In this document: positions 1-64,000 of the stretch, in pieces
How the letters are laid out: each line of letters opens with the position of its first letter
Position numbering within the stretch: the stretch's first letter is position 1
From: an uncultured virus (IMG/VR IMGVR_UViG_3300031975_000839)
Taxonomy: Duplodnaviria > Heunggongvirae > Uroviricota > Caudoviricetes
IMG/VR virus record: IMGVR_UViG_3300031975_000839
DNA: 64,000 nucleotides
Reading direction: 5' to 3' (one strand)
The notes under the pieces: generated by a model
Seen by the model: the letters and a program-made list of their open reading frames with translations, nothing else
Told to the model about the DNA's origin: nothing
The model's database searches: none
Position numbers and translations under genes: made by a program

Positions 1-52
1 GGTGAAGATTTTTACCAGCTTGCTCTGTAAGTAATTCTGTGAATGTAATCAT
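1..52 (-). CDS. Partial CDS (5' end only), conserved T4-like hypothetical protein starting MITFTELLTEQAGKNLH
   Basis: ATG at 52-50 overlaps the TGA of the upstream gene (ATGA coupling); frame stays open to the window edge. Confidence 0.6.
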   Translation of the reverse strand, partial: MITFTELLTEQAGKNLH

Positions 53-1200
53 GTTGCACTCGGATTTGGTCTATAATCACACATAATATGTGATGGATAC
101 AAACCACCTTGTTTATTTCTAATGTTAACTTTAAAAATATAAAGTTTAGTTATGATTTCTATATCTATTCTTTTTGCAGAGCCTGGCTTTGGATATAAAA
201 CTTTTACACTTTTAACTTTTGCAGAATCCATCATTCTTCTTCTAGTCATCTCATAATATTCAATTTTTTTACCTTTTTTGTGAACCATGTGATAACCATA
301 TCCTATTCCAGTAACAAGTATTTGTAGTAAAGCTCTCATATTAACTTTTCTAGTTACATCAACAATTATTTTTGGTGATTTCCTAGATGCAGTTTTTTTA
401 TCATATCCCTCAAAAATTTCTATAAACCTTTTTTCTTCAATACCAAACATACCAAGAATTTGTTTTGCTCTTTTATCTTTAAATTTACCAGCTTTAAACT
501 GATCTTCTGTGAAAATAGTTGCAACCCCAGCATTGAAAAATGTAACAGTTCCACCATACTTAAGTGAAAGGAAATAAGGTTTACCATCTCCAAGAACTGT
601 CACATCTGTTATATATCTTCCTATTTGTAGTTCTCTACCTTTAATTAACGCACCAATATCTGTAAAAACTAAAGGCCTTCTAGTGTTCGCACCACCCTCT
701 GGTATTACTTGAATAACTTCGTGTTTTGAGAGTATGTCATCGTGCAACTCTTTCATAAATTCTGGATATTTAAAATTTGGAGAATCTTCACCCTCTGCTA
801 TGTAAGTTTCAATATCTTGAGTAACTTGCCCTTCAAAACCAAATCCTTTACTTTTAGATCCCCCTCCACCTCTTGAACCATTACCAGCTGCAATTTTTAA
901 ATTATATTTTTTAGATAAAGATGGTAAATTAAAATCATCTGCGACTGAACGCATGACTTTAACTCCACTTTCTTTTGGATTTTTTGATATTGCAATAGGA
1001 TCATTAACACCAGATTTTTTTACAATATCACTAAAAAGACCTTTTAGGTTTTCTTTATTATGTGGAGTATCTAATTCATCAATCTCTTGTGTAGATTTTG
1101 GAATTATATCATAAGCTTCAGTAAATGACTGAATTTTATTTAATGGTGAAGTATATGATTCTTTCTTTGGTCGTGTAAGTTGTCTTACAAACTTTCTCAT
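49..1200 (-). CDS. Hypothetical protein, possible PD-(D/E)xK restriction-endonuclease fold
   Basis: 383-aa ORF with GGAG RBS and late promoter; motifs GFGFE...ITDVTV...FLSLK resemble PD-(D/E)xK nucleases. Confidence 0.5.
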   Translation of the reverse strand: MRKFVRQLTRPKKESYTSPLNKIQSFTEAYDIIPKSTQEIDELDTPHNKENLKGLFSDIVKKSGVNDPIAISKNPKESGVKVMRSVADDFNLPSLSKKYNLKIAAGNGSRGGGGSKSKGFGFEGQVTQDIETYIAEGEDSPNFKYPEFMKELHDDILSKHEVIQVIPEGGANTRRPLVFTDIGALIKGRELQIGRYITDVTVLGDGKPYFLSLKYGGTVTFFNAGVATIFTEDQFKAGKFKDKRAKQILGMFGIEEKRFIEIFEGYDKKTASRKSPKIIVDVTRKVNMRALLQILVTGIGYGYHMVHKKGKKIEYYEMTRRRMMDSAKVKSVKVLYPKPGSAKRIDIEIITKLYIFKVNIRNKQGGLYPSHIMCDYRPNPSAT

Positions 1201-1226
1201 TCAATGCTCCCATATGTTTAATCTTA

Positions 1227-1234
1227 TATTTATA
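1227..1234 (-). promoter_or_regulatory. T4-type late promoter TATAAATA
   Basis: Exact TATAAATA on the minus strand, 26 nt upstream of the ATG at 1200. Confidence 0.75.
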
Positions 1235-1238
1235 AAAT

Positions 1239-1268
1239 AAAAAAAAAGGGGGCATAACCCCCCCTTTT
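1239..1268 (-). terminator. Rho-independent terminator
   Basis: AAAAGGGGG...CCCCCTTTT hairpin followed by a long U tract, downstream of the 1292..2344 gene. Confidence 0.8.
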
Positions 1269-1291
1269 TACAGCTGATTGTAATGTATTTA

Positions 1292-2344
1292 TTACTGAAC
1301 AATGCCTTCCTCTTTAGGATTACCATTGTTCTCTACTGATTTTTCAACATCTTGTGGTAGGAAACCAGCAAGTTCAAGTGGGAAACGATTCTTTCCTCTC
1401 TCTCTTACTTCATCAATATCCATATCAACATAATTAGCTACCCATAGTTGAAAATTTTCTTCAAGTTTTTTGATATCATCTCTTATATCCTGTCTTTCTT
1501 TTGCAAGAGTTGATGGTTTTGGATTATCAATCCATGTCCAAAGTTTTACCTTTTTCATACCATACTTTGTAGATGTAACCATTGCATCCCAAAAGACACT
1601 TTTAATTTGGCTAATCTTTCTTACATAACCTAGCCCCTCTACATTTTTGTTCTTATCACCTTGATATGGTAAATTGTTTGCTATTGCAAATTTTTTTGCC
1701 TTGCTTGTACTCCACGCTTTCATTGTTGGCCAGCGTGAGATGTGTTCTTTACGAATAGTATCCAAGATTGGTTTGTGCCAATCTGGATGATGACGACAAA
1801 TTTCTTTGAGAAATTTCAAAATGTCACTATCTTCTCCCCCTATTACTTTATTGTCAATAGAATTAATCACACTTTTAATATAAGTGTTTTTAGTGTTAGG
1901 TGTAGAGGGCACAAACTCATCAGTTTCATTAGTATTAATCTTAAAGATTTCCTCTGAAAGTTTATCATCAAATCGCACGATGTCATATACCCATGTATCG
2001 TATTTTAAATCTTCAAATACAGCATCTCTACCAAAACCTGACAAGCCACTAAAGCGTTTATTATCTTCTGGATCAACTTTAACTGCTGGAGGAATCTTGT
2101 TATAGATAATACCCCTGTTACGAAAACTAGGTTTAAGTTTTTCAACTCTATCTTCACCAGAGTCTTGCTCACGAATCTGTTCACTCTCTTTATATGAAAC
2201 TTTTTCACGATTAATTAAAACTCGTTTTACAAAATGAGTGCCAGGAAATAATGGTTTACCATTATCGTCTAATTGTTTGTAATATAACTCTGGTGGAGCC
2301 TCTTTAAGACTCTGTTGAATGTCAATATAATTTTTTGTACCCAT
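1292..2344 (-). CDS. Hypothetical protein (possible ParB/Srx-like N-terminal fold)
   Basis: 350-aa ORF with AGGAG RBS, its own promoter and terminator; QIR...SGFGR motif is only weakly ParB-like. Confidence 0.45.
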   Translation of the reverse strand: MGTKNYIDIQQSLKEAPPELYYKQLDDNGKPLFPGTHFVKRVLINREKVSYKESEQIREQDSGEDRVEKLKPSFRNRGIIYNKIPPAVKVDPEDNKRFSGLSGFGRDAVFEDLKYDTWVYDIVRFDDKLSEEIFKINTNETDEFVPSTPNTKNTYIKSVINSIDNKVIGGEDSDILKFLKEICRHHPDWHKPILDTIRKEHISRWPTMKAWSTSKAKKFAIANNLPYQGDKNKNVEGLGYVRKISQIKSVFWDAMVTSTKYGMKKVKLWTWIDNPKPSTLAKERQDIRDDIKKLEENFQLWVANYVDMDIDEVRERGKNRFPLELAGFLPQDVEKSVENNGNPKEEGIVQ

Positions 2345-2443
2345 ATATTTCTCCTATTGGTTAAGCACAAGGATATCTACTGATACCCTTAGTATAATTG
2401 TTATCTCACTGAGATTACAATTGTTTATGTTAATATGTAAGAT

Positions 2444-2472
2444 ATTCTACACATTAATATTAAATATGTCAA
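2444..2472 (-). promoter_or_regulatory. Sigma70-type early promoter
   Basis: TTGACA-17 bp-TAGAAT on the minus strand. Confidence 0.8.
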
Positions 2473-2476
2473 GGCA

Positions 2477-3865
2477 TTAAACTTTTATATCAGAAAAGTC
2501 TTTCATGCGAGAGCCAAACGAACTTTTATCAAATACTGGAACATCATCTTGATTACTATCAACTAAGTCATTTGATGAGTTTTCTACATCATATAGTTTC
2601 ATTTTTGACCTATCAACACCTATGACAAATCTTTTATTTGAATTTGGATCGTTATACCTATTTTTAAGTTGTTTTATTGCGATTTGATTGACTTTATCAA
2701 GTTCTTCTGTAGAAGTGATTGCAAACATAAAATCAGCTGTTGCTGGTAGCCCAAAACTTTCCGAAGTATCTTCAAGACCAATATCCGTAGAACTGAAGCC
2801 TGAGCGAGTGGTTTGTGTAGCCGACATAATAGGAACATTGTTTTCAACTGCAAGACCTCGCAGTTCCTCTGCAATTGCTTTAATATAAAAATAACTACCG
2901 ACATTTGCATTTCCTTTAAATCGTGATGATGAACAAATATTTAGATAATCTATGAATATGATATCTGGCTTAAATGATTTTTTAATTGCAAGTTCTTTCA
3001 GTAATCCTCTAAAGTGTCCAGAATGTGCAGAAGCAGTTGGATACTCTTTAACTATGAGTTTACCACCAGTATTTTTTCGTATTCTTGCAATTTTATCCTC
3101 AAACATTTTCTTTGGTAATTGATGTAAATCTTCAATACTAATGTTCATTAAGTTTGCATCAATTCTTTCTGCAATTCTTTCTTCTGCCATTTCAAGTGTA
3201 ATGTATAAAACATTCTTACCTTGAGATAGAGAGTTTGCAGCCATGTGACACATGAACAATGATTTACCAACACCAGTTCCAGCAAGTGCAACATTTAATG
3301 TTTTTGTTGGAAGTCCACCTTTAGTAATACGATTAAAATATTCTAAATCAAAAGGTATTCTTTCTTCTACTTTATGATAATAGGTATATCTGTCATCTGA
3401 ATCCAAAAGATAATCATGCCCGACAGAATCATCAAAAGAAACACCCAATGCATTTGTGAGTATATCTGGGATAGCATCTGGAGTTCTCTTTTTATCTTTT
3501 CCATCAATAATAGAAATGCCTTCAACAATCGCATTGTATATTGCCTTATCTTTACAAAACTTTTCAGTTGTATCTACTAACCATTCAAAATCAACATCTG
3601 TTGGATTGAGTGACTGTATAATCTGAACAATCTTTTCATGCTCAGTGTCAGTTAAATCTTTTCTTTCACCTACTTCAATTTCAAGTGATGTTTGAGTAGG
3701 TATCTTCTTATATTTATCTGTAAACTTAGATATTTCTTCAAAGATAATTCTTTCTTCTCTTACATCAAAATAATTTTCTTTTATGAATGGTAATACTTTT
3801 CTTGCATAATCTTCGTTATGTAGAAGTTGAATTAGTGTCGTTCTCTCTATCGTCTGATTTGTCAT
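2477..3865 (-). CDS. gp41: Replicative DnaB-like DNA helicase
   Basis: Walker A AGTGVGKS, ITLEMAEE, IDYLNIC, SATQTTRSG, TSESFGLPATAD, QLKNRY; likely start MTNQTIE. Confidence 0.95.
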   Translation of the reverse strand: MTNQTIERTTLIQLLHNEDYARKVLPFIKENYFDVREERIIFEEISKFTDKYKKIPTQTSLEIEVGERKDLTDTEHEKIVQIIQSLNPTDVDFEWLVDTTEKFCKDKAIYNAIVEGISIIDGKDKKRTPDAIPDILTNALGVSFDDSVGHDYLLDSDDRYTYYHKVEERIPFDLEYFNRITKGGLPTKTLNVALAGTGVGKSLFMCHMAANSLSQGKNVLYITLEMAEERIAERIDANLMNISIEDLHQLPKKMFEDKIARIRKNTGGKLIVKEYPTASAHSGHFRGLLKELAIKKSFKPDIIFIDYLNICSSSRFKGNANVGSYFYIKAIAEELRGLAVENNVPIMSATQTTRSGFSSTDIGLEDTSESFGLPATADFMFAITSTEELDKVNQIAIKQLKNRYNDPNSNKRFVIGVDRSKMKLYDVENSSNDLVDSNQDDVPVFDKSSFGSRMKDFSDIKV

Positions 3866-4139
3866 TTTCTTTTCCTTGTTCATCAATTATATCAACTAAA
3901 ATATCACCTATAAGATTTGACCAATCTTCACCAAATTTTTCTTTAGGTATTAAATTATTGTCTAGTATATCAAATTCAAACTTCAATGGCAAGTTACCAT
4001 CTGTATTTTCTTCACCTAAAGAAACTTTTCCATACTTATAAACCACTCCATGAAATTTACCTTTAGTAATTCCTATAAGCTGCATTTCTTCATCACGATT
4101 TGTAACATAGGTATAATAATCTTTTATATTATTCAACAT
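3816..4139 (-). CDS. Conserved small protein upstream of gp41 (gp40-like position)
   Basis: 107 aa, GVVYKYGKV motif, syntenic with T4-like gp40. Confidence 0.5.
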   Translation of the reverse strand: MLNNIKDYYTYVTNRDEEMQLIGITKGKFHGVVYKYGKVSLGEENTDGNLPLKFEFDILDNNLIPKEKFGEDWSNLIGDILVDIIDEQGKENDKSDDRENDTNSTST

Positions 4140-4719
4140 AGTGTAAGTATGTACCCATAAAATATTTTGGTGTTTCTATTGGTTTTGTTCCACGATGAAG
4201 CCATGGCCACGCTGGTGGAAAAATAACCATGCTACCTTTTTTACAATTTGTAGTTGTTTTTTGATAACTAAACTCTGTTTTACCCTCTTTATTATCAGAC
4301 AAATAAACAAACATTGCAAGAAATCTTCTCATATTTTTAAAACTACGAACATCAACATGCCACCCAAACTCGTCCTCACCATTAGGTAAATATCTTTTCA
4401 TTTTAAATGGCTCAAACCCATGCTTCTTTGGAAAAGCATAATCAGAAAATTCAAGCTTATATTCATTTACATATTTTGTAAAAATGTTTGCAAGTTGATT
4501 AATTTCATCTTTCCATGTATTCATGTATTTCCAAAAATGTAATTCATCAAACAACATACCACCTCTACTATATGAACCATCATCTTCTTTTTTTACATCT
4601 TTAGTGTTCACTCTTTCATGCTGTTCTGAATTAGATTCAAACTTTTCAATTAATTCATCACAAAACTTTAAGTCTATTGCGTTTTCATAAACACGAATAA
4701 ATGTTTCATTATTATTCAT
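4129..4719 (-). CDS. 2OG-Fe(II) oxygenase (prolyl-hydroxylase-like)
   Basis: WHVD...YLSD...GKTEF...FPPAWPWLHRG...KY. Confidence 0.85.
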   Translation of the reverse strand: MNNNETFIRVYENAIDLKFCDELIEKFESNSEQHERVNTKDVKKEDDGSYSRGGMLFDELHFWKYMNTWKDEINQLANIFTKYVNEYKLEFSDYAFPKKHGFEPFKMKRYLPNGEDEFGWHVDVRSFKNMRRFLAMFVYLSDNKEGKTEFSYQKTTTNCKKGSMVIFPPAWPWLHRGTKPIETPKYFMGTYLHYVE

Positions 4720-5690
4720 TTTAAAAATTCTTCTAAACTACCAACTTCTTTAGATGCAGACTTTCCTATAAGTCTTTCTGATTTACCAGCTGCACCCATA
4801 GTCGCTAATCTGTTATCACAATATGCAGTAGTTGTATATCGTGTTCCATTACCTTTGATGCTTGTCACTCCATGAACCTCATTAGAATCTGCTATAATTA
4901 CAGAATTATCTGGTGCGTCAATGGCAACACCATATCTTGGGAAACAAAGATATGCACCATCATAATCACCATCTCTAAAACAATTCATAGTAGTAAGCCC
5001 TGCGTCTAAATCTCCACTATCAACATGGGCAGACATTGCTTTAGACTGTCCAATGTGATATCTATTTGCAGAGAAAGTGGTAAACATACCAAGTCTATGC
5101 TCAGGTTTGACAAATGTTTCAATCCATGTTTTTTGTCGTTCATAAACTTCTGGTATTCCTTTTTTAAATGCTACCTCATTCCATTTTGATATTTCTTTAA
5201 ATCTTTCCCATTTTTCAGGATTGTCTTTACACCAACCAGAGGAATCAATTTTACCAGTAAATCTTCCTCTTTTATATCCAATCATAACTGAACTGATTTC
5301 ATTACAATATGCAATTCTACCCCAATCACCAGATTTTGTTTTAACAAAGTAAGAATTTGGTGTTCTGAGTTTATAATCAATACCCTCTTTTAAACCTTTT
5401 GCTTCCATTTCCTCTTTTATAATTGGCCCAGCACAGTTTGCTCTCATAACAGAAACATCTGAAATACTTTTTAACATTTCTTTTATAGAGTCGTCTGGAT
5501 ACACATTAGTCACTACAACAGCTAAAGGAACATACCCACCATCAACAGTTTTAAAAGGTTTGTATATTCTTACATCTTCATCTTTTACAGTGACTACTTC
5601 GTCAAAAGAGTTATCATCAAGAAACTTACCATTCCATTTTTGATAAGTTTCTTTTTTTCCTAAATCTTTTTTTGTTATGTGTTCATGCAT
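4716..5690 (-). CDS. TET/JBP-family 2OG-Fe(II) dioxygenase (putative 5-methylpyrimidine hydroxylase)
   Basis: FTTFSAN...SAHVDSGD...GAYLCFPRYGVA...EVHGVT...RYTTTAY matches the HxD...H...R pattern of phage TET/JBP enzymes. Confidence 0.8.
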   Translation of the reverse strand: MHEHITKKDLGKKETYQKWNGKFLDDNSFDEVVTVKDEDVRIYKPFKTVDGGYVPLAVVVTNVYPDDSIKEMLKSISDVSVMRANCAGPIIKEEMEAKGLKEGIDYKLRTPNSYFVKTKSGDWGRIAYCNEISSVMIGYKRGRFTGKIDSSGWCKDNPEKWERFKEISKWNEVAFKKGIPEVYERQKTWIETFVKPEHRLGMFTTFSANRYHIGQSKAMSAHVDSGDLDAGLTTMNCFRDGDYDGAYLCFPRYGVAIDAPDNSVIIADSNEVHGVTSIKGNGTRYTTTAYCDNRLATMGAAGKSERLIGKSASKEVGSLEEFLK

Positions 5691-5700
5691 ATTATTTCTC

Positions 5701-6375
5701 CTATGCAGTATATGTAGACTCTGGCTCTAACGCAATCCAATAATCAACATTCTTTCCTTTACCACTAAAGTGTGAAATGTTTTTAGATGATATCTCAACA
5801 TCATATTCGTTATCCATCATCTTAAGATTTTCTGTCTTAAAATAAAACTTAAAACTACCATCACCATTTGTAGTAATATCAGTAGAGTAATTATTTGCAG
5901 TATCGTTTTTCTTATCTTTTGCAGTTAAGAAAGTTCCACTACCATTTTTCTCAAGAACTAAATCAGGAGCTCCTATTACACCAGCTGCTCTTTTAATCTT
6001 TGATAACTCACTACTACTCATTGTAAATGTTACTTCTTTTGAAGGCATGGTAATCATTTTTGATGGTGATGTTACCACAGATGGGTCTGAATAATAATAC
6101 TTCAAAGAATTTTTAGTATTATTTTCTTCAGTAATTAATACATGATTATCTTGGAAATCTAGTATTGGACTTTTAAATAAAGATAGAGCTGCAAGAAATT
6201 CATTTAAATCATAGATTGCAATTTCTTTTGCAAAATCTTCTTCTACTTCTGCTTTTGCAATAATGTTTTTCATTGCAGACATTGTAGTTAAAGTCTTACC
6301 TTGTTTAATTACCAAGTTTTGATTAATTGATGCAAAGTTCTTTAAAACTGATATTGTGTGTTCACTTAGTTTCAT
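5701..6375 (-). CDS. gp45: Sliding clamp
   Basis: MKLSEHTISVLKNFASINQN...IYDLNEFL...YWIALE, typical of T4-like gp45. Confidence 0.95.
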   Translation of the reverse strand: MKLSEHTISVLKNFASINQNLVIKQGKTLTTMSAMKNIIAKAEVEEDFAKEIAIYDLNEFLAALSLFKSPILDFQDNHVLITEENNTKNSLKYYYSDPSVVTSPSKMITMPSKEVTFTMSSSELSKIKRAAGVIGAPDLVLEKNGSGTFLTAKDKKNDTANNYSTDITTNGDGSFKFYFKTENLKMMDNEYDVEISSKNISHFSGKGKNVDYWIALEPESTYTA

Positions 6376-6661
6376 TATCATTCTCCATATTATTAATGTG
6401 TAGTGCAATTATACCATAGTGTAAGACTTTTAGCAAGTCTTTTCTATTCTTTCCACCTTTTTTTCCATATCGCTGTGCATACTTCATAATGTTACCAATA
6501 CAGAAACCCTCTCCATGCCCAGAGTCTATAATAAACTCTGTGGCTTGAAATTTGTTACGACTATAATGTTGCTCATATGTTTCGTCAATATATTTTTTTA
6601 ATTCTGATAGAACATTATCTTCACTATATTTGTATGATATATTTTTCTTTCTTCTAATCAT
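6362..6661 (-). CDS. DUF3310-like conserved phage protein
   Basis: QHYS...GFCIGNIMKYAQRYGKK...DLLKVLHY. Confidence 0.7.
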   Translation of the reverse strand: MIRRKKNISYKYSEDNVLSELKKYIDETYEQHYSRNKFQATEFIIDSGHGEGFCIGNIMKYAQRYGKKGGKNRKDLLKVLHYGIIALHINNMENDNETK

Positions 6662-6663
6662 AA

Positions 6664-7332
6664 TTAACCTTTACTATATTGAACAGTATATTTTAAAGAT
6701 AATATTCTAAGATTATCATCTCCACTAAATGGTATTGGCTGCCAACGCACCCAAGATGGAAATACAACAAATCTGCCAATCATCGGTGTAACTAACTTAT
6801 CTTGTTTTGGTTTAGTTAGTAGAACATCAGACATTGTGTTACTACCCCAATTGAAATATATTTTTCCATCATAACTGTTCACATTTTTTTCACTCGCACT
6901 TGATGGTACTTTTAAAAATAATAAAGAGCTAATTAATATTTCTCTTTTAGAAAAATCTGTATCACCATCTATAGGGTGAGTATATGTTTTTTCATTTAGT
7001 TCCATAATTTTTATTTCAGAACAGTCAACTGGTATACTCACTAACTGGTCACCTTGAAGTGATAAAGGTATTTGGTCAGAATATAACGACAAATATGTTT
7101 GAGTTGCATTTTTAAAAATGTTTGTTAATGCTTTTGGAACATCATCATCTTTTTGAATTATTTTATTAGCATCAAAATATTGATTAGCTTCATCAACAAA
7201 GTTTAAAGGTAGTTGCCCATGCACAAAAGAAAATTGTTTTATATGCTCAAATCTTAAATCAATTTCTGGTTTAGGTGTATCATCTTCTTTAACTTCTTCT
7301 TCTTTTTTATTCACATCAAAAGTATTTTTCAT
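6664..7332 (-). CDS. Degenerate TIGR02466-like 2OG-Fe(II) oxygenase paralog, metal ligands apparently lost
   Basis: Aligns by eye with 8789..9520 (FNWG...PKQDK...VFPSW) but lacks HxH and the distal His. Confidence 0.6.
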   Translation of the reverse strand: MKNTFDVNKKEEEVKEDDTPKPEIDLRFEHIKQFSFVHGQLPLNFVDEANQYFDANKIIQKDDDVPKALTNIFKNATQTYLSLYSDQIPLSLQGDQLVSIPVDCSEIKIMELNEKTYTHPIDGDTDFSKREILISSLLFLKVPSSASEKNVNSYDGKIYFNWGSNTMSDVLLTKPKQDKLVTPMIGRFVVFPSWVRWQPIPFSGDDNLRILSLKYTVQYSKG

Positions 7333-7348
7333 TTTTTTATCTCCATTG

Positions 7349-7965
7349 TTAAATATGTTCTATAGTAATGTTACCAGCAATAACCACTCTTTTTTCATCA
7401 ATTAAACTTTTTGGAACAGAGTGATGAGTGTTTGCTGGAAATAGTAAAAGTAAATCATCAGACGGAAAAACTTCATCAACATAGTCTGGATATCTTGCAA
7501 CTGATTTACCATTTTGAACAACTGTATCGTGAAATCTTAAAGGTGATGAGCCTACTGGTGCAAAAGGATAATAAGTAAAAGCCCAAAGATATGGGTGATG
7601 GTGATGTGGTTTTGCATAATCATCTTTTCCATATATACTACCCCAACACTCTTTTACTTCGTGTTTAATTGGAACTTTTAAAACAGAATACATAAGTTTA
7701 TTTTCAATTGTTTTTGCAAGTTTTTTAAACTCGTAAACTTCATCATGTAAATGCCACTTAGTGTGGTGAGCATGAATATTAGTAAAATATAATCCCTCTT
7801 GTTTATCTGACCAAGAGTTATCTTTTTTTATAATCTGAAGTAATCTTTTTCTTTCCTCTAAAGATAAATTTAGATAAGATTTGTAGTATATCTTTTTTTC
7901 TAAATTTTCTATATTTGAAAAACTTTTAAGAGTTAGTTTATTGCTGTTTTTTTCCAAGTCCACCA
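7349..7965 (-). CDS. TIGR02466-like 2OG-Fe(II) oxygenase
   Basis: WGSIY...PHHH...AFTYY...FPANTHHSV...RVVIAGN; start uncertain, probably a GTG/TTG after GGAGG near 7953-7965 rather than 8110. Confidence 0.7.
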
Positions 7966-8777
7966 CCGCCTCCATAACGAAATGAGTTTTTCTTAAAAAC
8001 ATTTTTAACTTTGTCTTGCTCTTCTTTTGATAATTCTTTAAATTTAAATCCCATATCTGGTGAATATAAATTACAATTTGCAGAAAAAGTTCTTCTTTCT
8101 CCCTCGCCATGAAAAGGCATGACTGCGTGTTTCAACCAGTTTGGAAATATAAGTAATGTTCCAACTTTTGGTTTAACAAATTCTTCACCAGCTAAATATA
8201 ATGCTCTAGTATCAGACTTATTTAAATTACTCCAATTGAAATATGTAAATCCGTCTACATTACCACTTGCATCATTAAAAAATATTCTACCATCACTATC
8301 TGGCTCTGGTATATCTTCAATACATTTTGGAACTTTTAAATACATAATCATAGACAAACCACCAGGCGTTTTAACACCATGATCGTGTAATGGATTATAA
8401 TCACCAGCATAGCTATGAACTGTCCATGCTTCAAAAATATCTGGGTGGGTATCACTATGCCCTATCGTATTTAAATATTGACTGCAACATTTATCTAAAA
8501 GTTCTTTAACTATCTTTCCAGTGTCATTATTAAAAATATCAAAGTCTAGCTGTGCAGATTTTTTATCTTGACGAATTTGTCCAACTAAACCTTTAGTGTA
8601 ACTATTCTTTACTGTTGCATTACCAGCTACTTCTCCAAAGTTAGGATCATGTGGTATTACATCTTCATCAATATATTTGTTCATCATATCAACAAAATTT
8701 GTAGGCAACTCTGCTTTAAATGTGTAAGTTAGTATTCTCGGTATTACTTGTGTTTTTATATCAAAATGTGAATCCAT
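7938..8777 (-). CDS. TIGR02466-like 2OG-Fe(II) oxygenase
   Basis: WTVHSYAGDYNPLHDH...YLKVP...FPNWLKHAVMPF...ERRTFSAN. Confidence 0.8.
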   Translation of the reverse strand: MDSHFDIKTQVIPRILTYTFKAELPTNFVDMMNKYIDEDVIPHDPNFGEVAGNATVKNSYTKGLVGQIRQDKKSAQLDFDIFNNDTGKIVKELLDKCCSQYLNTIGHSDTHPDIFEAWTVHSYAGDYNPLHDHGVKTPGGLSMIMYLKVPKCIEDIPEPDSDGRIFFNDASGNVDGFTYFNWSNLNKSDTRALYLAGEEFVKPKVGTLLIFPNWLKHAVMPFHGEGERRTFSANCNLYSPDMGFKFKELSKEEQDKVKNVFKKNSFRYGGGGGLGKKQQ

Positions 8778-8788
8778 AATTAAATTCC

Positions 8789-9520
8789 CTATTTGGTATC
8801 TCTGTTAATTTTAAATTCAGTTTTAAAGTTAGCAGATAATGTTCTTCGTTCACCATCTCCATAAAATGGCATTACTTGATGTTTTAACCAGCAAGGAAAT
8901 ACTAAAAATTTTCCTACCTCTGGTTTAACAAATTTATCTTGTTTTGGCCTTAAGGTTAAATAATCAGCAGATGTATTTGTTCCCCATACAAAATGAGTAG
9001 ATCCATCTGTTACACCACTATTTTCATAAAAGTAATTACTTGATTCGTCTATTTCCTCAATTTGTGGTGGAACTTTACAATATAATATGCAAGAAAAAGA
9101 CATAACTTTTTTATCATAACTCACATCATGGTCATGTAAAGGATTATAATCACCAGAGTAACTATGCACTGTCCAAATTGAAAAACACTCCACAGGTATT
9201 TTATCGTATTGGTCTTCTGGCAATGGAAAAGTTCCAATGTTTTGTAGAAGGCGTTTACCAGCAACTCCTAATATTTGCATAAGAGATTGCACGACTGGTG
9301 CTTTTTTATCAAGGTCTAACTGTGCAGACAATTCGTGTTGTTTTATTTGTCCAACTAAGTGGTTTGAATAATCTCTTGCTTTAGCTCTATTTTCATCAAT
9401 ATATGAGTTTAATTCTTCCATATAATTTAATGGAAGTTTACCCTCAATCATAGTTACAGCTGGCATACTAACTGTTTTTAAATTAAATGCATCATTTTTA
9501 CTTGGTTTACTTAAACTCAT
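8789..9520 (-). CDS. TIGR02466-like 2OG-Fe(II) oxygenase (paralog of 7938..8777)
   Basis: WTVHSYSGDYNPLHDH...FPCWLKHQVMPF...ERRTLSAN; AGGAG RBS before the ATG at 9520. Confidence 0.8.
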   Translation of the reverse strand: MSLSKPSKNDAFNLKTVSMPAVTMIEGKLPLNYMEELNSYIDENRAKARDYSNHLVGQIKQHELSAQLDLDKKAPVVQSLMQILGVAGKRLLQNIGTFPLPEDQYDKIPVECFSIWTVHSYSGDYNPLHDHDVSYDKKVMSFSCILYCKVPPQIEEIDESSNYFYENSGVTDGSTHFVWGTNTSADYLTLRPKQDKFVKPEVGKFLVFPCWLKHQVMPFYGDGERRTLSANFKTEFKINRDTK

Positions 9521-9531
9521 ATTATAATCTC

Positions 9532-10026
9532 CTAAACTTTTACACCCCATTTTTTTGCTAGTTCTTCTTTTGAAATAGAGCCTTGTTGGTCTACTTCTTT
9601 TTTATGTTCTTCATATGCTTCAACATCATCATCAGTTATCGTATTTTTTGATTCAAGTAATTTTATCTGATTCATATTATCTTCAAGAATATTATCAACT
9701 AGCATTGGTATTTCATTTAATACCATTTTCATACCCTGTCCACTTTTCATCATAGAGTCTATTTTTTCTTCCATCTCTACTTGAAGTAATGCTTTTGCAA
9801 CAGATGGACTCATTTTATTATCCTCTAATAATGGAAGTTTGTTTTGTAAAAAATCATCTATTTTATTTTTATATTCTATTTCAAGAAGTGCTTTAGCAGT
9901 TTTTTCAATTCTTCTTTTTTTCTCTTGTAACTTTTCTACTATCGCATCTTTTTGTCTGCGTTTTTCAGTTGCCTCTTGAACTTCTTTAATTAGTTCTGGG
10001 TCACTTGAACTTTTAGTAAAAGCCAT
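9532..10026 (-). CDS. Hypothetical helical/coiled-coil protein
   Basis: 164-aa ORF with AGGAG RBS; internal repeat AKALLEIE/AKALLQVE. Confidence 0.6.
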   Translation of the reverse strand: MAFTKSSSDPELIKEVQEATEKRRQKDAIVEKLQEKKRRIEKTAKALLEIEYKNKIDDFLQNKLPLLEDNKMSPSVAKALLQVEMEEKIDSMMKSGQGMKMVLNEIPMLVDNILEDNMNQIKLLESKNTITDDDVEAYEEHKKEVDQQGSISKEELAKKWGVKV

Positions 10027-10053
10027 AAAATCAATCTCCTAAAAATAACAATC

Positions 10054-10083
10054 ATTATATAATAAAAAAGGGATTGATGTCAA
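10054..10083 (-). promoter_or_regulatory. Sigma70-type promoter overlapping the hsp20 terminator
   Basis: TTGACA-18 bp-TATAAT on the minus strand. Confidence 0.65.
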
Positions 10084-10092
10084 CCCCTTTTT
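10064..10092 (-). terminator. Rho-independent terminator after hsp20
   Basis: AAAAGGGGTTGA-CA-TCAATCCCTTTTTT hairpin with U tract. Confidence 0.7.
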
Positions 10093-10107
10093 CACATTTT
10101 CCAAAAA

Positions 10108-10542
10108 TTATTTTATATCAATAAGTCTTGGTTTTTTTTCTTCAGGAATAACTTGTTCTAAATGAATATTCAGAAGTCCATTCTCAAGTTTCGCATCATT
10201 TACTACAATGTCATCAGCAAGTGTAAACTTGCGAACAAATTTACGATACGAAATGCCACGATGCACAATAGAATCATCTGCATCATTTTCTTTTACAGAA
10301 CGAACAGTAAGTGTTCCATTCGCAACTTCAATTTCAACATCTTTCTTACCAAAACCAGCAAGAGCCATTTCTATAACATAATTATAATCACCATCTTTGC
10401 GAATGTTATATGGTGGGAAGCCTGTAGAAGATAGGTTATTTGATGTATAGTCTGTTAATCTATCAAAGACTCTATCAAAGCCTACAGCGTATGGTGTGAG
10501 TTGATTGAAATTATCAAATAATGTAAGTGCTTTTGTATTCAT
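10108..10542 (-). CDS. hsp20: Small heat-shock protein Hsp20 (IbpA-like)
   Basis: FPPYNI, IEMALAGF, HRGIS.RKF.RKFTL, LENGLL. Confidence 0.95.
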   Translation of the reverse strand: MNTKALTLFDNFNQLTPYAVGFDRVFDRLTDYTSNNLSSTGFPPYNIRKDGDYNYVIEMALAGFGKKDVEIEVANGTLTVRSVKENDADDSIVHRGISYRKFVRKFTLADDIVVNDAKLENGLLNIHLEQVIPEEKKPRLIDIK

Positions 10543-10601
10543 AAGTTTTCTCCTTTATTAAGCAAGATTAAAAAAAAGTGAACCCTTTCGGCGTTCACTC
10601 T
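10543..10601 (-). promoter_or_regulatory. Candidate ROSE-like RNA thermometer in the hsp20 5' UTR
   Basis: GAAA-tetraloop hairpin followed by UCUUGCUU-AAUA-AAGGAGA, which pairs over the SD with a bulged G. Confidence 0.55.
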
Positions 10602-10609
10602 TATTTATA
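10602..10609 (-). promoter_or_regulatory. Late promoter TATAAATA
   Basis: Exact motif upstream of the hsp20 leader. Confidence 0.7.
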
Positions 10610-10610
10610 C

Positions 10611-10637
10611 AAAAAGTGCGATTTAACTCGCACTTTT
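10611..10637 (-). terminator. Rho-independent terminator after the CobS-like gene
   Basis: AAAAGTGCGA...TCGCACTTTTT hairpin. Confidence 0.75.
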
Positions 10638-10653
10638 CATAATTATTTACAAA

Positions 10654-11826
10654 TTAATTATTATCAGCATTATCCTCTGTGTCGTTTTCTTCTAGTGGAT
10701 TAACACCAGCATCAATCTTGGTATATAAATCCATGAAAGACTCTTTTGTGTCATCATCAAATCTTGCAACACATAATTCAATAGACTTCATTTTATCACC
10801 AAAGATTGCATAAGCCTTAGCAATGTGGTCAAGTCGTCTAGTTGAAATCAACTCATCAACTCCACCATCAAAAAATGTCTTACGAATTACCTCTGTCCAA
10901 GTAACTAAATTGTCTGCAAAGTCCTCATCAACTTTACCATACTTTGACATAGAACCTAAAACAATTTTTTTCTCAACAGTAGTAGATGGATAAGGCTGCT
11001 CAATCGTAATCGCAAATCTCTCAAGAAATGCCTCGTTAAGAATATTAGTTCCAATAAATCTACCATCTTCAGAACCTTTACCTTTAGTGTTTGCAGTAGC
11101 AATCACATTAAAACCATCTTTAGGAGTAACCCACTTATTTACTTTTTTAAGGTAAACACCCTTACCCTCAAGAACAGGCTGAAGTGAAAGTAATTTGTTA
11201 GATCCTAAATCACACTCATCAAGAAGAAGTGTGCAACCTCTTTCCATTGCCTCAATGACTGGGCCTGGAACAAATTTAGTTTCACCATTAACAAGTCTAA
11301 ACCCACCAAGCAAATCGTCCTCATCAGTTTCAATAGTGATGTTAACTCTAATCAACTCTTTTTTCATTTGTGCGTGAATTTGTTCTACCATCAAAGTTTT
11401 ACCATTACCTGATAAACCAGTAATGAAAACTGGATAAAACATTTTAGATTGAATAATCTTTTTTAGTGTTGAGTGATGGCCCCAAGAAACGAATCCGTCA
11501 AAAACACTAGGAATTAAATTTTGATTTTCCATGTTTGTACCCATAACTAAATTAACAGCAGTCTGAACTGGTGTTTCAACTTGTGGAACTACTGAAGCTG
11601 GAGTAGAAACTTTTTTAGGTTTGCTCACTTTTGAAACTAAAACTTCAGATGGTAATTTAAAACTACCATTCTCCAAAACTTGAATTTTTGATGTTTGATA
11701 AATGTGTCCAATACCAATCGCTCTCTTAATTTTTTTAAGAATAGACTTGACTTGATTTTCGTTAATGGTAGAACCAGAACCATATTCTGAAACTGCCTCT
11801 GAAATAAAATGTTCTATTGCTTTCAT
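10654..11826 (-). CDS. cobS: CobS/MoxR-like AAA+ ATPase
   Basis: GLSGNGKT Walker A, LLLDECD Walker B, ATANTKGKG, NEAFLERF. Confidence 0.9.
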   Translation of the reverse strand: MKAIEHFISEAVSEYGSGSTINENQVKSILKKIKRAIGIGHIYQTSKIQVLENGSFKLPSEVLVSKVSKPKKVSTPASVVPQVETPVQTAVNLVMGTNMENQNLIPSVFDGFVSWGHHSTLKKIIQSKMFYPVFITGLSGNGKTLMVEQIHAQMKKELIRVNITIETDEDDLLGGFRLVNGETKFVPGPVIEAMERGCTLLLDECDLGSNKLLSLQPVLEGKGVYLKKVNKWVTPKDGFNVIATANTKGKGSEDGRFIGTNILNEAFLERFAITIEQPYPSTTVEKKIVLGSMSKYGKVDEDFADNLVTWTEVIRKTFFDGGVDELISTRRLDHIAKAYAIFGDKMKSIELCVARFDDDTKESFMDLYTKIDAGVNPLEENDTEDNADNN

Positions 11827-11865
11827 AAAAACCTCATAATGTAGTTAAAATCAATTTATAATATA

Positions 11866-11894
11866 ATTGTAATCTAAAATGGTAGCTATGTCAA
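11866..11894 (-). promoter_or_regulatory. Sigma70-type early promoter
   Basis: TTGACA-17 bp-TACAAT. Confidence 0.8.
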
Positions 11895-11904
11895 TAGTTT
11901 TTTT

Positions 11905-11936
11905 AAAAAAAGATTTCTTTAAAATCAATGACTTAC
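11905..11936. repeat. 32-bp dispersed repeat, copy 1 (upstream of the cobS promoter)
   Basis: aaaaaaagatttctttaaaatcaatgacttac; 29/32 identical to 14245-14276. Confidence 0.7.
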
Positions 11937-14164
11937 GCAACCATTTTAACAAATTTGTTAAGAACTGGTCTGTTTAACAACTTACCATTATTCATTTTAC
12001 TAAATGCTCTCTTAATCTCAGCCTTACTTGCACCAGCTTCAACATTTAAATCAGAGTTCAACTCTAATTTTTTAGTGCCTGGTAAAATGTAAAACTCATC
12101 ATAACCTTTAGATTTTGCAACAAGAACATTTTCTTTTTTAAGAATATTTCTTAACTCTTTAAACTTTTCAGTTTCATAACAATTGATATCAAACTTTTCT
12201 TCAAGAACTCTTTGGTCTATTCTACCACTTTTGCCTGTTCCAGCAATGAAGAATCCAACAATATTCATACTAGGAACTCTTTTCTTTAGCAAAGACAAAA
12301 GCATAGGTGTTTGATAATCATAACCATAATGGCCCTTTACTTTTTTAGGGAAGGCTCTGTTATTTGTAGCACTATCAGTTATTACATATTTAGTGTCACC
12401 CCTAACATAATAACCTTCACTATGTATTTTAACACCATTAAAGTTTTCCTCTTTCACATGGCGGTAATACCTATATAAACGATTACCATGCCCATCAGTT
12501 AAAAATACTGTGTTAACTTTTTCTACACCAGTATCTTTTTTAAAATTAGGAACAATATCTAAAGCACAAATAATTGCCTCGTTTAGTGGTGTTGATCCTA
12601 AATGAAGTTCATGTGGTATTGATGGTGGCCAGTAACCTAAATTTCTACAAGTTTGTCTATCGTACGCAAAACATATTTTTAGCATATGTTTCATCATTTT
12701 AGATTGGTCTTTCTTTTTCATTTTACTTGACAGAAAATTGAGTAACCTAAGATTAGATATATCTAATTCACCATGATTAGCTGACTGAACTTTTTCTTGC
12801 ATTTCCTCATCAGCTCTACAATCTATCCTATTCCAATTACTAGTAAAAGCATAAACCTCAAATGGAATCTTAACACGATTGCAAAACCATACAAGGTTAA
12901 ATAATTGTTTCATAGTGCCTGCGAGATTTTCTGCCATTGAACCTGACCAATCTAAAAACATAACCATACCATGATTAGTTGCACCAGGCAAGTTAGTTAC
13001 TTTTGCAAACAAATCATCATTGAATTTATAAGTATGTAATTTACTCATATCAAGTGAGCCTGTTTTAGAAACTGAAGCACGAGCATATTGACTTGCAGCC
13101 TTCTTCATTTCAAATTCTTTAACTAAATAAGAAACTACTTTTTTACTTGAATTTTCTACTTTAGAAAACTCATCATCAATGACACTATCCCAAACACTAC
13201 TATCATCAATATTACTAGAAGCTGCACTAAAAATTTTATCAGATGAAATAATTATCTTATCTAAATTAATTTTTGGTGTTTTAAGATAAGTTCTATCTTC
13301 AGCATTTTTATCTCGTAGTCCATCAAGTGATTTACTGTAAGTGTTATCTGTTTTAGCAACTATTGGTTTATTATCATAACTATCACTACCATACTTACCA
13401 TTACTTTTTACCTCAACTTTTTCTTCTTCAGATTCTGAAACAGTTTCGTCTTGAGTAATTTTGTTTAATCTCTCATCAATGTCTTTTTCTTCTGTTTCAT
13501 TTTGTGAGTCATCAGAATTATTAGAATCATTTTGAGATTGTGTTTTTATTTCAACTTTTTCAGTATCGCCTTCTTCATTACCTTGCTGTGGAGCATAAGA
13601 AGGCTGTTGCTCTTGTTCTTGAGATTCTTCCTCTTGACTTTGATAGTCATATAATTCTTCTGCAAGATTTAAAACATCATCAGGTGTTTTAGTGTTTGCA
13701 ACTCTATCAACCCATACTTGCTCGTCATTTGAAAAAGGAACATTAGGAACATTTTTAAAGTAAAGATTAATTCTATCAATCAATCCTAACTTTGAAATAT
13801 CTTTTCCCTTTATGTCAAAGAAATCTTTTGCGTCTAATTCAGTATAACCTTTTTTGAAAGAATATTTTGAGCCAAGATACTTGTTTTGAATTAATCTCTC
13901 AATACGAGCATCTTCAATCACATTAACAAAACTAAATTCAATCTTGCGTTCTTTTGCCTCTTTTAGCATTGACAATGGTGTATATAACGCATGACCTACT
14001 TCATGTAGTGTTAACATATCTTGAACTGGTTTGGACATATCTTTCCAAATAGGTAAAACTAATTCTCTAGTTTCTACATTGAAAGAAGCAGTTTCTACTT
14101 GTTTATGAATAACAAATAAATCTTCTTCAGCAAGTAATTTTGCGAGAGTAGAATTATCTTTCAT
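11933..14164 (-). CDS. CobT-like protein: N-terminal HExxH metallopeptidase-like domain, acidic linker, C-terminal VWA domain
   Basis: LHEVGHALYT, NVIEDARIE, MIDAS DWSGS, TPLNEA, FLTDG. Confidence 0.85.
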   Translation of the reverse strand: MKDNSTLAKLLAEEDLFVIHKQVETASFNVETRELVLPIWKDMSKPVQDMLTLHEVGHALYTPLSMLKEAKERKIEFSFVNVIEDARIERLIQNKYLGSKYSFKKGYTELDAKDFFDIKGKDISKLGLIDRINLYFKNVPNVPFSNDEQVWVDRVANTKTPDDVLNLAEELYDYQSQEEESQEQEQQPSYAPQQGNEEGDTEKVEIKTQSQNDSNNSDDSQNETEEKDIDERLNKITQDETVSESEEEKVEVKSNGKYGSDSYDNKPIVAKTDNTYSKSLDGLRDKNAEDRTYLKTPKINLDKIIISSDKIFSAASSNIDDSSVWDSVIDDEFSKVENSSKKVVSYLVKEFEMKKAASQYARASVSKTGSLDMSKLHTYKFNDDLFAKVTNLPGATNHGMVMFLDWSGSMAENLAGTMKQLFNLVWFCNRVKIPFEVYAFTSNWNRIDCRADEEMQEKVQSANHGELDISNLRLLNFLSSKMKKKDQSKMMKHMLKICFAYDRQTCRNLGYWPPSIPHELHLGSTPLNEAIICALDIVPNFKKDTGVEKVNTVFLTDGHGNRLYRYYRHVKEENFNGVKIHSEGYYVRGDTKYVITDSATNNRAFPKKVKGHYGYDYQTPMLLSLLKKRVPSMNIVGFFIAGTGKSGRIDQRVLEEKFDINCYETEKFKELRNILKKENVLVAKSKGYDEFYILPGTKKLELNSDLNVEAGASKAEIKRAFSKMNNGKLLNRPVLNKFVKMVA

Positions 14165-14195
14165 AGTTTTTGCCTTATTTGTTAGTGATATGGTA

Positions 14196-14224
14196 ATTAT
14201 GGACTATTACTATATATTTGTCAA
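14196..14224 (-). promoter_or_regulatory. Sigma70-type early promoter
   Basis: TTGACA-17 bp-CATAAT. Confidence 0.7.
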
Positions 14225-14244
14225 GTGATTTTACACAAAAAGAC

Positions 14245-14276
14245 AAAAAAAGAATTGTTTAAAATCAAGGACTTAC
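14245..14276. repeat. 32-bp dispersed repeat, copy 2 (upstream of the CobT-like promoter)
   Basis: aaaaaaagaattgtttaaaatcaaggacttac; part of it also forms an inverted repeat with 14284-14293. Confidence 0.7.
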
Positions 14277-14804
14277 TGTAAACCCTTGATTTTCTTGATA
14301 TTTTTCTGCTCGTTTTTTAACCTTTTTAAGTCTTTTTAGAGCCATATTGAGTTTTAAATTGCTTACTTTTTGTGTAAAATCTGTGCCTTCCATATGGTCA
14401 TATTCATGCTGGAATACTCTACACTCTAAACCAAACATTGCTTTTTTGTGCAATTCACCTTTTTCATCTTCATAAGAAACTTCAATTCCATCAGGTCTAC
14501 TTACCTTTAACCACAAGCCTGGATAGGATAAACACCCCTCGTCCATTACAGTTTTTTTGTTTGATACTGATAATATCTTTGGATTAAAGCACGCAATAAT
14601 TTCTCTTTCTTTTACATTTGAGTACATTACAAATACTCTTTCCATAAAACCAATTTGATTTGCAGATAATCCAATCCCTTGAAAATTTTTCATACTATCA
14701 ATCAAATCCTCTTTGATTTTATCTCTATCAATTTCATCACTACATTTTTCAATTGGTATTTTTAGCATTGGGTGTGTTGATTCTATTAATTTGTATACTG
14801 ACAT
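14265..14804 (-). CDS. def: Peptide deformylase
   Basis: GIGLSANQIG, EGCLS, QHEYDH motifs. Confidence 0.95.
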   Translation of the reverse strand: MSVYKLIESTHPMLKIPIEKCSDEIDRDKIKEDLIDSMKNFQGIGLSANQIGFMERVFVMYSNVKEREIIACFNPKILSVSNKKTVMDEGCLSYPGLWLKVSRPDGIEVSYEDEKGELHKKAMFGLECRVFQHEYDHMEGTDFTQKVSNLKLNMALKRLKKVKKRAEKYQENQGFTVSP

Positions 14805-16258
14805 TATTTCATAAACTCCTCTAATGGTGATGTTACTTTAATTCTTACACTTGCAATTTCATAATATTTCTTTTCTTTTTCAATTCCTATAAAATCAAAA
14901 CTTTCATCTTTTGCAGCCATACCAGTTGAGCCACTTCCCATAAATGGGTCTAATACTGTACCACCTTTTGGTGTTACAAGTCTGCAAAGATATTTCATCA
15001 ATTTAATAGGTTTTACTGTTGGGTGTATATTTTTCCTCTCTGTTACAAATCTATCAGTAACATCATTATCTATTTTAGAATCTTTCATATCATGTGCATT
15101 TCTACGACCAGGCATACTTGATGCTTTCTTTATTGGTAAATTATCCAATCCTTGATCTCTTTCCGACTTTGATGCTTTTGCACAATAGAAGTATCTTGAT
15201 GCATCTCCACTATCCTCATATTCTATTGTATATTGTAAAGATTTCATTCCAGAATTATTATTTGTCCAAACTTTATCATCTTTTCTAGGTTGTCGGTTTA
15301 CTGCTTTTCTTTTTACATTCCGAGTCTGACCAAAACTTAATTTGTCAATACCTATATTTTCTTTAGATTGTTTGCCTTGGTCACGAAAATCTGGATTAGT
15401 ATCTGGATATTTTGCTTTACCCTTTGTGCCAGTTTTTGGGAATATGTCTTTCATAACATCACTACCATCGTGAATTACATTTGCTGGGAATCTACCATCT
15501 TTAGTTCTTTCTTTTATTTCTTCTGGTGTAATTTTTCTTATTTTGAATGTGTTAGTATCTTGATAACCTTTTCCACCGCCACCAGTTTTATGCCACCCAC
15601 TTCTGTCATTTTCATTTGCATATTCAACTCTACACTCATCAATATTAATACCACCAGTTCCATGTTTCAATACATTATCTGCAACAGTCTTTTCTGATAT
15701 TGGTTTTCTTGCCATTACGATTGGTTCATGTGCAGGCTTAAGGTGTGTTCCCCAACCATCCCAATTTCTACCATCTCCAGTTGCAAAATCATATTCTTTT
15801 GTTTTTGTAGTTCTATAAAAAGTGTCAATATCGTTTCTAGTATTACCTTCAATTTTTTCTCTTTTTACACCATGCATTTCAGAAGAGCTATCTTTTGTTC
15901 CATGACGAACACCTCTATGAATTTTATCTATATTTTTTCCAATATTCATACTCTTTGGAAATCCACTTCCATAAATCCACATAATCTGATCTCTGATTTC
16001 AAAACCAGCATCTTCTATTGCAACGGCCATTCTATGGTAAGTTCTACTTCCAGAAAATGCAAGAAGATGTCCGCCAGGTTTCAATAATTGAAATGCAAGT
16101 TCCCATGTTTCTTTCTGGAACGCTATTCCTGTTGAATCCCAACCCTTACCCATGAATCCAAGTTCGTAAGGTGGATCTGTAACAACGGAATCTACCTGAA
16201 CACCATCATCAATAAGTTTTTTCATTTCTTGAATACAATCACCATTAAGTAATAACAT
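14804..16258 (-). CDS. Beta-class N6-adenine/N4-cytosine DNA methyltransferase
   Basis: N-terminal TDPPY, C-terminal HPTVKP...LDPFMGSGSTG. Confidence 0.9.
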   Translation of the reverse strand: MLLLNGDCIQEMKKLIDDGVQVDSVVTDPPYELGFMGKGWDSTGIAFQKETWELAFQLLKPGGHLLAFSGSRTYHRMAVAIEDAGFEIRDQIMWIYGSGFPKSMNIGKNIDKIHRGVRHGTKDSSSEMHGVKREKIEGNTRNDIDTFYRTTKTKEYDFATGDGRNWDGWGTHLKPAHEPIVMARKPISEKTVADNVLKHGTGGINIDECRVEYANENDRSGWHKTGGGGKGYQDTNTFKIRKITPEEIKERTKDGRFPANVIHDGSDVMKDIFPKTGTKGKAKYPDTNPDFRDQGKQSKENIGIDKLSFGQTRNVKRKAVNRQPRKDDKVWTNNNSGMKSLQYTIEYEDSGDASRYFYCAKASKSERDQGLDNLPIKKASSMPGRRNAHDMKDSKIDNDVTDRFVTERKNIHPTVKPIKLMKYLCRLVTPKGGTVLDPFMGSGSTGMAAKDESFDFIGIEKEKKYYEIASVRIKVTSPLEEFMK

Positions 16259-17954
16259 GACTAAAATTCCTCACTTTCTCAAATTTAATTGTGCTTCTAA
16301 ATTTATCAACTAATGTATCTTGTTTATGACTAATTACAAATACATTCTCATCTTCAAGAGTGTTTAATATTTTAAGGAACTCATCTGTTCCAGCACCATC
16401 AAGTGAACTATCAAATATTTCATCAAGTATAAGTAAATTAGTATTAACACTATTTTTCATCTTTGCAATTGCTCTCCATGTGAATAGAAGTGCAAGGTCA
16501 ATTCTCATTTTCTCACCCTCACTAAATGATGCATAATTAAACTCATCTCTATGCCTTGACTTAATAGTTTCAGTAAAGTTTTCATCTAATGTAAAGTTTA
16601 CATAAAAATCCATAGAGTTAAGATACTTGTTGATTAATTTATTCATTATAGGTAGATACTGCTTAATTACTTTTGTTTTAATGCCAGTATCTTGTAGTAT
16701 AGCACGAGCTGCATCAGAATATGATTTTTCTTCTTTTAGAGATTTTCTTTGCACCTCTATTGAATCTGAATTATTTTTAAGTTCAGTTAATTTTTCTATA
16801 TCACTATCACTCACACTATTTGTATTAAATGAATCAATCTCTACTTGTAACTTAACATTAAATTTTTCTAGTTGATTTATTGATGCATTTAACTCTGCAA
16901 GTTTTACTTGGTTTTTTCTAATTGTTTCACTTGCATTTACTATTTCAGAAAATCTAGTTTCCAACTTATTATTTTCTATTTCAAGTTTATCTAATCCATC
17001 TTTTAATTTATCTATGGCTTCTTTTTTTTCTTTAATCATTTTTTCTTTAAATGATTTTTCAATCTCTTGCTTACAAGTAGGACACTCAGTATACTTTTCA
17101 AAAAACTTCATTGTCTTACTGTGTGTTTTATGTTTTTCTTTTATTGTTGTCTGATAGTTTTGCAACTCTGTTTTTTTTGTTTCAATATCACTTTTATCAG
17201 ATATACTTTTTAATAGATTATCACTTTCAGTAGTAACTTTATTTCTCTCATTTGTTTTATTTGTTATTTCTTTTTTATTTGTATTAATTGAGTTTGTTTT
17301 TTGTTCTATAATCTTATCTTTATTTTTCTTTAAATCATCAATATGATTTTCTTGTAAATTAATTTTTTCTGTAATTAAATTAAAATTATAATCTACTTCT
17401 TTTATTTCATCTTGCAATGTTTTAATATTTTGTTTAAGCAATAAATTCATAATAGAAAAAATTTGTATATCAAGTATTTCTTCAACAACTTCTCTACGAT
17501 GTGTTGACTTCAGTTGCATAAATGGAACAAAAGTAGAACTACCAAGTATAACTACTTGTGTAAATGAACGATAATTAAGTTTGAGTATTTGTTGCTCTAA
17601 TATTTTTTGATAATCACGAACACTAGCTTCTTGGTTTAGCATATTATCATTTAAATAAATTTCAAACTTATTTGGTTTGATACCTCGTATCACTTTGTAG
17701 TTTTTACTTGCAATACTAAACTCAATCTCAACCATAGTTGAGCCACCATTAATTGAATTAACAAGTTGACTTTTACTAATGACACGAAATGGTTTTCCAA
17801 ACAAACCAAAACATAGTGCATCAAGAATTGTAGACTTACCAGCACCATTTTCACCTATAATGAGTGTAGTAGGATTTCTATTTAATTGTATCTCTGTAAA
17901 ATTATTTCCAGTTGACAGAAAGTTTTTCCATCTCACACTTTTAAAATTTATCAT
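16245..17954 (-). CDS. gp46: Recombination exonuclease ATPase subunit (Rad50/SbcC-like)
   Basis: GENGAGKST, CPTC zinc hook, FSEGEK, LILDEIFDSSLD. Confidence 0.95.
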   Translation of the reverse strand: MINFKSVRWKNFLSTGNNFTEIQLNRNPTTLIIGENGAGKSTILDALCFGLFGKPFRVISKSQLVNSINGGSTMVEIEFSIASKNYKVIRGIKPNKFEIYLNDNMLNQEASVRDYQKILEQQILKLNYRSFTQVVILGSSTFVPFMQLKSTHRREVVEEILDIQIFSIMNLLLKQNIKTLQDEIKEVDYNFNLITEKINLQENHIDDLKKNKDKIIEQKTNSINTNKKEITNKTNERNKVTTESDNLLKSISDKSDIETKKTELQNYQTTIKEKHKTHSKTMKFFEKYTECPTCKQEIEKSFKEKMIKEKKEAIDKLKDGLDKLEIENNKLETRFSEIVNASETIRKNQVKLAELNASINQLEKFNVKLQVEIDSFNTNSVSDSDIEKLTELKNNSDSIEVQRKSLKEEKSYSDAARAILQDTGIKTKVIKQYLPIMNKLINKYLNSMDFYVNFTLDENFTETIKSRHRDEFNYASFSEGEKMRIDLALLFTWRAIAKMKNSVNTNLLILDEIFDSSLDGAGTDEFLKILNTLEDENVFVISHKQDTLVDKFRSTIKFEKVRNFSHVIT

Positions 17955-18754
17955 ATAAATTCTTCCAATGTTGCAGTTCCATATTTTTCTGATACTTTGT
18001 TTATATTACTAGAATTATGTTGTTTAATATTACCATCTATGAAAGGTATATTATTTGTAAATGTGTATTCTGTTTCGCCAGGTTTTTTTATTTTCCATTG
18101 TAAGTCTTTATCTTTTGGATAATTTATTGTCCATTCCATAGTAGAGTTTTTTAAATACTTTTTAGATTTTTTGTTTATTGGATAAATGTATCTAAACTGT
18201 TTACCCCATACTCTAGTAAAACCTAACTCACCCATTTTTTTATCATTTGGTCTTGGGCCATACTTTGTATCATCTCTACCCATTTCTTTTTTCATTTTTC
18301 TTTGAATAGTCCTAAAGTGAACTTTTTCTCCACTTTCACTTAAATATATGTCTGTCCAAATAAACCCACCATATAAAAAATTAGCAGCTTGATAAACATA
18401 ACCAGGCTTTCCTACAATTCCATCTGCCCATGTGTAAAGATATTTTATTTCTGGTGTGTTTTCTTTTATCCACTTAATAGTTAAACTCTGCATTTGTGAT
18501 TCACTATTTCGTGGCATTTTTTCGTCCATACACATTTTACCTATTTCATAATAATCTGATGTGGTTAAATCTGGAAACATTTTACGAATAGTTCCCATAG
18601 GATTAGTTCCCCACCCTAATGTTAATACACCAACAAGTTCATCATTAACATATGCACCAAGATAGTGTTTAGTTAACTTTGGCATAACTGCACTATAATG
18701 TCTTTGTTGAACAAAGAGTGTTGCAACTCTCCAATCCACTTTTTTAATTATCAA
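17951..18754 (-). CDS. Mom-like (GNAT-fold) DNA modification protein
   Basis: QRHYS...VGVLTLG...EIGKMC...RNSES...TWADG...GYVYQAANFLY resembles the Mu Mom family. Confidence 0.7.
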   Translation of the reverse strand: MIIKKVDWRVATLFVQQRHYSAVMPKLTKHYLGAYVNDELVGVLTLGWGTNPMGTIRKMFPDLTTSDYYEIGKMCMDEKMPRNSESQMQSLTIKWIKENTPEIKYLYTWADGIVGKPGYVYQAANFLYGGFIWTDIYLSESGEKVHFRTIQRKMKKEMGRDDTKYGPRPNDKKMGELGFTRVWGKQFRYIYPINKKSKKYLKNSTMEWTINYPKDKDLQWKIKKPGETEYTFTNNIPFIDGNIKQHNSSNINKVSEKYGTATLEEFI

Positions 18755-19812
18755 ATTTCTAAATCCTGAGCTTCACGATATAGTTTTGCAACAGTTTCTT
18801 TAAGTTTTTTCTTATCAAGATTCACCTCTAATTCATCAATATATTTTCCAAGTAGTGTCATAGTATCTTCTGTATTGTTTACTATATCATCAGATACAGT
18901 ATTTGCATCTAAGTCAGAAAAATCTTCTACAATCTTAACTTCATGGCAATCTGCTTTAAGTAGTTTATCAGTAAACTTATCAAACTTATATAAGTCTTTT
19001 TTATTAACTACAATCAACTTTACATATTGATTTTTGTATTTTTTTACATCATGGTTATCATAATCTTCTTGCGTATCATCATAATATATTTTTGTAAATA
19101 TTGTATACGGATTTATTACTCTTGTCAACTCCCTAGTTTCTGTATCAAAGATATGAAATCCTTTTGGATCATTGTAATCGTTCCAAGTAATCTGATAAGG
19201 TGTTCCTAGATAATAAATTTGCCCATCATCTGACTTGTGATGAAAATGTCCACTCATTACTGTATGAAATTTTCTAAACTTATCTTTAGTGTACAATCCA
19301 TCTGAAATTTGTCCAACATGCATTTCAAATCCACTTATATCTAAATGGCCCATCACTACTTCTGCTTTTGTTTCTTGCATCATGCCAAACGCATAGATTT
19401 CATTTTGAGGATTAATCCAAGGCATCAATAGTATTTGTAGTCCACCAAACTCTACTTCCTGTGCTTCTGAATAAATGTGTATGTTTGAATATCTATTTCC
19501 TAAAAGTTCTTCAAGTGAGTTAACATCATTTGTATTTCTAAAATAAATGTCGTGATTACCAACTAGCATATGTAATTGTATTTGCATATGATTAAATGGT
19601 TGAATAAATCTTTCACGAAAATCTTTTGAAATACGATAAGAAATGTATTTTCTTCTATCAAGAACATCACCTAAATGCACACAATGTTTGATATTGTTTT
19701 GCTGTAAGTATGGAAAAAATACTCCCTCATAAAACTGATAGAAGTATTCATTAAAATTCATATTATCATTTCTTGCACCGAAGTGTGTGTCTGTTATTAG
19801 TGCAATTTTCAT
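18751..19812 (-). CDS. gp47: Recombination endonuclease subunit (Mre11/SbcD-like)
   Basis: DTHFG, HLGD, GNHD, GHFH phosphoesterase motifs. Confidence 0.95.
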   Translation of the reverse strand: MKIALITDTHFGARNDNMNFNEYFYQFYEGVFFPYLQQNNIKHCVHLGDVLDRRKYISYRISKDFRERFIQPFNHMQIQLHMLVGNHDIYFRNTNDVNSLEELLGNRYSNIHIYSEAQEVEFGGLQILLMPWINPQNEIYAFGMMQETKAEVVMGHLDISGFEMHVGQISDGLYTKDKFRKFHTVMSGHFHHKSDDGQIYYLGTPYQITWNDYNDPKGFHIFDTETRELTRVINPYTIFTKIYYDDTQEDYDNHDVKKYKNQYVKLIVVNKKDLYKFDKFTDKLLKADCHEVKIVEDFSDLDANTVSDDIVNNTEDTMTLLGKYIDELEVNLDKKKLKETVAKLYREAQDLEI

Positions 19813-20348
19813 TCTGACTTATCCATAAAGTTTTCTAATCCCTCTGGTTTATTTGATGCTTCTTTTTTCTTTGGCTTGTAAACATCTTCGTCTGGTAACA
19901 TAATAGTAGGGTCAAATCCTTGAATAGAATACTTACTATCGTCATGCTCCATAGTTGTAAATAATTCATAACTTTGTTTTTCTATAAGTTTATTTTTTAC
20001 ATGAGTTTGTTTTTTCTCTTTTTGTATTCTACGAATAAACGCATAGTATATTATTTGTGTAAAATATGCAAAAGGATTCTTTGATTTTTCTGGATTGAAG
20101 TTGTGAATATATTGTAAACAATTTTCTATACCATCAGATATCATTTCCTGACGATAAGTGTAATTAATAAAATTAGGTTTATATGATAACCCATTTGCAA
20201 TTTTAAGAAAACACTCACCTATGTAATTCGTTATCTGTGGTTTTTCATCTCCAGCTTCTTCTGCTTCTTGACATTTTTCTTTCCACTCTTTGAGTGATTC
20301 TAAAAACTTTTTATTATCTACATAGTGTGTATTTTTTTGCTTTGACAT
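19809..20348 (-). CDS. gp55: Late-transcription sigma factor
   Basis: HYVDNKKF, YIGECFLKIA, MISDGIENC, NPFAYFTQI. Confidence 0.95.
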   Translation of the reverse strand: MSKQKNTHYVDNKKFLESLKEWKEKCQEAEEAGDEKPQITNYIGECFLKIANGLSYKPNFINYTYRQEMISDGIENCLQYIHNFNPEKSKNPFAYFTQIIYYAFIRRIQKEKKQTHVKNKLIEKQSYELFTTMEHDDSKYSIQGFDPTIMLPDEDVYKPKKKEASNKPEGLENFMDKSE

Positions 20349-20370
20349 TTAACTTTTACCATCTCTTTCT

Positions 20371-20997
20371 TTATTGTTTTCCTTTTACATGATTTATAAA
20401 ACCTTTTGTATCATTCAACGCATAACTTAAAATTTGATTAACTTGCAAATGATTAAACCAGCCTGTTGTAATATATTTGTCCTGTGTTGGTGATATGACA
20501 CCACGATGTGTATGAGTAAAATCTGTGGGCCATATTAAAGTCCTACCTTTTACTGGTTTAATTTTTATATTCTGATAATAAAATTCTGTTTCTCCACCAT
20601 CATCTACATCATTTAAATAAGTCATCCATACTAATGCTCTTTGAGGAGGATTACTTGAAGTTCTTTCATTGTGCCATTCAAAAAATCCCTCATTAGGAGC
20701 ATAGTGTTGTATATTAAATCCCTCAAGCATTTCTAACCCAAAAAAACCACAGGAATATTTTTCAGTATATATTTCAGCAAGACTAAACAAATATTTCAAA
20801 TATTTTTGTATTAAAGGATTATTTGTGTATGGTGGAATTGTTAAATCTGTGGAAACTTTTGCAACATTTTTTGTTTTTATACCAGTGCTACCTTTTGTTT
20901 GATGCTCTTCATTACTTTTAAAATATTCTAAAAGTTCATCACAAATATACAAATCTTTATCATCAAGCTGTGCTTGTAATATAAAGTTTTCACTCAT
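20371..20997 (-). CDS. 2OG-Fe(II) oxygenase (P4H-like, HxE variant)
   Basis: WHNE...WMTYLNDVDDGGETEF...THRG...KYITTGW; likely start MSENF. Confidence 0.85.
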   Translation of the reverse strand: MSENFILQAQLDDKDLYICDELLEYFKSNEEHQTKGSTGIKTKNVAKVSTDLTIPPYTNNPLIQKYLKYLFSLAEIYTEKYSCGFFGLEMLEGFNIQHYAPNEGFFEWHNERTSSNPPQRALVWMTYLNDVDDGGETEFYYQNIKIKPVKGRTLIWPTDFTHTHRGVISPTQDKYITTGWFNHLQVNQILSYALNDTKGFINHVKGKQ

Positions 20998-21025
20998 AAA
21001 ATAGTCCTTTTTTAAAATTACAACT

Positions 21026-21054
21026 ATTCTACACAATTAAAGCAGTAATGTCAA
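21026..21054 (-). promoter_or_regulatory. Sigma70-type promoter feeding the 2OG-gp55-gp47 genes
   Basis: TTGACA-17 bp-TAGAAT. Confidence 0.8.
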
Positions 21055-21064
21055 GTCTTATCAA

Positions 21065-21673
21065 TTATTTCCACTTTGCTTGATTAAGACTAATATAATG
21101 TTTATAATCTCTTTCAGTATCATTTGTATCATAAAAATTAAACCAACCAGTAACAATATATTTGTGTTGCGTTGGTGATGTGATGCCACGATGTAAATGT
21201 GTAAAGTCTGTAGGCCATATTACACATTTACCTTTTACTGGTTTAACTTTTAATTTTTGGTAAAAAAATTCTGTTTCTCCACCATCGTCTACATCGTTGA
21301 GATATGTCATCCATACTAATCCACGCTGCCATGATTGAGTTGTTGTTCTCTCACAGTGCCAAGCAAAATAACCCTCATTTGGTGCGTAGTGTTGTATATT
21401 AAATGATTCTTTTAGTCCTATTTTAATCCTACCTTTAAGACTGTATTTCTCAAGATATTCAATTAATTTTCCTGATAATTGTTGCACATATTTTTGAATA
21501 GTTGGGTGCTGTGTCCAAGCAACTATAACATCAGTAGATTTTTTAATTTCAGCATCAGTACCATCAGAGGTTAAACCTCTCATTTTTTCATATACATTGT
21601 TTTTATGATATTCAATTAATTCATCACAAACAGATACATCTTTTAACATAGTTTCATATATAAAATTTTCCAT
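21065..21673 (-). CDS. 2OG-Fe(II) oxygenase (tandem paralog of 20371..20997)
   Basis: WHCE...WMTYLNDVDDGGETEF...LHRG...KYIVTGW. Confidence 0.85.
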   Translation of the reverse strand: MENFIYETMLKDVSVCDELIEYHKNNVYEKMRGLTSDGTDAEIKKSTDVIVAWTQHPTIQKYVQQLSGKLIEYLEKYSLKGRIKIGLKESFNIQHYAPNEGYFAWHCERTTTQSWQRGLVWMTYLNDVDDGGETEFFYQKLKVKPVKGKCVIWPTDFTHLHRGITSPTQHKYIVTGWFNFYDTNDTERDYKHYISLNQAKWK

Positions 21674-21682
21674 AATTAATCC

Positions 21683-21711
21683 TTGACAAAATTCAATTTT
21701 TTTATTATAAT
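21683..21711 (+). promoter_or_regulatory. Consensus sigma70 promoter in antisense orientation
   Basis: TTGACA-17 bp-TATAAT on the plus strand, pointing into minus-strand genes. Confidence 0.55.
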
Positions 21712-21729
21712 AAGTGTGTAACGATAAGG

Positions 21730-22134
21730 CTAGTGAACAGTTCTACTTTTGATTTCTTGCATAAGTTGTTCAATTTCACTATCATCTAGTTTTTCCAAAT
21801 CATCTTCTTCTGGTATTGGTATTTCTTCTACTTTAGTCATTTTTGGCTCATCTAGTTTTTTTAAAATATATTCATAATATTTACTCAATCCATCTGAAGC
21901 TGAAACATTAATGACAATTGAGTTTTTTTCAATTAAATAACTATCTTCATCAGTAAATGGTTTTATCCATTTTACTAATCCTAAAGTTTCTTTTATTCTT
22001 CCATCTCTACTTGATGTTTGTTGCACATCTAATAACAATGGATTTTCAACTTTTATTTGTTCTTTAAGAGTTTCAACGATACGACATATTATATCTTCAC
22101 CATTTGATAATTTTAAAACTGAATACTTATTCAT
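21730..22134 (-). CDS. Conserved T4-like protein downstream of uvsW (Sm-like fold)
   Basis: LKLSNGEDIIC N-terminus and syntenic position. Confidence 0.6.
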   Translation of the reverse strand: MNKYSVLKLSNGEDIICRIVETLKEQIKVENPLLLDVQQTSSRDGRIKETLGLVKWIKPFTDEDSYLIEKNSIVINVSASDGLSKYYEYILKKLDEPKMTKVEEIPIPEEDDLEKLDDSEIEQLMQEIKSRTVH

Positions 22135-23585
22135 ATCTTTATCCTATCTATTTCATAATTAAATTGTTCTTCATTGTAGATATTTATTCTGTCTTGAAAA
22201 TGGGACATTGTATAATTAATTCTTCCTTTGTAGGAAAGATCGTCTGCGATGTCGTAAAGCCGAGTGGTATTGTTATCTTTAGAAATTCGCAACCCTCGTC
22301 CAATGCTTTGTAGCACTCTAATTCTTGACTTACTTGGACTAGAGAACACGACATTATGGAGATTCCTAATATTAATACCAGTGCTAAATGTGCCGTACGA
22401 TGCAACAATAATCGCATCTGTTTCTTTTTCAGTGATTGCACGAATCTTTTCCCTAGTTTCTGTATTTGTTCCACCATATACAAAAAATACCTTTCTTTTA
22501 AAATCTTTCATTAGTGAGTGTAACACAACTCCATGTTTTTCTACAAGTTTAAAAAGACACAAAGTGTTTCCATTAAGAGTATCGCACAGCCGAACAATAA
22601 AACTATTGCGTTTATATAAACTAACCAAGAAATCCATTTCCTCTGCATATGTAAAATCCTTAGATTTTTTACAATCGTCCTCTGAATGTTTTAGCACTAC
22701 ACATTTTATATCAAGAGTTGCAATAGTTTTTTTATCCATCAACTCTTTTGTAGTTGTTACTTTTTTTACTGAGCCAAACAAACCCTCTAAAATTAATCTA
22801 TGAGTTTGTGTTCCATCTAATGTTCCAGTTAATCCAAATCTATATTTACACATATCAAGTTTTGTCATAATACCAGTAAGTGATTTTGCTTTGAACATGT
22901 GAGCCTCATCACCTATGACACACCCAAACTGACTAAAATATTTTTTAGGTAATTTATATAAAGATTGCCATGTTGATATGAATATAGATTTGTCTGACTG
23001 TAAATCATGCCCAGCATAAATTCTATGTAAATGTTTTTCACTCCACCCATAATCAAGAAAATCAGAAAACATTTGCTCAACTAAAGATGTCGTTGGAACA
23101 AGTATTAATATCTTTTTATCCTGTAAAGTTTTATAGTATCTTACTAGTGCATAAATGATAAGTGATTTACCAGAAGCAGTTGGGCTTACTAATAAACATC
23201 TATTTTTTTGTATCGCATGACAAAACGCATCTGATTGATAATCTCTTACTTCTAATTGTTTTCCTTTTGACATTGGTTTGAGAGAAATGATATATTCCCT
23301 TGCTATATTACAGTTAATCTCTCTATCACTCTCTATATCGTTCTCAGAGGTATATTCTATATCATTTCTATTACAAAACTCTTTTATGTAAGGTAATAAT
23401 CCCACATAAATTTTACCAGTCTGCTGTGAAAATAATCTTATCTTACCATCCCAAACACGACTACGATAGGTAGGCATAAACTTTGCACCAGGCACTTCAA
23501 AGGTAAAATAATCTGCAAGTTCTCTTGAAACTGCATCATCTACTTCTATGTGATAATAGACTTCGTTAAGTTTAGATATGTGCAT
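22131..23585 (-). CDS. uvsW: UvsW SF2 DNA helicase
   Basis: SPTASGKS, GDEAH, GLTGT, QSIGRGLR. Confidence 0.95.
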   Translation of the reverse strand: MHISKLNEVYYHIEVDDAVSRELADYFTFEVPGAKFMPTYRSRVWDGKIRLFSQQTGKIYVGLLPYIKEFCNRNDIEYTSENDIESDREINCNIAREYIISLKPMSKGKQLEVRDYQSDAFCHAIQKNRCLLVSPTASGKSLIIYALVRYYKTLQDKKILILVPTTSLVEQMFSDFLDYGWSEKHLHRIYAGHDLQSDKSIFISTWQSLYKLPKKYFSQFGCVIGDEAHMFKAKSLTGIMTKLDMCKYRFGLTGTLDGTQTHRLILEGLFGSVKKVTTTKELMDKKTIATLDIKCVVLKHSEDDCKKSKDFTYAEEMDFLVSLYKRNSFIVRLCDTLNGNTLCLFKLVEKHGVVLHSLMKDFKRKVFFVYGGTNTETREKIRAITEKETDAIIVASYGTFSTGINIRNLHNVVFSSPSKSRIRVLQSIGRGLRISKDNNTTRLYDIADDLSYKGRINYTMSHFQDRINIYNEEQFNYEIDRIKI

Positions 23586-24231
23586 ATTGTAAAGTGTTTG
23601 GCTCACCATATTCACCACGAGCTATAATGTTCCAAGCAATACTAATTCTTTCATCATTTGTTTGAGGCACCCAATGCTGTAACCAAGATGGAAAAATAAT
23701 TCCTATTCCTATTGAAGAAGATTGAATACTATTAAATTTTAATTCCATTAAATCTGAATTTAAATTATTTTGTTCTTTTTTTCTTGGCCTAAAAACACTA
23801 GCTTGTGGCCTAGGGTCAAAAAAAACTATTGGAGAAGAATCTAATGATGATTGTAAATAAAATACTCCAGATAAAAAATTATTTGAGTGCGTGTGTGGGT
23901 GATGTGCAGACCTAGATGAGTTAGGTTTAAGTATGTTTCCCCACATATTTGTTATTTCTAATTTTTCATACCCATATCCTAAATCTTCCATTACATCCTC
24001 AGTATGTTTATAGATAGAATTAACTAATGGTTCAAAAACTTTAGATTCATGTAAGTGACGATTTTCTTGAGTTCCTAATCTCCGAACTTTTTTACCATCT
24101 TTTTCTGATATACTTTCAGATGCGATTAAATTGTTCATATCATTTCTTTCATTATTTTTAAAATTATGTTCAAATTTATAAATACAAGTAGGAAACGCAT
24201 CAATTCTTTCCATATTTTTTACATTAGCCAT
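23572..24231 (-). CDS. TIGR02466-like 2OG-Fe(II) oxygenase
   Basis: MWGN...HPHTHSNNFLSGVFY...FFDPRP...FPSWLQHWV...RISIAWN. Confidence 0.85.
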   Translation of the reverse strand: MANVKNMERIDAFPTCIYKFEHNFKNNERNDMNNLIASESISEKDGKKVRRLGTQENRHLHESKVFEPLVNSIYKHTEDVMEDLGYGYEKLEITNMWGNILKPNSSRSAHHPHTHSNNFLSGVFYLQSSLDSSPIVFFDPRPQASVFRPRKKEQNNLNSDLMELKFNSIQSSSIGIGIIFPSWLQHWVPQTNDERISIAWNIIARGEYGEPNTLQYAHI

Positions 24232-24773
24232 GTTACTATACTCCATCTTTCACTATCAGTTATTTTTTTTACTTCATGTGGAAACATAAAGTTAGAAGGA
24301 AAAATAATACCTGAACCCATTTTAGTTTTATACTTATTACCAGACACTACAAGTTCACCACCCTTGTAATTATCATTTAAAAATAATAATGCACTTACTT
24401 GTGGAAAACCATATTCTTGTCCATGCGAGTGGTGTATATTATCAGTATGCTCTGACATAAATCCACCAACTGAATATCTGTTTATTCTAAATCCAGAATG
24501 TCTTTGGCAACTAAATTTATCAAATTTTTCTGAATATTTTTTAATTACTTTACCAAAAAAATCATTAATTATACTAACTACATTTTTATCTTTCACCCAC
24601 ATATCATCCATAACAACTCTTTTATTACTATTTTTTATTTCCCCAGAATCGTTTGCATATGTTGATGGTTTTAGTTGCCCACTATTTTTTGCAAATTTAA
24701 TTATATCTTGGCATTTATTTTTAGGAATAATATCTTCATAATAACCTATCCATTTTTTTAAACTATTCATCAC
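24219..24773 (-). CDS. 2OG-Fe(II) oxygenase (P4H-like)
   Basis: EHTD...LNDNYKGGE...FPSNFMFPHEV...RWSIVTW. Confidence 0.85.
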   Translation of the reverse strand: MMNSLKKWIGYYEDIIPKNKCQDIIKFAKNSGQLKPSTYANDSGEIKNSNKRVVMDDMWVKDKNVVSIINDFFGKVIKKYSEKFDKFSCQRHSGFRINRYSVGGFMSEHTDNIHHSHGQEYGFPQVSALLFLNDNYKGGELVVSGNKYKTKMGSGIIFPSNFMFPHEVKKITDSERWSIVTWLM

Positions 24774-25198
24774 ATCATTCCTGCTTCAAATTGTCTCCAG
24801 CTGATTGCATTTTTGATATCCCATTGCCTACTTTGAATAGATTTTAAAATACCATCAATGTACTTAATGACAGATTCTAAGTATGCGATTTTATGCTCTG
24901 CTTTAATAATATCTTCATCTGATTCTATGTAAATGTGTAAATCATTTTTGAGGACTTTAAGATCAAATGGTTTGGTTACATAGACTTTTGCATCAGCCTT
25001 ACCACCATAGTATTCCCATTTTTCACGATACAAAACTTTGTAATCACCTTTTGCACGATACAATAAAAATTCAAAGTTTGTTTTGTGGTCAAGATACTTT
25101 GCATAAAGTTCTTGGTTTTTGTAAGATTCAGTATCTAGTCGTTCATCATTTATCTTCAAGTCTTTTTCAACTTGAGCTTTCAACTCATCAAGTGTCAT
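24770..25198 (-). CDS. uvsY: Recombination mediator UvsY
   Basis: KWEYYGGKA...PFDLKV...IKNAISWRQFEAG; position between gp3 and uvsW. Confidence 0.85.
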   Translation of the reverse strand: MTLDELKAQVEKDLKINDERLDTESYKNQELYAKYLDHKTNFEFLLYRAKGDYKVLYREKWEYYGGKADAKVYVTKPFDLKVLKNDLHIYIESDEDIIKAEHKIAYLESVIKYIDGILKSIQSRQWDIKNAISWRQFEAGMM

Positions 25199-25210
25199 AA
25201 TTACTCCATA

Positions 25211-25789
25211 TTATATTGTTACTATTTCATATATTTTATATTGAAAATTTACCTCTACAGTTAAATACTCTACATCAGTAGCAGCTTGTGTATAACTTAA
25301 TCCACCTAAAGATGTTGGAAAAATATCTTGAAAACGAACTTCTACTAGTGGATTATTTTTATTGGATAATATTGTAAGTGTTGCATCACCATACATTCCT
25401 CTATCTGGTGTTGCTGGTTGTGTATCTCCAATATCATTACTTGTTCCTAAAGTTGCTTGTGGACTGTTTGAAGTTGAGGATCTAAAAGTTGCAAATTGTG
25501 TTCTACTTTTAGGAAAACCAGTTCCAGTAATCCAATCATGTATTGTTATATAATTTTCTAAAAACTCATCTACAATAAAAGATATTGTTAAATCTTCATA
25601 GTCTGGCTTATCACCTAGTGTTGGAATATTTTTAAATGGTGTATTGTAAGTTGCAGCTGGTAAACTAACGCCAGGCAAATTTGCAGCTGTAGTAAAAAAC
25701 TCAACTTTAGGAAGTTGATTAATACTAAACTTAAATTGAGTTGGTGAAGAATAGTCTAGTTTAGTTGGTTGTCTTGATATTGATGTCAT
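25211..25789 (-). CDS. gp3: Tail completion/tube terminator protein
   Basis: SPTQFKF...PKVEFF...ANLPG...FIVDEFLENY...DATL.ILS...FPTSL; likely start MTSISRQP. Confidence 0.85.
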   Translation of the reverse strand: MTSISRQPTKLDYSSPTQFKFSINQLPKVEFFTTAANLPGVSLPAATYNTPFKNIPTLGDKPDYEDLTISFIVDEFLENYITIHDWITGTGFPKSRTQFATFRSSTSNSPQATLGTSNDIGDTQPATPDRGMYGDATLTILSNKNNPLVEVRFQDIFPTSLGGLSYTQAATDVEYLTVEVNFQYKIYEIVTI

Positions 25790-25794
25790 AACAT

Positions 25795-25802
25795 TATTTA
25801 TA
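25795..25802 (-). promoter_or_regulatory. Late promoter TATAAATA immediately before the gp3 ATG
   Basis: Exact motif 5 nt upstream of the ATG at 25789. Confidence 0.7.
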
Positions 25803-25806
25803 ATGT

Positions 25807-25836
25807 AAAAAAGGGACTCCATAAGAAGTCCCTTTT
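25807..25836 (-). terminator. Rho-independent terminator after pqqA
   Basis: AAAAGGGACT...AGTCCCTTTTTT hairpin. Confidence 0.75.
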
Positions 25837-25859
25837 CTGTTTGACAAATTTAAATTTGA

Positions 25860-25931
25860 TTACTTGTTAGCAATATACATTGTTACTTCAAAACCAAATC
25901 TCATTTCTTCGTATGATGGTGTATTCCACAT
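25860..25931 (-). CDS. pqqA: Coenzyme PQQ precursor peptide PqqA (23 aa, MWNTPSYEEMRFGFEVTMYIANK)
   Basis: Translated by hand; W-x-x-P and GFEVTMY (E-x3-Y) signature; AGGAG RBS at 25940-25944; own terminator. Confidence 0.9.
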   Translation of the reverse strand: MWNTPSYEEMRFGFEVTMYIANK

Positions 25932-26010
25932 GATAATATCTCCTATTATAATATTACTCTTATATAGTATTTTTAAATTGTTTTAACCATACAGAAAATC
26001 ATTATTTTTA

Positions 26011-26044
26011 CAAAAAAAAAAGGGAAACCGAAGTCTCCCTTTTT
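26011..26044 (-). terminator. Rho-independent terminator after gp23
   Basis: AAAAAGGGAGAC-TTCG-GTTTCCCTTTTTTTTT. Confidence 0.85.
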
Positions 26045-26074
26045 AGTTTTGGTTGGTTATTCCAACTCTTGTTA

Positions 26075-27406
26075 TTACATAAGGTTTGTAACTTTAACTC
26101 GTCTGTAATACTTGTTAGTGTTACCAGTAATACTGATTGCACCCTCGGCTGTTGCAGCAACTGTTCCAGTATGGAATGGGTTAGCAGCAATTCCGTAACG
26201 AGTCTTAAATCCAATTTTTGGTTGGAAAGTGTGCTCACCAACTGCACGAACCATTTGTAATGGAACATATGGGCAGTAGAACATACCAGCATCGTATGGT
26301 GATGTACCTTTGTAACCAACAACATAGTATTGTGATGCAGCTACATTTGCAGCATATGGATCAACATATACTTTATATCTACCATTAAGTACACCAGCAA
26401 ATGTTGTTGTAGTGTCATCAACATTTAAGTTGTTGTTAAGAGCAGGAGCATAGTCAAGAACACCAGCCATTTGAAGTGCAGATGCAACATCAGCAGAACA
26501 AAGGATCATGTTACCCTTTCCTCTACGAGTTTGTTGACCGATTGCGTTTGCGTCTCTTTCAACTGCGAACATTAAACCCTTGAACTTCTCAACACTCCAT
26601 CTACCATTAGAATCTGTGTCAAGGTCAAAGATACCACCAGTTGTTGTATTAGTTTGAGCACCAGCAACAGCTGTTACATAAATGTTTCTAACAACTTCTC
26701 TGTTAATTTCTGCAAGAATTTCAGCAGATAAGATGTTTGCAAGTTCTGTTTCTGCATCTAAACCATGAATTGCTTTTAAGTCTTGAGCAAGTTCCATTGA
26801 ATATTCTGCTTTAAGAGCTCTAGTAACTGCTGTTACTGTGTGCTTCTCAATTGAGAAAGCCATCTCAGCGAATACATTAGTAGATGTGTTATCACCTAAT
26901 GCTTCACCTTGTGCAGTTGTCATACCAGTTACAGTTTCGTATGTTCCAGCAGATGGGCTGTCATTTAATACAGCAGGGTTAGTTGCAGTATCAGTAACAT
27001 CACCACCACCAGTTGTACTAGCTTTGTTCTGGTTAGAGAAATCTGGCATAGACTCGTCAGCAAGTGCTTCAGCACCAGTTTGCGAATTGAATCTTGAACG
27101 CATTGCAAAGATAAGTCCAGTTGGGCCTGTCATTGGTTGCACACCACAAATGTCATATGCAATTAAGTTTGGCATTGATCTTCTAACTAAAGAAATGAGA
27201 ATCGGATCCCAATTATCAACTGAAGATCCAGTTGAGTTAGATGGTGCAGCCTCTGATAGAAATGATCTATCTTCTCTTAAGGCTTTTTCTTGGTTTTCAA
27301 GAATTAAAGTAGTAACTGCCCTCTTGTAAGAATCGCTGATTTCAGGTAAATCAGGATGTGCAAGGACTGGCTTCCACTTTTCTTGTAGATCTTGTGTTTG
27401 ATACAT
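26075..27406 (-). CDS. gp23: Major capsid protein
   Basis: DPILISLVRR, GVQPMTGPTGLIFAMR, RALKAEYSMELAQDLKAIHGLDAE, FQPKIGFKTRYG. Confidence 0.98.
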   Translation of the reverse strand: MYQTQDLQEKWKPVLAHPDLPEISDSYKRAVTTLILENQEKALREDRSFLSEAAPSNSTGSSVDNWDPILISLVRRSMPNLIAYDICGVQPMTGPTGLIFAMRSRFNSQTGAEALADESMPDFSNQNKASTTGGGDVTDTATNPAVLNDSPSAGTYETVTGMTTAQGEALGDNTSTNVFAEMAFSIEKHTVTAVTRALKAEYSMELAQDLKAIHGLDAETELANILSAEILAEINREVVRNIYVTAVAGAQTNTTTGGIFDLDTDSNGRWSVEKFKGLMFAVERDANAIGQQTRRGKGNMILCSADVASALQMAGVLDYAPALNNNLNVDDTTTTFAGVLNGRYKVYVDPYAANVAASQYYVVGYKGTSPYDAGMFYCPYVPLQMVRAVGEHTFQPKIGFKTRYGIAANPFHTGTVAATAEGAISITGNTNKYYRRVKVTNLM

Positions 27407-27432
27407 TGTATCTCTCCTTATTATTTTCTACT

Positions 27433-27440
27433 TATTTATA
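27433..27440 (-). promoter_or_regulatory. Late promoter TATAAATA
   Basis: Exact motif upstream of gp23. Confidence 0.8.
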
Positions 27441-27448
27441 ATTTTCTG

Positions 27449-28876
27449 TTACTTTGCACTATTGCCAAACTTACCAATTGCAGACATATATGCCTTCATT
27501 GAATCAGTTGTGTCAATGTCCTGTGCTAGGCCAGTTTCTACATCATCAATAGTTTCAGTCGGTTCATCTTTTTTTTGCTTTGGGAAGTAGTTTTCTTTTA
27601 AAGTACCTAACTTTTCACGAAAGGATTCTTCATCAGTAAATTCTACATCTTCAATTAGTGACTTAAACTTCTCAATTTCTGTATCAGCCAAATCGTTTGT
27701 TTCCTCACGAATGACTTGCTCCCTTACTAGACTTCCGTTGTTCTTTTTCAAGTCTACTATTTTCTTAACAGACTCGTTCAACTTACTTTCTAGTTCGGTA
27801 ATTTTTTCTGATTGTGCTTCTAACACATCGTATTTCTCATCTGGTATATCAACATAATGGTCTTCAAATAGAGTTTTTAATCCAGAAATGAAGTCCTCTG
27901 CAATTTCGCCTTTTAAGCCTCTTTCAATTGCAAGTTCATTTTCTTTCATCCATTCCTCAACGACATAGTTCAAATAAGTATCAACTTTTTCTGATAAATC
28001 TGACTTTGTCTTTTGGATATTTTCTTCTAACTCAGTTGAATATTCTTGCTCTAAACGAGTAACTTCGTCACGAATTTTAGATTTAACTGCAGCTTCAAAT
28101 ACTGTTGCAGCTTTCTTCTTAAATTCTTCAGATAAGTCTCCCTCACCATTGATAAGAGCATCAACATGTTCTTTTACATCAACTGATTGAACTCTCTTTT
28201 CAATAGCTTCTTCCATATCCTTATCATCTTCCTCGTCATCTTCTTCATCACCATGAGCAGCATTGTTTAATCTATCATACATTGCTTTTAACTCGTCTTT
28301 CTTTGCATGTTTCATCATGTGGTTCATTGCAGTCATGTATTCAGTTTTAGTTTTTGGCTCTTTTTCTTCTTTATTGTGTGAAGATTCAGAGATAATTTCC
28401 ATATCACTTGCCATAACTTTTTCTTCAATACCATGCTTAAATTGAACATCATACCACTCAACATGTCCGTCATCATCTGGAATTGCGTGTGACTTTAAGA
28501 TTGGTTTACCTTTACCCCAAATTGGGTGTTCCACGACTGTTGCACAATCATGGTCTTTAGAATGGCATAACTCACGAATTTCTTCGTCTGTATAACCTTC
28601 TTTTACTTTTTTCATTTTTTCTGGTGCAACTTCACCTTTTTGTGCTTTATCACCACTAACTTCTTTAGAAGCTGCAGCAACTTTTTTAGCAGGTGAATCA
28701 CCTTGAGTTGGTGACACTACAGCTTTACCTGTATCTTGCATTTCACCATTCTTTTGTTTCTTCATAGGTTCTGCTGGAACAGCAGACTTTTTAGGAGCAT
28801 CGTGCATGGCTTCGTCCAACTCAGCAATGACTTCCGCTTCTAATTCCTCAATGGTTTTGTCTAATTCATTCGCCAT
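27449..28876 (-). CDS. gp22: Prohead core scaffolding protein with an inserted domain
   Basis: LSEEFK.KAAT.FEAAV, YLNYVVEEWM.ENELAIE.G, LKENYF; lies between gp21 and gp23. Confidence 0.9.
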   Translation of the reverse strand: MANELDKTIEELEAEVIAELDEAMHDAPKKSAVPAEPMKKQKNGEMQDTGKAVVSPTQGDSPAKKVAAASKEVSGDKAQKGEVAPEKMKKVKEGYTDEEIRELCHSKDHDCATVVEHPIWGKGKPILKSHAIPDDDGHVEWYDVQFKHGIEEKVMASDMEIISESSHNKEEKEPKTKTEYMTAMNHMMKHAKKDELKAMYDRLNNAAHGDEEDDEEDDKDMEEAIEKRVQSVDVKEHVDALINGEGDLSEEFKKKAATVFEAAVKSKIRDEVTRLEQEYSTELEENIQKTKSDLSEKVDTYLNYVVEEWMKENELAIERGLKGEIAEDFISGLKTLFEDHYVDIPDEKYDVLEAQSEKITELESKLNESVKKIVDLKKNNGSLVREQVIREETNDLADTEIEKFKSLIEDVEFTDEESFREKLGTLKENYFPKQKKDEPTETIDDVETGLAQDIDTTDSMKAYMSAIGKFGNSAK

Positions 28877-28911
28877 GGGGATTTCTCCTTGTTTTAAGTT
28901 ATTTGTTAATT

Positions 28912-28919
28912 TATTTATA
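28912..28919 (-). promoter_or_regulatory. Late promoter TATAAATA
   Basis: Exact motif upstream of gp22. Confidence 0.75.
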
Positions 28920-28921
28920 AA

Positions 28922-29569
28922 TTATAAAAGTTTTAAAAACCTAGCAAACTCCAATGCATCTTGATTTGCTTGCTTGTTTCGGACTTTTTCATTTATTCTT
29001 TTTTTCATCTGCATCAATTCTTCTTCAATTAACACACCATTGTTCCAAACCCACTCTTTGCCTTCCATAATTCCTTGAACAAATGCGTTTGGAGCAGATG
29101 GATCTGCGACAATATCAGCTGCAGTCGCAAGATAAAAATCATTCTTTACATAATTCGCACCATTTTTTTGTTCTAAACTACCCATACCTCTTGAAGATAC
29201 ACCTAGTTTTCCACCAGCATCCATTAAATTTTCTACTATTCTACCCATAGGAGTTTTAAGAATTTTTGCTTCTCCAATAAAGTTTTTTCCGTCTGGTTTT
29301 AAAGATGTAATCATGTGTGATGCACGCTCAAGATTTACAGTTGGGCCATCTGGGTGTCCTAATTCACCAAATGCACGATTCTGATTAACATAATCTTTAT
29401 TATATCTGTTTACCTCTTTTTCAAGAACTGGAAATGGATATACTCTACCATTTCTATTCTTTACTTCGGATTGCATAAAGACACCTTTTATTTTATATGT
29501 CTTTTCTCCACCATCTTTTTCTTCTGTGATGTATTCTACATCTTCTATGTGTTCTGATATTAACTTCAT
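28922..29569 (-). CDS. gp21: Prohead protease
   Basis: NRNGRVY, GELGHP, LGVSSRGMGS, DIVADPSAP. Confidence 0.95.
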   Translation of the reverse strand: MKLISEHIEDVEYITEEKDGGEKTYKIKGVFMQSEVKNRNGRVYPFPVLEKEVNRYNKDYVNQNRAFGELGHPDGPTVNLERASHMITSLKPDGKNFIGEAKILKTPMGRIVENLMDAGGKLGVSSRGMGSLEQKNGANYVKNDFYLATAADIVADPSAPNAFVQGIMEGKEWVWNNGVLIEEELMQMKKRINEKVRNKQANQDALEFARFLKLL

Positions 29570-30033
29570 ACTGAGCTTCCTTGTGCGACTTCTTGTATAT
29601 GAACTCCACCATCACTTCCAGCAGTTTCGTTTATGACTGATATAAAGTAAGAGGTTTGTCCGAAATTGTATTGAAGTGCATTACCAACATTACTTGATTC
29701 ATCAGTTGCATCTTCCATTGATATAAAAGAACCAGCATCTGAACCTGAACTATCTGTTCCGTCTAATAATGCTTTACCCTCACCATTTCTTATTATTTCC
29801 TCTGGAATTACTGTGATTGATGAGCTGGCTTTTAAATAAAAACCATTTGTTGCAGTCACAGTTGTTCTATCTGAATTAAGTGTTATTTTAAAAAATACAT
29901 CATTTCCACCAAATTCACTTATTCTAAATGAAGAACCTCTTGATAATTTTCCTAATTCTAGTCCATGAGCTGCATCATCACCTAATGTTGAAGCAGTGAT
30001 TGTGCCTACGAACCTTACTAATTTTAATGCCAT
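29566..30033 (-). CDS. Hypothetical virion protein
   Basis: 155-aa ORF in the head module; carries the LLDGTDSSGSDAG acidic motif. Confidence 0.55.
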   Translation of the reverse strand: MALKLVRFVGTITASTLGDDAAHGLELGKLSRGSSFRISEFGGNDVFFKITLNSDRTTVTATNGFYLKASSSITVIPEEIIRNGEGKALLDGTDSSGSDAGSFISMEDATDESSNVGNALQYNFGQTSYFISVINETAGSDGGVHIQEVAQGSSV

Positions 30034-30048
30034 GTCTCTATTCCTTAC

Positions 30049-30297
30049 CTAGATTGTTAACATTTCTCGTTCAAAATATTTTAAAAGTTCCTTTTCTGGA
30101 ACTCTATACTTTTTTGAGGTTGCAGTTATAGTTTTATCAAAACTATTTAGGAAATCTTGAGGTTTAGAGTCCATTTTTTTAAAAATATTATCAACAGCCT
30201 CTTTCATTTTAGGTGAAAGTTTTTTATATTCTTTTGATTTTTTATGCTCGTCTTTTTCTACGACTGGAGTATAAAATTCATCAAACTTCTTCGTCAT
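30049..30297 (-). CDS. Small prohead-core-region protein
   Basis: 82-aa ORF overlapping the gp67-like gene, in the gp68 position. Confidence 0.55.
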   Translation of the reverse strand: MTKKFDEFYTPVVEKDEHKKSKEYKKLSPKMKEAVDNIFKKMDSKPQDFLNSFDKTITATSKKYRVPEKELLKYFEREMLTI

Positions 30298-30457
30298 CTT
30301 TCTCTACCTGTGGTGTTTTGACAAAATTATTTGCGACTTCTCGTCTTTTTAATTCAAGTGCATCACCAACTTTTTGTTGCATTACAGATTTAAATGAAGT
30401 TTCTGCACCTAAATTGTCGTCTTTTGATAATGCGTCTACTATTTCATCTGTGTTCAT
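30281..30457 (-). CDS. gp67: Prohead core protein gp67-like (58 aa, not in the ORF track)
   Basis: MNTDEIVDALSKDDNLGAETSFKSVMQQKVGDALELKRREVANNF...; ATGA-coupled to the gp20 stop. Confidence 0.65.
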   Translation of the reverse strand: MNTDEIVDALSKDDNLGAETSFKSVMQQKVGDALELKRREVANNFVKTPQVEKDDEEV

Positions 30458-31989
30458 TCTTCATCTCCTTTATCACTATTACCTCTGGTTATACCATCAG
30501 TATCATTTACATTAATTCCACCATCATCTGGGTCTGAATTAGCTTCTTTATTAATTTCTTTTTGCATATCATCAATTTCCATGTCAGTCATATTTAAAAT
30601 ATTTTTCTGTACCCATTTCTTACTAAAGAATGTTCCAACATATGACTCTACTTGTGAAAGTGAATCTAGTTGTTCTTTAAGTATCTCTGCTTTCTTTAGT
30701 TCTGCAAAATGACCATCTTGCATGAAGTCATATTGAATATGCTCTTTCATGTTAGACCAATCTTCTAATGTTATAATACCTTTTAAAATTAATTGTGTTT
30801 TAAGAACATCAGTAAAGAGTGGAGTAAATTTCTTTCTTAATCTTTGAACAAACTTTGTAAATTTAAGTTCATCTCTAGTAATCTCTGTTGAACGGCCAAG
30901 ACTAAAATTGTTCTCTGCTTCCATACGAGATACTGGAACATTTAATGCACGATAAAGTTTGTTTTGAAAATACTTGATGTCATCTATTTCACCAAGATTA
31001 GAACCGCCTGGTAGTGTAGTAATTTCTGTTCCTCTACCACCCTCTCGTCTTGGCAACCAAAAATCTTCTAGCATAGACATATGACTTCTATCATCTCTTA
31101 TCTCACCAGTTGATGCATCATAAACCAACTTATTACGATAACGATTCATTACATCTTTTAGATATTGTTCTGCTTTAATCTTTGGTAAATTACCAACATC
31201 AATATAAAATATTCTTCTTTCTGGAGCTCTTGATATTCTGTATATAACAACAGAATCCTCAATCATTCGTAGTTGATTAACTGGTTTGATTGCTTTGTGA
31301 AGATAAGATAAAACATTACCTTTGTTTTGATCTACTAAACCAGATGGGCAATATGTAATACTGTCAGGTGATATTCTTATACCCTCTGATGTTCCATAGT
31401 TTACAAGACCTTTTTCATTGTAAAGATAATATTCTTCTACTTTTTTAATTAAGTCAGCACCACTATTAGATTTAGCATCTTTTTGAATACTTCTAACTTT
31501 TCTAATTTTACGAGGATCAATATATCTTAATTCTTGCACACCAGCTTTAGGATTGTTTTTGTTAATTACTTTATGATAAAATAGTCTACCATCAACATAC
31601 CATCTACGAAATATGTCATGTCCTTTTACATCAAAATCAAGAAGTTGTAATACATGATTAAATTCTTCTTGTATTCTTTTTTTAATATTATTAGGATATG
31701 GTAATCTATCTAAAACAATAGAAACAGACTGGTCTTTTTCATCAGACACAATGCCTTCATTTACAATGTCCTCTATTGCAGAGTCACATTCTGGTTGCTG
31801 TGAAATGTCACGATATCTGCGAACTAAATCTTGTTCAGTTCTTTCTCTACCATCTGTATTTAAGACTTGCCCAAAAAAACCACCACCAGCAATATCTATC
31901 GTTCCGTCATCGCTAGATGGGGGAGTGAATTTGTCACTCCCCTTTTGGTCTTTTATTCTTTCAAACTTGAATCCAAACAATTCTGCCAT
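30454..31989 (-). CDS. gp20: Portal vertex protein
   Basis: FRRWYVDGR, YRISRAPERRIFYIDVGNLP, EDFWLPRREGGRGTEI. Confidence 0.97.
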   Translation of the reverse strand: MAELFGFKFERIKDQKGSDKFTPPSSDDGTIDIAGGGFFGQVLNTDGRERTEQDLVRRYRDISQQPECDSAIEDIVNEGIVSDEKDQSVSIVLDRLPYPNNIKKRIQEEFNHVLQLLDFDVKGHDIFRRWYVDGRLFYHKVINKNNPKAGVQELRYIDPRKIRKVRSIQKDAKSNSGADLIKKVEEYYLYNEKGLVNYGTSEGIRISPDSITYCPSGLVDQNKGNVLSYLHKAIKPVNQLRMIEDSVVIYRISRAPERRIFYIDVGNLPKIKAEQYLKDVMNRYRNKLVYDASTGEIRDDRSHMSMLEDFWLPRREGGRGTEITTLPGGSNLGEIDDIKYFQNKLYRALNVPVSRMEAENNFSLGRSTEITRDELKFTKFVQRLRKKFTPLFTDVLKTQLILKGIITLEDWSNMKEHIQYDFMQDGHFAELKKAEILKEQLDSLSQVESYVGTFFSKKWVQKNILNMTDMEIDDMQKEINKEANSDPDDGGINVNDTDGITRGNSDKGDEE

Positions 31990-32033
31990 TATCTTATATC
32001 TCCTAATTCGTACTACTATTTAGTAGTGTTAAA

Positions 32034-32567
32034 TTAGAAACTTACACCAGATGGCTCAAAGTGTTGGTATCTCCAAGTAACTTCAAATGTTTCTAACTCA
32101 GTTGCTTCTGCACTTGATAATTCAACTGCTGCAACAGTTAATGGATAACAAGCTCTAAAGATATAAGTTTTTAAAACTGTATCATCTCTATCTAGTTGCT
32201 CAACAAATACATCAGTTTGATAATCAGCAGGAGCAGTAACACCAGTATTATTTGCATAATCATTAATACCATTCTGCCATCTTTCCATTGCGTTTCTTAT
32301 CATAAAGTCAGTATCATTATAGAATGTGGTAGTCCAAGTTTCAGGAGCTGGCCTATCACCAGAAACATAAATGTTTCTTCCTCTAAATGGAACTGCAATC
32401 TCACCTAATGTTGATGCAGGCAATTGTGATGCTGTGCAAAGAAAAGAAGTTCTACGAACATCAAGTCCTATTGCAATACCTGATGGTGGAGTAATTGTCA
32501 CTCTAAATTGATTGGCTCTTGCACCACCACCGATTAAGTTTGCTTTAAAATCGTCTATATTTGCCAT
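32034..32567 (-). CDS. gp19: Tail tube protein
   Basis: GGGARANQF, VPFRGR, W.TTFYNDTDF.IR. Confidence 0.93.
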   Translation of the reverse strand: MANIDDFKANLIGGGARANQFRVTITPPSGIAIGLDVRRTSFLCTASQLPASTLGEIAVPFRGRNIYVSGDRPAPETWTTTFYNDTDFMIRNAMERWQNGINDYANNTGVTAPADYQTDVFVEQLDRDDTVLKTYIFRACYPLTVAAVELSSAEATELETFEVTWRYQHFEPSGVSF

Positions 32568-32569
32568 GA

Positions 32570-34573
32570 TTAACCTCCTACCTCAGAAAATGCAACTCCA
32601 GTTCTTGTTGCAATGAAGTTAAGTGATATAAAGTTAATTGAACGAGCAGGTTTGACAAAAATATCTGCAACAAACTCATTTCTGTCTATGACTTCACCAG
32701 TATTATTGGTTGCATCACATTTCACAGAAAAATCTTGTATACCTCGTCTACCTTGAACATCTCTTAAGAAAGGTTCAACTAAGTTTCTAAACTGTGCTCT
32801 TGTAAACTCATCATTGAACTCAAAGAGTTGGAACTTAGCCGCAGTTGCAATTGCCTTTTCAAGAACCAAGAATAATCTTCTAACATTGATTCTATCAAAC
32901 GCACTTGGTTTTGCAAGTGCAGTTTTATCACCAAAGAGTGTTACACCTTGGCCTGGAAAGTTAACAACAGGGTTAACTCTTGCACGATAAAGAACATCTC
33001 TGTTTGCTTTAGTTGGATTGTATGATAGTTTGATTGCGTTTCTAACTCTACCACGATTAAAACCAGCTGGAGAGAACCATGCGTCTTGAACTAAATCAGT
33101 ATTTGCACAAAGTCCAGCAGTATCACCATTCAATGGTACGAATCTAAACACATCATTATACTTATCAAATTGATACTTATATCCACTATCAAACACTACA
33201 TAAGAAGATGATGGACATAAATCAAATGCAGTTTTAACATTTTCTGTTGCAGTTACATTTGAAGTAACACCTACTGTTGCAGAGCGATAAGGTGAAACAA
33301 ATGCAACACAATCTTTTCTTGTTTCTACAAGTGCAGTTAACATTGTTACATGAGTATCTTGTGATGAACTAGTATCAGCTGCACCTCCACCTTTACCACC
33401 AAGAATTAAATTAACATCTTCTGATTCAGTATCTTCAAACTTATCATATGCAAGTTCTAATTCACCAGCTGTCACTGCGTAATCGTCAGTACCACCTGAT
33501 AATGAATCTATGGTAATTGTATCAACATCTGTATATGTACTTGTTGTGTCAGTTCCCCAATTAGTACCAGCAGATATGTGGTCAGTCCAGTAAATAAATT
33601 CTGATTGTCTGAAAATAACATCTGCATAGTAAATAGAATCACCTTGTGGTGATTTTGCATTTGGATTCTTTGACATACGAGCAAATGTTTCTATAACTGC
33701 TTCTGTTCTTTTTCCATTTGCTTGAAAATCTGCACCAGTAATATCGCCTGTTGTATCATAAACAACAACATGCATTTCATCATTAGAACCACGAGCTTGA
33801 TCTGTTGCGTATTGTGATGTGCCTGGAGCACCATCAAATAAATCGTAAAACTCCCATCTTCTCTTGATGTAAGAATTATCTGGAACTATATTTTGTAATC
33901 CAGCACCATTTGGATCGTCTTTTAATTTAATTGTTAATACATTTGTGCTAGTGTTAATTGCAGTTACTTGATATTCATTTCGGTCATCTACTGGTGTTGC
34001 AGCTGCAGAGTCAGAGTAGAAAGAGATTAAATCTCCAACATTAAATGTTTCACCAGATGCATCAACATCGTCTACTGCAATTTCAGTAGCACCAACTGCA
34101 TCTTCACCTACTGTTAAAACACTACCTGATGTAATTTGTTCGTATGCATCTGCTTCTGCACAAATTTGAACACCTATTGAATTACCCCATGTTCCAGCTG
34201 ACCTTGCAGCCCATTCTCCATGTGAGCCTTGTCCAGTTGAAAAACTTGCAAGATAATGATCGTCATCACGAATGAGAATACCAGAGTTTGCACCAGCATT
34301 TAAAATTCCTGATTCTACACGAACAACTTTAAGTGAATCTGTGTATGATAGAAAACTAGATGCTGTAAACCAGTTTTCAAACTGATTACTATCTGTTTTT
34401 GGTTTACCAAATATTTTTACTAATTCTTCTTCTGAGGTAATATTTACCACAGTAGAAACTGGCCCTTTCTCAAAGGCTGAGGCAATTGCACCTATTGAAG
34501 TTGCAACTGCTGGTACGACATTCGTTAAATCTATTTCTTTAACTTGAACGCCAGGAGAAACTAAAAATGCCAT
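32570..34573 (-). CDS. gp18: Contractile tail sheath protein
   Basis: VSPGVQVKEIDLT, WFSPAGFNRG, FDRINVRRLF, KPARSINFI. Confidence 0.97.
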   Translation of the reverse strand: MAFLVSPGVQVKEIDLTNVVPAVATSIGAIASAFEKGPVSTVVNITSEEELVKIFGKPKTDSNQFENWFTASSFLSYTDSLKVVRVESGILNAGANSGILIRDDDHYLASFSTGQGSHGEWAARSAGTWGNSIGVQICAEADAYEQITSGSVLTVGEDAVGATEIAVDDVDASGETFNVGDLISFYSDSAAATPVDDRNEYQVTAINTSTNVLTIKLKDDPNGAGLQNIVPDNSYIKRRWEFYDLFDGAPGTSQYATDQARGSNDEMHVVVYDTTGDITGADFQANGKRTEAVIETFARMSKNPNAKSPQGDSIYYADVIFRQSEFIYWTDHISAGTNWGTDTTSTYTDVDTITIDSLSGGTDDYAVTAGELELAYDKFEDTESEDVNLILGGKGGGAADTSSSQDTHVTMLTALVETRKDCVAFVSPYRSATVGVTSNVTATENVKTAFDLCPSSSYVVFDSGYKYQFDKYNDVFRFVPLNGDTAGLCANTDLVQDAWFSPAGFNRGRVRNAIKLSYNPTKANRDVLYRARVNPVVNFPGQGVTLFGDKTALAKPSAFDRINVRRLFLVLEKAIATAAKFQLFEFNDEFTRAQFRNLVEPFLRDVQGRRGIQDFSVKCDATNNTGEVIDRNEFVADIFVKPARSINFISLNFIATRTGVAFSEVGG

Positions 34574-34605
34574 GACTTTACTCCCTATAAATTATTATTT
34601 TTAAA

Positions 34606-34613
34606 TATTTATA
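34606..34613 (-). promoter_or_regulatory. Late promoter TATAAATA
   Basis: Exact motif upstream of gp18. Confidence 0.75.
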
Positions 34614-34653
34614 AAAAATCACTTTCTAATATAATTCATTTATAATCAAAAGT

Positions 34654-34661
34654 TATAAATA
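34654..34661 (+). promoter_or_regulatory. Late promoter TATAAATA (plus strand, divergent)
   Basis: Exact motif directly before the plus-strand zinc-finger ORF. Confidence 0.6.
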
Positions 34662-34666
34662 TGGTT

Positions 34667-34951
34667 ATGAAAACACATTATGAAAAATATAAATCAACAA
34701 TTAAAAAAGTTGCAAGACGACACAGATTGTTAAAAGATAAATGGATAACAGATTATCTTATGACTAATTCTTGCTATGTCTGTGGTGAATCTGAACTTAT
34801 ATGCTTACAATTTTATCCTGACGATAGAAAAATAAGAGCATTATCTAAAAAGTCTAATGATAAAAAAGATGTAATTAAGTATATAGAAAAAAATAAAATT
34901 GTATGTAGAAATTGCTTTCAAAAATTAGATTCAGATATAATTACCAGTTAG
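34667..34951 (+). CDS. Degenerate HNH-like zinc-finger protein
   Basis: CYVCGE...LQFY...IVCRNCF; the only plausible plus-strand gene; start 34661 or 34667. Confidence 0.6.
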   Translation: MKTHYEKYKSTIKKVARRHRLLKDKWITDYLMTNSCYVCGESELICLQFYPDDRKIRALSKKSNDKKDVIKYIEKNKIVCRNCFQKLDSDIITS

Positions 34952-36581
34952 TATCATATTTTCTAACAACAGGCGACCAGCGAGTTCCATATTCATCAGT
35001 CATTTGTCCAACATTATCGTCCTCTAATCCATCAACAACAAATCCAAATGGAGCCATGTCTTGCTCTAACTGGTCTTGCTGTTCACGATACATTTGTTTT
35101 CTAATATCACTATCAGTTAGTTCTTTAAAGTATGTTTGGTCTGTTGCCCAACCAAATAAGAATAAGCACGCAACTAAATCATCTGTGCAGCCATCGTCTG
35201 CTTCAAAAGAACTACCTTTAACAATAAATGTAGATAGTTCACTAATTAAATCATAATCTTCCACAATTATTTTACTATCTTCTAGCATTTGTTTTAAATT
35301 AGAGCAACCTATTTTTTTAACTGCTTTTGTAGTTCTAACACCTAGTTGGACTTTTCCACCAGAAAAACCAGTTCCCATAACTTGTCCAGAGCGTCCACGC
35401 ATAGATGCCATAATTAAGTTTTCATATTCTAAATCATATTGCAATGCGTTTGCAACTTGCTCACCTATGTCATTTACTTCAACTAAAACAAAAGCTTCAT
35501 TGTATGCTTTTGCAACATGATATATTTTTTGTGGAAATAATAAAGGCTTGATTTCATTATCTCTAAACTTTGCAACGATACGATATGGAACTTGTGAAAC
35601 ATCAAATACAATATATGCAGAGTAATCATTTGATGTTCCTCTTGATACATCTGCAACTATTAAATATGTTTTATCTTTTTGTGGATTCTCGTATATGTCA
35701 AGTCCAGCATTTGACTTTATTGGACTTCTATATGCAAGTGTTTTAAGTTTACTTGGATTAATTAGAGTGTTGATTGAGCCAAGAAACTGACACTCAAACT
35801 CAGTGTTAAATTGTGATTCTGATGTATTTTTAATTGTTTCTTGCTTCCATTTTTCATCACGGCCAGGCACTTCACTCCAATGCACCTCTATTGGAATATA
35901 TGAGTTTCTTTTTTCTTCTGCATCTATCCATAGTTTATAAAACATATTCATACCATGTGGTGTAGATACAATCATTACCTTTGTTGTTTTACCAGATGAT
36001 ATTGTAGGATATACAGAGCTAAAGAATTGCTCTGCGACATTAGATGGAACATATGCAAACTCGTCTAAGAATATGATGTTATACGAGCCACCACGAACTG
36101 CACTTGCAGATGTTGATGATGCGAGTATTTTAGAACCATTCTCTAACTCCAGAGAACCTTTATTCCATGACATAACTCCTTGCTGTAACCATTTAGGTAA
36201 GTGCTCATATGCAAGTTGTAATCGTCCTAATAAATCTCTTGCAGTTGCAGCTTTGTTTGCAAGTATTGCTACATTAACTGAGTCATTAAATAACACATAA
36301 TGCAGTAAATATGATATGATTGTTGTTGATTTACCTGATTGTCTTGGAAGTTTACAAATAGTAAAACGATTACTATGAAATGTTCCAATCATTTCTTTCT
36401 GAAAATCGTATAATTTAAATGGAACTAAACCCTCATCAAGAGAAACAATTTTCACATAATTCTGTATGAAATACATAGGGTCTTTCATACATTGTGCAAA
36501 TTCTTTTACTTGTTTTTCTGTCCATTGAACAGAAACATTTGCACGCTTTAAATTGGGATTACCTAGATAATTATTTTCCAT
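34941..36581 (-). CDS. gp17: Terminase large subunit
   Basis: YLGNPNLK, PRQSGKST, IFLDEFA, STPHG, DDLV. Confidence 0.97.
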   Translation of the reverse strand: MENNYLGNPNLKRANVSVQWTEKQVKEFAQCMKDPMYFIQNYVKIVSLDEGLVPFKLYDFQKEMIGTFHSNRFTICKLPRQSGKSTTIISYLLHYVLFNDSVNVAILANKAATARDLLGRLQLAYEHLPKWLQQGVMSWNKGSLELENGSKILASSTSASAVRGGSYNIIFLDEFAYVPSNVAEQFFSSVYPTISSGKTTKVMIVSTPHGMNMFYKLWIDAEEKRNSYIPIEVHWSEVPGRDEKWKQETIKNTSESQFNTEFECQFLGSINTLINPSKLKTLAYRSPIKSNAGLDIYENPQKDKTYLIVADVSRGTSNDYSAYIVFDVSQVPYRIVAKFRDNEIKPLLFPQKIYHVAKAYNEAFVLVEVNDIGEQVANALQYDLEYENLIMASMRGRSGQVMGTGFSGGKVQLGVRTTKAVKKIGCSNLKQMLEDSKIIVEDYDLISELSTFIVKGSSFEADDGCTDDLVACLFLFGWATDQTYFKELTDSDIRKQMYREQQDQLEQDMAPFGFVVDGLEDDNVGQMTDEYGTRWSPVVRKYDTNW

Positions 36582-37002
36582 TCTTCAAACTCTCAATTGC
36601 TTCACGATTACTTACAATGTGTTTATCCTGATTGGCATCTATGAGTGCTTGAAGTTTTTCTGCTTTTTCTTTGTCAGTATCTAAATGTAATTCTGAATTA
36701 ATTATTTTTTCTATTTTTAATACATGTATTCTTTCATTTGGAACATATCTCCAGATATATCCTTTTTCAGAATAAACACCAAATACAGTTTCACTTATAC
36801 CAATTTTTATGATAACTGCATCATTACCCTCAAGAAGAACTTTATCTCCCTCATTAAATGCTGGATTCATTTTAAATTTTATACCTTTTGCAAGGCCAGT
36901 TGCAATATCTTTCACCCAAATTGCAATAATAAAACTAATTAATATTCCAACCCAAGGCAGTATAAACTCAGTCAGTTGTAATGTCTGTGCTTCCATGTCC
37001 AT
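36571..37002 (-). CDS. MscS-like (mechanosensitive channel middle domain) membrane protein
   Basis: One TM helix, then FNEGDKV.LEG...KIG.SET.F...YVPNERI. Confidence 0.6.
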   Translation of the reverse strand: MDMEAQTLQLTEFILPWVGILISFIIAIWVKDIATGLAKGIKFKMNPAFNEGDKVLLEGNDAVIIKIGISETVFGVYSEKGYIWRYVPNERIHVLKIEKIINSELHLDTDKEKAEKLQALIDANQDKHIVSNREAIESLKNGK

Positions 37003-37414
37003 CTGTTTTTCCTTTTAACATCTTTTGTAACTCAGCAGTTGAACCCACAAACAATGCGTTAGTAACATTTTTAGGTGCAGTATTAGGAACTTCTTTGAGT
37101 CTTTTCATCTTTTCTTGCAGCTCACCAAGTTTCTCTGTAACCTCTGCAACCTGTTTAATTAAATTACCAGCTACCTCATAGGTGCGTGGATGCTCTGATT
37201 CTTTTGCAATTTCAAGAATACCCTCAATTGCATCTTGCCCTCTCTCTACCAAATTGTAAAAATTTTCTCTCTGATATTTGTAGTCTGCATCAACATCTTC
37301 TAATTTATCTGATGGCCTTTTAACAATTACTTTTGTTTTTGCACCCTTAAGTTCTTGTTCAACAGGGTCAAGAACACCAAGAGTTTCATCAAGAACATCA
37401 GCTGCAGTTTTCAT
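36968..37414 (-). CDS. gp16: Terminase small subunit
   Basis: DYKYQRENFY, HPRTYEV, NALFVGSTAELQKML. Confidence 0.92.
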   Translation of the reverse strand: MKTAADVLDETLGVLDPVEQELKGAKTKVIVKRPSDKLEDVDADYKYQRENFYNLVERGQDAIEGILEIAKESEHPRTYEVAGNLIKQVAEVTEKLGELQEKMKRLKEVPNTAPKNVTNALFVGSTAELQKMLKGKTDGHGSTDITTD

Positions 37415-38220
37415 TACTTATCAGTTCCACTTTCAGAATCAAAATTCTTTGCGTCTTGGAAGAAAGATGTTGTTTCATTAAACCCAAAATCATCATCTGC
37501 ATCAGCAGTAAATGGTTTTGGTGCAACTGTGTATCGTTGCTCTCTTTTAGGTGCATTATCTTGAATATCTGTATACTGGTCAACTTGTACTGTCTTAATA
37601 ACTTTCTGTGAAGTAACTGGGCCATATAAGTAAAACTTAGTTGTAAATGCTAAAGTGTAAATGATTGCTCGTCTTTCACCATACTCACCACGATAGTTGT
37701 CCTCATATGAAACACTATTTAAAATAATAGGAACATCTCTTGCTATTCCCATATCTGTCATATCTTTAATTGTAAGAGTATAATCTGGCTGAAAGTATGG
37801 TAATATTTGTTCAACAACTTGTAATGCATCATCAGACTGCTTTGCCATTGCATACAATTCAATATCTAAATTATATGGAACAGGCATATACTGAGAATCT
37901 AATTTATTAGACGCTGATGATGAACTTTTTACTTTTTTAAATCTTTGCACACGATTCAATTTTCTTGATGGGTCATATGTAAGATTTTGTATTTCAAATC
38001 CTAATCTTGGTAAAGTGATTGCAACTTTAGTATCAAGGCTTGCATCTGCATCTAATCTTGTTAGCCATTTTTGCCTTGGCCCATACGCAAGTGGTACTTT
38101 CATAGTTTGAATAATATTTCCACTATTATTTTTACGAACCAAATGTATATTGTTAAATAAAGTACCAAATGCAACAATAACATTTCGCATGGTTTCATGG
38201 TAGAACTGCTGCCCTAACAT
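37414..38220 (-). CDS. gp15: Tail sheath stabiliser/terminator
   Basis: FYHET, VPLAYGP, EQILPYFQP. Confidence 0.92.
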   Translation of the reverse strand: MLGQQFYHETMRNVIVAFGTLFNNIHLVRKNNSGNIIQTMKVPLAYGPRQKWLTRLDADASLDTKVAITLPRLGFEIQNLTYDPSRKLNRVQRFKKVKSSSSASNKLDSQYMPVPYNLDIELYAMAKQSDDALQVVEQILPYFQPDYTLTIKDMTDMGIARDVPIILNSVSYEDNYRGEYGERRAIIYTLAFTTKFYLYGPVTSQKVIKTVQVDQYTDIQDNAPKREQRYTVAPKPFTADADDDFGFNETTSFFQDAKNFDSESGTDK

Positions 38221-38260
38221 AATATCATCTCCTTTTTCTTCATAGCATATCTCTCACGCC

Positions 38261-39412
38261 TTATGTTCCTCCAGCATCACCAAATGGGTTACTCTCTGAA
38301 AAGTCTAAAACATTATCGTCTAGTTGGTCAAAGAGTTCATTTTGTGCCGTTTTATCTATATTTGATGTGTCTGTACTGCTACCACCTACTATATATGTTT
38401 CTTGTAAGAGGTATGCATCATTACCGCTATCAGCTGCGTTTTCAAGTAATATGTTTATACCAACTGAAGTTTCATCATCTTCACCAATGACATTATCACC
38501 AGCGTTTGATCCAGTTCCATCAGTTCCATCAAGTAATAGTAATCCATCTTCGTTTGCAGCGTGCAATATTCTAATGTTTTCATTAACTGCACTTGATTGC
38601 TCTAATGTAAACTGATGCTCACCAACATCAGTTGTAAGTGTTGCTTCAATGTTATCAACCTCTGTGATACCAGTATCAATTCTTTCCTGACTGTATTCAA
38701 ACTGCTGGCATCTAAGTTTATAAACAGGATTGTTGTCAAGTTGATGAAATGGTTGATCGTGGTCAACAAAATTAACTTGAAACATTTTGTTTAATATTGG
38801 GTGATAAACTAAATCTCCCTCTTGTGGCCTATCTGCATCAGTTGTTGCAGTATCCATAATTAAATAAAACTCACTACCACTTTCCTCTGATAATATAAAA
38901 GATGTATTATCATCTTCTAACATAATATTATCTCCAGCATTACTTGATGAAATGTCTGTTCCATTCATTGTAATAAATCTTTGTGTAACTGTTTCAAGTC
39001 TTGATGAATTTGAATTTTGGTTTATTGAGCCAGCTTCAAGCTGTATTGAGCCACCAGTGGTATCTGTTCCATCTTCAAGAGTAATTTGACTATCCATCTC
39101 TTGAAATCTTTGCTTACTTACGACAAAAGTAATTTCATTTCTATTCTCTAAACCAAACTGGCTCATAATTTCTTTTTCACCAGCGTATCCACCCTCTGCA
39201 TCTTCCACATACATTTCTATTGGATGTTGCGTAGTAAATTTAGAAATTGCGTCCTCACCAAGTATGGTATCTATTGCAACAGTTGTTCTGTCAACATAAT
39301 ATACATCATGCCCATGAATTTGTATTGCTTCTTTAATTAAGTCACGATAAAGGTTTTGCTCTGATTTAAGTGCAGCAAGATTATTTGTATGGAAAAAACT
39401 ATTGACTGCCAT
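38261..39412 (-). CDS. gp14: Neck protein with acidic insertions
   Basis: EQNL..DLI.E.I..HG.DVYY, RPQEGDLVY, DFSESNPFG. Confidence 0.9.
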   Translation of the reverse strand: MAVNSFFHTNNLAALKSEQNLYRDLIKEAIQIHGHDVYYVDRTTVAIDTILGEDAISKFTTQHPIEMYVEDAEGGYAGEKEIMSQFGLENRNEITFVVSKQRFQEMDSQITLEDGTDTTGGSIQLEAGSINQNSNSSRLETVTQRFITMNGTDISSSNAGDNIMLEDDNTSFILSEESGSEFYLIMDTATTDADRPQEGDLVYHPILNKMFQVNFVDHDQPFHQLDNNPVYKLRCQQFEYSQERIDTGITEVDNIEATLTTDVGEHQFTLEQSSAVNENIRILHAANEDGLLLLDGTDGTGSNAGDNVIGEDDETSVGINILLENAADSGNDAYLLQETYIVGGSSTDTSNIDKTAQNELFDQLDDNVLDFSESNPFGDAGGT

Positions 39413-39413
39413 A

Positions 39414-40229
39414 TTAACCTACCATATAATCTATAGGTGTTTCGTATGCAAGTTGTATTTGTTCTTCTAGTTTTGTTATTTCGTCTAATGCTTGAGTGTA
39501 TATTTGCTCACCATTCATAGTGACACCACCTAACATTGCAACTCCATTAAATTTAGATAGATTTGCACCCCATTGTTTTTTAATCAATGCACTTGCATAT
39601 CTTTTTAAATATATGTCATTGTAAATGTCTGTATATGTATCTGGGTCTATTTTACGATAACACTCAATAATAAGAAACTCATCTGCAGCTATGTCATTAG
39701 ACCAGTCCATGTCTATGTAAAGACGATTTTGATGTTGATTAAATCTTAGTGGTTTTTCTCCAACTAAAATATGTGACAAGAAATCTAAATGTTTCATTGT
39801 CATTTGATAATGAATAATTGATGTAGATGAAAAATCATATAAATCATTTAATCTTAATTGATAACGAAGGTCAAACATATTATTTGTTGTTTGATCGTCA
39901 AAAGGAAATACATTAACTACGGATACAACTGCTTCTGGGACTGTAATAAATCCTTTACCCTCTAGCCAGTCAGCAGTAATACTACTATCTCTCTTATCAG
40001 TTGCAGTTACAGTTTCGTTTTCCAGAGCTCTATCTAACTCTGTTTGTGTCATTTTGTGCTTGAGGTACATTCTCTCAACACCATCATAGTGGTATTGTGC
40101 AAAATATTGTAGTGCTTCGTCTATTCTGTCATCAACTTGGTCATCTGATACATTAATATCAATGACACCAAAACCAAGTGAGCGAAGGCAATAGTCTTTA
40201 AATGTAGATTTTGAATTTGGTGTTGCCAT
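39414..40229 (-). CDS. gp13: Neck protein
   Basis: YCLR.LG, IDEALQYF..YHYDG, QWGANLSKF. Confidence 0.93.
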   Translation of the reverse strand: MATPNSKSTFKDYCLRSLGFGVIDINVSDDQVDDRIDEALQYFAQYHYDGVERMYLKHKMTQTELDRALENETVTATDKRDSSITADWLEGKGFITVPEAVVSVVNVFPFDDQTTNNMFDLRYQLRLNDLYDFSSTSIIHYQMTMKHLDFLSHILVGEKPLRFNQHQNRLYIDMDWSNDIAADEFLIIECYRKIDPDTYTDIYNDIYLKRYASALIKKQWGANLSKFNGVAMLGGVTMNGEQIYTQALDEITKLEEQIQLAYETPIDYMVG

Positions 40230-40281
40230 ATCTTATCCTTTATAACCTATTTAGGTATTATAAAACTGGAAAAGAATATAA

Positions 40282-40635
40282 TTAAGATTTAGGATACTTG
40301 TCCTTGACAGCTTTTATTTTTGCAGCCATATCATCAGGAAATGCTCCTGCTTTATATAGTGCGTCTAACTGGTCACCAATATTTGGATACTCACTTACTC
40401 TGTTTCTTTTATACTCATCAGCATTGTATTCATCTTTTAATCTTTTAACTTCTGCATCAAACTCTGCTTGTGTTGGTTTGGTCACTCCATCTTGAATAAC
40501 TATTGCGTGTTCCCAACACATTCTTTGGTCATTAGGTATTTTGTTACCACTTGAATCTGTCTTTGCCCAACCATACCAATTAGGAGTGTCAGGTCTTAAA
40601 TTTTTTAATGCCTCTTGAACCCAATCTCTTTCCAT
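40282..40635 (-). CDS. Putative tail-fibre assembly/chaperone-like small protein
   Basis: YKRNRVSEYP.IGDQLD...VKDKYPK; follows a fibre gene. Confidence 0.55.
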   Translation of the reverse strand: MERDWVQEALKNLRPDTPNWYGWAKTDSSGNKIPNDQRMCWEHAIVIQDGVTKPTQAEFDAEVKRLKDEYNADEYKRNRVSEYPNIGDQLDALYKAGAFPDDMAAKIKAVKDKYPKS

Positions 40636-40636
40636 C

Positions 40637-41392
40637 TTATGTATCTCCTAATCTAGTAAAAAGAACTCCAGTTCTAGTAACATCTGATGCACCTAAAATT
40701 TGTGTACTAGAATTTCCAACACTATAATTAAATCTTACCTTTGTATTTGAAACATCTGTAACATCAATTATTGCATACATGGTAGTATTACCTCCACCTG
40801 TAAAAGTACCACTTGTGGTAGAGTTACCAGATAAAGTTCTTGCAACACTTGTATATGATGAATCATCTGTTGTTACTTCAGTTTGTATTTGTTGTTGAGT
40901 ATCATTTAGCGAAGTTTGATATACCTGTCCAGTAAATTCTATAAGGTATATACCTGTTGATGGAAAACTAAAAATACCACTTGATTCTGACATTCCTGTT
41001 CCAACTTTAGCATTTGCTGTATAATCAATTCTTTCCCAATTTGCATTTATCACTCCAGTTCCTGTTTTAGTAGTAGTTAATCTCCATTGGTCAGCACCAA
41101 AAAATGTAGTGTTAGAAGTATCTAAAATAGTTCCACCTGTGGTGCTAGATGGTAATAATATTTTTCTACCAGCTGTCCTATTGGTTGTTTTTATATCATC
41201 TAAAAAAGTGCTGGTATTTGTAACTGATGAATCTCCAGCACCAGATTCAAAAGACATAATAGAACCCACATCTGTATTAGATGCACTTGCATCTAGCAAA
41301 ACTTTACTATTTGCATTTGCACTTGTACTATCAGTTCCATCTAAAAGTATATGGTCTGAAGTAAGTGTATTATGAACTTTACTTAATGGCAT
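40637..41392 (-). CDS. Putative tail fibre/receptor-binding protein
   Basis: T/S/G-rich; C-terminal GIFSFPSTGIYLI (C1q/gp37-C-like) domain. Confidence 0.55.
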   Translation of the reverse strand: MPLSKVHNTLTSDHILLDGTDSTSANANSKVLLDASASNTDVGSIMSFESGAGDSSVTNTSTFLDDIKTTNRTAGRKILLPSSTTGGTILDTSNTTFFGADQWRLTTTKTGTGVINANWERIDYTANAKVGTGMSESSGIFSFPSTGIYLIEFTGQVYQTSLNDTQQQIQTEVTTDDSSYTSVARTLSGNSTTSGTFTGGGNTTMYAIIDVTDVSNTKVRFNYSVGNSSTQILGASDVTRTGVLFTRLGDT

Positions 41393-41398
41393 CTAATT

Positions 41399-41767
41399 TT
41401 ATCCTTTAGGGTATTTATCTTTTATTTTTTTAATAGAAGCTTTCCATGCGTCTATTCCCTCATTGTATATCATATCTAATTGTTCTGACCATTTGGGATA
41501 TTCATTTCTTCTTTGTCTTTTATACTCTGCAGCTTTGTATGCAGTTTTTAATTCAGAAATTTTTGCATTAACCTCAGATTCAGTTGGCTTAGAAAAATTA
41601 CTTGGAAGATTATCGTGAGTTGTAATATTAGAATATTTGTAGCCTTCATGTGGTTTAATTAATCTATACCAGTTAAGAGTGTCACCACCTAATTCCATTA
41701 GTGCAAATTGATAGTAATCTTCTTCAGTAGGTTCTCTTGGATCTAAATCATACATTACTCTAGGCAT
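41399..41767 (-). CDS. Putative tail-fibre assembly/chaperone-like small protein
   Basis: YKRQRRNEYP.WSEQLD...IKDKYPK. Confidence 0.55.
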   Translation of the reverse strand: MPRVMYDLDPREPTEEDYYQFALMELGGDTLNWYRLIKPHEGYKYSNITTHDNLPSNFSKPTESEVNAKISELKTAYKAAEYKRQRRNEYPKWSEQLDMIYNEGIDAWKASIKKIKDKYPKG

Positions 41768-41770
41768 TTA

Positions 41771-42487
41771 TTATTTCTCCTTTAATAACCAACCATTGGT
41801 TGAGTTGTGATATACCAACGCAGAAGCACCACCCTCTGTTGTTACTGTTAAATCTGTTGAGCTTCTTTGTATCTTATGCCCATTTCTACCAACTGTTAGG
41901 TTATTTGTATCAAATGTTCCAGCAACATCAATAAATCTTACTTCATCACCTATGTTTGCAGTTGCTGGTAAAGTCATTGTAATTGCTGTTGAAGATGTGT
42001 CAATAAAGTATTGCTCTCCAGCAACAGCAGTAAAGGCTGTTGATTTTGTGCTTGAAATCCATCTAGGAGTGTTCTGTGCATTTACTGTTGCAGTTGCAGT
42101 TGATAATACAACATTACCAGTTGATACTGTCATATTTCCACTTGATACTGTCGTTCCATTTGCAAAAGAAACAGAATTATCAAAAGTTCCACCATCTCTT
42201 TTACTTACTGTGTCAGCAGAAGCAAAAGTTTCAAATGCAAGTATTTCAACTTCATCATTAAGATTAAGTGCAGATAAACCACCAATGGTGTTTGCAGTTG
42301 AAGTATTATAGTCCTCACCTGATTTTAATTTAACACCATTTAAAAATACATCTACAAGATTACCATCTTCAAATGTTAAAGTTTGCCCATTTGCATCTGA
42401 GCCACTTATTGAAGTTTGTCCAGCAGTTGCAAGAAAAGTAAATCTCTTACGAAGTCCTGATACTGCAGCTTTTCCTATATATGGCAT
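41771..42487 (-). CDS. Putative tail fibre protein
   Basis: MPYIG start, ATAGQT...DVFLNG, C-terminal TAVAG..YFIDT...TLPA...GW domain. Confidence 0.6.
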   Translation of the reverse strand: MPYIGKAAVSGLRKRFTFLATAGQTSISGSDANGQTLTFEDGNLVDVFLNGVKLKSGEDYNTSTANTIGGLSALNLNDEVEILAFETFASADTVSKRDGGTFDNSVSFANGTTVSSGNMTVSTGNVVLSTATATVNAQNTPRWISSTKSTAFTAVAGEQYFIDTSSTAITMTLPATANIGDEVRFIDVAGTFDTNNLTVGRNGHKIQRSSTDLTVTTEGGASALVYHNSTNGWLLKEK

Positions 42488-42556
42488 ATTTTATTCCTTT
42501 TAATCTATTTAGGTATTTAGGTATTATAAAATACCTTAAATATAAACTACAATATG

Positions 42557-43093
42557 TTATTTAACTTTTCTACCACTATCAAAGTAATATTTTTGATTTT
42601 TTCCACGACTTAGAACATAGTGAAAAAACGCTTGACTATAATAGTTTCCATTATATAAATCTCTACCATGTGTTATTTCTGCTCCAAGATATAAAACAGC
42701 ATCGCCACTTTCTAAATCAATTGATTTTTTGTTTCCCTCTTTATCATACAAATAAAAAGGCCAGTTTTTATCTCCATCTAAATGTAGTGTTAAAGATATT
42801 TCACAAGCTAATCTGTCTCTATGTGGTATTAAAACAGAATTTTTTAAATAAACTCTAGCATAATTGTATGTAGGTAAAACTGTTTCTCCAATTAATTCTG
42901 TAACCTCATTTGTTTTTTCACATAGTAACTCTAAAAATGGTAGATAGTTGTAATAACAATAAGAGTTTTCAGCCTGTGGATCTCCTGTTAAATTATTTTT
43001 TTTACTAAAGTCATAAAATTCATTGTGTAAAGATTTAGCTCTTTTTTTATCAATGAAGTTTTTAATACACAAATAACCATTATCTACTTTCAT
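42557..43093 (-). CDS. 2OG-Fe(II) oxygenase
   Basis: PTYNYARVY...PHRDR.ACEIS.TL...HGR...QAFFHY. Confidence 0.75.
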   Translation of the reverse strand: MKVDNGYLCIKNFIDKKRAKSLHNEFYDFSKKNNLTGDPQAENSYCYYNYLPFLELLCEKTNEVTELIGETVLPTYNYARVYLKNSVLIPHRDRLACEISLTLHLDGDKNWPFYLYDKEGNKKSIDLESGDAVLYLGAEITHGRDLYNGNYYSQAFFHYVLSRGKNQKYYFDSGRKVK

Positions 43094-43098
43094 AATAT

Positions 43099-43668
43099 TT
43101 AATCAAACCATTTGTCTTTAGAATGATGTAACCAAGTTACAACAGCATACCTAACTCCATTTGTAACAGGCAATACTTTGTGAGGATATAACCGATTAGA
43201 TGGAAACATACAAATTTGTCCAGCTTTTAAATTTATTTTTTCCTCATACTTAATTGCATTTGTATAATCATCTCTAAAAAAGATTAGCTCTCCACCCTCG
43301 TAATCTTCATTTAAAACAATAGATACAGATAAAAGTCTATTAAATTCACCTACATCAGTATGTAATTTATATTCTTGTCCTTTTTCATATCTCATTAAAC
43401 CTAATGCTTCCACCTGAGAACAACTATTCTCATAATTTTGACATTTTTTTACATATTCAAAATAAGATTCTTTAATGGTGTGGATTAAAATTCTGTGATA
43501 CCTAGAATTAAGTAAAGATAATTGTGAGCAAGTGCGATAATCACTTGATCCAGTGCCTGTCCATGACTGTTCCCATTTTCTTGAATATTGAGATTCTTTT
43601 ATGATATTATTGCACACATTAGGAGTCAAAGCATCCATTACATGGATGTAGTCTTTTAATTTATCCAT
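43099..43668 (-). CDS. 2OG-Fe(II) oxygenase (P4H-like)
   Basis: LHTD...LNEDYEGGE...FPSN.LYPHKV...RYAVVTW. Confidence 0.85.
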   Translation of the reverse strand: MDKLKDYIHVMDALTPNVCNNIIKESQYSRKWEQSWTGTGSSDYRTCSQLSLLNSRYHRILIHTIKESYFEYVKKCQNYENSCSQVEALGLMRYEKGQEYKLHTDVGEFNRLLSVSIVLNEDYEGGELIFFRDDYTNAIKYEEKINLKAGQICMFPSNRLYPHKVLPVTNGVRYAVVTWLHHSKDKWFD

Positions 43669-43669
43669 G

Positions 43670-44014
43670 TTAAGACTTTGGATATTTTGCTTTTATTTCT
43701 GCAACTTTAGCTCGCCAAGCTTCTAAACCATTTTCAGTTATGAACTCAATTTGTTGCTCAAACCCACCATACTCAGCGCATCTTTTTTCGTACCAAGTTA
43801 CTTCAGGTTCTGGATTTGAAGAATTATTAATCACATTATTAGATACTGCCCATGCTCCATCTCTAAAGGTTATACTCTGCGTTTCAGCATTATAATCAGG
43901 TGGTTTAACATCTGTAGAATTTGCAGGCTGGTGAAAAACTCCAGGCTCTTTTGGGGATTCCCATCCCTTAACTTCATATCCAGTTTTCAAGTCATAGAAA
44001 CTTTTATATTTCAT
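43670..44014 (-). CDS. Putative tail-fibre assembly protein
   Basis: ESP.EPGVF..PANST..KPP...IKAKYPK. Confidence 0.55.
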   Translation of the reverse strand: MKYKSFYDLKTGYEVKGWESPKEPGVFHQPANSTDVKPPDYNAETQSITFRDGAWAVSNNVINNSSNPEPEVTWYEKRCAEYGGFEQQIEFITENGLEAWRAKVAEIKAKYPKS

Positions 44015-44023
44015 AATTATCTC

Positions 44024-45130
44024 CTATATTTTAATACAATAAAGTAAAGTTGCATTGAAAGGAACTGTTTCATTACCAACAGTAGGTGCTGGATAATCAT
44101 CAGATTCCTGAACATCATCTATATATATTCTTGGTTCATTTACACCGCCAGGATTTTCTTTATCAACTTTACCAAATAAACAAGGCTCTGGCGAGTTATC
44201 AGGGTAATTAGAATTGTTATTACACAACATATGAGGTCTATTATCTGCAATAGTATTACCAGCAGCATTAGTTGTTCTAACTGTATGTCCATGCCCTCGT
44301 AAAGTATCTACAGTTTTATCACCGACATCACCACCAGCATATGTATTAGTATATGATTGAGTTCCAGAACCTCTTAAAAATGCACCTCGCAAATCAGGAA
44401 CATTAAAATTAGCACTTCCATCACCAACTCCCCAAGTAGTAGATATTGCAGAAAATAAATCAGCATAAGTTGTTCTACTAACAGCAGACCCATCACAAGA
44501 CAACCAACCACTAGGTGCAGATGTACCAGCAAATGGTGCAACCATGCCTGTTAATTCTTCAGTTAAAAAAGCTGTACCAGTTGCATCAGGTAAAGTTAGT
44601 GTTCTTGCAGTTGAGCTATCAGGAGCTTGAAGTGTGAACAATCCAGTTCCAGATGCAGTTCCATCTACTTTAATTCTTGGATTTTGAAGGTCATTTTTAA
44701 ATGTAACACCACCACCAGTAGAAACTGTCATTGCATCTGTAGTTCCAGTAGAGCCAATTGTTCCACCATTATTAATTTTTAAGTTACCACTAGTTGTTAA
44801 ATTACCAGTAACATCTAATGTTCCACCCATGTTGTAGTTCTTATCACCTAAATCTGCTGGTGGTAAGACTGTATCTTTTTGTCTACCACGATGTAACACA
44901 TAGATGTTATCTGTTCCACTAGGTGGAGCTTCTGTGAATGTTAAAGTTGCACCACTAATAGAATAAGCAACAATAGGCTCTTGTTGTACATTTCCTACTA
45001 AAACTTCAGCATCATTTGTTGATGATGTTTGAGAAAGTGTAAATTCAACTGTTGAACCATCACCACTGAATGTATCTTTTACTGTTCCAGAAAATCCATC
45101 ATCTTTTGCAGATGTTCCAAAATAAGGCAT
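44024..45130 (-). CDS. Tail fibre protein with tail-collar domain
   Basis: PSGWLSCDGSAVSRTTYADLF...FNVPDLRGAFLRG; C-terminal LLYCIK. Confidence 0.8.
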   Translation of the reverse strand: MPYFGTSAKDDGFSGTVKDTFSGDGSTVEFTLSQTSSTNDAEVLVGNVQQEPIVAYSISGATLTFTEAPPSGTDNIYVLHRGRQKDTVLPPADLGDKNYNMGGTLDVTGNLTTSGNLKINNGGTIGSTGTTDAMTVSTGGGVTFKNDLQNPRIKVDGTASGTGLFTLQAPDSSTARTLTLPDATGTAFLTEELTGMVAPFAGTSAPSGWLSCDGSAVSRTTYADLFSAISTTWGVGDGSANFNVPDLRGAFLRGSGTQSYTNTYAGGDVGDKTVDTLRGHGHTVRTTNAAGNTIADNRPHMLCNNNSNYPDNSPEPCLFGKVDKENPGGVNEPRIYIDDVQESDDYPAPTVGNETVPFNATLLYCIKI

Positions 45131-45459
45131 TAGGTTATCTCCATTATAGCCATTACTATGTCAACACTATTTGCTGTATCTGACTGAACGATTATACTAT
45201 CTCCTGCCTGTAAGATAACTTTATTACCTGACATAAATTCAAAACTGGACGCAGTTGGGATAGGAAGATCTTTTACAAGATGTACTGTCGTTCCAGCATT
45301 GAGTTTTGCATCAACAGTAATTTGACTTCCAGTTAAATTTGCAACGGATAATCCAATTACAACTGTTGTTGTAGAGGAGGGGCAAGTATAAACGATAATG
45401 TCTGTATTTGCAGCTGTGTTTCCCCCAGCAAAGACTTCATTTTTAAATGTATTTGCCAT
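45130..45459 (-). CDS. Conserved small virion/fibre-associated protein
   Basis: MANTFKN...YTCP...MEIT pattern. Confidence 0.55.
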   Translation of the reverse strand: MANTFKNEVFAGGNTAANTDIIVYTCPSSTTTVVIGLSVANLTGSQITVDAKLNAGTTVHLVKDLPIPTASSFEFMSGNKVILQAGDSIIVQSDTANSVDIVMAIMEIT

Positions 45460-45470
45460 TTAATTACTCC

Positions 45471-45920
45471 TTAACCTACATCGTCAAGTAGAGCGGCAAC
45501 TACACAATTAACTGTTCCTGTTGACGAAATTGCATGAATATCATCAACTGTCGCATTTGGTAATCTACCATACCAAGTTTGTGATGGGCCGACTAAAAAT
45601 GCATCTCCAGTTGTGCTTGCAGCAGTTCCACCATCAACAACAATGTAAACACTTGCAGTAGAACTTTGATTTTGCACAAGTAAAAAATTTACTTTATCAC
45701 CAGCTGCGATTGCTGTTGTTGCAGTATCATCATCAACTGCTGTGTAGTCAATATAATCTCCAGCCATTAAATTTGTGCTAGAGTTTGATACACTTGTTAA
45801 TTTGTAATACCACTTATCATTCGCATCAGCAGGTGATACTGATAATGTGCCTGATATAATTTTTTGTATCTCGTCTGGTAAGACACTTGCAGATACTGTT
45901 ACTGTAGCGTCATCAGCCAT
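45471..45920 (-). CDS. Hypothetical virion protein
   Basis: 149-aa ORF with GGAG RBS; late promoter at 45948-45955. Confidence 0.55.
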   Translation of the reverse strand: MADDATVTVSASVLPDEIQKIISGTLSVSPADANDKWYYKLTSVSNSSTNLMAGDYIDYTAVDDDTATTAIAAGDKVNFLLVQNQSSTASVYIVVDGGTAASTTGDAFLVGPSQTWYGRLPNATVDDIHAISSTGTVNCVVAALLDDVG

Positions 45921-45947
45921 GTTTTTCTCCTATCCTATTTTTAATTC

Positions 45948-45955
45948 TATTTATA
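45948..45955 (-). promoter_or_regulatory. Late promoter TATAAATA
   Basis: Exact motif. Confidence 0.7.
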
Positions 45956-45959
45956 ATTC

Positions 45960-47096
45960 TTATCCTAATGCTATTGCAAGAGCAGTTGCTTCATCTCCAA
46001 TATCACTTGTCAATGCAACTGTGCCAGTTGAAGTTGGAAGTGTTAGTGTGCCTGTATTTGATATTGAAGAAATTATAGGACTTGTTAATGTTTTATTTGT
46101 AAGTGTTTGTGATACATCTGTTCCAACTAATGTTGTAGTTGCAGCTGGTAGTGTTATTGTTTTGTTACCATCAAATTCTGAGTGAGCAGGTGCTTGTATT
46201 TCAGCGTAATGTGCATTTGCACTCTCACAATAAAATCTTACAACTGATTGAGCTCCACTATTTTTAACATTAATAACACCTGATTCAATCTCTACACCAT
46301 TACTACCATCAACTTGAAAAACACCAGTTCCATCTAACGCAACTGCAACATTACCATTAGCTGCATCTGTAATTGTGATTGAGCTAGAGTTTGTTCCTGA
46401 ATTTGTATTAAGAGTTAAATCACCAGTTCCATTTGTTGTGATTGTTGCATTTGCATTACTATCACCAACAATTACTGTGTCTGCACTTAATGATACATCA
46501 CCATTTCCGTTTGGTGTAATTGATATATTTCCATCTGCACCATCAGGTATAACTATAGAACCAGAGTTTGTTCCTGAATTTGTATTAAGAGTTAAATCAC
46601 CAGTTCCATTTGTTGTAATAGTAACATCTTCGTTACTACTTCCTAACTGAACTGTATCTGTTTGTAATGTAACATTACCAGTTCCATTTGGAATAATATC
46701 TATGTCTGCGTCTGATGTAGATACAATATCATTTCCATTAATATCTAAATCACCACCTAATTGTGGAGTAGTATCACCTACTACATCTGTAGTAACTGTT
46801 CCATCAGATGTGACTACTATTGTTCCAGTTGAATTTGGAAGTGATATAGTTCTATCAGCAGTTGGATCTACAACTGTTAGAGTAGTTTCAAATGCGTCAT
46901 CAGTTGCACCCTCAAAAACAATTTTACCATCTTCTAAAATATTTAATGTTACAACATCACTACTTGTTGTAACAGTAGAAGTAAAAGTTTGTGTTCCAGA
47001 TTCTAATCCACCAACATCAGTAACAAGATTATTAAATTGTAATCTAAACTGTTCTAGTGTGCTTGAGGTTGTAATTTCTGATGCTGTTATTGCCAT
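45960..47096 (-). CDS. Fibre/whisker-like structural protein with PNGTG repeats
   Basis: TLEQFR..FN N-terminus, TPQLGGDLD, internal tandem repeats, ALAIALG C-terminus. Confidence 0.6.
   Translation of the reverse strand: MAITASEITTSSTLEQFRLQFNNLVTDVGGLESGTQTFTSTVTTSSDVVTLNILEDGKIVFEGATDDAFETTLTVVDPTADRTISLPNSTGTIVVTSDGTVTTDVVGDTTPQLGGDLDINGNDIVSTSDADIDIIPNGTGNVTLQTDTVQLGSSNEDVTITTNGTGDLTLNTNSGTNSGSIVIPDGADGNISITPNGNGDVSLSADTVIVGDSNANATITTNGTGDLTLNTNSGTNSSSITITDAANGNVAVALDGTGVFQVDGSNGVEIESGVINVKNSGAQSVVRFYCESANAHYAEIQAPAHSEFDGNKTITLPAATTTLVGTDVSQTLTNKTLTSPIISSISNTGTLTLPTSTGTVALTSDIGDEATALAIALG
46386..46616. repeat. Exact 54-bp direct repeat (46386-46439 and 46563-46616), 177-bp period, inside a fibre gene
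   Basis: agagtttgttcctgaatttgtattaagagttaaatcaccagttccatttgttgt occurs twice. Confidence 0.85.
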
Positions 47097-47323
47097 TAGT
47101 TTTTATCCAGTAAAGTTTTTAACATTGATTTAATTTCGTGCATTTCACATTTAATGTTATTTATCTCTCTTGATGCGTTTCTTATTTCATCTCTTTGTCT
47201 TTGTGCATCAGCAGCTCTTCTTTTTGCCATCTGATACGCAGTTTTATCAGTATTAACAATTGCGTTAGTTTTTGTATCTCTAACTAAATTACTATAACCT
47301 TCAACTTTTAAATATTCACTCAT
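47096..47323 (-). CDS. Conserved small coiled-coil protein following VrlC-like genes
   Basis: MSEYLKVEG.SNLVRD..TNAIVN. Confidence 0.65.
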   Translation of the reverse strand: MSEYLKVEGYSNLVRDTKTNAIVNTDKTAYQMAKRRAADAQRQRDEIRNASREINNIKCEMHEIKSMLKTLLDKN

Positions 47324-47324
47324 A

Positions 47325-50300
47325 CTATGTTGCCAATGCAATTGCTCTTAAATCTTTAATTCTTGGTGGATTAGCTGCATCTGTTCCTTGCATAACAATC
47401 TTAATTTGAAAAGATATGAACTCATCAAGTGCATCACCAATACCATCATCTTTAATCCCAGCAGAGAATGAATACTCTTGGAAATCATCCTTACCTAAAG
47501 AATTTGGTGGAACTGTGTCTGCAAGTCCAGTATCATTAAAGAATGTATATCCTAATTCATCAAGACTAGATGTATCATCAGTTCTTAATATTTTGAACAA
47601 TACTTTTATCTCCGAAGTATTTACTTTATTTGCAGAGAAAAACACTCTTAATGCAGTAGCAGGATTTTCTAGCTGAACTGATTTTGTTATATAAATTGCA
47701 GAATTATTATCACCATCAGGCTCGGTAGACGGAGCATAATCTGAGGTAGGATAAACATCTGATGAACTATCTATGTTATCTAATCTATTTGCAACTAAAA
47801 CAGTAGATGCTCTATCTAAATCAATTACTGGTGAAACATTAGAGTTTGTAGTATTAAGTGTAAGTATAGTTTCTAGCGACTTAACCGAACTCATTTCATT
47901 TGCCTCATTAATATTTGATGCAACCATTTTACTTATATCATGTTCAAAGTTTTCACCAATCGGTACAAAAGTATTAGTAGTTTCTTTTGTAAATGAAGTT
48001 TCTGTTCCAGATGGACTTGTTGCAGTTGTTCCTTTTATAGCTGCAGTTATAACAGTATCCTCAACTTCCATAGTATTTAAAACAGTTTTAGTAAGCTCAT
48101 ATCTATAATTTTCAGATGCATAAACATTTATTCCACCGACTTCTGTATCAGTAGATGCACCAGTTACTGATGCAGATGTTGATAATGCAATTGTATATGA
48201 ATCCATCTGTATGTTTGCAATAGCAGTATGAGTTTTATTAATCTCTGTAAGTGGAACACTATTAATCATATATAACTCAATTGTTGCATCATCTGAGTGT
48301 GCAACAGCTGTTGAGCCACCTTGCCCTCTGGTAATACTTGATAATGTTGTTCCAGATATTGTTCCAGACATTATTTCGTTACTAATTTTAATATGAACTG
48401 TTCCTGAACTTGGAAAATTAGTTGATGATGTTAGAGTTAAAGTTGTTGCAGTATCAGTTATTGCACCATCTAATGTTGTTGATATTCCAGATGTAACACC
48501 AGTAATTGTTACATTATTAGATGTGCTGTACATTCCATGATCTCTATGCTTTACTTTTGCAACAGCAGAACTATTAGTTAAAATAATTGGATTTGAAAGT
48601 AATCTTGCACCATAAACAGTTGAACCAATTTCATTTGTAACTGCCTGTCCAATAATATCATTTTGTAATGTGACTGTTCCAGGCGTTGTTGAGAAATTAG
48701 CTGCATGTAAAGTAAACTTCATGTCTTGAGATTGAACTGCATCCCAAGTTGTATTATTCTGTGATTTAAACAATGAACCTAAATGTGGTTGTGTTGATAT
48801 TAAACGATTAGAGCCAGACACATCTTTTTCACCCATTTGTGCAATCCACAATTTGTAATCTAAACTATTTGACATTACAACAAAACAATATTCTGTTCCC
48901 TCTTGTATATAAACTGGAGAATCAAAAGTAAATGTGGTTACAGCAAGTCCATTGTCTGGATCTAAAGTAACATCTGATGGCTCTAAAACTTTTCTACCAA
49001 ATGGTAACAGTTTAGGGCCTGGATAACCATTGATAACATTTCTTACTTCTACCCAAACTGGTAAATCGTTATCTTTTTCAGAGAAAAATAAATCTAGTTT
49101 TGTTAAGAAAGAGCCACCTCTTTTATATGTGATAAATGTTTGTGCAAGTGGATCACCACCTTTATTGTGTACAACAATAAATTCATCATGCTCTTTCATT
49201 TTAACCATGTAAGTATGATTACCAGTTAAAACAAAGTTATATAATTGTAAATCTCTTTTATCTTCTAGGTACTCTATGGAAGTAACTTCAATAGTTTTAT
49301 CTCCCTCACCAATTAACATATCACCAATTTCTAAAGTTTTTAACTCTATTTTATTTCTATCTAAAACACCTTTATGAATAATTTTAGACTTTTCAGCATT
49401 TGGTGCTTTCCACCCATCTGTTGTTAAAAACATATGGTCTTCAGATGCATCATATCCACCATTATTTAAACTTACCATTCTTAAAGGAGTTTCTATTGCA
49501 ATATCGTCATCACCTAAAAGTGGCCTATGGAATTGTAAAACTTCATTAATCATTCCATCTTGTCCAACAAGTTTATCACCTATTTCTACATCCTCAATAT
49601 TCTTTTCAATTCCACCCTCTAGTAAAACTTTTGTTTCACCTCTAAAGCATCTATTATGAACTAGCCAACCATTTGCATAATATGTTTTATCCCCATCAAG
49701 AGAAAAATTGTAAACTGGTGTATCACTATCAACATCTTTTGTTTGAATAGAATTAACAACCACAGAATTACCATCGTGAGTTACAATTTCATCACCAAGT
49801 TTAAACTCCGTTGTATTAAGTTCTTTATACCATGGCTTATCATTTGCCATTTCTGGATTAACAACTTTCCACCCATTGTTTGTCATTATAGGGTGGTCTT
49901 CTGTAAAGAAAAATTCACCATCATTAATAGATACTAATTTTCTTCCATCAGCAATTGCATGCTGTAAATGTATTACTGTATTATAAGAACCTTTTGAATT
50001 TAAAACTCTATCACCAACAACAATATGTTCAATATCTTTATAATCACCATTTTCAAGTAACACTTTTGTTCCAGCAATAAAACAAATTGATGCAGGCCTA
50101 TTTTCTCTAATTGTACTTGTTGATGTAAATTTACTTGTTGTTTGGTTTACTGATGTTTGAACAACTCTCGCATTTCTAGTTGAGATAATTGTTTCTTGCT
50201 CAGTTTCTATTACACCCTTTGCAGTATATATTTCTTGTCCGGCTGTTAAAGGTAGTGTTGACCTATCGTCAGTTGAGCTTGATGTTAATCTAAATTCTAC

Positions 50301-53300
50301 ATCACCTGATTTAAATTTAGGCACAGCTTGTTGCCCTGCAAATCTATATTCTGGTATTCTAAATGTAAACTCTACTTTACCAGCACCATTTGTAACTAAT
50401 GCACTACCCTCAACTGGATTATTACTATCAGAAAATTCTGATGAAGATGGAGTAATGAACTGACTAACAGCTGTTCTATCAAAGTATGCATAAAGTCTAG
50501 TTCCTGGCCTAAAACATTCACCAGTTATAGTAATAGTTCTTGGGCGAACAAATGGAATTAATGCTCTTGATATAATTCTTTTACCTTGAGATTCATGCTC
50601 AACATGTTCAACAACTGATGTTCTTACACCAGTTCTTTTTAAATCTGTTCTTGATGTTGTAGTCGTTCTAGTGCCTGATCGCACACTTGGAACTTGTTGA
50701 CCCCAACGACCAGTTGTTGTAGTTCTTACACTTGTTCTTTCAGTTTTTGTGCTAACAACACCAGACCATTGTGTTTCCCAATTGTTCCAAACTGTTCCTA
50801 AAGCTCCAGAGTTTTTTAGTGCATTTTTAACGCTGTCAAAGTTACCCTCACGATTAATTATAAGTGCTGGTGCTTCTTCGGTTTCAAACCATTCATCACC
50901 ACTTGGTGATAGTGTTATTTTACCAACCCATTCTTGTATCAAATAAGTTTGAACATTTTCAACTCTTGTTGCATACGGCTGTTTAATTAATTCCTCATGC
51001 GTGTAAGGTAAAGTCAATAAATCACCAGTTTTTTGATAACCAGCAGATGCTCTTGCAGTGTCTGTAGTTGCAAGCTCAGTAAGTGAAGAATTTCTCATTA
51101 CACAAATTGGACGAGCTTCATTCTCCTCCATATCAATTGCAATTTTATAATCCTTATTTAAAGTATCACCAACTTTATGCCCAGAAAAATTATCTACAAT
51201 GAAACCAGATTTAAATCTGTCTAATCCATTTGCATCTTGAATCTGGAATGATTCTGCATCTCTTTCTAATAAATTAAGTGCAGTATAAAATTCTAAATTT
51301 TCTATTCTTTCTTGTAATCTACCAATATCTCTCATGGTAAATCTTTGTGTTTTATACCTTTGTATTTTCATTCCATTTGCAACTTCTGTAAATGCTGGAA
51401 TGTAAATAGTTGCAAGTTTCATTGCATTGTCTATATCTTTTGGCTCTGTTGGATCTTCAGCAGATACACCCTCTACTACTTTAAATTCACCATCTGGTAG
51501 TAAAAATACTGATGCAAATTTATTAAGAAAAAATTCAAAATCATTTGTCATTGCAGCACCAGGCTGTGGTGTATCAACGACAACTGCACCAGTTGAATCA
51601 AATGTTCTATTTGTGTGATTAAATGAATTTCCTGTGATTTCATCAACTGCTGTAATTACAGTTGACGCACCAGTTACATTTGAAACAGTAGGCCTAAAGT
51701 CTACACTATTTCTAAGTTCAAATGAACCTGATGGCTCTGGATCGTCTGGGTCAATTTTTGTCGCACTATAGTCTGGTATATCTGCATAATTCATTTGCCC
51801 AGAAACAGAGGAATAAGAATCAACAGAGAAAAAGTCTCCAGCACCATGCTCAAAAAAGTCATAAACAATTAACAGTCTACCTCTTGGAGCTGCAACGCCA
51901 GGTTTTCTAACTAATCTTGAAATATCGTAATAAGTATCTCTTTGTCCATTGTCTAATGTAAAGTTACTTGTAATCACTTTACTACCAGCAGTAACACCAC
52001 CAGTATCAATTGTTGCAGTTGCACCTGAGTGAACACCAGTAATTGTTTCACCAGCAATGAAATCAGTCGCACCAAATCCACCAATTAAAACATATTGCAA
52101 TGGACTTGCAGTTGTGATTAATCTACCTTTAGCACCAGATGTTCCACCAGTAATTCTTTCACCTCTTTCAAATACACCAGTTGCAGAAGATATAGTAAGT
52201 GTTGGTGCAGTTGCGTCTGTAGAAGTATCCTCTGAATCAAATACTGCATTGAGTCTGAATACATCTGCACGGCCAAAAGAAATAGTTTTATCTGCTGGCC
52301 TTGTTCCAAATGCATCTGTAGCACCAGTAGTAACTTTCAATTGCTTCATCAATTGAGTAGTTTTAATCTTTGGTTGCTGTGCAGATTTTGTAAGTGTTGC
52401 TAAAACTTTAACTTTTGCACCAGATCCAAATACAGTATTATCTGTAATTGTAAGTGTTTGTGTTCCAGTTCCAGAAGTATTACCACTTGCAGAAACTATA
52501 TCACCAGCTGCACCACTACCAGTTCCAGCTGTAATAATTGAAACAAGGTAATCTTTTTCTGCAAAAGTAACAAATGTTTCATTTGTTCCAGCACTTAAAG
52601 TTACAACACCAGATGCGTTTGATGTTGCGACAAATTGTGTTCTTGCATTAAATGATGTATCACTTGCACCACTGTTTGATTCTGTTTTAAGTGTCTTAAT
52701 TGGTTCTTTAGGTAATTTGAATACTGCAATAGATTTTTCTGAATCTCTTACTTTAGCTTCTTCTTGAACTTCTAGTCCAACTGCAAAACCTTGAGCATCT
52801 GTATTACCTGTTTCAAAAACTATACGATCAACTGGGTCAGCATCATTATTAAATCCACCACCTCTAAACACTGCATCATCATCTGTTCTTTCTAAAAGAA
52901 TGTCAGCTGAAAAGTTTGTAGTAGTTGAACCACCTTGTATTTGTCTTGCTTCTCTTAATTGATTTGTTTCTATGGAAACAATTGTTAAATCTGTATCAGT
53001 AGCATCTTCTACAATTAAATCTGTTTCAGATGAATCTGATGCTTTGATTTTTTCTCCAGCTGAAAATTTACCTACAACTTGAGTTAATATAACTTTATCT
53101 CCAGATGTTCCAGTTGGGAATACAAATCCTGTCGCACCAGAAGTGTTGCCTGTAACTTGAACACCACCATTAGAATGATTTGCAAGTAAAGTTGCACTTG
53201 GAGTTCCAGACATTGTTAATGTCGTAAACATTTGAGTATCAAATACTGACAACTTATAAACTGATTCTGTATTTGAACTTGTTGCGCCTGGAGTTTGTCC

Positions 53301-54659
53301 TTGCTCAAATTCCATGAAACGAGCTCGTGTGACACCAATTTGCCTACCAGCACTAGAACCTCTAGTTGTTGTTCTTTCTGTAAATAAGCCTATTTGACTA
53401 TAGGGTGTTGTTTCACCTGAAATATTAGATATATCTGGAGTACCAAATACATTTGTAAGTCTAAGTGTATTACCAACTTCTAAGTTTGTAACACCAGCAT
53501 TAATTGTTTGAAAATCTCTTGCTTTATCTATGTCTATGAGTTTTGTTGCAATTTGCTCAACTTCGTAACCTTTTACATATGCTTTTCCTGGCGATACTGA
53601 AAGTGTAAATAAAGATTCTGACGCAGTATTACCATCATTAGTTGTTGCACCAGCAGTATAAGTTCCAGTAAAATCTTGCCCCTTAACTGTTGTGTCAACA
53701 CTTTCTTTTGCATCAAAAATAAAAGGAACTACTGTATAATCTCCAGATTCATCAAATGTTCTTCTTGCAAGAGTATCACCTAAAACTGAATATTCAGTTG
53801 CTTGAACATGAGAAACTATAACTCCGTTATCTATTCTCATTAACTCTATAAAATTTGTATCAGCGGTAGAGTCAAAGTCTAACTTTGAAAGTGTTAATGA
53901 TACTTTTAATCTATGAGCTCCTTTAGCTGCATAGTTTGATGAGCCAGTTGCATTGTCTGTAAGAGTTGCATCTATCTCTGGTGTAATAAGTTCCTCTGTA
54001 ACTGTAAAACCAATTCTTGCAGTTTCTGTTGTTGAATTAACACTCAATGGTAAAGTTTGCTCTGCACATTGTACAAACTGCCCTCGTATAAAATAAATTC
54101 CTTTGTCTACTTTTACTGATGAACCAGTCTGTGATGCGTTAGATGAAAAAGTTGTTCCAGATGCAACACCAGAACCATATGTCGTTGTGTGTGTTACACT
54201 TGCATCAGCAGTAATATTTTCACTATTTGAAAAGACTCCAGAAGTTAAATCTGTTCCAGTCTGTATATAATAGATGTATAAAATTGGTTGTGTTGTAGTA
54301 GTTGCAGCTTGAAATCCAATTACCTTTGCTTTAACACCAGAAGTTACGCCTGTAATTATTACTGGTGTAGTTGCATTATAAAATGATTCTGGTTTAATTG
54401 TTTCACCAGCAAATGTTGACTCTAATTGTAATGTATCAAATCTATCAGAGTAGGATACTTGGCCAGGTATGACCATTGCACCCTCTTTAAACATATGATT
54501 ACCATGTCTTTCAACTTGATTTTGAAGTATGGATTGAAGTTGTGTTAATTCTCTTGCCTGAACTGCATATCCAGGCCTAAAAAGAATACGATGAAATAAA
54601 TCGTCTTGGTCAAAATCGTCATAATAAGGTACTACATTTAAATCGGTAATTTGTGGCAT
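47325..54659 (-). CDS. VrlC/DUF4815-like large virion structural protein containing two tandem Hint domains
   Basis: PYYDDF...FRPG.AVQARELTQLQSILQNQ, ARRTFDESGDY, DRFKSGFIVDNF, DPLAQTF. Confidence 0.85.
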   Translation of the reverse strand: MPQITDLNVVPYYDDFDQDDLFHRILFRPGYAVQARELTQLQSILQNQVERHGNHMFKEGAMVIPGQVSYSDRFDTLQLESTFAGETIKPESFYNATTPVIITGVTSGVKAKVIGFQAATTTTQPILYIYYIQTGTDLTSGVFSNSENITADASVTHTTTYGSGVASGTTFSSNASQTGSSVKVDKGIYFIRGQFVQCAEQTLPLSVNSTTETARIGFTVTEELITPEIDATLTDNATGSSNYAAKGAHRLKVSLTLSKLDFDSTADTNFIELMRIDNGVIVSHVQATEYSVLGDTLARRTFDESGDYTVVPFIFDAKESVDTTVKGQDFTGTYTAGATTNDGNTASESLFTLSVSPGKAYVKGYEVEQIATKLIDIDKARDFQTINAGVTNLEVGNTLRLTNVFGTPDISNISGETTPYSQIGLFTERTTTRGSSAGRQIGVTRARFMEFEQGQTPGATSSNTESVYKLSVFDTQMFTTLTMSGTPSATLLANHSNGGVQVTGNTSGATGFVFPTGTSGDKVILTQVVGKFSAGEKIKASDSSETDLIVEDATDTDLTIVSIETNQLREARQIQGGSTTTNFSADILLERTDDDAVFRGGGFNNDADPVDRIVFETGNTDAQGFAVGLEVQEEAKVRDSEKSIAVFKLPKEPIKTLKTESNSGASDTSFNARTQFVATSNASGVVTLSAGTNETFVTFAEKDYLVSIITAGTGSGAAGDIVSASGNTSGTGTQTLTITDNTVFGSGAKVKVLATLTKSAQQPKIKTTQLMKQLKVTTGATDAFGTRPADKTISFGRADVFRLNAVFDSEDTSTDATAPTLTISSATGVFERGERITGGTSGAKGRLITTASPLQYVLIGGFGATDFIAGETITGVHSGATATIDTGGVTAGSKVITSNFTLDNGQRDTYYDISRLVRKPGVAAPRGRLLIVYDFFEHGAGDFFSVDSYSSVSGQMNYADIPDYSATKIDPDDPEPSGSFELRNSVDFRPTVSNVTGASTVITAVDEITGNSFNHTNRTFDSTGAVVVDTPQPGAAMTNDFEFFLNKFASVFLLPDGEFKVVEGVSAEDPTEPKDIDNAMKLATIYIPAFTEVANGMKIQRYKTQRFTMRDIGRLQERIENLEFYTALNLLERDAESFQIQDANGLDRFKSGFIVDNFSGHKVGDTLNKDYKIAIDMEENEARPICVMRNSSLTELATTDTARASAGYQKTGDLLTLPYTHEELIKQPYATRVENVQTYLIQEWVGKITLSPSGDEWFETEEAPALIINREGNFDSVKNALKNSGALGTVWNNWETQWSGVVSTKTERTSVRTTTTGRWGQQVPSVRSGTRTTTTSRTDLKRTGVRTSVVEHVEHESQGKRIISRALIPFVRPRTITITGECFRPGTRLYAYFDRTAVSQFITPSSSEFSDSNNPVEGSALVTNGAGKVEFTFRIPEYRFAGQQAVPKFKSGDVEFRLTSSSTDDRSTLPLTAGQEIYTAKGVIETEQETIISTRNARVVQTSVNQTTSKFTSTSTIRENRPASICFIAGTKVLLENGDYKDIEHIVVGDRVLNSKGSYNTVIHLQHAIADGRKLVSINDGEFFFTEDHPIMTNNGWKVVNPEMANDKPWYKELNTTEFKLGDEIVTHDGNSVVVNSIQTKDVDSDTPVYNFSLDGDKTYYANGWLVHNRCFRGETKVLLEGGIEKNIEDVEIGDKLVGQDGMINEVLQFHRPLLGDDDIAIETPLRMVSLNNGGYDASEDHMFLTTDGWKAPNAEKSKIIHKGVLDRNKIELKTLEIGDMLIGEGDKTIEVTSIEYLEDKRDLQLYNFVLTGNHTYMVKMKEHDEFIVVHNKGGDPLAQTFITYKRGGSFLTKLDLFFSEKDNDLPVWVEVRNVINGYPGPKLLPFGRKVLEPSDVTLDPDNGLAVTTFTFDSPVYIQEGTEYCFVVMSNSLDYKLWIAQMGEKDVSGSNRLISTQPHLGSLFKSQNNTTWDAVQSQDMKFTLHAANFSTTPGTVTLQNDIIGQAVTNEIGSTVYGARLLSNPIILTNSSAVAKVKHRDHGMYSTSNNVTITGVTSGISTTLDGAITDTATTLTLTSSTNFPSSGTVHIKISNEIMSGTISGTTLSSITRGQGGSTAVAHSDDATIELYMINSVPLTEINKTHTAIANIQMDSYTIALSTSASVTGASTDTEVGGINVYASENYRYELTKTVLNTMEVEDTVITAAIKGTTATSPSGTETSFTKETTNTFVPIGENFEHDISKMVASNINEANEMSSVKSLETILTLNTTNSNVSPVIDLDRASTVLVANRLDNIDSSSDVYPTSDYAPSTEPDGDNNSAIYITKSVQLENPATALRVFFSANKVNTSEIKVLFKILRTDDTSSLDELGYTFFNDTGLADTVPPNSLGKDDFQEYSFSAGIKDDGIGDALDEFISFQIKIVMQGTDAANPPRIKDLRAIALAT
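49164..49649 (-). mobile_element. Hint (intein-like) domain 2, 162 aa, no homing endonuclease
   Basis: CFRGETKV...ASEDHMF...LYNFVL...IVVHN, followed by Lys. Confidence 0.85.
49653..50084 (-). mobile_element. Hint (intein-like) domain 1, 144 aa, no homing endonuclease
   Basis: CFIAGTKV...FTEDHP...VYNFSL...NGWLVHN, followed by Arg. Confidence 0.85.
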
Positions 54660-54661
54660 AT

Positions 54662-56161
54662 TTAAAACTCTATAATTAATTTAATATCTTCGGTTTGATC
54701 CGAATCTCGTTGAATTGGTTTTCTATTTTCTAAGTAGACAATGTTTCCACTATCTGGTTGTAACTCTGGATTTGCATATCCTGATGTTAAGGTTAATGTG
54801 TTATTATTTGCAAGTGTTACTGTCTCTGTTGTTCCTGATGTTGTTCCAGTTGCACCAGATGTTCCACCAGTTATTTGGTTTGCTCCACTAAATACAGTCA
54901 GTCCACTATTTGTAGCACTAGTTCCAAATCCAGAAAATCTCTCTTGTTGAAAATATAAAAGTTTGAGTGTGCTATCCCACTCTACCACTTTACCTACTGC
55001 TCCTGTAGTTGCTTGAGTAATTTGTTCGTCTGCCTCAAATGTTCCACTGTTGGTATCAAGTTTAACAACAAAGGTTTGTCTTGCAGTTGTAGAAGATGCA
55101 ATGGTAGAAGTTCCATATGTTGTTGGGTCTACCACAAGTCCTACTTGCCTGAAATCATTTTGAGTCGTTACATCGTCACCCTCTGCTTGTGTAAGTGTTA
55201 CTGCACTCATTACAAAGTGTCCACCTAACTCCCCAATCGCATCATTACCATGCCCACCCTTTGGACTGATGACGACATTAATTGCACCACCAGTTCCACT
55301 ACCTAAAGTAGATGATGTTGACAAAGAAGCATCAGAAAAAATAAAATCATCACCAAGATTGACTGTTCCAAAAGTATATCCAGCTCCACCAGCGTGAATT
55401 GTTGTATCTGTTCCAGCAGTCAATCCAAAAGATGCAATTGCACCACTTGAAACAGTAATTCTAACTATTGCACCAGATGATGTTCCTTGACTTGTTCCAT
55501 CACCAAACACAGCTGCATAGTATGTTCCGTCTGTATATCCAGAGCCAGCAGTTACAACTAATGATTCTATTTTACCATCTGTTGCAGCTGCAGCTACAGT
55601 TGTATCATTAGAAACAGGCATATAATCAGTGGTTAAATATTTTGCAGCTTCAGATGCAGTTATGGAATACATATATTTAAGAACATAACCACCTGAAGCA
55701 AATGGTGAGGTTGATTCTGATGTCGGTTCAGCACCAGAAAATGCAGCTCCACCATTATTATCTAAAACTTTGTAAACTCTATGGTCAGAAGTCATAAAGA
55801 AAAATGTTGAATCATATAAATTTGATGCACCAGAAGATGAGGTGTTTGAAGAACTTATGTTATGCTCATACATGTCATAAATTGTTCCGTTTACCCAATT
55901 TCTTCTTGGTAATGCATAGGTAATATCTGTTGATGCGATTTTTTTTGCAGCTAACATAGAATCCCATGCATAAAATTCTGTTTCTCCTACTGCATCAGCA
56001 GGAGTTGGTGGAGAACTGTCACTACCAGTTGTAGTTGCAGTTGTAAATGCAGTTGCTTTTCCTATGAAAAGATAATATGTTGATGCAGATGCTTCTGTGA
56101 AAGATTCAAAGAATTGATCTGCGTTGTGTTGCCTAAATTTTTCTGTTATAATTGCCGACAT
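54662..56161 (-). CDS. gp8: Baseplate wedge subunit
   Basis: MSAIITEKFR, YDMY, VYKVLDN, KYMY, FRQVGLVVDP, QTEDIKLIIEF. Confidence 0.88.
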   Translation of the reverse strand: MSAIITEKFRQHNADQFFESFTEASASTYYLFIGKATAFTTATTTGSDSSPPTPADAVGETEFYAWDSMLAAKKIASTDITYALPRRNWVNGTIYDMYEHNISSSNTSSSGASNLYDSTFFFMTSDHRVYKVLDNNGGAAFSGAEPTSESTSPFASGGYVLKYMYSITASEAAKYLTTDYMPVSNDTTVAAAATDGKIESLVVTAGSGYTDGTYYAAVFGDGTSQGTSSGAIVRITVSSGAIASFGLTAGTDTTIHAGGAGYTFGTVNLGDDFIFSDASLSTSSTLGSGTGGAINVVISPKGGHGNDAIGELGGHFVMSAVTLTQAEGDDVTTQNDFRQVGLVVDPTTYGTSTIASSTTARQTFVVKLDTNSGTFEADEQITQATTGAVGKVVEWDSTLKLLYFQQERFSGFGTSATNSGLTVFSGANQITGGTSGATGTTSGTTETVTLANNNTLTLTSGYANPELQPDSGNIVYLENRKPIQRDSDQTEDIKLIIEF

Positions 56162-56180
56162 AGTTTAAAACCCTTTAGTT

Positions 56181-56188
56181 TATTTATA
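56181..56188 (-). promoter_or_regulatory. Late promoter TATAAATA
   Basis: Exact motif upstream of gp8. Confidence 0.75.
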
Positions 56189-56195
56189 CAATAAT

Positions 56196-59100
56196 TTATA
56201 CTGTTATTCCTGTTGCACCCTCTAAATCAAAATTATCTCCAGCATTTGATGATGTGCTGTCTGTTCCGTTTAATACTAAATAACCATGAGAAGTTACACC
56301 ATCTATATTGTTTATAGTTTCGTCCTCTAACGCAATATCACCAGTTGTCCTCACAACAATTTCTGATGCTTGAACTATTGGTTGAGCCCCTACTGGATTT
56401 ACACTACTATTTAGTGTCCAATTCTCAATAGGTATCTGTCCTTCTGAAATAATTAAATTTGTTGACTCAAGTAATAATTCTGATGCAGTATCATTTCGTA
56501 ATGAATCTTCTAGTAACACTTTATCGCCTGCATTAGGAATTGGATCATCAATACCCGTTCCGTTTAATATAATTACATCATCACCACTTGTTCCTTGTAT
56601 TTCTAGTTTAATACCAGAATCATCTGTAAGATCTTCTTGTGATTCTAAATTAAGAAGTGAACTGTTTTCACCCTCTAAAAGTATTCTTTCAACAACTGAA
56701 TTAGAAGAATATTCTTCTTCAATTAAACTTCCAGATAGTTCTAAAGTAAACCTATTTCTTTTTGTAGTTTCTTGCAACAAATGATTACCAGCATTTGATG
56801 ATGTACTGTCTGTTCCATCTAAAATAAGTTGTCCAAAATCCTCAAGAAGAACTCCAGTATTTTCAATTGCATTTGCATTATTTTGCTCTACTGATTTACT
56901 AAGATTATCATTAATAATAATTTTACTCTTATTAAGAATATCGTTAAAAGTTAAACTATTTACATCACTGAGTTTAACTGAAGTGTCATCATGGTCATCT
57001 TCTAATAATATTTTTTCATGCTCATTTATATAATACCCAACTGGAAATGCCCATGTATCTGATTCAGCCATGAGAACAGAATCATCACCACCTTGCTCTA
57101 ATAGTATTCTATCTTTTAAGCCTCTTGTTACAAAAGTAGAATCCTCTTGTAATATTCTACTACCATCTTCCATTAAAATATTACCGCCATCATCTGTACC
57201 AGATCCATCTGTTGCATTTAATACAACATGGTCTCTATCCTCATCACCCTCAAGTAATATTGGAACATTAGGGTCATTAAATGGAAGTGTTCCATCTATG
57301 ACTAAGTTACCAGACTCAAAAGAACCCTCAGTTGAGTTTTCTAATTGTAGTGCAGATTGCCCACTTCCAAAAGGATTTTGTGCAAGTTGTAGTAAAAGAT
57401 TTCTTGCAGCTCTAACTGTAGGCCTTGTAGATATATCTACCTTTGTTCTTTTAACTAAAACTCTCTCTGCTTTACCACTCGGTGCATGAGAAGTTTCTGC
57501 CATGAGCCTACCACCACCATCATCATTGGTATCTCTTTCTGGATTACCCTCAAATAAAATATTGTCTCCAGCATTACTTGATGAAATATCTGTTCCATCA
57601 AGAATAATCGTATCATCTCTATCACCTCTATCACCATCTGGTGCAACTTCTAGTCTACTTTTAATAACTTGGTCAAATATAGTTTCAAATGTAGATGCAA
57701 GTATTGGTGAGAATCTATCATCACCAGTAAATCCTGATAATGTGGCACCAGCATTTGTTACTGCAACTGATATTGCAGATGCAATTGACACTTTACCAAA
57801 TGGTCTAAATCCAGCTGGGTGAACTGCTTTCTTGAGTTCATTTACATAAGTTCCAAATGCTTCACCAACTTGAACCTCATATGAATAATCTTGATAGTAA
57901 TAAGAGTCTTGAACACGAATTAAATCTTCACCTATTAAACTTTTTATACCACTATAAGAACCCTCAGAAGTTGATGTTTGTCCTATTTGACTTGATGCAG
58001 TTGCAATGTCTGCTTTGATGATTGTTCCTGTTGCACCAGTGTTGTCAGTTATAACAACATTATCTTTACTAAAATCTATTGCATCTTCATTAATAATATT
58101 GTCACCAGCATCACTTGATGAACTATCAGTTCCATCAAGAAGTATATCTCCAGTTCCAGTTTCATCTTCTCCTAGTAAATTACTATTTGCATCAGTAGAG
58201 TCTGAATCAGTTCCATTTAAAATTAATCTGTTTCCAGCTTCTTCTATTGCAACAACTTCACCAGCTGCTGTTCCGTCAGAATCAATTCCATCAAGGAGTA
58301 AAAATTGCCCTGATAAATTTTCTTGATACCTATCTAATTTAATTACACCTACTCCTGACTCTGGTGCAATAAAACTTGAATCACTAACTTCTAAAATAAA
58401 TCTATCACCAGTATCAGAAAAACCAGTAAGTGTAACTCTTGGTTCATTTTCCTCCATGACTAAAATGGAATCTTGTCCATCATTAGAACCAACTTCTAAT
58501 AAAATATTATCATTTTGGTCAACACCACCAGATGCAGTTTGATTAAATCCTATTCTTGATTCTCTTGTGACTGCAAGACTTTCTTGCATTAAGAAACCAA
58601 GTCCTGTATCAGTTCCGTCCTCTAATAAAAGTCCACGAATAGCAGTTTGACTTGCATCTAATAAAACATTTTCACTCTCATCTTCTATGGTGGTTTGTGG
58701 ATCTGGTGTATATGCAAGTCCACCCATACCAGAGTGATTTACACAATAATAATATAAGTCTGGAGCTCCAGATGCAACAACTATTTGAATATATGCACCT
58801 GTTGTTCCAATATCAATATAAGATGCAGAAGTTGTAACACCATCAGTATATTCAGATCCACCACCATGTGTTCCGTTTGGTGTTATTGAAAATTTAAGTT
58901 GATGATTTTTAGATGATACTGCGTTGTACAACGAACTATCTGATAAGTCAAAGTAATAAGTGTTACCCTCTGTTAATCTAAGTGTTGGTTGTGGAACACT
59001 ATCAATTGCAAAAATGTTAGCAGTGTCTGATGCATTTCTAACAACAGTAACTTTTTTAGTAATTGTTCTTGTGGATGGTGTTGTAATTGATGTTCCATCT

Positions 59101-61259
59101 AATAAAACATCTTCACCATCATCAAAGTCTTGTGTGTCCTCTAATAAAATACCACCAGCAATATCACCAGTATTTGTTCCAACCTCTAAATCTATACCCT
59201 CATTAAAAGTTGCAGTTGATTCTTGCTCAACACGAATTACATTTTCAAATTCTGTATCAAGAACATTTGTATTTGAATCAAAACTTTTAACTGTTCCCAC
59301 ATGAGATGTAAGAGTATTTCCATTTGTAAAAGTTCCAGATACATCTTTAAGAACAAAGTGAGCTCTAGGCACAACTGTGGGTGCATTATTAGTAAAATTA
59401 AAACCAGAATCACTTACTTTTAAAGATTTTATCCCACCAATATCACTCGTTGTTGCGAGAACTGATGCACCAGTTCCAGATGTAGTTGTAATAGTGACTG
59501 TTGGTAATTTTGTATATCCATCACCACCATTTGCAACATGAACTTTTTGTATAGCACCAGCCTCTGCTGTGCTAAATGTGTCAGACTCTAAAACAATTTG
59601 ATCTGTTTCTGTTGTGTGAGTATCCTCTGTTTCAAAAACAGTATCAGTAAGAATTTGGTGATTTGCATTTGCACCAAGTCCATCTGTTCCATCTAAAATT
59701 AAATTATTAAGAACATTACCACGAACATATATTTTTGCACCATCTGCTGGTGCAGTGGTAAATGTTAAAGTTGTTCCACTTGCAGTCCAATTAGTTGGTG
59801 AAGTTAAAGTATCATCTGTTTCTGGAAAATTAACATCATCAATGGTAACAATTATTGTATCTGTTGTTGTATTTAAATTTGTTAAAGTAAATACTGTTGT
59901 TGTTCCATCACCAATAAAATTATCATCTAATATATTTTCTAATTGAATATTAAATGATTCTAAATGTGTTTGAGTTCCACTTTCTAAAATTATACTATCA
60001 GATGTAAATGTAGGATCATCAAGTGTTCCTGATTCTAATTGAATACCACCACCAACCATACTGACAAAACCAGATGCAGACTCAACTAAATTATCTGATG
60101 TGGATTCAGTAAATGTTAAAGTATCACCAACCTCATAACTTGTTCCAGCGTCATCAACTTTAACTTCACTTACTGAGCCACTATGAATTTCACTTACAAG
60201 AACATCACCAAATCCATTTCCTAAACTTTCAACAACTGTTGGCTCATTCACACTATGAAGAATACCATCATTACCAACACTTGCAGATGAAATAATTGAT
60301 GAAATTGTAAACTTAACATTTAAATCTCTAGTAGAGGATAAACCACTTACAATTTCACCTTTAGAAAATGTTCCTGATACATTTTCAATTGTAAATTCTG
60401 TTATTGATTCAGTTCCTTGTTGAAACGATAAAGAGGAAACAACAGTTGCAGTTGCACCAGATGTTGCACCAGTAATAACTGCATCAATAACTTCAGCGCC
60501 AGATACTCCTGATGTATTAGGAGTGACACGCATAGTTGTTGTTCTTCCCCAATTACCATCTGAAGTTCTTAAAACATTTTCCGTTGGATAAAATATTTCT
60601 GGCTGCTCTCCTACGAACAATCTCATAAACAGTTTATGACCCTCTGATGTTCCTTTAGCTGCATAGAGGTCTTTAATACTTTTTATGAGATTCCTCTTTG
60701 ATACTCCTGATGCAAGAGTGTTTGGTATTGCGTTCATAAATGAGTTACGGAACTCATCTAAGAAATCATAGATTGTATTATCTGTGTTTGCGTATTCTAA
60801 TAACTGCTGAATGTTTTGAACTGGATTTGCACGATACTGCTTTATTGCTCCAGTTGCACCAGATGTTGCACCAGTAATTGTTTCACCAGTAATAAATTTT
60901 TGCTGAGAGCTAATGTAAAGATAATTGTTTCTTAAATCTTGTAGTAATACTGTTGCAGTTGCACCAGATGTTGCACCAGTAACAGTTTCATTTTCAACAA
61001 AGTTTGAAGTAGAGCCTGCACCAGATTCAGTAACAACTCTGTCACCATCTGCATTTAAAATATAATTTGTTGTTGTAGTTTCTTGTATGATATAATCTAT
61101 GTCTGGAGTATCTAAAGTTATTCTTCCAGCTTCAAGGTATTGATAATAGTGCTTAAGAAAACGAACAAAAACAGGGTGGTCTGATTGAACAAAATCAGGA
61201 ACTTGGCCTTCTATTAAAGGTGAAACTTTTGTAACTAATTTAGAATCGTTTTTACTCAT
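56196..61259 (-). CDS. gp7: Baseplate wedge initiator (gp7-like) with many acidic repeats
   Basis: Q.PDFV...F.RFLK.YY.YLE, KDLY.AKGT, QDSYYYQDYSY, VHPAGF; lies between gp6 and gp8. Confidence 0.75.
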   Translation of the reverse strand: MSKNDSKLVTKVSPLIEGQVPDFVQSDHPVFVRFLKHYYQYLEAGRITLDTPDIDYIIQETTTTNYILNADGDRVVTESGAGSTSNFVENETVTGATSGATATVLLQDLRNNYLYISSQQKFITGETITGATSGATGAIKQYRANPVQNIQQLLEYANTDNTIYDFLDEFRNSFMNAIPNTLASGVSKRNLIKSIKDLYAAKGTSEGHKLFMRLFVGEQPEIFYPTENVLRTSDGNWGRTTTMRVTPNTSGVSGAEVIDAVITGATSGATATVVSSLSFQQGTESITEFTIENVSGTFSKGEIVSGLSSTRDLNVKFTISSIISSASVGNDGILHSVNEPTVVESLGNGFGDVLVSEIHSGSVSEVKVDDAGTSYEVGDTLTFTESTSDNLVESASGFVSMVGGGIQLESGTLDDPTFTSDSIILESGTQTHLESFNIQLENILDDNFIGDGTTTVFTLTNLNTTTDTIIVTIDDVNFPETDDTLTSPTNWTASGTTLTFTTAPADGAKIYVRGNVLNNLILDGTDGLGANANHQILTDTVFETEDTHTTETDQIVLESDTFSTAEAGAIQKVHVANGGDGYTKLPTVTITTTSGTGASVLATTSDIGGIKSLKVSDSGFNFTNNAPTVVPRAHFVLKDVSGTFTNGNTLTSHVGTVKSFDSNTNVLDTEFENVIRVEQESTATFNEGIDLEVGTNTGDIAGGILLEDTQDFDDGEDVLLDGTSITTPSTRTITKKVTVVRNASDTANIFAIDSVPQPTLRLTEGNTYYFDLSDSSLYNAVSSKNHQLKFSITPNGTHGGGSEYTDGVTTSASYIDIGTTGAYIQIVVASGAPDLYYYCVNHSGMGGLAYTPDPQTTIEDESENVLLDASQTAIRGLLLEDGTDTGLGFLMQESLAVTRESRIGFNQTASGGVDQNDNILLEVGSNDGQDSILVMEENEPRVTLTGFSDTGDRFILEVSDSSFIAPESGVGVIKLDRYQENLSGQFLLLDGIDSDGTAAGEVVAIEEAGNRLILNGTDSDSTDANSNLLGEDETGTGDILLDGTDSSSSDAGDNIINEDAIDFSKDNVVITDNTGATGTIIKADIATASSQIGQTSTSEGSYSGIKSLIGEDLIRVQDSYYYQDYSYEVQVGEAFGTYVNELKKAVHPAGFRPFGKVSIASAISVAVTNAGATLSGFTGDDRFSPILASTFETIFDQVIKSRLEVAPDGDRGDRDDTIILDGTDISSSNAGDNILFEGNPERDTNDDGGGRLMAETSHAPSGKAERVLVKRTKVDISTRPTVRAARNLLLQLAQNPFGSGQSALQLENSTEGSFESGNLVIDGTLPFNDPNVPILLEGDEDRDHVVLNATDGSGTDDGGNILMEDGSRILQEDSTFVTRGLKDRILLEQGGDDSVLMAESDTWAFPVGYYINEHEKILLEDDHDDTSVKLSDVNSLTFNDILNKSKIIINDNLSKSVEQNNANAIENTGVLLEDFGQLILDGTDSTSSNAGNHLLQETTKRNRFTLELSGSLIEEEYSSNSVVERILLEGENSSLLNLESQEDLTDDSGIKLEIQGTSGDDVIILNGTGIDDPIPNAGDKVLLEDSLRNDTASELLLESTNLIISEGQIPIENWTLNSSVNPVGAQPIVQASEIVVRTTGDIALEDETINNIDGVTSHGYLVLNGTDSTSSNAGDNFDLEGATGITV

Positions 61260-61265
61260 ATCTTA

Positions 61266-61556
61266 TTAACCAGAAAATACATTACCAGAGCCTTGTGCAA
61301 CTTTACTACCACACGCAACTGGATCTCCTATTCTTCCTAATTGTAAATTATTTGCAAATACAGTTGATGAGCCAGACTCAAGAGTTGATGAGTGACTTGT
61401 TCCATCATTTATACAAACATGAACTCCCCAAGTGTCTGTTGCTCTATGAACTCCAATATTATTTGCAAATACAGTTGTGCTTCCACTAGTGTTGACTCTA
61501 GGTGGAAAACACCCATGCCCAGTTCCTAAATCTCCAATCCTAGTAACCGCCGGCAT
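61266..61556 (-). CDS. PAAR-repeat spike tip protein (gp5.4-like)
   Basis: MPAVTRIGD..TGHGCFPP...GS.TVFAN...RIGD.V.CGS. Confidence 0.85.
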   Translation of the reverse strand: MPAVTRIGDLGTGHGCFPPRVNTSGSTTVFANNIGVHRATDTWGVHVCINDGTSHSSTLESGSSTVFANNLQLGRIGDPVACGSKVAQGSGNVFSG

Positions 61557-62898
61557 CTTCACTCTCCTCTGTTTCTGTAGTTGTTTGCTGTAAACTACTA
61601 GTTCTTATACCATCTTTATAATCAGACGAGTTAAAGTAATCACTTATAAATGTTCCTGTCTTTGAATAGTCTTGTGTGTTTGTAAGATATCCTACTTGCC
61701 CACTAGTAAAACCAGTTACAGTACCAATTCCATTTTTTTCATAGTCTTGTAGACTAGTAAATAATTTATCTGTGCGATAAGGAGTAGCGCCTGTTAAACC
61801 CACACTGTATCTATAATCACTACCGCCTAACTCAAATGCTCTTTGAAACTCTGGCCAATGCTGTCTAGCTTGTATTCTAATTGGAAGAAGAACTTGTTGA
61901 GTAGCATCTGGTTTTATTTCATATACCTCTTGTCCTTGTGGTATTCCAGATAATACACCACTGTAATTAACTTGATTACCACCCAAAGATATGTTTGGTG
62001 TAGATAAATCAGATTCTCCAACAGGAACATATTTTGCAGTTACATCAGAAAATAATTCATCATGTGTATAATATCCAGATATAGTTGCTTTTGCTGAGAA
62101 AATAACATCACCAGTTACATTTAATGCATTATCAATAATACTATTGTATTGAGTATTTTTAGAAACAAAGTCAGCATCACCAGTTCTATCATATCCATTA
62201 AAATAACTTACATAATCTCCTAAATTTTGAAAAGTTCTACTACTTCTTCCTCTAGGAAGTCTGTCTGCATCTATAATTTGTTCAAAAGTACCATCTTTTC
62301 TAGGGTCATTTCTAAACATCCAAAAAGGATAAATTCTATTATCACCTTGTGATGAAGTATATGATGTGTCTAAAATAAAGTCGTCAACAGTCCAATCATC
62401 TTTAAATGCAAAACTGTTGTAAGGTTCAATTCCAGAAGTACCATTAAAATAAACTAATGGATCGGTTGCTGATGGAAATGGTGGAATTACTCTTTCATCT
62501 ACATAGATACTATTTGTTACTGTAATATTTTTTCCTTTAATTAAAGGGTCTAGCATTAAATAAAATATGTGCTGACCTACATTAAAATCACCACCAAGTG
62601 GTATAGTTGTTGGATCAACTTGATACATCCAAAGTGTGTATGTAAATTCAACCTCTGGAAATATTTGAACAGTATCCACAAAACTATCAGTATCTAGTAA
62701 ATTCTGATATGCACTTGGTTCATATCTTTGACTAAATCTATCACCACTTAAAATATTTGTTATTTGGTCAGTAGTAAATTTTCTTGAAACAGTGCTGAGA
62801 TTAGTTACAGGAATCATAGGATCAGTTCCAGATTCTGGAGCTTCACTTCCTGTGCTCCAAAGAAAATTTGCAGCATAATCAACAGCAACTACTGTCAT
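61540..62898 (-). CDS. Hypothetical protein in the baseplate module
   Basis: 452-aa ORF overlapping the PAAR start; no recognisable motifs. Confidence 0.5.
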   Translation of the reverse strand: MTVVAVDYAANFLWSTGSEAPESGTDPMIPVTNLSTVSRKFTTDQITNILSGDRFSQRYEPSAYQNLLDTDSFVDTVQIFPEVEFTYTLWMYQVDPTTIPLGGDFNVGQHIFYLMLDPLIKGKNITVTNSIYVDERVIPPFPSATDPLVYFNGTSGIEPYNSFAFKDDWTVDDFILDTSYTSSQGDNRIYPFWMFRNDPRKDGTFEQIIDADRLPRGRSSRTFQNLGDYVSYFNGYDRTGDADFVSKNTQYNSIIDNALNVTGDVIFSAKATISGYYTHDELFSDVTAKYVPVGESDLSTPNISLGGNQVNYSGVLSGIPQGQEVYEIKPDATQQVLLPIRIQARQHWPEFQRAFELGGSDYRYSVGLTGATPYRTDKLFTSLQDYEKNGIGTVTGFTSGQVGYLTNTQDYSKTGTFISDYFNSSDYKDGIRTSSLQQTTTETEESEDAGGY

Positions 62899-62943
62899 AA
62901 TACTTTCCAGTTATAATGCTTAGAATTATTTCGTATCCACATA

Positions 62944-64000
62944 TTAGTAACTTGATGATGTTGGAGTTGAAGATGGTGTTGATACAGTTGTAGTTGTTAC
63001 TGTTCCACCACTTGTAACTGTTGTTGTATATCCTGTTCCAGTTGTTGTTGTTTGGTCAACTGAGCCAACAATAGTTGTATTTGTTAAATCTATTTCTAGT
63101 ATTTGATTACGAACTGGAACAACATCATTTGAATTTGGTATCGCAGTAATTCTTATTGATACTGATGTTTCATCATCAACATTTGATATTGCAGTAATTG
63201 TAAGTGGATTGATTGTAACAGTTCCTTTTGTGTAATCAATTGTGCCTGCAGCTGAATCAAAATAAACTCTTGCACCAGCAACCACAGAATAAATTCTAAG
63301 GTTGCCTGCACCATCATCATCAAAGAAATACTCAGTCGCTCCACCAAGAAAAAATCCTGTTGATGCAATAATACCACCAGCAGCTGCATTGTGTCCTGAG
63401 TGTGGATTAAAAAGTGCGTTTGCAAAGTTTACAATGAAAGATTGCTTAGTTGATAAAGTAGGTGTAATAAATTTACCAAGTGTAACTGTTACAGTATTGT
63501 TTAATATTGCAGTATCAGTATCATCAATCTGTCCAGTAAGTTTTGAGTGCCTAAATGGGTTGTCAAAGTTTTTTAAATCTGTATCGTTATATGCAGATAT
63601 TGTATCACTAATCAAAGACTCTAATCCACCTTTTGTTTGTGTGGTAGAATTTGAGTCATATGCAAATGAAACATTTAAAATTAAAAATGTAGTTTCTGCA
63701 TCAACAATAACTGGTGTAACAGATGATACTTTAAATTTTTTTAAGTCTGTAACTAGTTGAGTTTTCTGTGCATCTGATAAATTTAATCCTGTTGTAGACT
63801 TAACTGATATAAAAACTTTACCATATTCTGGTGTATCACTTACGCCTGTACTAGTGTCATAACTTCCATCTTCTCCACCCCATACTGAAACAGCTTGAGT
63901 GTTTGCAAAAAGTTTCTTTATATAAACTTTGTAATCTTCTGTTGTAACTGCACGGCCTTGAGATGCGTAATCAAGTGGTGCGTTAAGTTTGATTGAAGTT
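62944..64000 (-). CDS. gp6: Baseplate wedge subunit (3' part; start lies outside the window)
   Basis: APLDYASQGRAVT.EDYK...WGGED...YGKVFIS...GTIDY.KG. Confidence 0.88.
   Translation of the reverse strand, partial: TSIKLNAPLDYASQGRAVTTEDYKVYIKKLFANTQAVSVWGGEDGSYDTSTGVSDTPEYGKVFISVKSTTGLNLSDAQKTQLVTDLKKFKVSSVTPVIVDAETTFLILNVSFAYDSNSTTQTKGGLESLISDTISAYNDTDLKNFDNPFRHSKLTGQIDDTDTAILNNTVTVTLGKFITPTLSTKQSFIVNFANALFNPHSGHNAAAGGIIASTGFFLGGATEYFFDDDGAGNLRIYSVVAGARVYFDSAAGTIDYTKGTVTINPLTITAISNVDDETSVSIRITAIPNSNDVVPVRNQILEIDLTNTTIVGSVDQTTTTGTGYTTTVTSGGTVTTTTVSTPSSTPTSSSY

Follow-up and report, generated by a model that had tools for sequence, protein, structure and literature searches.

The window, a stretch of 64,000 nucleotides that is part of the genome of a marine T4-like myophage, contains the words CCWGG, GGNCC and CCGG only where they overlap a GpC. 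This conditional pattern is genuine and far above chance, and among relatives it accompanies a C5-cytosine methyltransferase and a TET-like dioxygenase. The overall explanation is probably that the genome has been recoded around its own cytosine modification, which would be limited to GCC.

Word counts and codon choice in the window

Words were counted exhaustively over positions 1..64000, together with a k-mer scan, and the null was derived from 500 synonymous-codon shuffles within genes, a comparison that the earlier note had proposed. CCWGG occurs 29 times, starting at 182, 2241, 8362, 11264, 12078, 12984, 14518, 15108, 16074, 18078, 18402, 23488, 25671, 31007, 32952, 33822, 34551, 35863, 43941, 44148, 48679, 49018, 50503, 51559, 51898, 53287, 53587, 54463 and 54571. 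The by-eye claim of the earlier note that each site is GCCWGG or CCWGGC holds for all 29: 15 have only the 5' G, 11 only the 3' C, and 3 have both, as at 25671..25675 (acgCCAGGcaa, with GpC on either side). Twelve of its thirteen example coordinates lie within one base of an actual site; the site given near 2180 is at 2241. GpC-flanked CCWGG is found 29 times against a null of 6.6 (sd 2.1), and unflanked HCCWGGD not once against 25.3, with 18 in the lowest shuffle. Since the total is essentially unchanged (29 against a null mean of 31.9), the sites have been recoded rather than lost.

GGWCC is absent as well (0 against 13.0; lowest shuffle 7), which bears out the reported lack of GGACC and GGTCC. 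All 14 GGNCC sites, for example that at 5425..5429, are the GpC-overlapping forms GGGCC or GGCCC, as had been supposed, and GGSCC thereby reaches 14 against 3.1. CCGG is reduced to 2 against 13.7 and HCCGGD to 0 against 10.5. Both remaining sites are CCGGC as previously described, at 50239..50242 (tgtCCGGctg) and 61550..61553 (ccgCCGGcat, that is, GCCGGC).

The pattern is visible in codon choice. All 29 CCWGG sites are in-frame Pro-Gly dipeptides (CCW-GGN). Eighteen of them use GGC, which makes up 7.5% of Gly codons, and the remaining 11 are preceded by a codon ending in G. Ten of the 14 GGSCC sites encode Gly-Pro, and the ten Gly-Pro dipeptides in the 58 open reading frames use GGC (7) or GGG (3), together 12% of Gly codons, each at the position listed in the earlier note.

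Several further words, absent from that note, deviate from the codon shuffles of the window. ACGT (0 against 98), TCGA (0 against 69), CGCG (0 against 10.7), GCGC (4 against 17.8), GATC (59 against 160) and GTAC (51 against 202) are depleted; TGCA is enriched (560 against 393). ACGT, TCGA, GTAC, GATC and GGWCC are short palindromes below a codon-preserving null, the mark of restriction-site avoidance.

Relatives and the protecting context

The comparison included three groups with the methyltransferase (the lineage of the window, G004 and Melnitz) and three relatives without a PF00145 match (Mosig, HTVC008M and P-SSM7). Melnitz and its OM43 host are both in culture. Observed and null counts of HCCWGGD are 0/52.5, 0/19.4 and 0/63.8 in the enzyme-bearing groups in the order given, and 90/89.5, 112/102.8 and 142/157.1 in Mosig, HTVC008M and P-SSM7. 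The corresponding values for GGWCC are 0/41.6, 0/19.6 and 0/60.8 as against 79/74.2, 73/69.9 and 105/127.3. The dipeptides were compared in the window, G002 (a further record of its lineage), G004 and Melnitz, and in the same three enzyme-less relatives. Pro-Gly without a protecting flank occurs in 0/29, 0/30, 0/22 and 0/66 cases in the former, compared with 78/104, 95/112 and 131/150 in the latter. Gly-Pro uses GGS in 10/10, 30/30, 15/15 and 47/47 cases, compared with 0/62, 0/56 and 2/100. Both dipeptides are also rarer in Melnitz (68 Pro-Gly, 47 Gly-Pro) than in the Mosig genome of the same size (109 and 62). All four methyltransferase-bearing sequence sets show the signature and none of the three relatives lacking the enzyme does; among these relatives it is strictly associated with the methyltransferase and TET genes.

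Across 39 non-redundant methyltransferase/TET loci (344.5 kb), unflanked CCWGG stands at 0/97, and 20 GGWCC sites (in 6 loci) and 6 HCCGGD sites (in 4 loci) are present. The CCWGG purge is clade-wide, whereas the other avoided words vary by lineage. G004 and methyltransferase-less SAR11 phages both avoid CASTG, CATCG and GATC, yet those SAR11 phages keep CCWGG, which is odd if host enzymes alone select.

The context that protects is narrower than GpC in general. A 5' G rescues the CC-starting words CCTTC, CCTGC, CCTGA and CCGG. In the lineage of the window, CCTTC preceded by A, C or T is found 23 times against 133, and preceded by G 28 times against 19; for CCTGC the values are 19 against 114 and 20 against 11.6. 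For CCTGA they are 0 against 63 and 10 against 8.1 in G004, and 6 against 179 and 25 against 26.6 in Melnitz. No such rescue is seen for CGCG or for words starting with CA or CG. GGCC is never depleted, while a GCA or GCG context does not rescue (0 against 23.7 in G004; 1 against 24.8 for CGCG with a 5' G). Words that themselves contain GpC are still depleted, including CGCG and GCGC as counted above and ACCTGC (4 against 41.7, both strands), and AGCT is depleted in two relatives (132 against 369 in Melnitz, 78 against 154 in G004). Consequently, the explanation requires a specificity limited to GCC, a limit drawn in part from these same data. P-SSM7, which lacks the methyltransferase, purges CCGG whatever its flank (0/155 after A, C or T; 0/23 after G). 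The proposal in the earlier note that sites are purged unless a GpC overlaps them, with an imprint on codon choice, is upheld as to purge and rescue in every comparison and corrected as to the context, which is GCC. This context would fit the experimental preference of TET-linked phage methyltransferases, which mostly methylate GpC[C/T]; the TET enzymes, in turn, favour C or T at position +1 (Burke et al. 2021, PMC8256090).

Modification enzymes and known systems

The TET/JBP-like Fe(II)/2-oxoglutarate dioxygenase is encoded at 4716..5690 on the minus strand (324 aa). Its match to Tet_JBP (PF12851; E 1.8e-6, 27.7 bits) lies below the curated cut-off of 34.9, and no solved TET is found among its sequence-profile matches. 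H222-x-D224 and H273, forming the HxD...H triad, and R284, the 2-oxoglutarate-binding arginine, are invariant in 11 homologues. The AF2 model (pLDDT 71.7, pTM 0.73) has a TET-type fold: the top Foldseek matches are NgTET1 (E 5e-9, TM 0.58 on the target), CMD1, CcTet and TET2, with FTO and AlkB behind. The gene shares 63% identity with a Melnitz gene located after the C5-methylase of that phage. It is directly preceded by the gp45 clamp gene and has no methyltransferase next to it. The protein is predicted to convert 5mC to 5hmC.

Neither the window nor its nearest record (G001) contains a C5-methyltransferase. The wider search suggested earlier did locate one about 9.4 kb past the end of the window, in contigs 97-98% identical (L052:8650-9846; PF00145, 193.9 bits), but it yielded no glycosyltransferase in Pfam scans of about 134 kb of the lineage. 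Motifs I (FxGxG), IV (SPPC), VI (ENV) and VIII (QxRxR) are invariant in 11 sequences, and the catalytic motifs and residues are intact in both the methyltransferase and the TET-like gene. L052 is 97.4% identical to the record that extends the window and 98.1% identical to the window itself over its final 320 bases. G002 (60.5 kb), which has no overlap with the window, is linked to it via L052 and L020 at 97-99% identity and has 30 CCWGG, none unflanked, and no GGWCC, ACGT or TCGA. In this lineage about 68 kb separate the two genes, which places them outside the definition of a pair used by Burke et al. (parallel, within five genes). They are adjacent in 31 of the 39 related loci, and in four the sequence ends too early for adjacency to be judged. 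The methyltransferase is followed by the TET gene with no more than 60 b between them in 28 loci and with 61-400 b in 3 more.

Two other genes of the window are candidates for DNA modification. A Mom-like gene (17951..18754, minus strand; Pfam Mom 3.2e-49; phrog_1384) sits between gp46 and gp47 homologues, is common only to the window and Melnitz among the genomes compared, and is a candidate second modification system. An N6/N4 DNA methyltransferase is encoded at 14804..16258, also on the minus strand (Pfam N6_N4_Mtase 6.5e-35; phrog_67); its match covers residues 22-469 for a profile of 221 positions, which implies a large insert.

A close parallel is provided by the C5-methyltransferase/TET (5mYOX) clusters of Burke et al. 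(PMC8256090), which involve the same two enzyme families and whose clustering of polymerase, methyltransferase and TET genes matches the relatives of the window phage. Redoxin, Hsp, clamp-loader and T4 capsid genes, which the phage group of the window also has, occur on some of their 32 contigs. Unlike in those clusters, the genes here are widely separated and tailoring genes, glycosyltransferases among them, are not recognised. The passages concerned report enzyme activities, not a genome-wide imprint. The CmoA/CmoX/CmoY 5-carboxymethylcytosine system belongs to Synechococcus phage S-B43, which is likewise a T4-like marine phage; SpCmoX (PDB 8YF3), the nearest solved homologue of the methyltransferase, modifies a GC motif and shares SPPC (Yang et al. 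2025, PMC12783734). Here, Leu occupies the R350 position, the enzyme has a TET partner instead, and neither CmoA nor an amide ligase was found. As a positive control, S-B43, in which those authors demonstrated the GC-motif modification experimentally, shows CCGG at 8 against 193 and unflanked CCGG at 0 against 147; flanked CCGG is also depleted (8 against about 46), so the rescue there is partial. Unlike the window, S-B43 does not purge CCWGG (341 against 328) or GGWCC (181 against 203).

Restriction-site avoidance is a general phenomenon in phage genomes. As here, short palindromes are depleted relative to a codon-preserving null and the set of words is lineage-specific; the present case differs in that depletion depends on the flank and the permitted form is enriched. 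A full-text literature search found no published description of such a flank-conditional imprint. T4 substitutes every C through the nucleotide pool, using hydroxymethylcytosine or glucosyl-hmC. In the proposed model, the T4-like phage of the window would, unlike T4, mark only GCC and do so after replication, so the genome sequence must do the remaining work. The use of C5-modified cytosine against nucleases by a T4-like phage is described in the introduction of bioRxiv 10.1101/2023.12.21.572611.

Mechanism, alternatives and significance

In the proposed mechanism, the phage would mark cytosines in GCC, and possibly in GCT, after replication: the C5-methyltransferase would make 5mC and the TET-like dioxygenase would convert it to 5hmC. 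The DNA itself would be modified at GCC, presumably with 5hmC rather than 5mC as the end product, and host restriction endonucleases are the likely selecting agents. Because the marked cytosines would be a small subset, most restriction sites would lie beyond protection and be deleted by selection, including GGWCC, ACGT, TCGA, GTAC, and any CCWGG or CCGG that lacks a G or C at its flank. Words starting with CC would be protectable, as with a 5' G their first C would be modified in one strand or both. If the protein sequence requires Pro-Gly (CCW-GGN) or Gly-Pro (GGN-CCN), a synonymous codon for Gly or for the preceding residue would supply the GCC overlap.

The same modification logic could serve a different purpose, in which a nuclease encoded by the phage cuts unmarked host DNA at CCWGG-type words and GCC modification is the self-mark. 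If true, this would account for the lack of unflanked CCWGG in every methyltransferase/TET lineage, whatever other words the lineage avoids; selection looks absolute, as self-harm would predict, and G004 shares avoided words with methyltransferase-less SAR11 phages whose CCWGG and GGWCC are at null. However, the genes exclusive to the window lineage and Melnitz, relative to the three methyltransferase-less relatives, include no recognisable restriction endonuclease: they comprise the TET, methyltransferase and Mom-like genes, an endolysin-like hydrolase, a 96-aa HNH-like reading frame and small unknowns. In addition, the GGWCC and HCCGGD sites that do occur in the clade look host-dependent, and a set of different words would call for more than one nuclease, which makes this reading improbable.

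Two further explanations are less likely still. The methyltransferase could be a CmoX-type carboxymethyltransferase, with 5-carboxymethylcytosine or its amide as the protecting base and another role for the TET-like protein. It aligns with SpCmoX over residues 5-392 (E 4e-79) and contains the common SPPC motif (S96-C99), but the carboxyl-binding R350, by which the SpCmoX authors define CmoX, corresponds to Leu372 in 11 of 11 aligned TET-linked enzymes. Moreover, Pfam scans of 58 window and 78 G002 reading frames, with about 45 kb of the genome lying outside them, reveal no CmoA (Cx-SAM synthase) or CmoA-like methyltransferase-fold protein, and the pairing of methyltransferase and then TET makes sense for 5mC; a CmoX-type enzyme is therefore very unlikely. 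Marginally less credible is a pattern without any modification, arising from host enzymes with longer words that exclude a 5' G or from codon-pair or mutational bias. HTVC008M, without the methyltransferase, does spare a 5' G in some CC-words, such as CCGGT (5/27 after A, C or T; 30/17.2 after G), but 6-base palindromes like ACCGGT account for that case. Against such an origin, the exemption is common to five or more unrelated words (CCWGG, CCGG, CCTTC, CCTGC and CCTGA), depletion affects each of the other three 5' bases, the G form exceeds the null, off-frame CCWGG is removed as fully as in-frame CCWGG, and the homologous proteins of methyltransferase-less relatives are unbiased.

Recoding around a GCC-limited modification bears on what these enzymes do. 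Their authors consider a post-replicative modification limited to GpC unlikely to protect the genome broadly and, in the text concerned, leave its function open (bioRxiv 10.1101/2023.12.21.572611). The pattern provides evidence from evolution for a protective role after all, made possible by a genome rewritten around GCC, with unprotectable sites deleted and unavoidable ones recoded. It also offers a read-out, from sequence only, of the context of the modification enzyme and of the words attacked by hosts, both of which normally need experiments. As words are kept only where a 5' G gives GCC, the likely target of the enzyme, its specificity becomes legible from codon choice.

Conditional avoidance of short words

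Judged from its gene content, the window is a T4-like myophage. It encodes the gp23 capsid and gp20 portal proteins, sheath, tube and baseplate proteins, a terminase, a gp41-like helicase, the gp45 clamp, UvsW, UvsY, gp46/47, a late sigma factor, Hsp20, a CobS-like protein, peptide deformylase and about 12 2OG-Fe(II) oxygenases. All 58 annotated ORFs of at least 100 aa lie on the minus strand, and the GC content is 32.6%. Among isolates, Pelagibacter phage Mosig and Methylophilales phage Melnitz come closest, with 76-80% DNA identity in the capsid gene only. Eight studies of seawater, marine and biofilm samples (2019-2025) contribute 17 public metagenome runs that contain 99-100% of the sampled words of positions 44001-54000, which shows this lineage to be widespread. 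A further three runs, small and bearing a coded-organism label, contain 26-47% of these words. Scans of genome contigs gave no host clue, as the methyltransferase described below had no matches and the capsid protein matched only relatives (at most 72% identity) in mis-binned MAG contigs.

The earlier note had claimed that CCWGG, GGNCC and CCGG occur in the window only where they overlap a GpC, and had proposed a count against a codon-shuffled null. This count, made with 500 synonymous-codon shuffles within genes, bears the claim out. Total CCWGG is near the null (29 vs 31.9), but its composition is not: sites with a 5' G or 3' C number 29 against 6.6 expected, while unflanked sites (HCCWGGD) number 0 against 25.3, with a shuffle minimum of 18. 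The 29 sites are split into 15 with a 5' G only, 11 with a 3' C only and 3 with both. All of them encode in-frame Pro-Gly, and off-frame CCWGG is absent. Glycine is encoded by GGC in 18 of the 29, although GGC makes up 7.5% of Gly codons; in the remaining 11, the preceding codon ends in G. The other words behave in the same manner, with GGWCC at 0 vs 13.0, GGSCC at 14 vs 3.1 (all 14 GGNCC sites are GGGCC or GGCCC), both CCGG sites reading CCGGC, and GGC or GGG used in 10 of 10 Gly-Pro dipeptides.

Measured against the codon shuffles, several further words are missing from the window, namely ACGT (0 vs 98), TCGA (0 vs 69) and CGCG (0 vs 10.7); GTAC, GATC and GCGC are depleted, and TGCA is enriched. 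When the window is counted on both strands together with G002, a further contig of its lineage, ACCGT/ACGGT (0 vs 43.5), TGATCA (0 vs 35), GTCTC/GAGAC (10 vs 59) and CATCC/GGATG (22 vs 65) also prove absent or strongly depleted.

Codon-shuffle nulls were computed for six genome sets, three with the C5-methyltransferase (the window lineage, 133 kb; the related record G004; Melnitz) and three in which no PF00145 match was found (Mosig, HTVC008M and P-SSM7). The signature follows the methyltransferase/TET enzymes across these sets. Observed/expected HCCWGGD counts are 0/52.5, 0/19.4 and 0/63.8 in the window lineage, G004 and Melnitz, as against 90/89.5, 112/102.8 and 142/157.1 in Mosig, HTVC008M and P-SSM7. 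For GGWCC, the corresponding values are 0/41.6, 0/19.6 and 0/60.8, as against 79/74.2, 73/69.9 and 105/127.3. GGSCC is raised in the sets with the enzyme (48/14.8, 16/5.3 and 60/24.7), and the dipeptide counts agree. Over 39 non-redundant methyltransferase/TET loci (344.5 kb), unflanked CCWGG stands at 0/97. A few lineages among these loci retain GGWCC (20 sites) and unflanked CCGG (6 sites), and these two purges therefore differ between lineages.

Relatives without the methyltransferase show a mirror image for GGSCC, since GGGCC/GGCCC is avoided in Mosig, HTVC008M and P-SSM7 (0/18.8, 1/16.0 and 3/19.5), and GGC or GGG is used in 0/62, 0/56 and 2/100 of their Gly-Pro dipeptides, respectively. 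Its causes are mixed: GGCC is avoided by HTVC008M and P-SSM7, which explains part of it, and CCC by Mosig, where GGCC itself is near the null (120 vs 112) and does not explain the shortage. This mirror image is not counted as part of the system. TGCA exceeds the null by 1.2-1.4 fold only in methyltransferase-bearing genomes (1164/827, 640/476 and 1182/993; 595/630, 540/670 and 906/1088 in the others). All three relatives without the enzyme contain GGTACC and CGTCTC, which the three sets with it lack entirely or almost entirely. At equal genome size, Pro-Gly and Gly-Pro are rarer in Melnitz than in Mosig (68 vs 109 and 47 vs 62), and the constraint may extend to the amino-acid sequence.

Enzymes of the predicted modification system

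The TET-like ORF (4716-5690) matches Pfam Tet_JBP with 27.7 bits, below the cut-off of 34.9. Its H222-x-D224, H273 and R284 are unchanged across 11 homologues, and the best structural matches of its AlphaFold model (pLDDT 71.7) are NgTET1, CMD1, CcTet and TET2. A sequence profile built from TET homologues matched no solved TET, whereas the fold search did match TETs. The Melnitz homologue (63% identical) directly follows a C5-methylase.

A C5-methyltransferase was found neither in the window nor in its nearest record, G001, which extends it by 8.9 kb. The search beyond the window, as the earlier note had advised, located an intact gene (193.9 bits) at 8650-9846 of L052, a contig 97.4% identical to the extending record and 98.1% identical to the window's last 320 bases. 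This corresponds to a position about 9.4-10.6 kb past the high end of the window, or about 0.5 kb past the point where G001 stops. In related IMG/VR contigs, the gene order is DNA polymerase, C5-methyltransferase, TET. The pair is adjacent in 31 of the 39 loci; 4 are too short to tell and 4 belong to the window lineage, in which the TET gene is directly preceded by the clamp gene. G002 (60.5 kb; 98.6% identity to L052) is a further part of this genome and carries ribonucleotide reductase, gp32, gp59, RNase H, ThyX, polymerase, clamp loader and RegA genes. No recognisable glycosyltransferase was found on it. G002 also carries, at L067:3271-3933, a gene for a P-loop kinase-like protein (Zeta_toxin/AAA_33; phrog_12810), which lies near neither the methyltransferase nor the TET gene; Burke et al. 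(2021, PMC8256090) name such kinases as frequent partners of methyltransferase/TET pairs.

According to the same authors, TET-linked phage methyltransferases of the METHYLTRANSFERASE family favour GpC: most of them prefer GpC[C/T], with one clade preferring GpC[C/T/G] but not GpCA and another any GpC, and TETs prefer C or T following the modified base (Burke et al. 2021, PMC8256090). Among proteins of solved structure, the L052 enzyme is closest to SpCmoX from cyanophage S-B43 (8YF3, E 4e-79), a cytosine C5-carboxymethyltransferase with a GC target motif (PMC12783734). Both enzymes have the SPPC motif. However, R350 of SpCmoX, the carboxyl-binding arginine that defines CmoX, is replaced by Leu in 11 of 11 TET-linked sequences, and for this reason the assignment of the L052 enzyme to CmoX was rejected.

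Other genes in the window also deserve mention. A Mom-like DNA modification gene (17951-18754, minus strand; Pfam Mom 3.2e-49) lies between the gp46 and gp47 homologues and is 76% identical to its Melnitz counterpart; tblastn found none in Mosig, HTVC008M, P-SSM7 or the available part of G004. It may provide a second, adenine-directed modification. An N6/N4 DNA methyltransferase (14804-16258, minus strand) matches a 221-position Pfam profile over residues 22-469, which implies an insert of about 230 aa separating its two halves. The 2444-aa structural protein (47325-54659, minus strand; DUF4815, phrog_358) contains Hint/intein-type domains at about residues 1525-1600 and 1669-1832 (Vint, Hint_2, Hom_end_hint, PT-HINT); this virion protein may therefore harbour one or two inteins, or else an autoprocessing module. 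A 96-aa ORF (34661-34951) next to the terminase gene, on a plus strand that is otherwise empty, has a weak HNH endonuclease match (phrog_2255, E 3.7e-6), with a homologue in Melnitz and none in relatives without the methyltransferase.

Predicted protecting context and possible source of selection

The earlier note had attributed protection to an overlapping GpC. The counts point to GCC rather than to GpC in general. When preceded by A, C or T, words starting with CC fall short of the null (0.08-0.18 of it, pooled by genome), but with a preceding G they are normal or enriched (1.3-1.8 of the null). In the window lineage, CCTTC counts are 23/133 after A/C/T and 28/19 after G, and those of CCTGC are 19/114 and 20/11.6. 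The same is seen for CCTGA (0/63 and 10/8.1) and CCTGT (1/55 and 14/6.8) in G004, and for CCTGA in Melnitz (6/179 and 25/26.6). By contrast, a 5' G does not rescue words starting with CA or CG, such as CASTG plus CATCG in G004 (0 vs 23.7) and CGCG in the window lineage plus Melnitz (1 vs 24.8). GGCC, with GCC on both strands, is not depleted in any methyltransferase-bearing set; AGCT, which carries GCT on each strand, falls below the null in both Melnitz and G004, which makes GCT doubtful as a protecting context. A GCGC flank test of GCC against GCT is confounded, because its 'neither' class includes CGCG and TGCGCA and is 0 in methyltransferase-less phages also. In the window lineage a 5' G does not rescue CCTCC, which complements the Shine-Dalgarno sequence, as expected of a word avoided for other reasons. 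Taken together, the word counts support GCC, rather than GpC generally, as the predicted protecting context. Since 26 of the 29 window CCWGG sites have GCC on a single strand, one modified strand appears to suffice.

Phage S-B43, whose DNA is reported to be modified at GC motifs (nanopore and LC-MS; PMC12783734), served as a positive control: it has 8 CCGG sites where 193 are expected, and none of the 147 unflanked ones expected, with the rescue only partial, as flanked CCGG is also below the null. P-SSM7, which has no methyltransferase, purges CCGG at any flank (H 0/155, G 0/23).

The selecting nuclease could be carried by the phage itself rather than by its host. The CCWGG rule is present in every lineage of the clade, whereas other avoided words vary, and G004 has several avoided words in common with SAR11 phages that retain CCWGG, both of which would allow for a phage-borne enzyme. 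This origin is nevertheless judged improbable; among the lineage-specific genes, no recognisable restriction nuclease was found as a candidate.

Relation to published work

The enzymes and their GpC preference were already known, as was restriction-site avoidance. Full-text literature searching returned no description of avoidance that depends on whether a site overlaps the motif modified by the phage itself, nor does one appear in the passages matched by term searches in Burke et al. and the later glycosyltransferase preprint (10.1101/2023.12.21.572611), or in those consulted of the Melnitz paper, which names only the methylase (PMC9004378). The conditional word purge is confirmed as an observation, and its interpretation, refined to GCC as the predicted modification context, is supported by the sequence comparisons. 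The preprint argues that broad protection by GpC-limited modification is unlikely (bioRxiv 10.1101/2023.12.21.572611). The pattern of a recoded genome answers this doubt, and the prediction is directly testable in Melnitz, a cultured phage.

Follow-up and report, generated by a model that had tools for sequence, protein, structure and literature searches.

A stand-alone pqqA gene between the capsid and tail genes of a marine T4-like myophage

A stretch of DNA of 64,000 nucleotides from an uncultured virus (IMG/VR IMGVR_UViG_3300031975_000839), referred to here as the window, carries a genuine pqqA gene, which encodes the precursor peptide of the cofactor PQQ, between its major capsid gene and a tail gene. 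In PQQ synthesis, PqqD binds the leader of PqqA, the radical SAM enzyme PqqE cross-links a Glu and a Tyr, and proteases, PqqB and PqqC finish PQQ; the Glu-x3-Tyr pair of the peptide becomes the cofactor, and one PqqA peptide is consumed per PQQ. We propose, with a probability of roughly 0.8, that the window holds a functional, host-derived pqqA in an autonomous cassette, through which the phage would feed this consumed precursor into the pathway of its host.

The ORF lies on the minus strand at 25860..25931, with its ATG at 25931-25929, 23 codons, and a stop at 25862-25860, and the translation of 25931-25860 is MWNTPSYEEMRFGFEVTMYIANK. A Shine-Dalgarno AGGAG (25940..25944, minus strand) is found 8 nt 5' of the ATG, and GGAG-type words are the most frequent 8-mers 5' of viral pqqA genes. 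The initial annotation had placed a 23-aa ORF with an AGGAG ribosome-binding site at exactly these positions, to which we add that the strand is minus. With its 23 codons, ATG and AGGAG, it is a short stand-alone ORF (about 20–30 codons, with its own translation start). Both curated PqqA models match it over their full length at about twice their cut-offs: PF08042 with 41 bits (cut-off 21.1, E 1.7e-10, profile positions 1-19 of 19) and the equivalog TIGR02107 with 47.4 bits (cut-off 20, E 1.1e-12, positions 1-21 of 21). The assignment to PqqA, originally made from the letters alone, is therefore confirmed by the HMMs of the family. Since E values of 1e-10 to 1e-12 stand against only 459 ATG-started ORFs of at least 20 aa in the window, a chance match is excluded. 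The PqqA model matched once in G001, a near-identical 70-kb twin record in IMG/VR, and nowhere in 14 control genomes. The Glu-x3-Tyr pair that had been pointed out earlier is kept as Glu15-x3-Tyr19 (E15-V-T-M-Y19), and both residues are invariant in an eight-sequence alignment (A1) and in 80/80 viral loci (the regular expression used on these required E15 and Y19, and all loci matched it).

The ORF belongs to a marine T4-like myophage whose relatives include the Melnitz phages and the pelagimyophages. All window genes lie on the minus strand, at a GC content of 32.6%, and they include the T4-like myophage set of portal, prohead protease, scaffold, gp23, sheath, terminase, and gp15-, gp8- and neck-type proteins, along with UvsW, UvsY, a sliding clamp, a DnaB-type helicase, Hsp20, peptide deformylase and many 2OG-Fe(II) oxygenases. 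No tRNA genes were found in the window, and no dehydrogenase or radical SAM genes were seen among its 57 ORFs (Pfam, E 1e-5). Near-identical DNA occurs in five studies, in a total of 14 DNA runs of seawater, marine or biofilm type, one of which may be where the window comes from. Among named phages, Pelagibacter phage Mosig and the four Methylophilales Melnitz phages come closest by DNA, and they match within gp23 only. Six shared proteins are 40–75% identical to Melnitz, which has an OM43 host, and 46–74% identical to Mosig, which has a SAR11 host; the window is slightly closer to Melnitz in five of the six, a difference that is not decisive for the host. The pqqA ORF is a host-type metabolic gene flanked by viral hallmarks, gp23 and a tail-tube-family gene, which is the setting of an auxiliary metabolic gene.

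The ORF sits in the 252-nt gap between these two genes. Upstream, the gp23 major capsid protein gene (26075..27406, minus strand; Pfam Gp23, 486.4 bits; phrog_138, major head protein) is followed by an intrinsic terminator (26007..26044, minus strand) with a 12-bp stem and a UUCG loop at 26044-26017 and then a T-run. This hairpin has a predicted energy of -15.1 kcal/mol (z -3.2), and none of 200 shuffled sequences was as stable. Downstream, the cassette has its own intrinsic terminator (25807..25838, minus strand), a 14-bp stem and then a T-run, with -19.6 kcal/mol (z -5.1) and again 0/200 shuffles as stable, so the earlier description of pqqA as lying between the gp23 terminator and a terminator of its own is upheld. 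The 135 nt with the leader and the ORF have no structure above that of shuffled sequences (z +1.3), and Rfam models run on 25500-26300 with an E limit of 1 returned 10 weak matches, all far below gathering scores, and no known RNA family.

To describe the cassette we used a four-sequence alignment (A2) of the window with three loci from other viral records, L090, L167 and L094. The order in this alignment is the gp23 terminator, a TAATGATTTTCT box, an AT-rich promoter-like stretch, the ribosome-binding site and ORF, the second terminator, an ATAAATA core, and the ATG of the tail gene at 25789. The box proper, ATGATTTTC (25994..26002, minus strand, inside TAATGATTTTCT), lies 71 nt 5' of the pqqA ATG; its letters are invariant in all four sequences, including the distant L094, and it is a candidate promoter/operator element. 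Promoter-like hexamers are no more frequent than chance predicts (9 sites against 8.9 expected). The hairpin and T-run of the gp23 terminator are present at the equivalent place in gp23 relatives without pqqA, the gp23 terminator of L094 shows compensatory changes, and a hairpin at the position of the pqqA terminator is also found in L090, L167 and L094. After this terminator comes TATAAATA (25795..25802, minus strand), a motif resembling a T4-type late promoter, which we take it to be, and whose ATAAATA core is invariant in A2. It precedes the tail-tube-family gene (gp3/gp19-like; 25211..25789, minus strand; phrog_45 'tail tube', E 5.5e-34), whose Mosig homologue bears the annotation 'putative tail tube protein'; the name 'gp3' is a reading based on cyanophage gene order. 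This tail gene most likely begins at ATG 25789, which the alignment favours; the start at 25822 given in the ORF listing falls inside the terminator hairpin. Altogether, pqqA forms what appears to be a self-contained cassette of about 200 nt, the promoter part of which we infer from the conserved box and the promoter-like hexamers.

To see how this junction is built in related phages, we searched IMG/VR with the gp23 protein, a search blind to pqqA, and took the best 80 relatives (70–97% identity), 62 of which also include the tail-tube gene. The gap between the two genes measures 81–163 nt in 48/62 relatives and 309–1530 nt in the other 14. Six short gaps were inspected; in these the gp23 terminator is directly followed by TATAAATA in five and by CTAAATA in the sixth, and then by the ATG, with a short spacer before it in one. 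pqqA is present in only 2/80 of these closest relatives, which are two of the 14 with long gaps, L090 (gp23 97% identical) and L167 (96%), and we therefore consider it a recent accessory gain of the window's immediate lineage. Five other inspected long gaps contain unrelated small ORFs and no pqqA. In L168, whose gp23 is 91% identical, other small ORFs occupy the junction. The varied small ORFs and the 14/62 long gaps mark the junction as an insertion hot spot.

Both observations, the rarity of pqqA among close gp23 relatives and the mixed contents of the hot spot, could be taken to mean that the ORF is a neutral passenger, a scrap of host DNA at a recombination-prone junction that owes its intact state to its young age and has no role in infection. 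We regard this as very unlikely, since L094, with a gp23 of only 63% identity, still has pqqA at this very junction, and since no other part of the cassette is as well conserved as the ORF. In L090 the ORF matches the window at 64/72 nt and the upstream spacer at 57/81, with three synonymous and three non-synonymous codon changes; in L167 the figures are 56/72 and 51/102, with nine and four changes, and in L094 they are 58/72 and 38/93, with five and four changes. L090 and L167 were found through gp23 and not through the PqqA peptide. The ORF is free of indels in all three loci while the spacer contains them, so the reading frame, whose conservation in relatives had been named as a check on the PqqA assignment, is kept in these loci at the junction. 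The synonymous changes cluster in the core, and the amino-acid changes fall at variable positions: only at 3, 4, 6 and 23 in L090 and L167, and only at 3, 4, 6, 8, 21 and 23 when L094 is included. The same holds on a broader scale. Each of the best 80 IMG/VR loci by peptide has one intact 23-residue ORF, and the ORF is also intact in four unrelated groups of cultured methylophages. Positions 3, 4, 6, 7, 8, 20, 21 and 23 vary among the 80 loci, and V16, T17, M18 and N22 are invariant in 80/80 and forced neither by the search pattern nor by the regular expression; the invariance of E9-E15 in this set is by construction, as the search pattern was EMRFGFE. As judged from these alignments, viral pqqA is shown to be kept by purifying selection, in agreement with a functional gene.

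Next, we asked how widely viruses carry this gene. A tblastn search with the peptide against 50,697 phage records matched 12. Nine of these are phages of Methylophilales or Methylophilaceae that belong to four unrelated types (P19250A, Venkman, MEP301, MEP401, MEP402 and four Melnitz phages), and one is an uncultured podovirus from a spring. We discarded the remaining two, 'Acinetobacter phage' contigs, as cases of viral pqqA because they carry a chromosomal ppk-pqqA-pqqB-pqqC stretch. Any statement about 'all methylophages' is limited to the nine Methylophil* records that tblastn matched, since records without pqqA would go unnoticed; the NCBI taxonomy lists further phages outside these matches (MEP431-434, HIM624-A, phiMB624-A, Venkman EXVC038S, MG-MTP1 and RSA-MFP1), of which Venkman EXVC038S is apparently outside the searched collection, where a Venkman DNA query returned one Venkman record. 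Seven inspected phage records have an intact ORF of 23–24 codons with the core EMRFGFEVTMY. The cultured methylophage genes (Melnitz x4, Venkman, MEP301/401/402, P19250A) resemble that of the window in being stand-alone and in their identical core, but differ from it in genome position and phage type, and their peptides are 65–74% identical to the window's; in Melnitz, for example, pqqA is flanked by a small CDS and a tRNA-Leu gene. The P19250A peptide is the same as the commonest PqqA sequence of the Methylophilaceae.

None of the ten viral records has pqqA correctly annotated: five have no feature at the site, and five (the four Melnitz phages and the podovirus) have a 'hypothetical protein', which in the two inspected, Melnitz EXVC044M and the podovirus, is a CDS on the strand opposite to pqqA. 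IMG/VR contains at least 597 stretches that encode a relative of the window PqqA. The best 80 of these at least 597 loci have GC contents of 0.30–0.44, and 27 of them share homologues with window proteins; within these 80, pqqA follows gp23, neighbours hsp20 or a capsid gene of only 33% identity, or lies near terL. Such varied genome positions indicate repeated capture or movement. Too short for gene callers, this common viral auxiliary gene is left out of nearly all annotations, among them those of all cultured methylophage records that the search matched.

The upstream box offers a further link between the phage and bacterial genes. Bacterial pqqA genes often have TCATGAAAATCATGA-like or TAATGATTTTC-like words 106–149 nt 5' of the ATG, and in phage cassettes such words are found 62–91 nt 5' of it, with the window box at 71 nt. 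On either strand, the motif ATGA-W3-TC occurs 5' of bacterial pqqA in 42/103 distinct regions vs 127/6221 control windows, and 5' of viral pqqA in 15/76 distinct regions vs 54/2859 control windows; the Fisher-test significance of this enrichment is inflated, because the motif was defined after inspection of the data. In the marine bacterial locus L034 and the phage locus L092, the box is letter-identical over 19 nt. We read the shared box as a sign that pqqA was captured together with its native control region. A box common to bacterial pqqA upstream regions, together with a 27-nt exact match within the ORF to one bacterial locus, might also suggest that the DNA matters and not the peptide, either as homology for recombination or integration at the host pqqA or as a box that titrates a host regulator. 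This explanation is highly improbable: codons rather than DNA are conserved, identity to any of 75 bacterial loci does not exceed 59/72 nt, and no integrase family was found among the 57 window ORFs (Pfam, E 1e-5) of what is a T4-like phage. The best of these bacterial matches, at 59/72 nt, is to a low-GC locus and may reflect AT-rich codon use only.

The wider pattern allows a more general proposal, which we put forward tentatively and at somewhat less than even odds: pqqA may be a near-universal signature, captured repeatedly and independently, of phages of PQQ-making betaproteobacterial methylotrophs, moving as a unit from promoter to terminator and retaining the host operator/promoter box, which plugs it into the host PQQ regulon. 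If this is true, the supply of precursor peptide, and not enzyme capacity, would limit PQQ synthesis in streamlined methylotrophs; pqqA would predict host range, and the window would represent a second pelagimyophage-like lineage, besides Melnitz, on methylotrophs and not on SAR11.

The enzymes that act on PqqA do not accompany the viral gene. No PqqB, PqqC, PqqD or PqqE family was found among the 57 window ORFs (Pfam, E 1e-5), and family-model searches for PqqB-E returned nothing in G001 (70 kb, 39% complete by CheckV) and nothing in four complete methylophage genomes (Melnitz, P19250A, Venkman and MEP301). Likewise, PqqB-E were found near viral pqqA in 0/80 of the best IMG/VR loci, with flanks of up to 4 kb a side. 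As a positive control, four of five candidate host genomes gave scores above the cut-offs with the same models. These results fit the earlier proposal that the phage carries only pqqA and relies on the pqqBCDE of its host, which candidate hosts do carry; pqq genes may still lie in other parts of the phage genome, which is incomplete (G001 is at 39%). The company of pqqBCDE, a usual trait of PqqA genes, is thus lacking for the window pqqA as it is for orphan copies in bacteria, and such a neighbourhood is usual yet not obligatory for the family.

The viral pqqA might instead encode a decoy that competes with host PqqA for PqqD/PqqE and shuts down PQQ synthesis, or the precursor of a product other than PQQ. 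The leader of the window peptide is compatible with this, since N3, S6, Y7 and E8 differ from the OM43-type host peptide. However, the core E9-Y19, with its Glu and Tyr, is identical to that of bacterial PqqA, whereas one of these two residues should be missing from a decoy. Moreover, some phage copies are the same as host peptides, as seen for P19250A, and no PqqB-E-like modifying enzyme lies beside the gene in the 80 loci. We thus find a decoy or a different product quite unlikely, and favour a peptide that enters the PQQ pathway of the host.

To address which host this might be, we turned to bacterial pqqA. At least 613 bacterial stretches contain the motif EMRFGFEV, and the majority are labelled Burkholderiales or Betaproteobacteria (including Methylophilaceae and Rhodocyclaceae), alongside a few Gammaproteobacteria. 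Two subtypes are seen, MWTTPAATEMRFGFEVTMYV[MC]NK in Methylophilaceae, including OM43, and MW[STN]KPEYTEMRFGFEVTMYIANR in other families, low-GC marine genomes among them. The window peptide is identical to each of them, from two different families, at 18-19/23 positions: it shares Y7 and I20-A21-N22 with MW[STN]KPEYTEMRFGFEVTMYIANR, and T4 and K23 with MWTTPAATEMRFGFEVTMYV[MC]NK. Given that its leader differs from both subtypes, recognition by the PqqD of a given host is an assumption. An assignment of the host family from peptide or DNA was dropped, as the two subtypes are about equally near and the best DNA match is to a low-GC locus. The suggestion in the initial annotation of a PQQ-using, possibly methylotrophic, beta- or gammaproteobacterial host fits these data, in that the EMRFGFEV peptide is mainly betaproteobacterial and the cultured phages matched infect Methylophilales; our best reading is that the host is probably a betaproteobacterial PQQ producer.

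The arrangement of pqqA in such bacteria resembles that in the phage. In three OM43-type genomes of 1.1–1.3 Mb (G002, G003 and G006), no pqqA adjoins the single pqqBCDE cluster; each genome has three copies of pqqA, all of them hundreds of kb away from it. In the Methylophilaceae, pqqA was found in 41/41 sampled genomes, with 1–9 matches each and at least two in 40/41; in a second family it was found in 23/26 genomes, typically as two copies about 5 kb apart. The orphan Methylophilaceae copies are like that of the window in family, in length, in having an upstream box of their own and in lying away from pqqBCDE. Unlinked, multi-copy pqqA in streamlined genomes fits a limiting precursor that acts in trans, and precursor dosage seems to matter in the Methylophilaceae.

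We also looked for transcripts in public data. Six RNA runs share part of the window sequence, and the contigs of four were examined. In X15, X16 and X17 (three metatranscriptome runs from two studies), some contigs align to portions of gp23 with 0 mismatches. Over the pqqA bin (25844-25930), X15, X16 and X19 have only contigs that diverge at 25876; because their continuation past this point encodes C-terminal tails other than the IANK that marks the window copy (25860-25880), we assign them to pqqA genes of other phages or of hosts. No transcripts of the window pqqA copy were seen in the four metatranscriptome runs, which, being contigs, can neither show absence nor rank genes.

Based on these results we infer that the window pqqA is expressed, that its product is processed by host enzymes and that the phage benefits. 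Upon infection, the peptide would be made from phage DNA; the PqqD/PqqE of the host would bind it and join its Glu15 and Tyr19 in a cross-link, and host proteases, PqqB and PqqC would complete its conversion to PQQ. PQQ-dependent periplasmic dehydrogenases, such as the XoxF-type methanol dehydrogenase in methylotrophs, could in this way stay loaded with cofactor while host gene expression declines. Since one PqqA is spent per PQQ while the enzymes are catalytic, the phage would need to supply only the consumable, short-lived component. Demand for PQQ in OM43 is presumably high, given that xoxF is described as the most transcribed OM43 gene, with tens of transcripts per cell, in passages of PMC5120137, and that OM43 culture medium is supplemented with PQQ according to passages of PMC9004378. 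As a separate consideration, PQQ is a recyclable cofactor, which counts against the payoff of extra synthesis within one infection cycle.

The presence of this gene in phages suggests that PQQ supply in abundant coastal methanol oxidisers is limited at its peptide precursor, the step with the fast turnover, and it exemplifies phages that donate a substrate for biosynthesis instead of an enzyme. For uncultured marine and freshwater phages, pqqA could serve as a cheap marker for host prediction, pointing to a PQQ maker and most likely a betaproteobacterial methylotroph. In the window, it hints that a phage with a capsid module like that of SAR11 phages infects a different, PQQ-producing host.

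An earlier report of viral pqqA, suspected in the initial annotation, is indeed in print. Passages of a study of Lake Baikal Methylophilaceae viruses (Coutinho et al., 2020, Microbiome 8:163; PMC7678222; bioRxiv 10.1101/2020.04.02.019802) describe PqqA encoded on a viral contig, as in the window, and read it as an auxiliary gene that boosts methanol oxidation by methylotrophs; they concern one freshwater population (VP_266) and report a viral methanol dehydrogenase in related viruses. In addition, pqqA is listed among viral phosphate-solubilising genes in a passage of a 2026 reservoir-sediment study. A text search of the main texts of the Melnitz, MEP301 and MEP401/402 papers found neither pqqA nor PQQ biosynthesis, and one of a 2026 paper on two further Methylophilaceae phages found no PQQ biosynthesis. 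The window differs from the Lake Baikal case in that pqqA is borne by a marine T4-like myophage, with its cassette anatomy and insertion site resolved. It adds a marine T4-like carrier from a pelagimyophage-like clade in which pqqA is mostly absent, and it also gives the precise point of insertion, the structure of the cassette and the box shared with bacteria.

Two better-known systems provide useful comparisons. With psbA and similar genes, cyanophages carry a fast-turnover part of a host energy system and the host supplies the rest. Phage pqqA is similar in that only the consumable part is carried, but psbA encodes a full-size protein subunit, while PqqA is a 23-residue substrate that is destroyed. 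The second comparison is with phage 'morons', extra genes with their own promoter and terminator between conserved phage genes, which have been described in temperate siphoviruses. The window pqqA is like a moron in being bounded by terminators and in lying between genes that are adjacent in 48/62 relatives; it differs in that its promoter is deduced from the box and the hexamers, and in that the phage is T4-like.

The junction between gp23, the major capsid gene, and the tail-tube-family gene (window 25790-26074; close gp23 relative L090 and loci L167-L245) is an insertion hot spot: it spans 309-1530 nt in 14 of 62 relatives, as against 81-163 nt otherwise. The long inserts carry unrelated small ORFs, among them coiled-coil-like proteins of 70-110 aa and, in one case, an ORF of 207 aa. 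On its downstream side, mechanical ORF calling has the tail-tube-family gene begin at 25822, within the pqqA terminator hairpin; alignment with relatives places the start at ATG 25789, with a conserved TATAAATA a few bases before it.

Some GenBank annotations of pqqA-bearing phage records are problematic. In Melnitz, a Methylophilales phage (MZ577097.1 76100-76195), and in a spring podovirus (MW202481.1 2067-2195), the pqqA ORF is overlain by a 'hypothetical protein' CDS on the opposite strand. The peptide search also matched two contigs labelled 'Acinetobacter phage MD-2021a'; the one of these that was inspected (CAKLQF020000010.1) carries a chromosomal ppk-pqqA-pqqB-pqqC stretch.

Genome G004, a genome of 1.1 Mb with a Methylophilaceae label that lies behind locus L069, holds a single pqqA but yielded no PqqB, C, D or E. 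G004 may be an incomplete MAG, or else represent a lineage in which the precursor gene stands alone. In the salt-marsh metatranscriptome X19, pqqA-type contigs of relatives (with the tail YVMNK, over window 25876-25930) have a word depth near 18,000, comparable in order of magnitude to that of the deepest capsid-gene-like contigs in this run. Contig depth is a poor gauge of expression, and these contigs may come from either host or phage.

Elsewhere in the window, ten ORFs matched 2OG-Fe(II) oxygenase-type Pfam families (4129-9550, 20371-21673, 23572-24773 and 43099-43668), eight of them above the curated cut-off; two of these ORFs (7349-8110 and 7938-8777) overlap each other. A Mom-family protein (167.8 bits) is encoded close to an N6/N4 DNA methylase and an SMC/AAA_23-type ATPase (14804-18754), a grouping that suggests DNA modification. 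This region is adjoined by a peptide deformylase gene (14265-14804). Inside a structural gene block, an ORF of 2444 aa (47325-54659) matched DUF4815 and several Hint/intein-type domains (Hom_end_hint, PT-HINT, Vint).

Finally, a near-palindromic box, TAATGATTTTC / TCATGAAAATCATGA, occurs at window 25994-26002 and in the regions upstream of pqqA at loci L004-L166. The box may serve as an operator or promoter in the PQQ regulon, moving along with pqqA; it is found in bacteria and phages alike.
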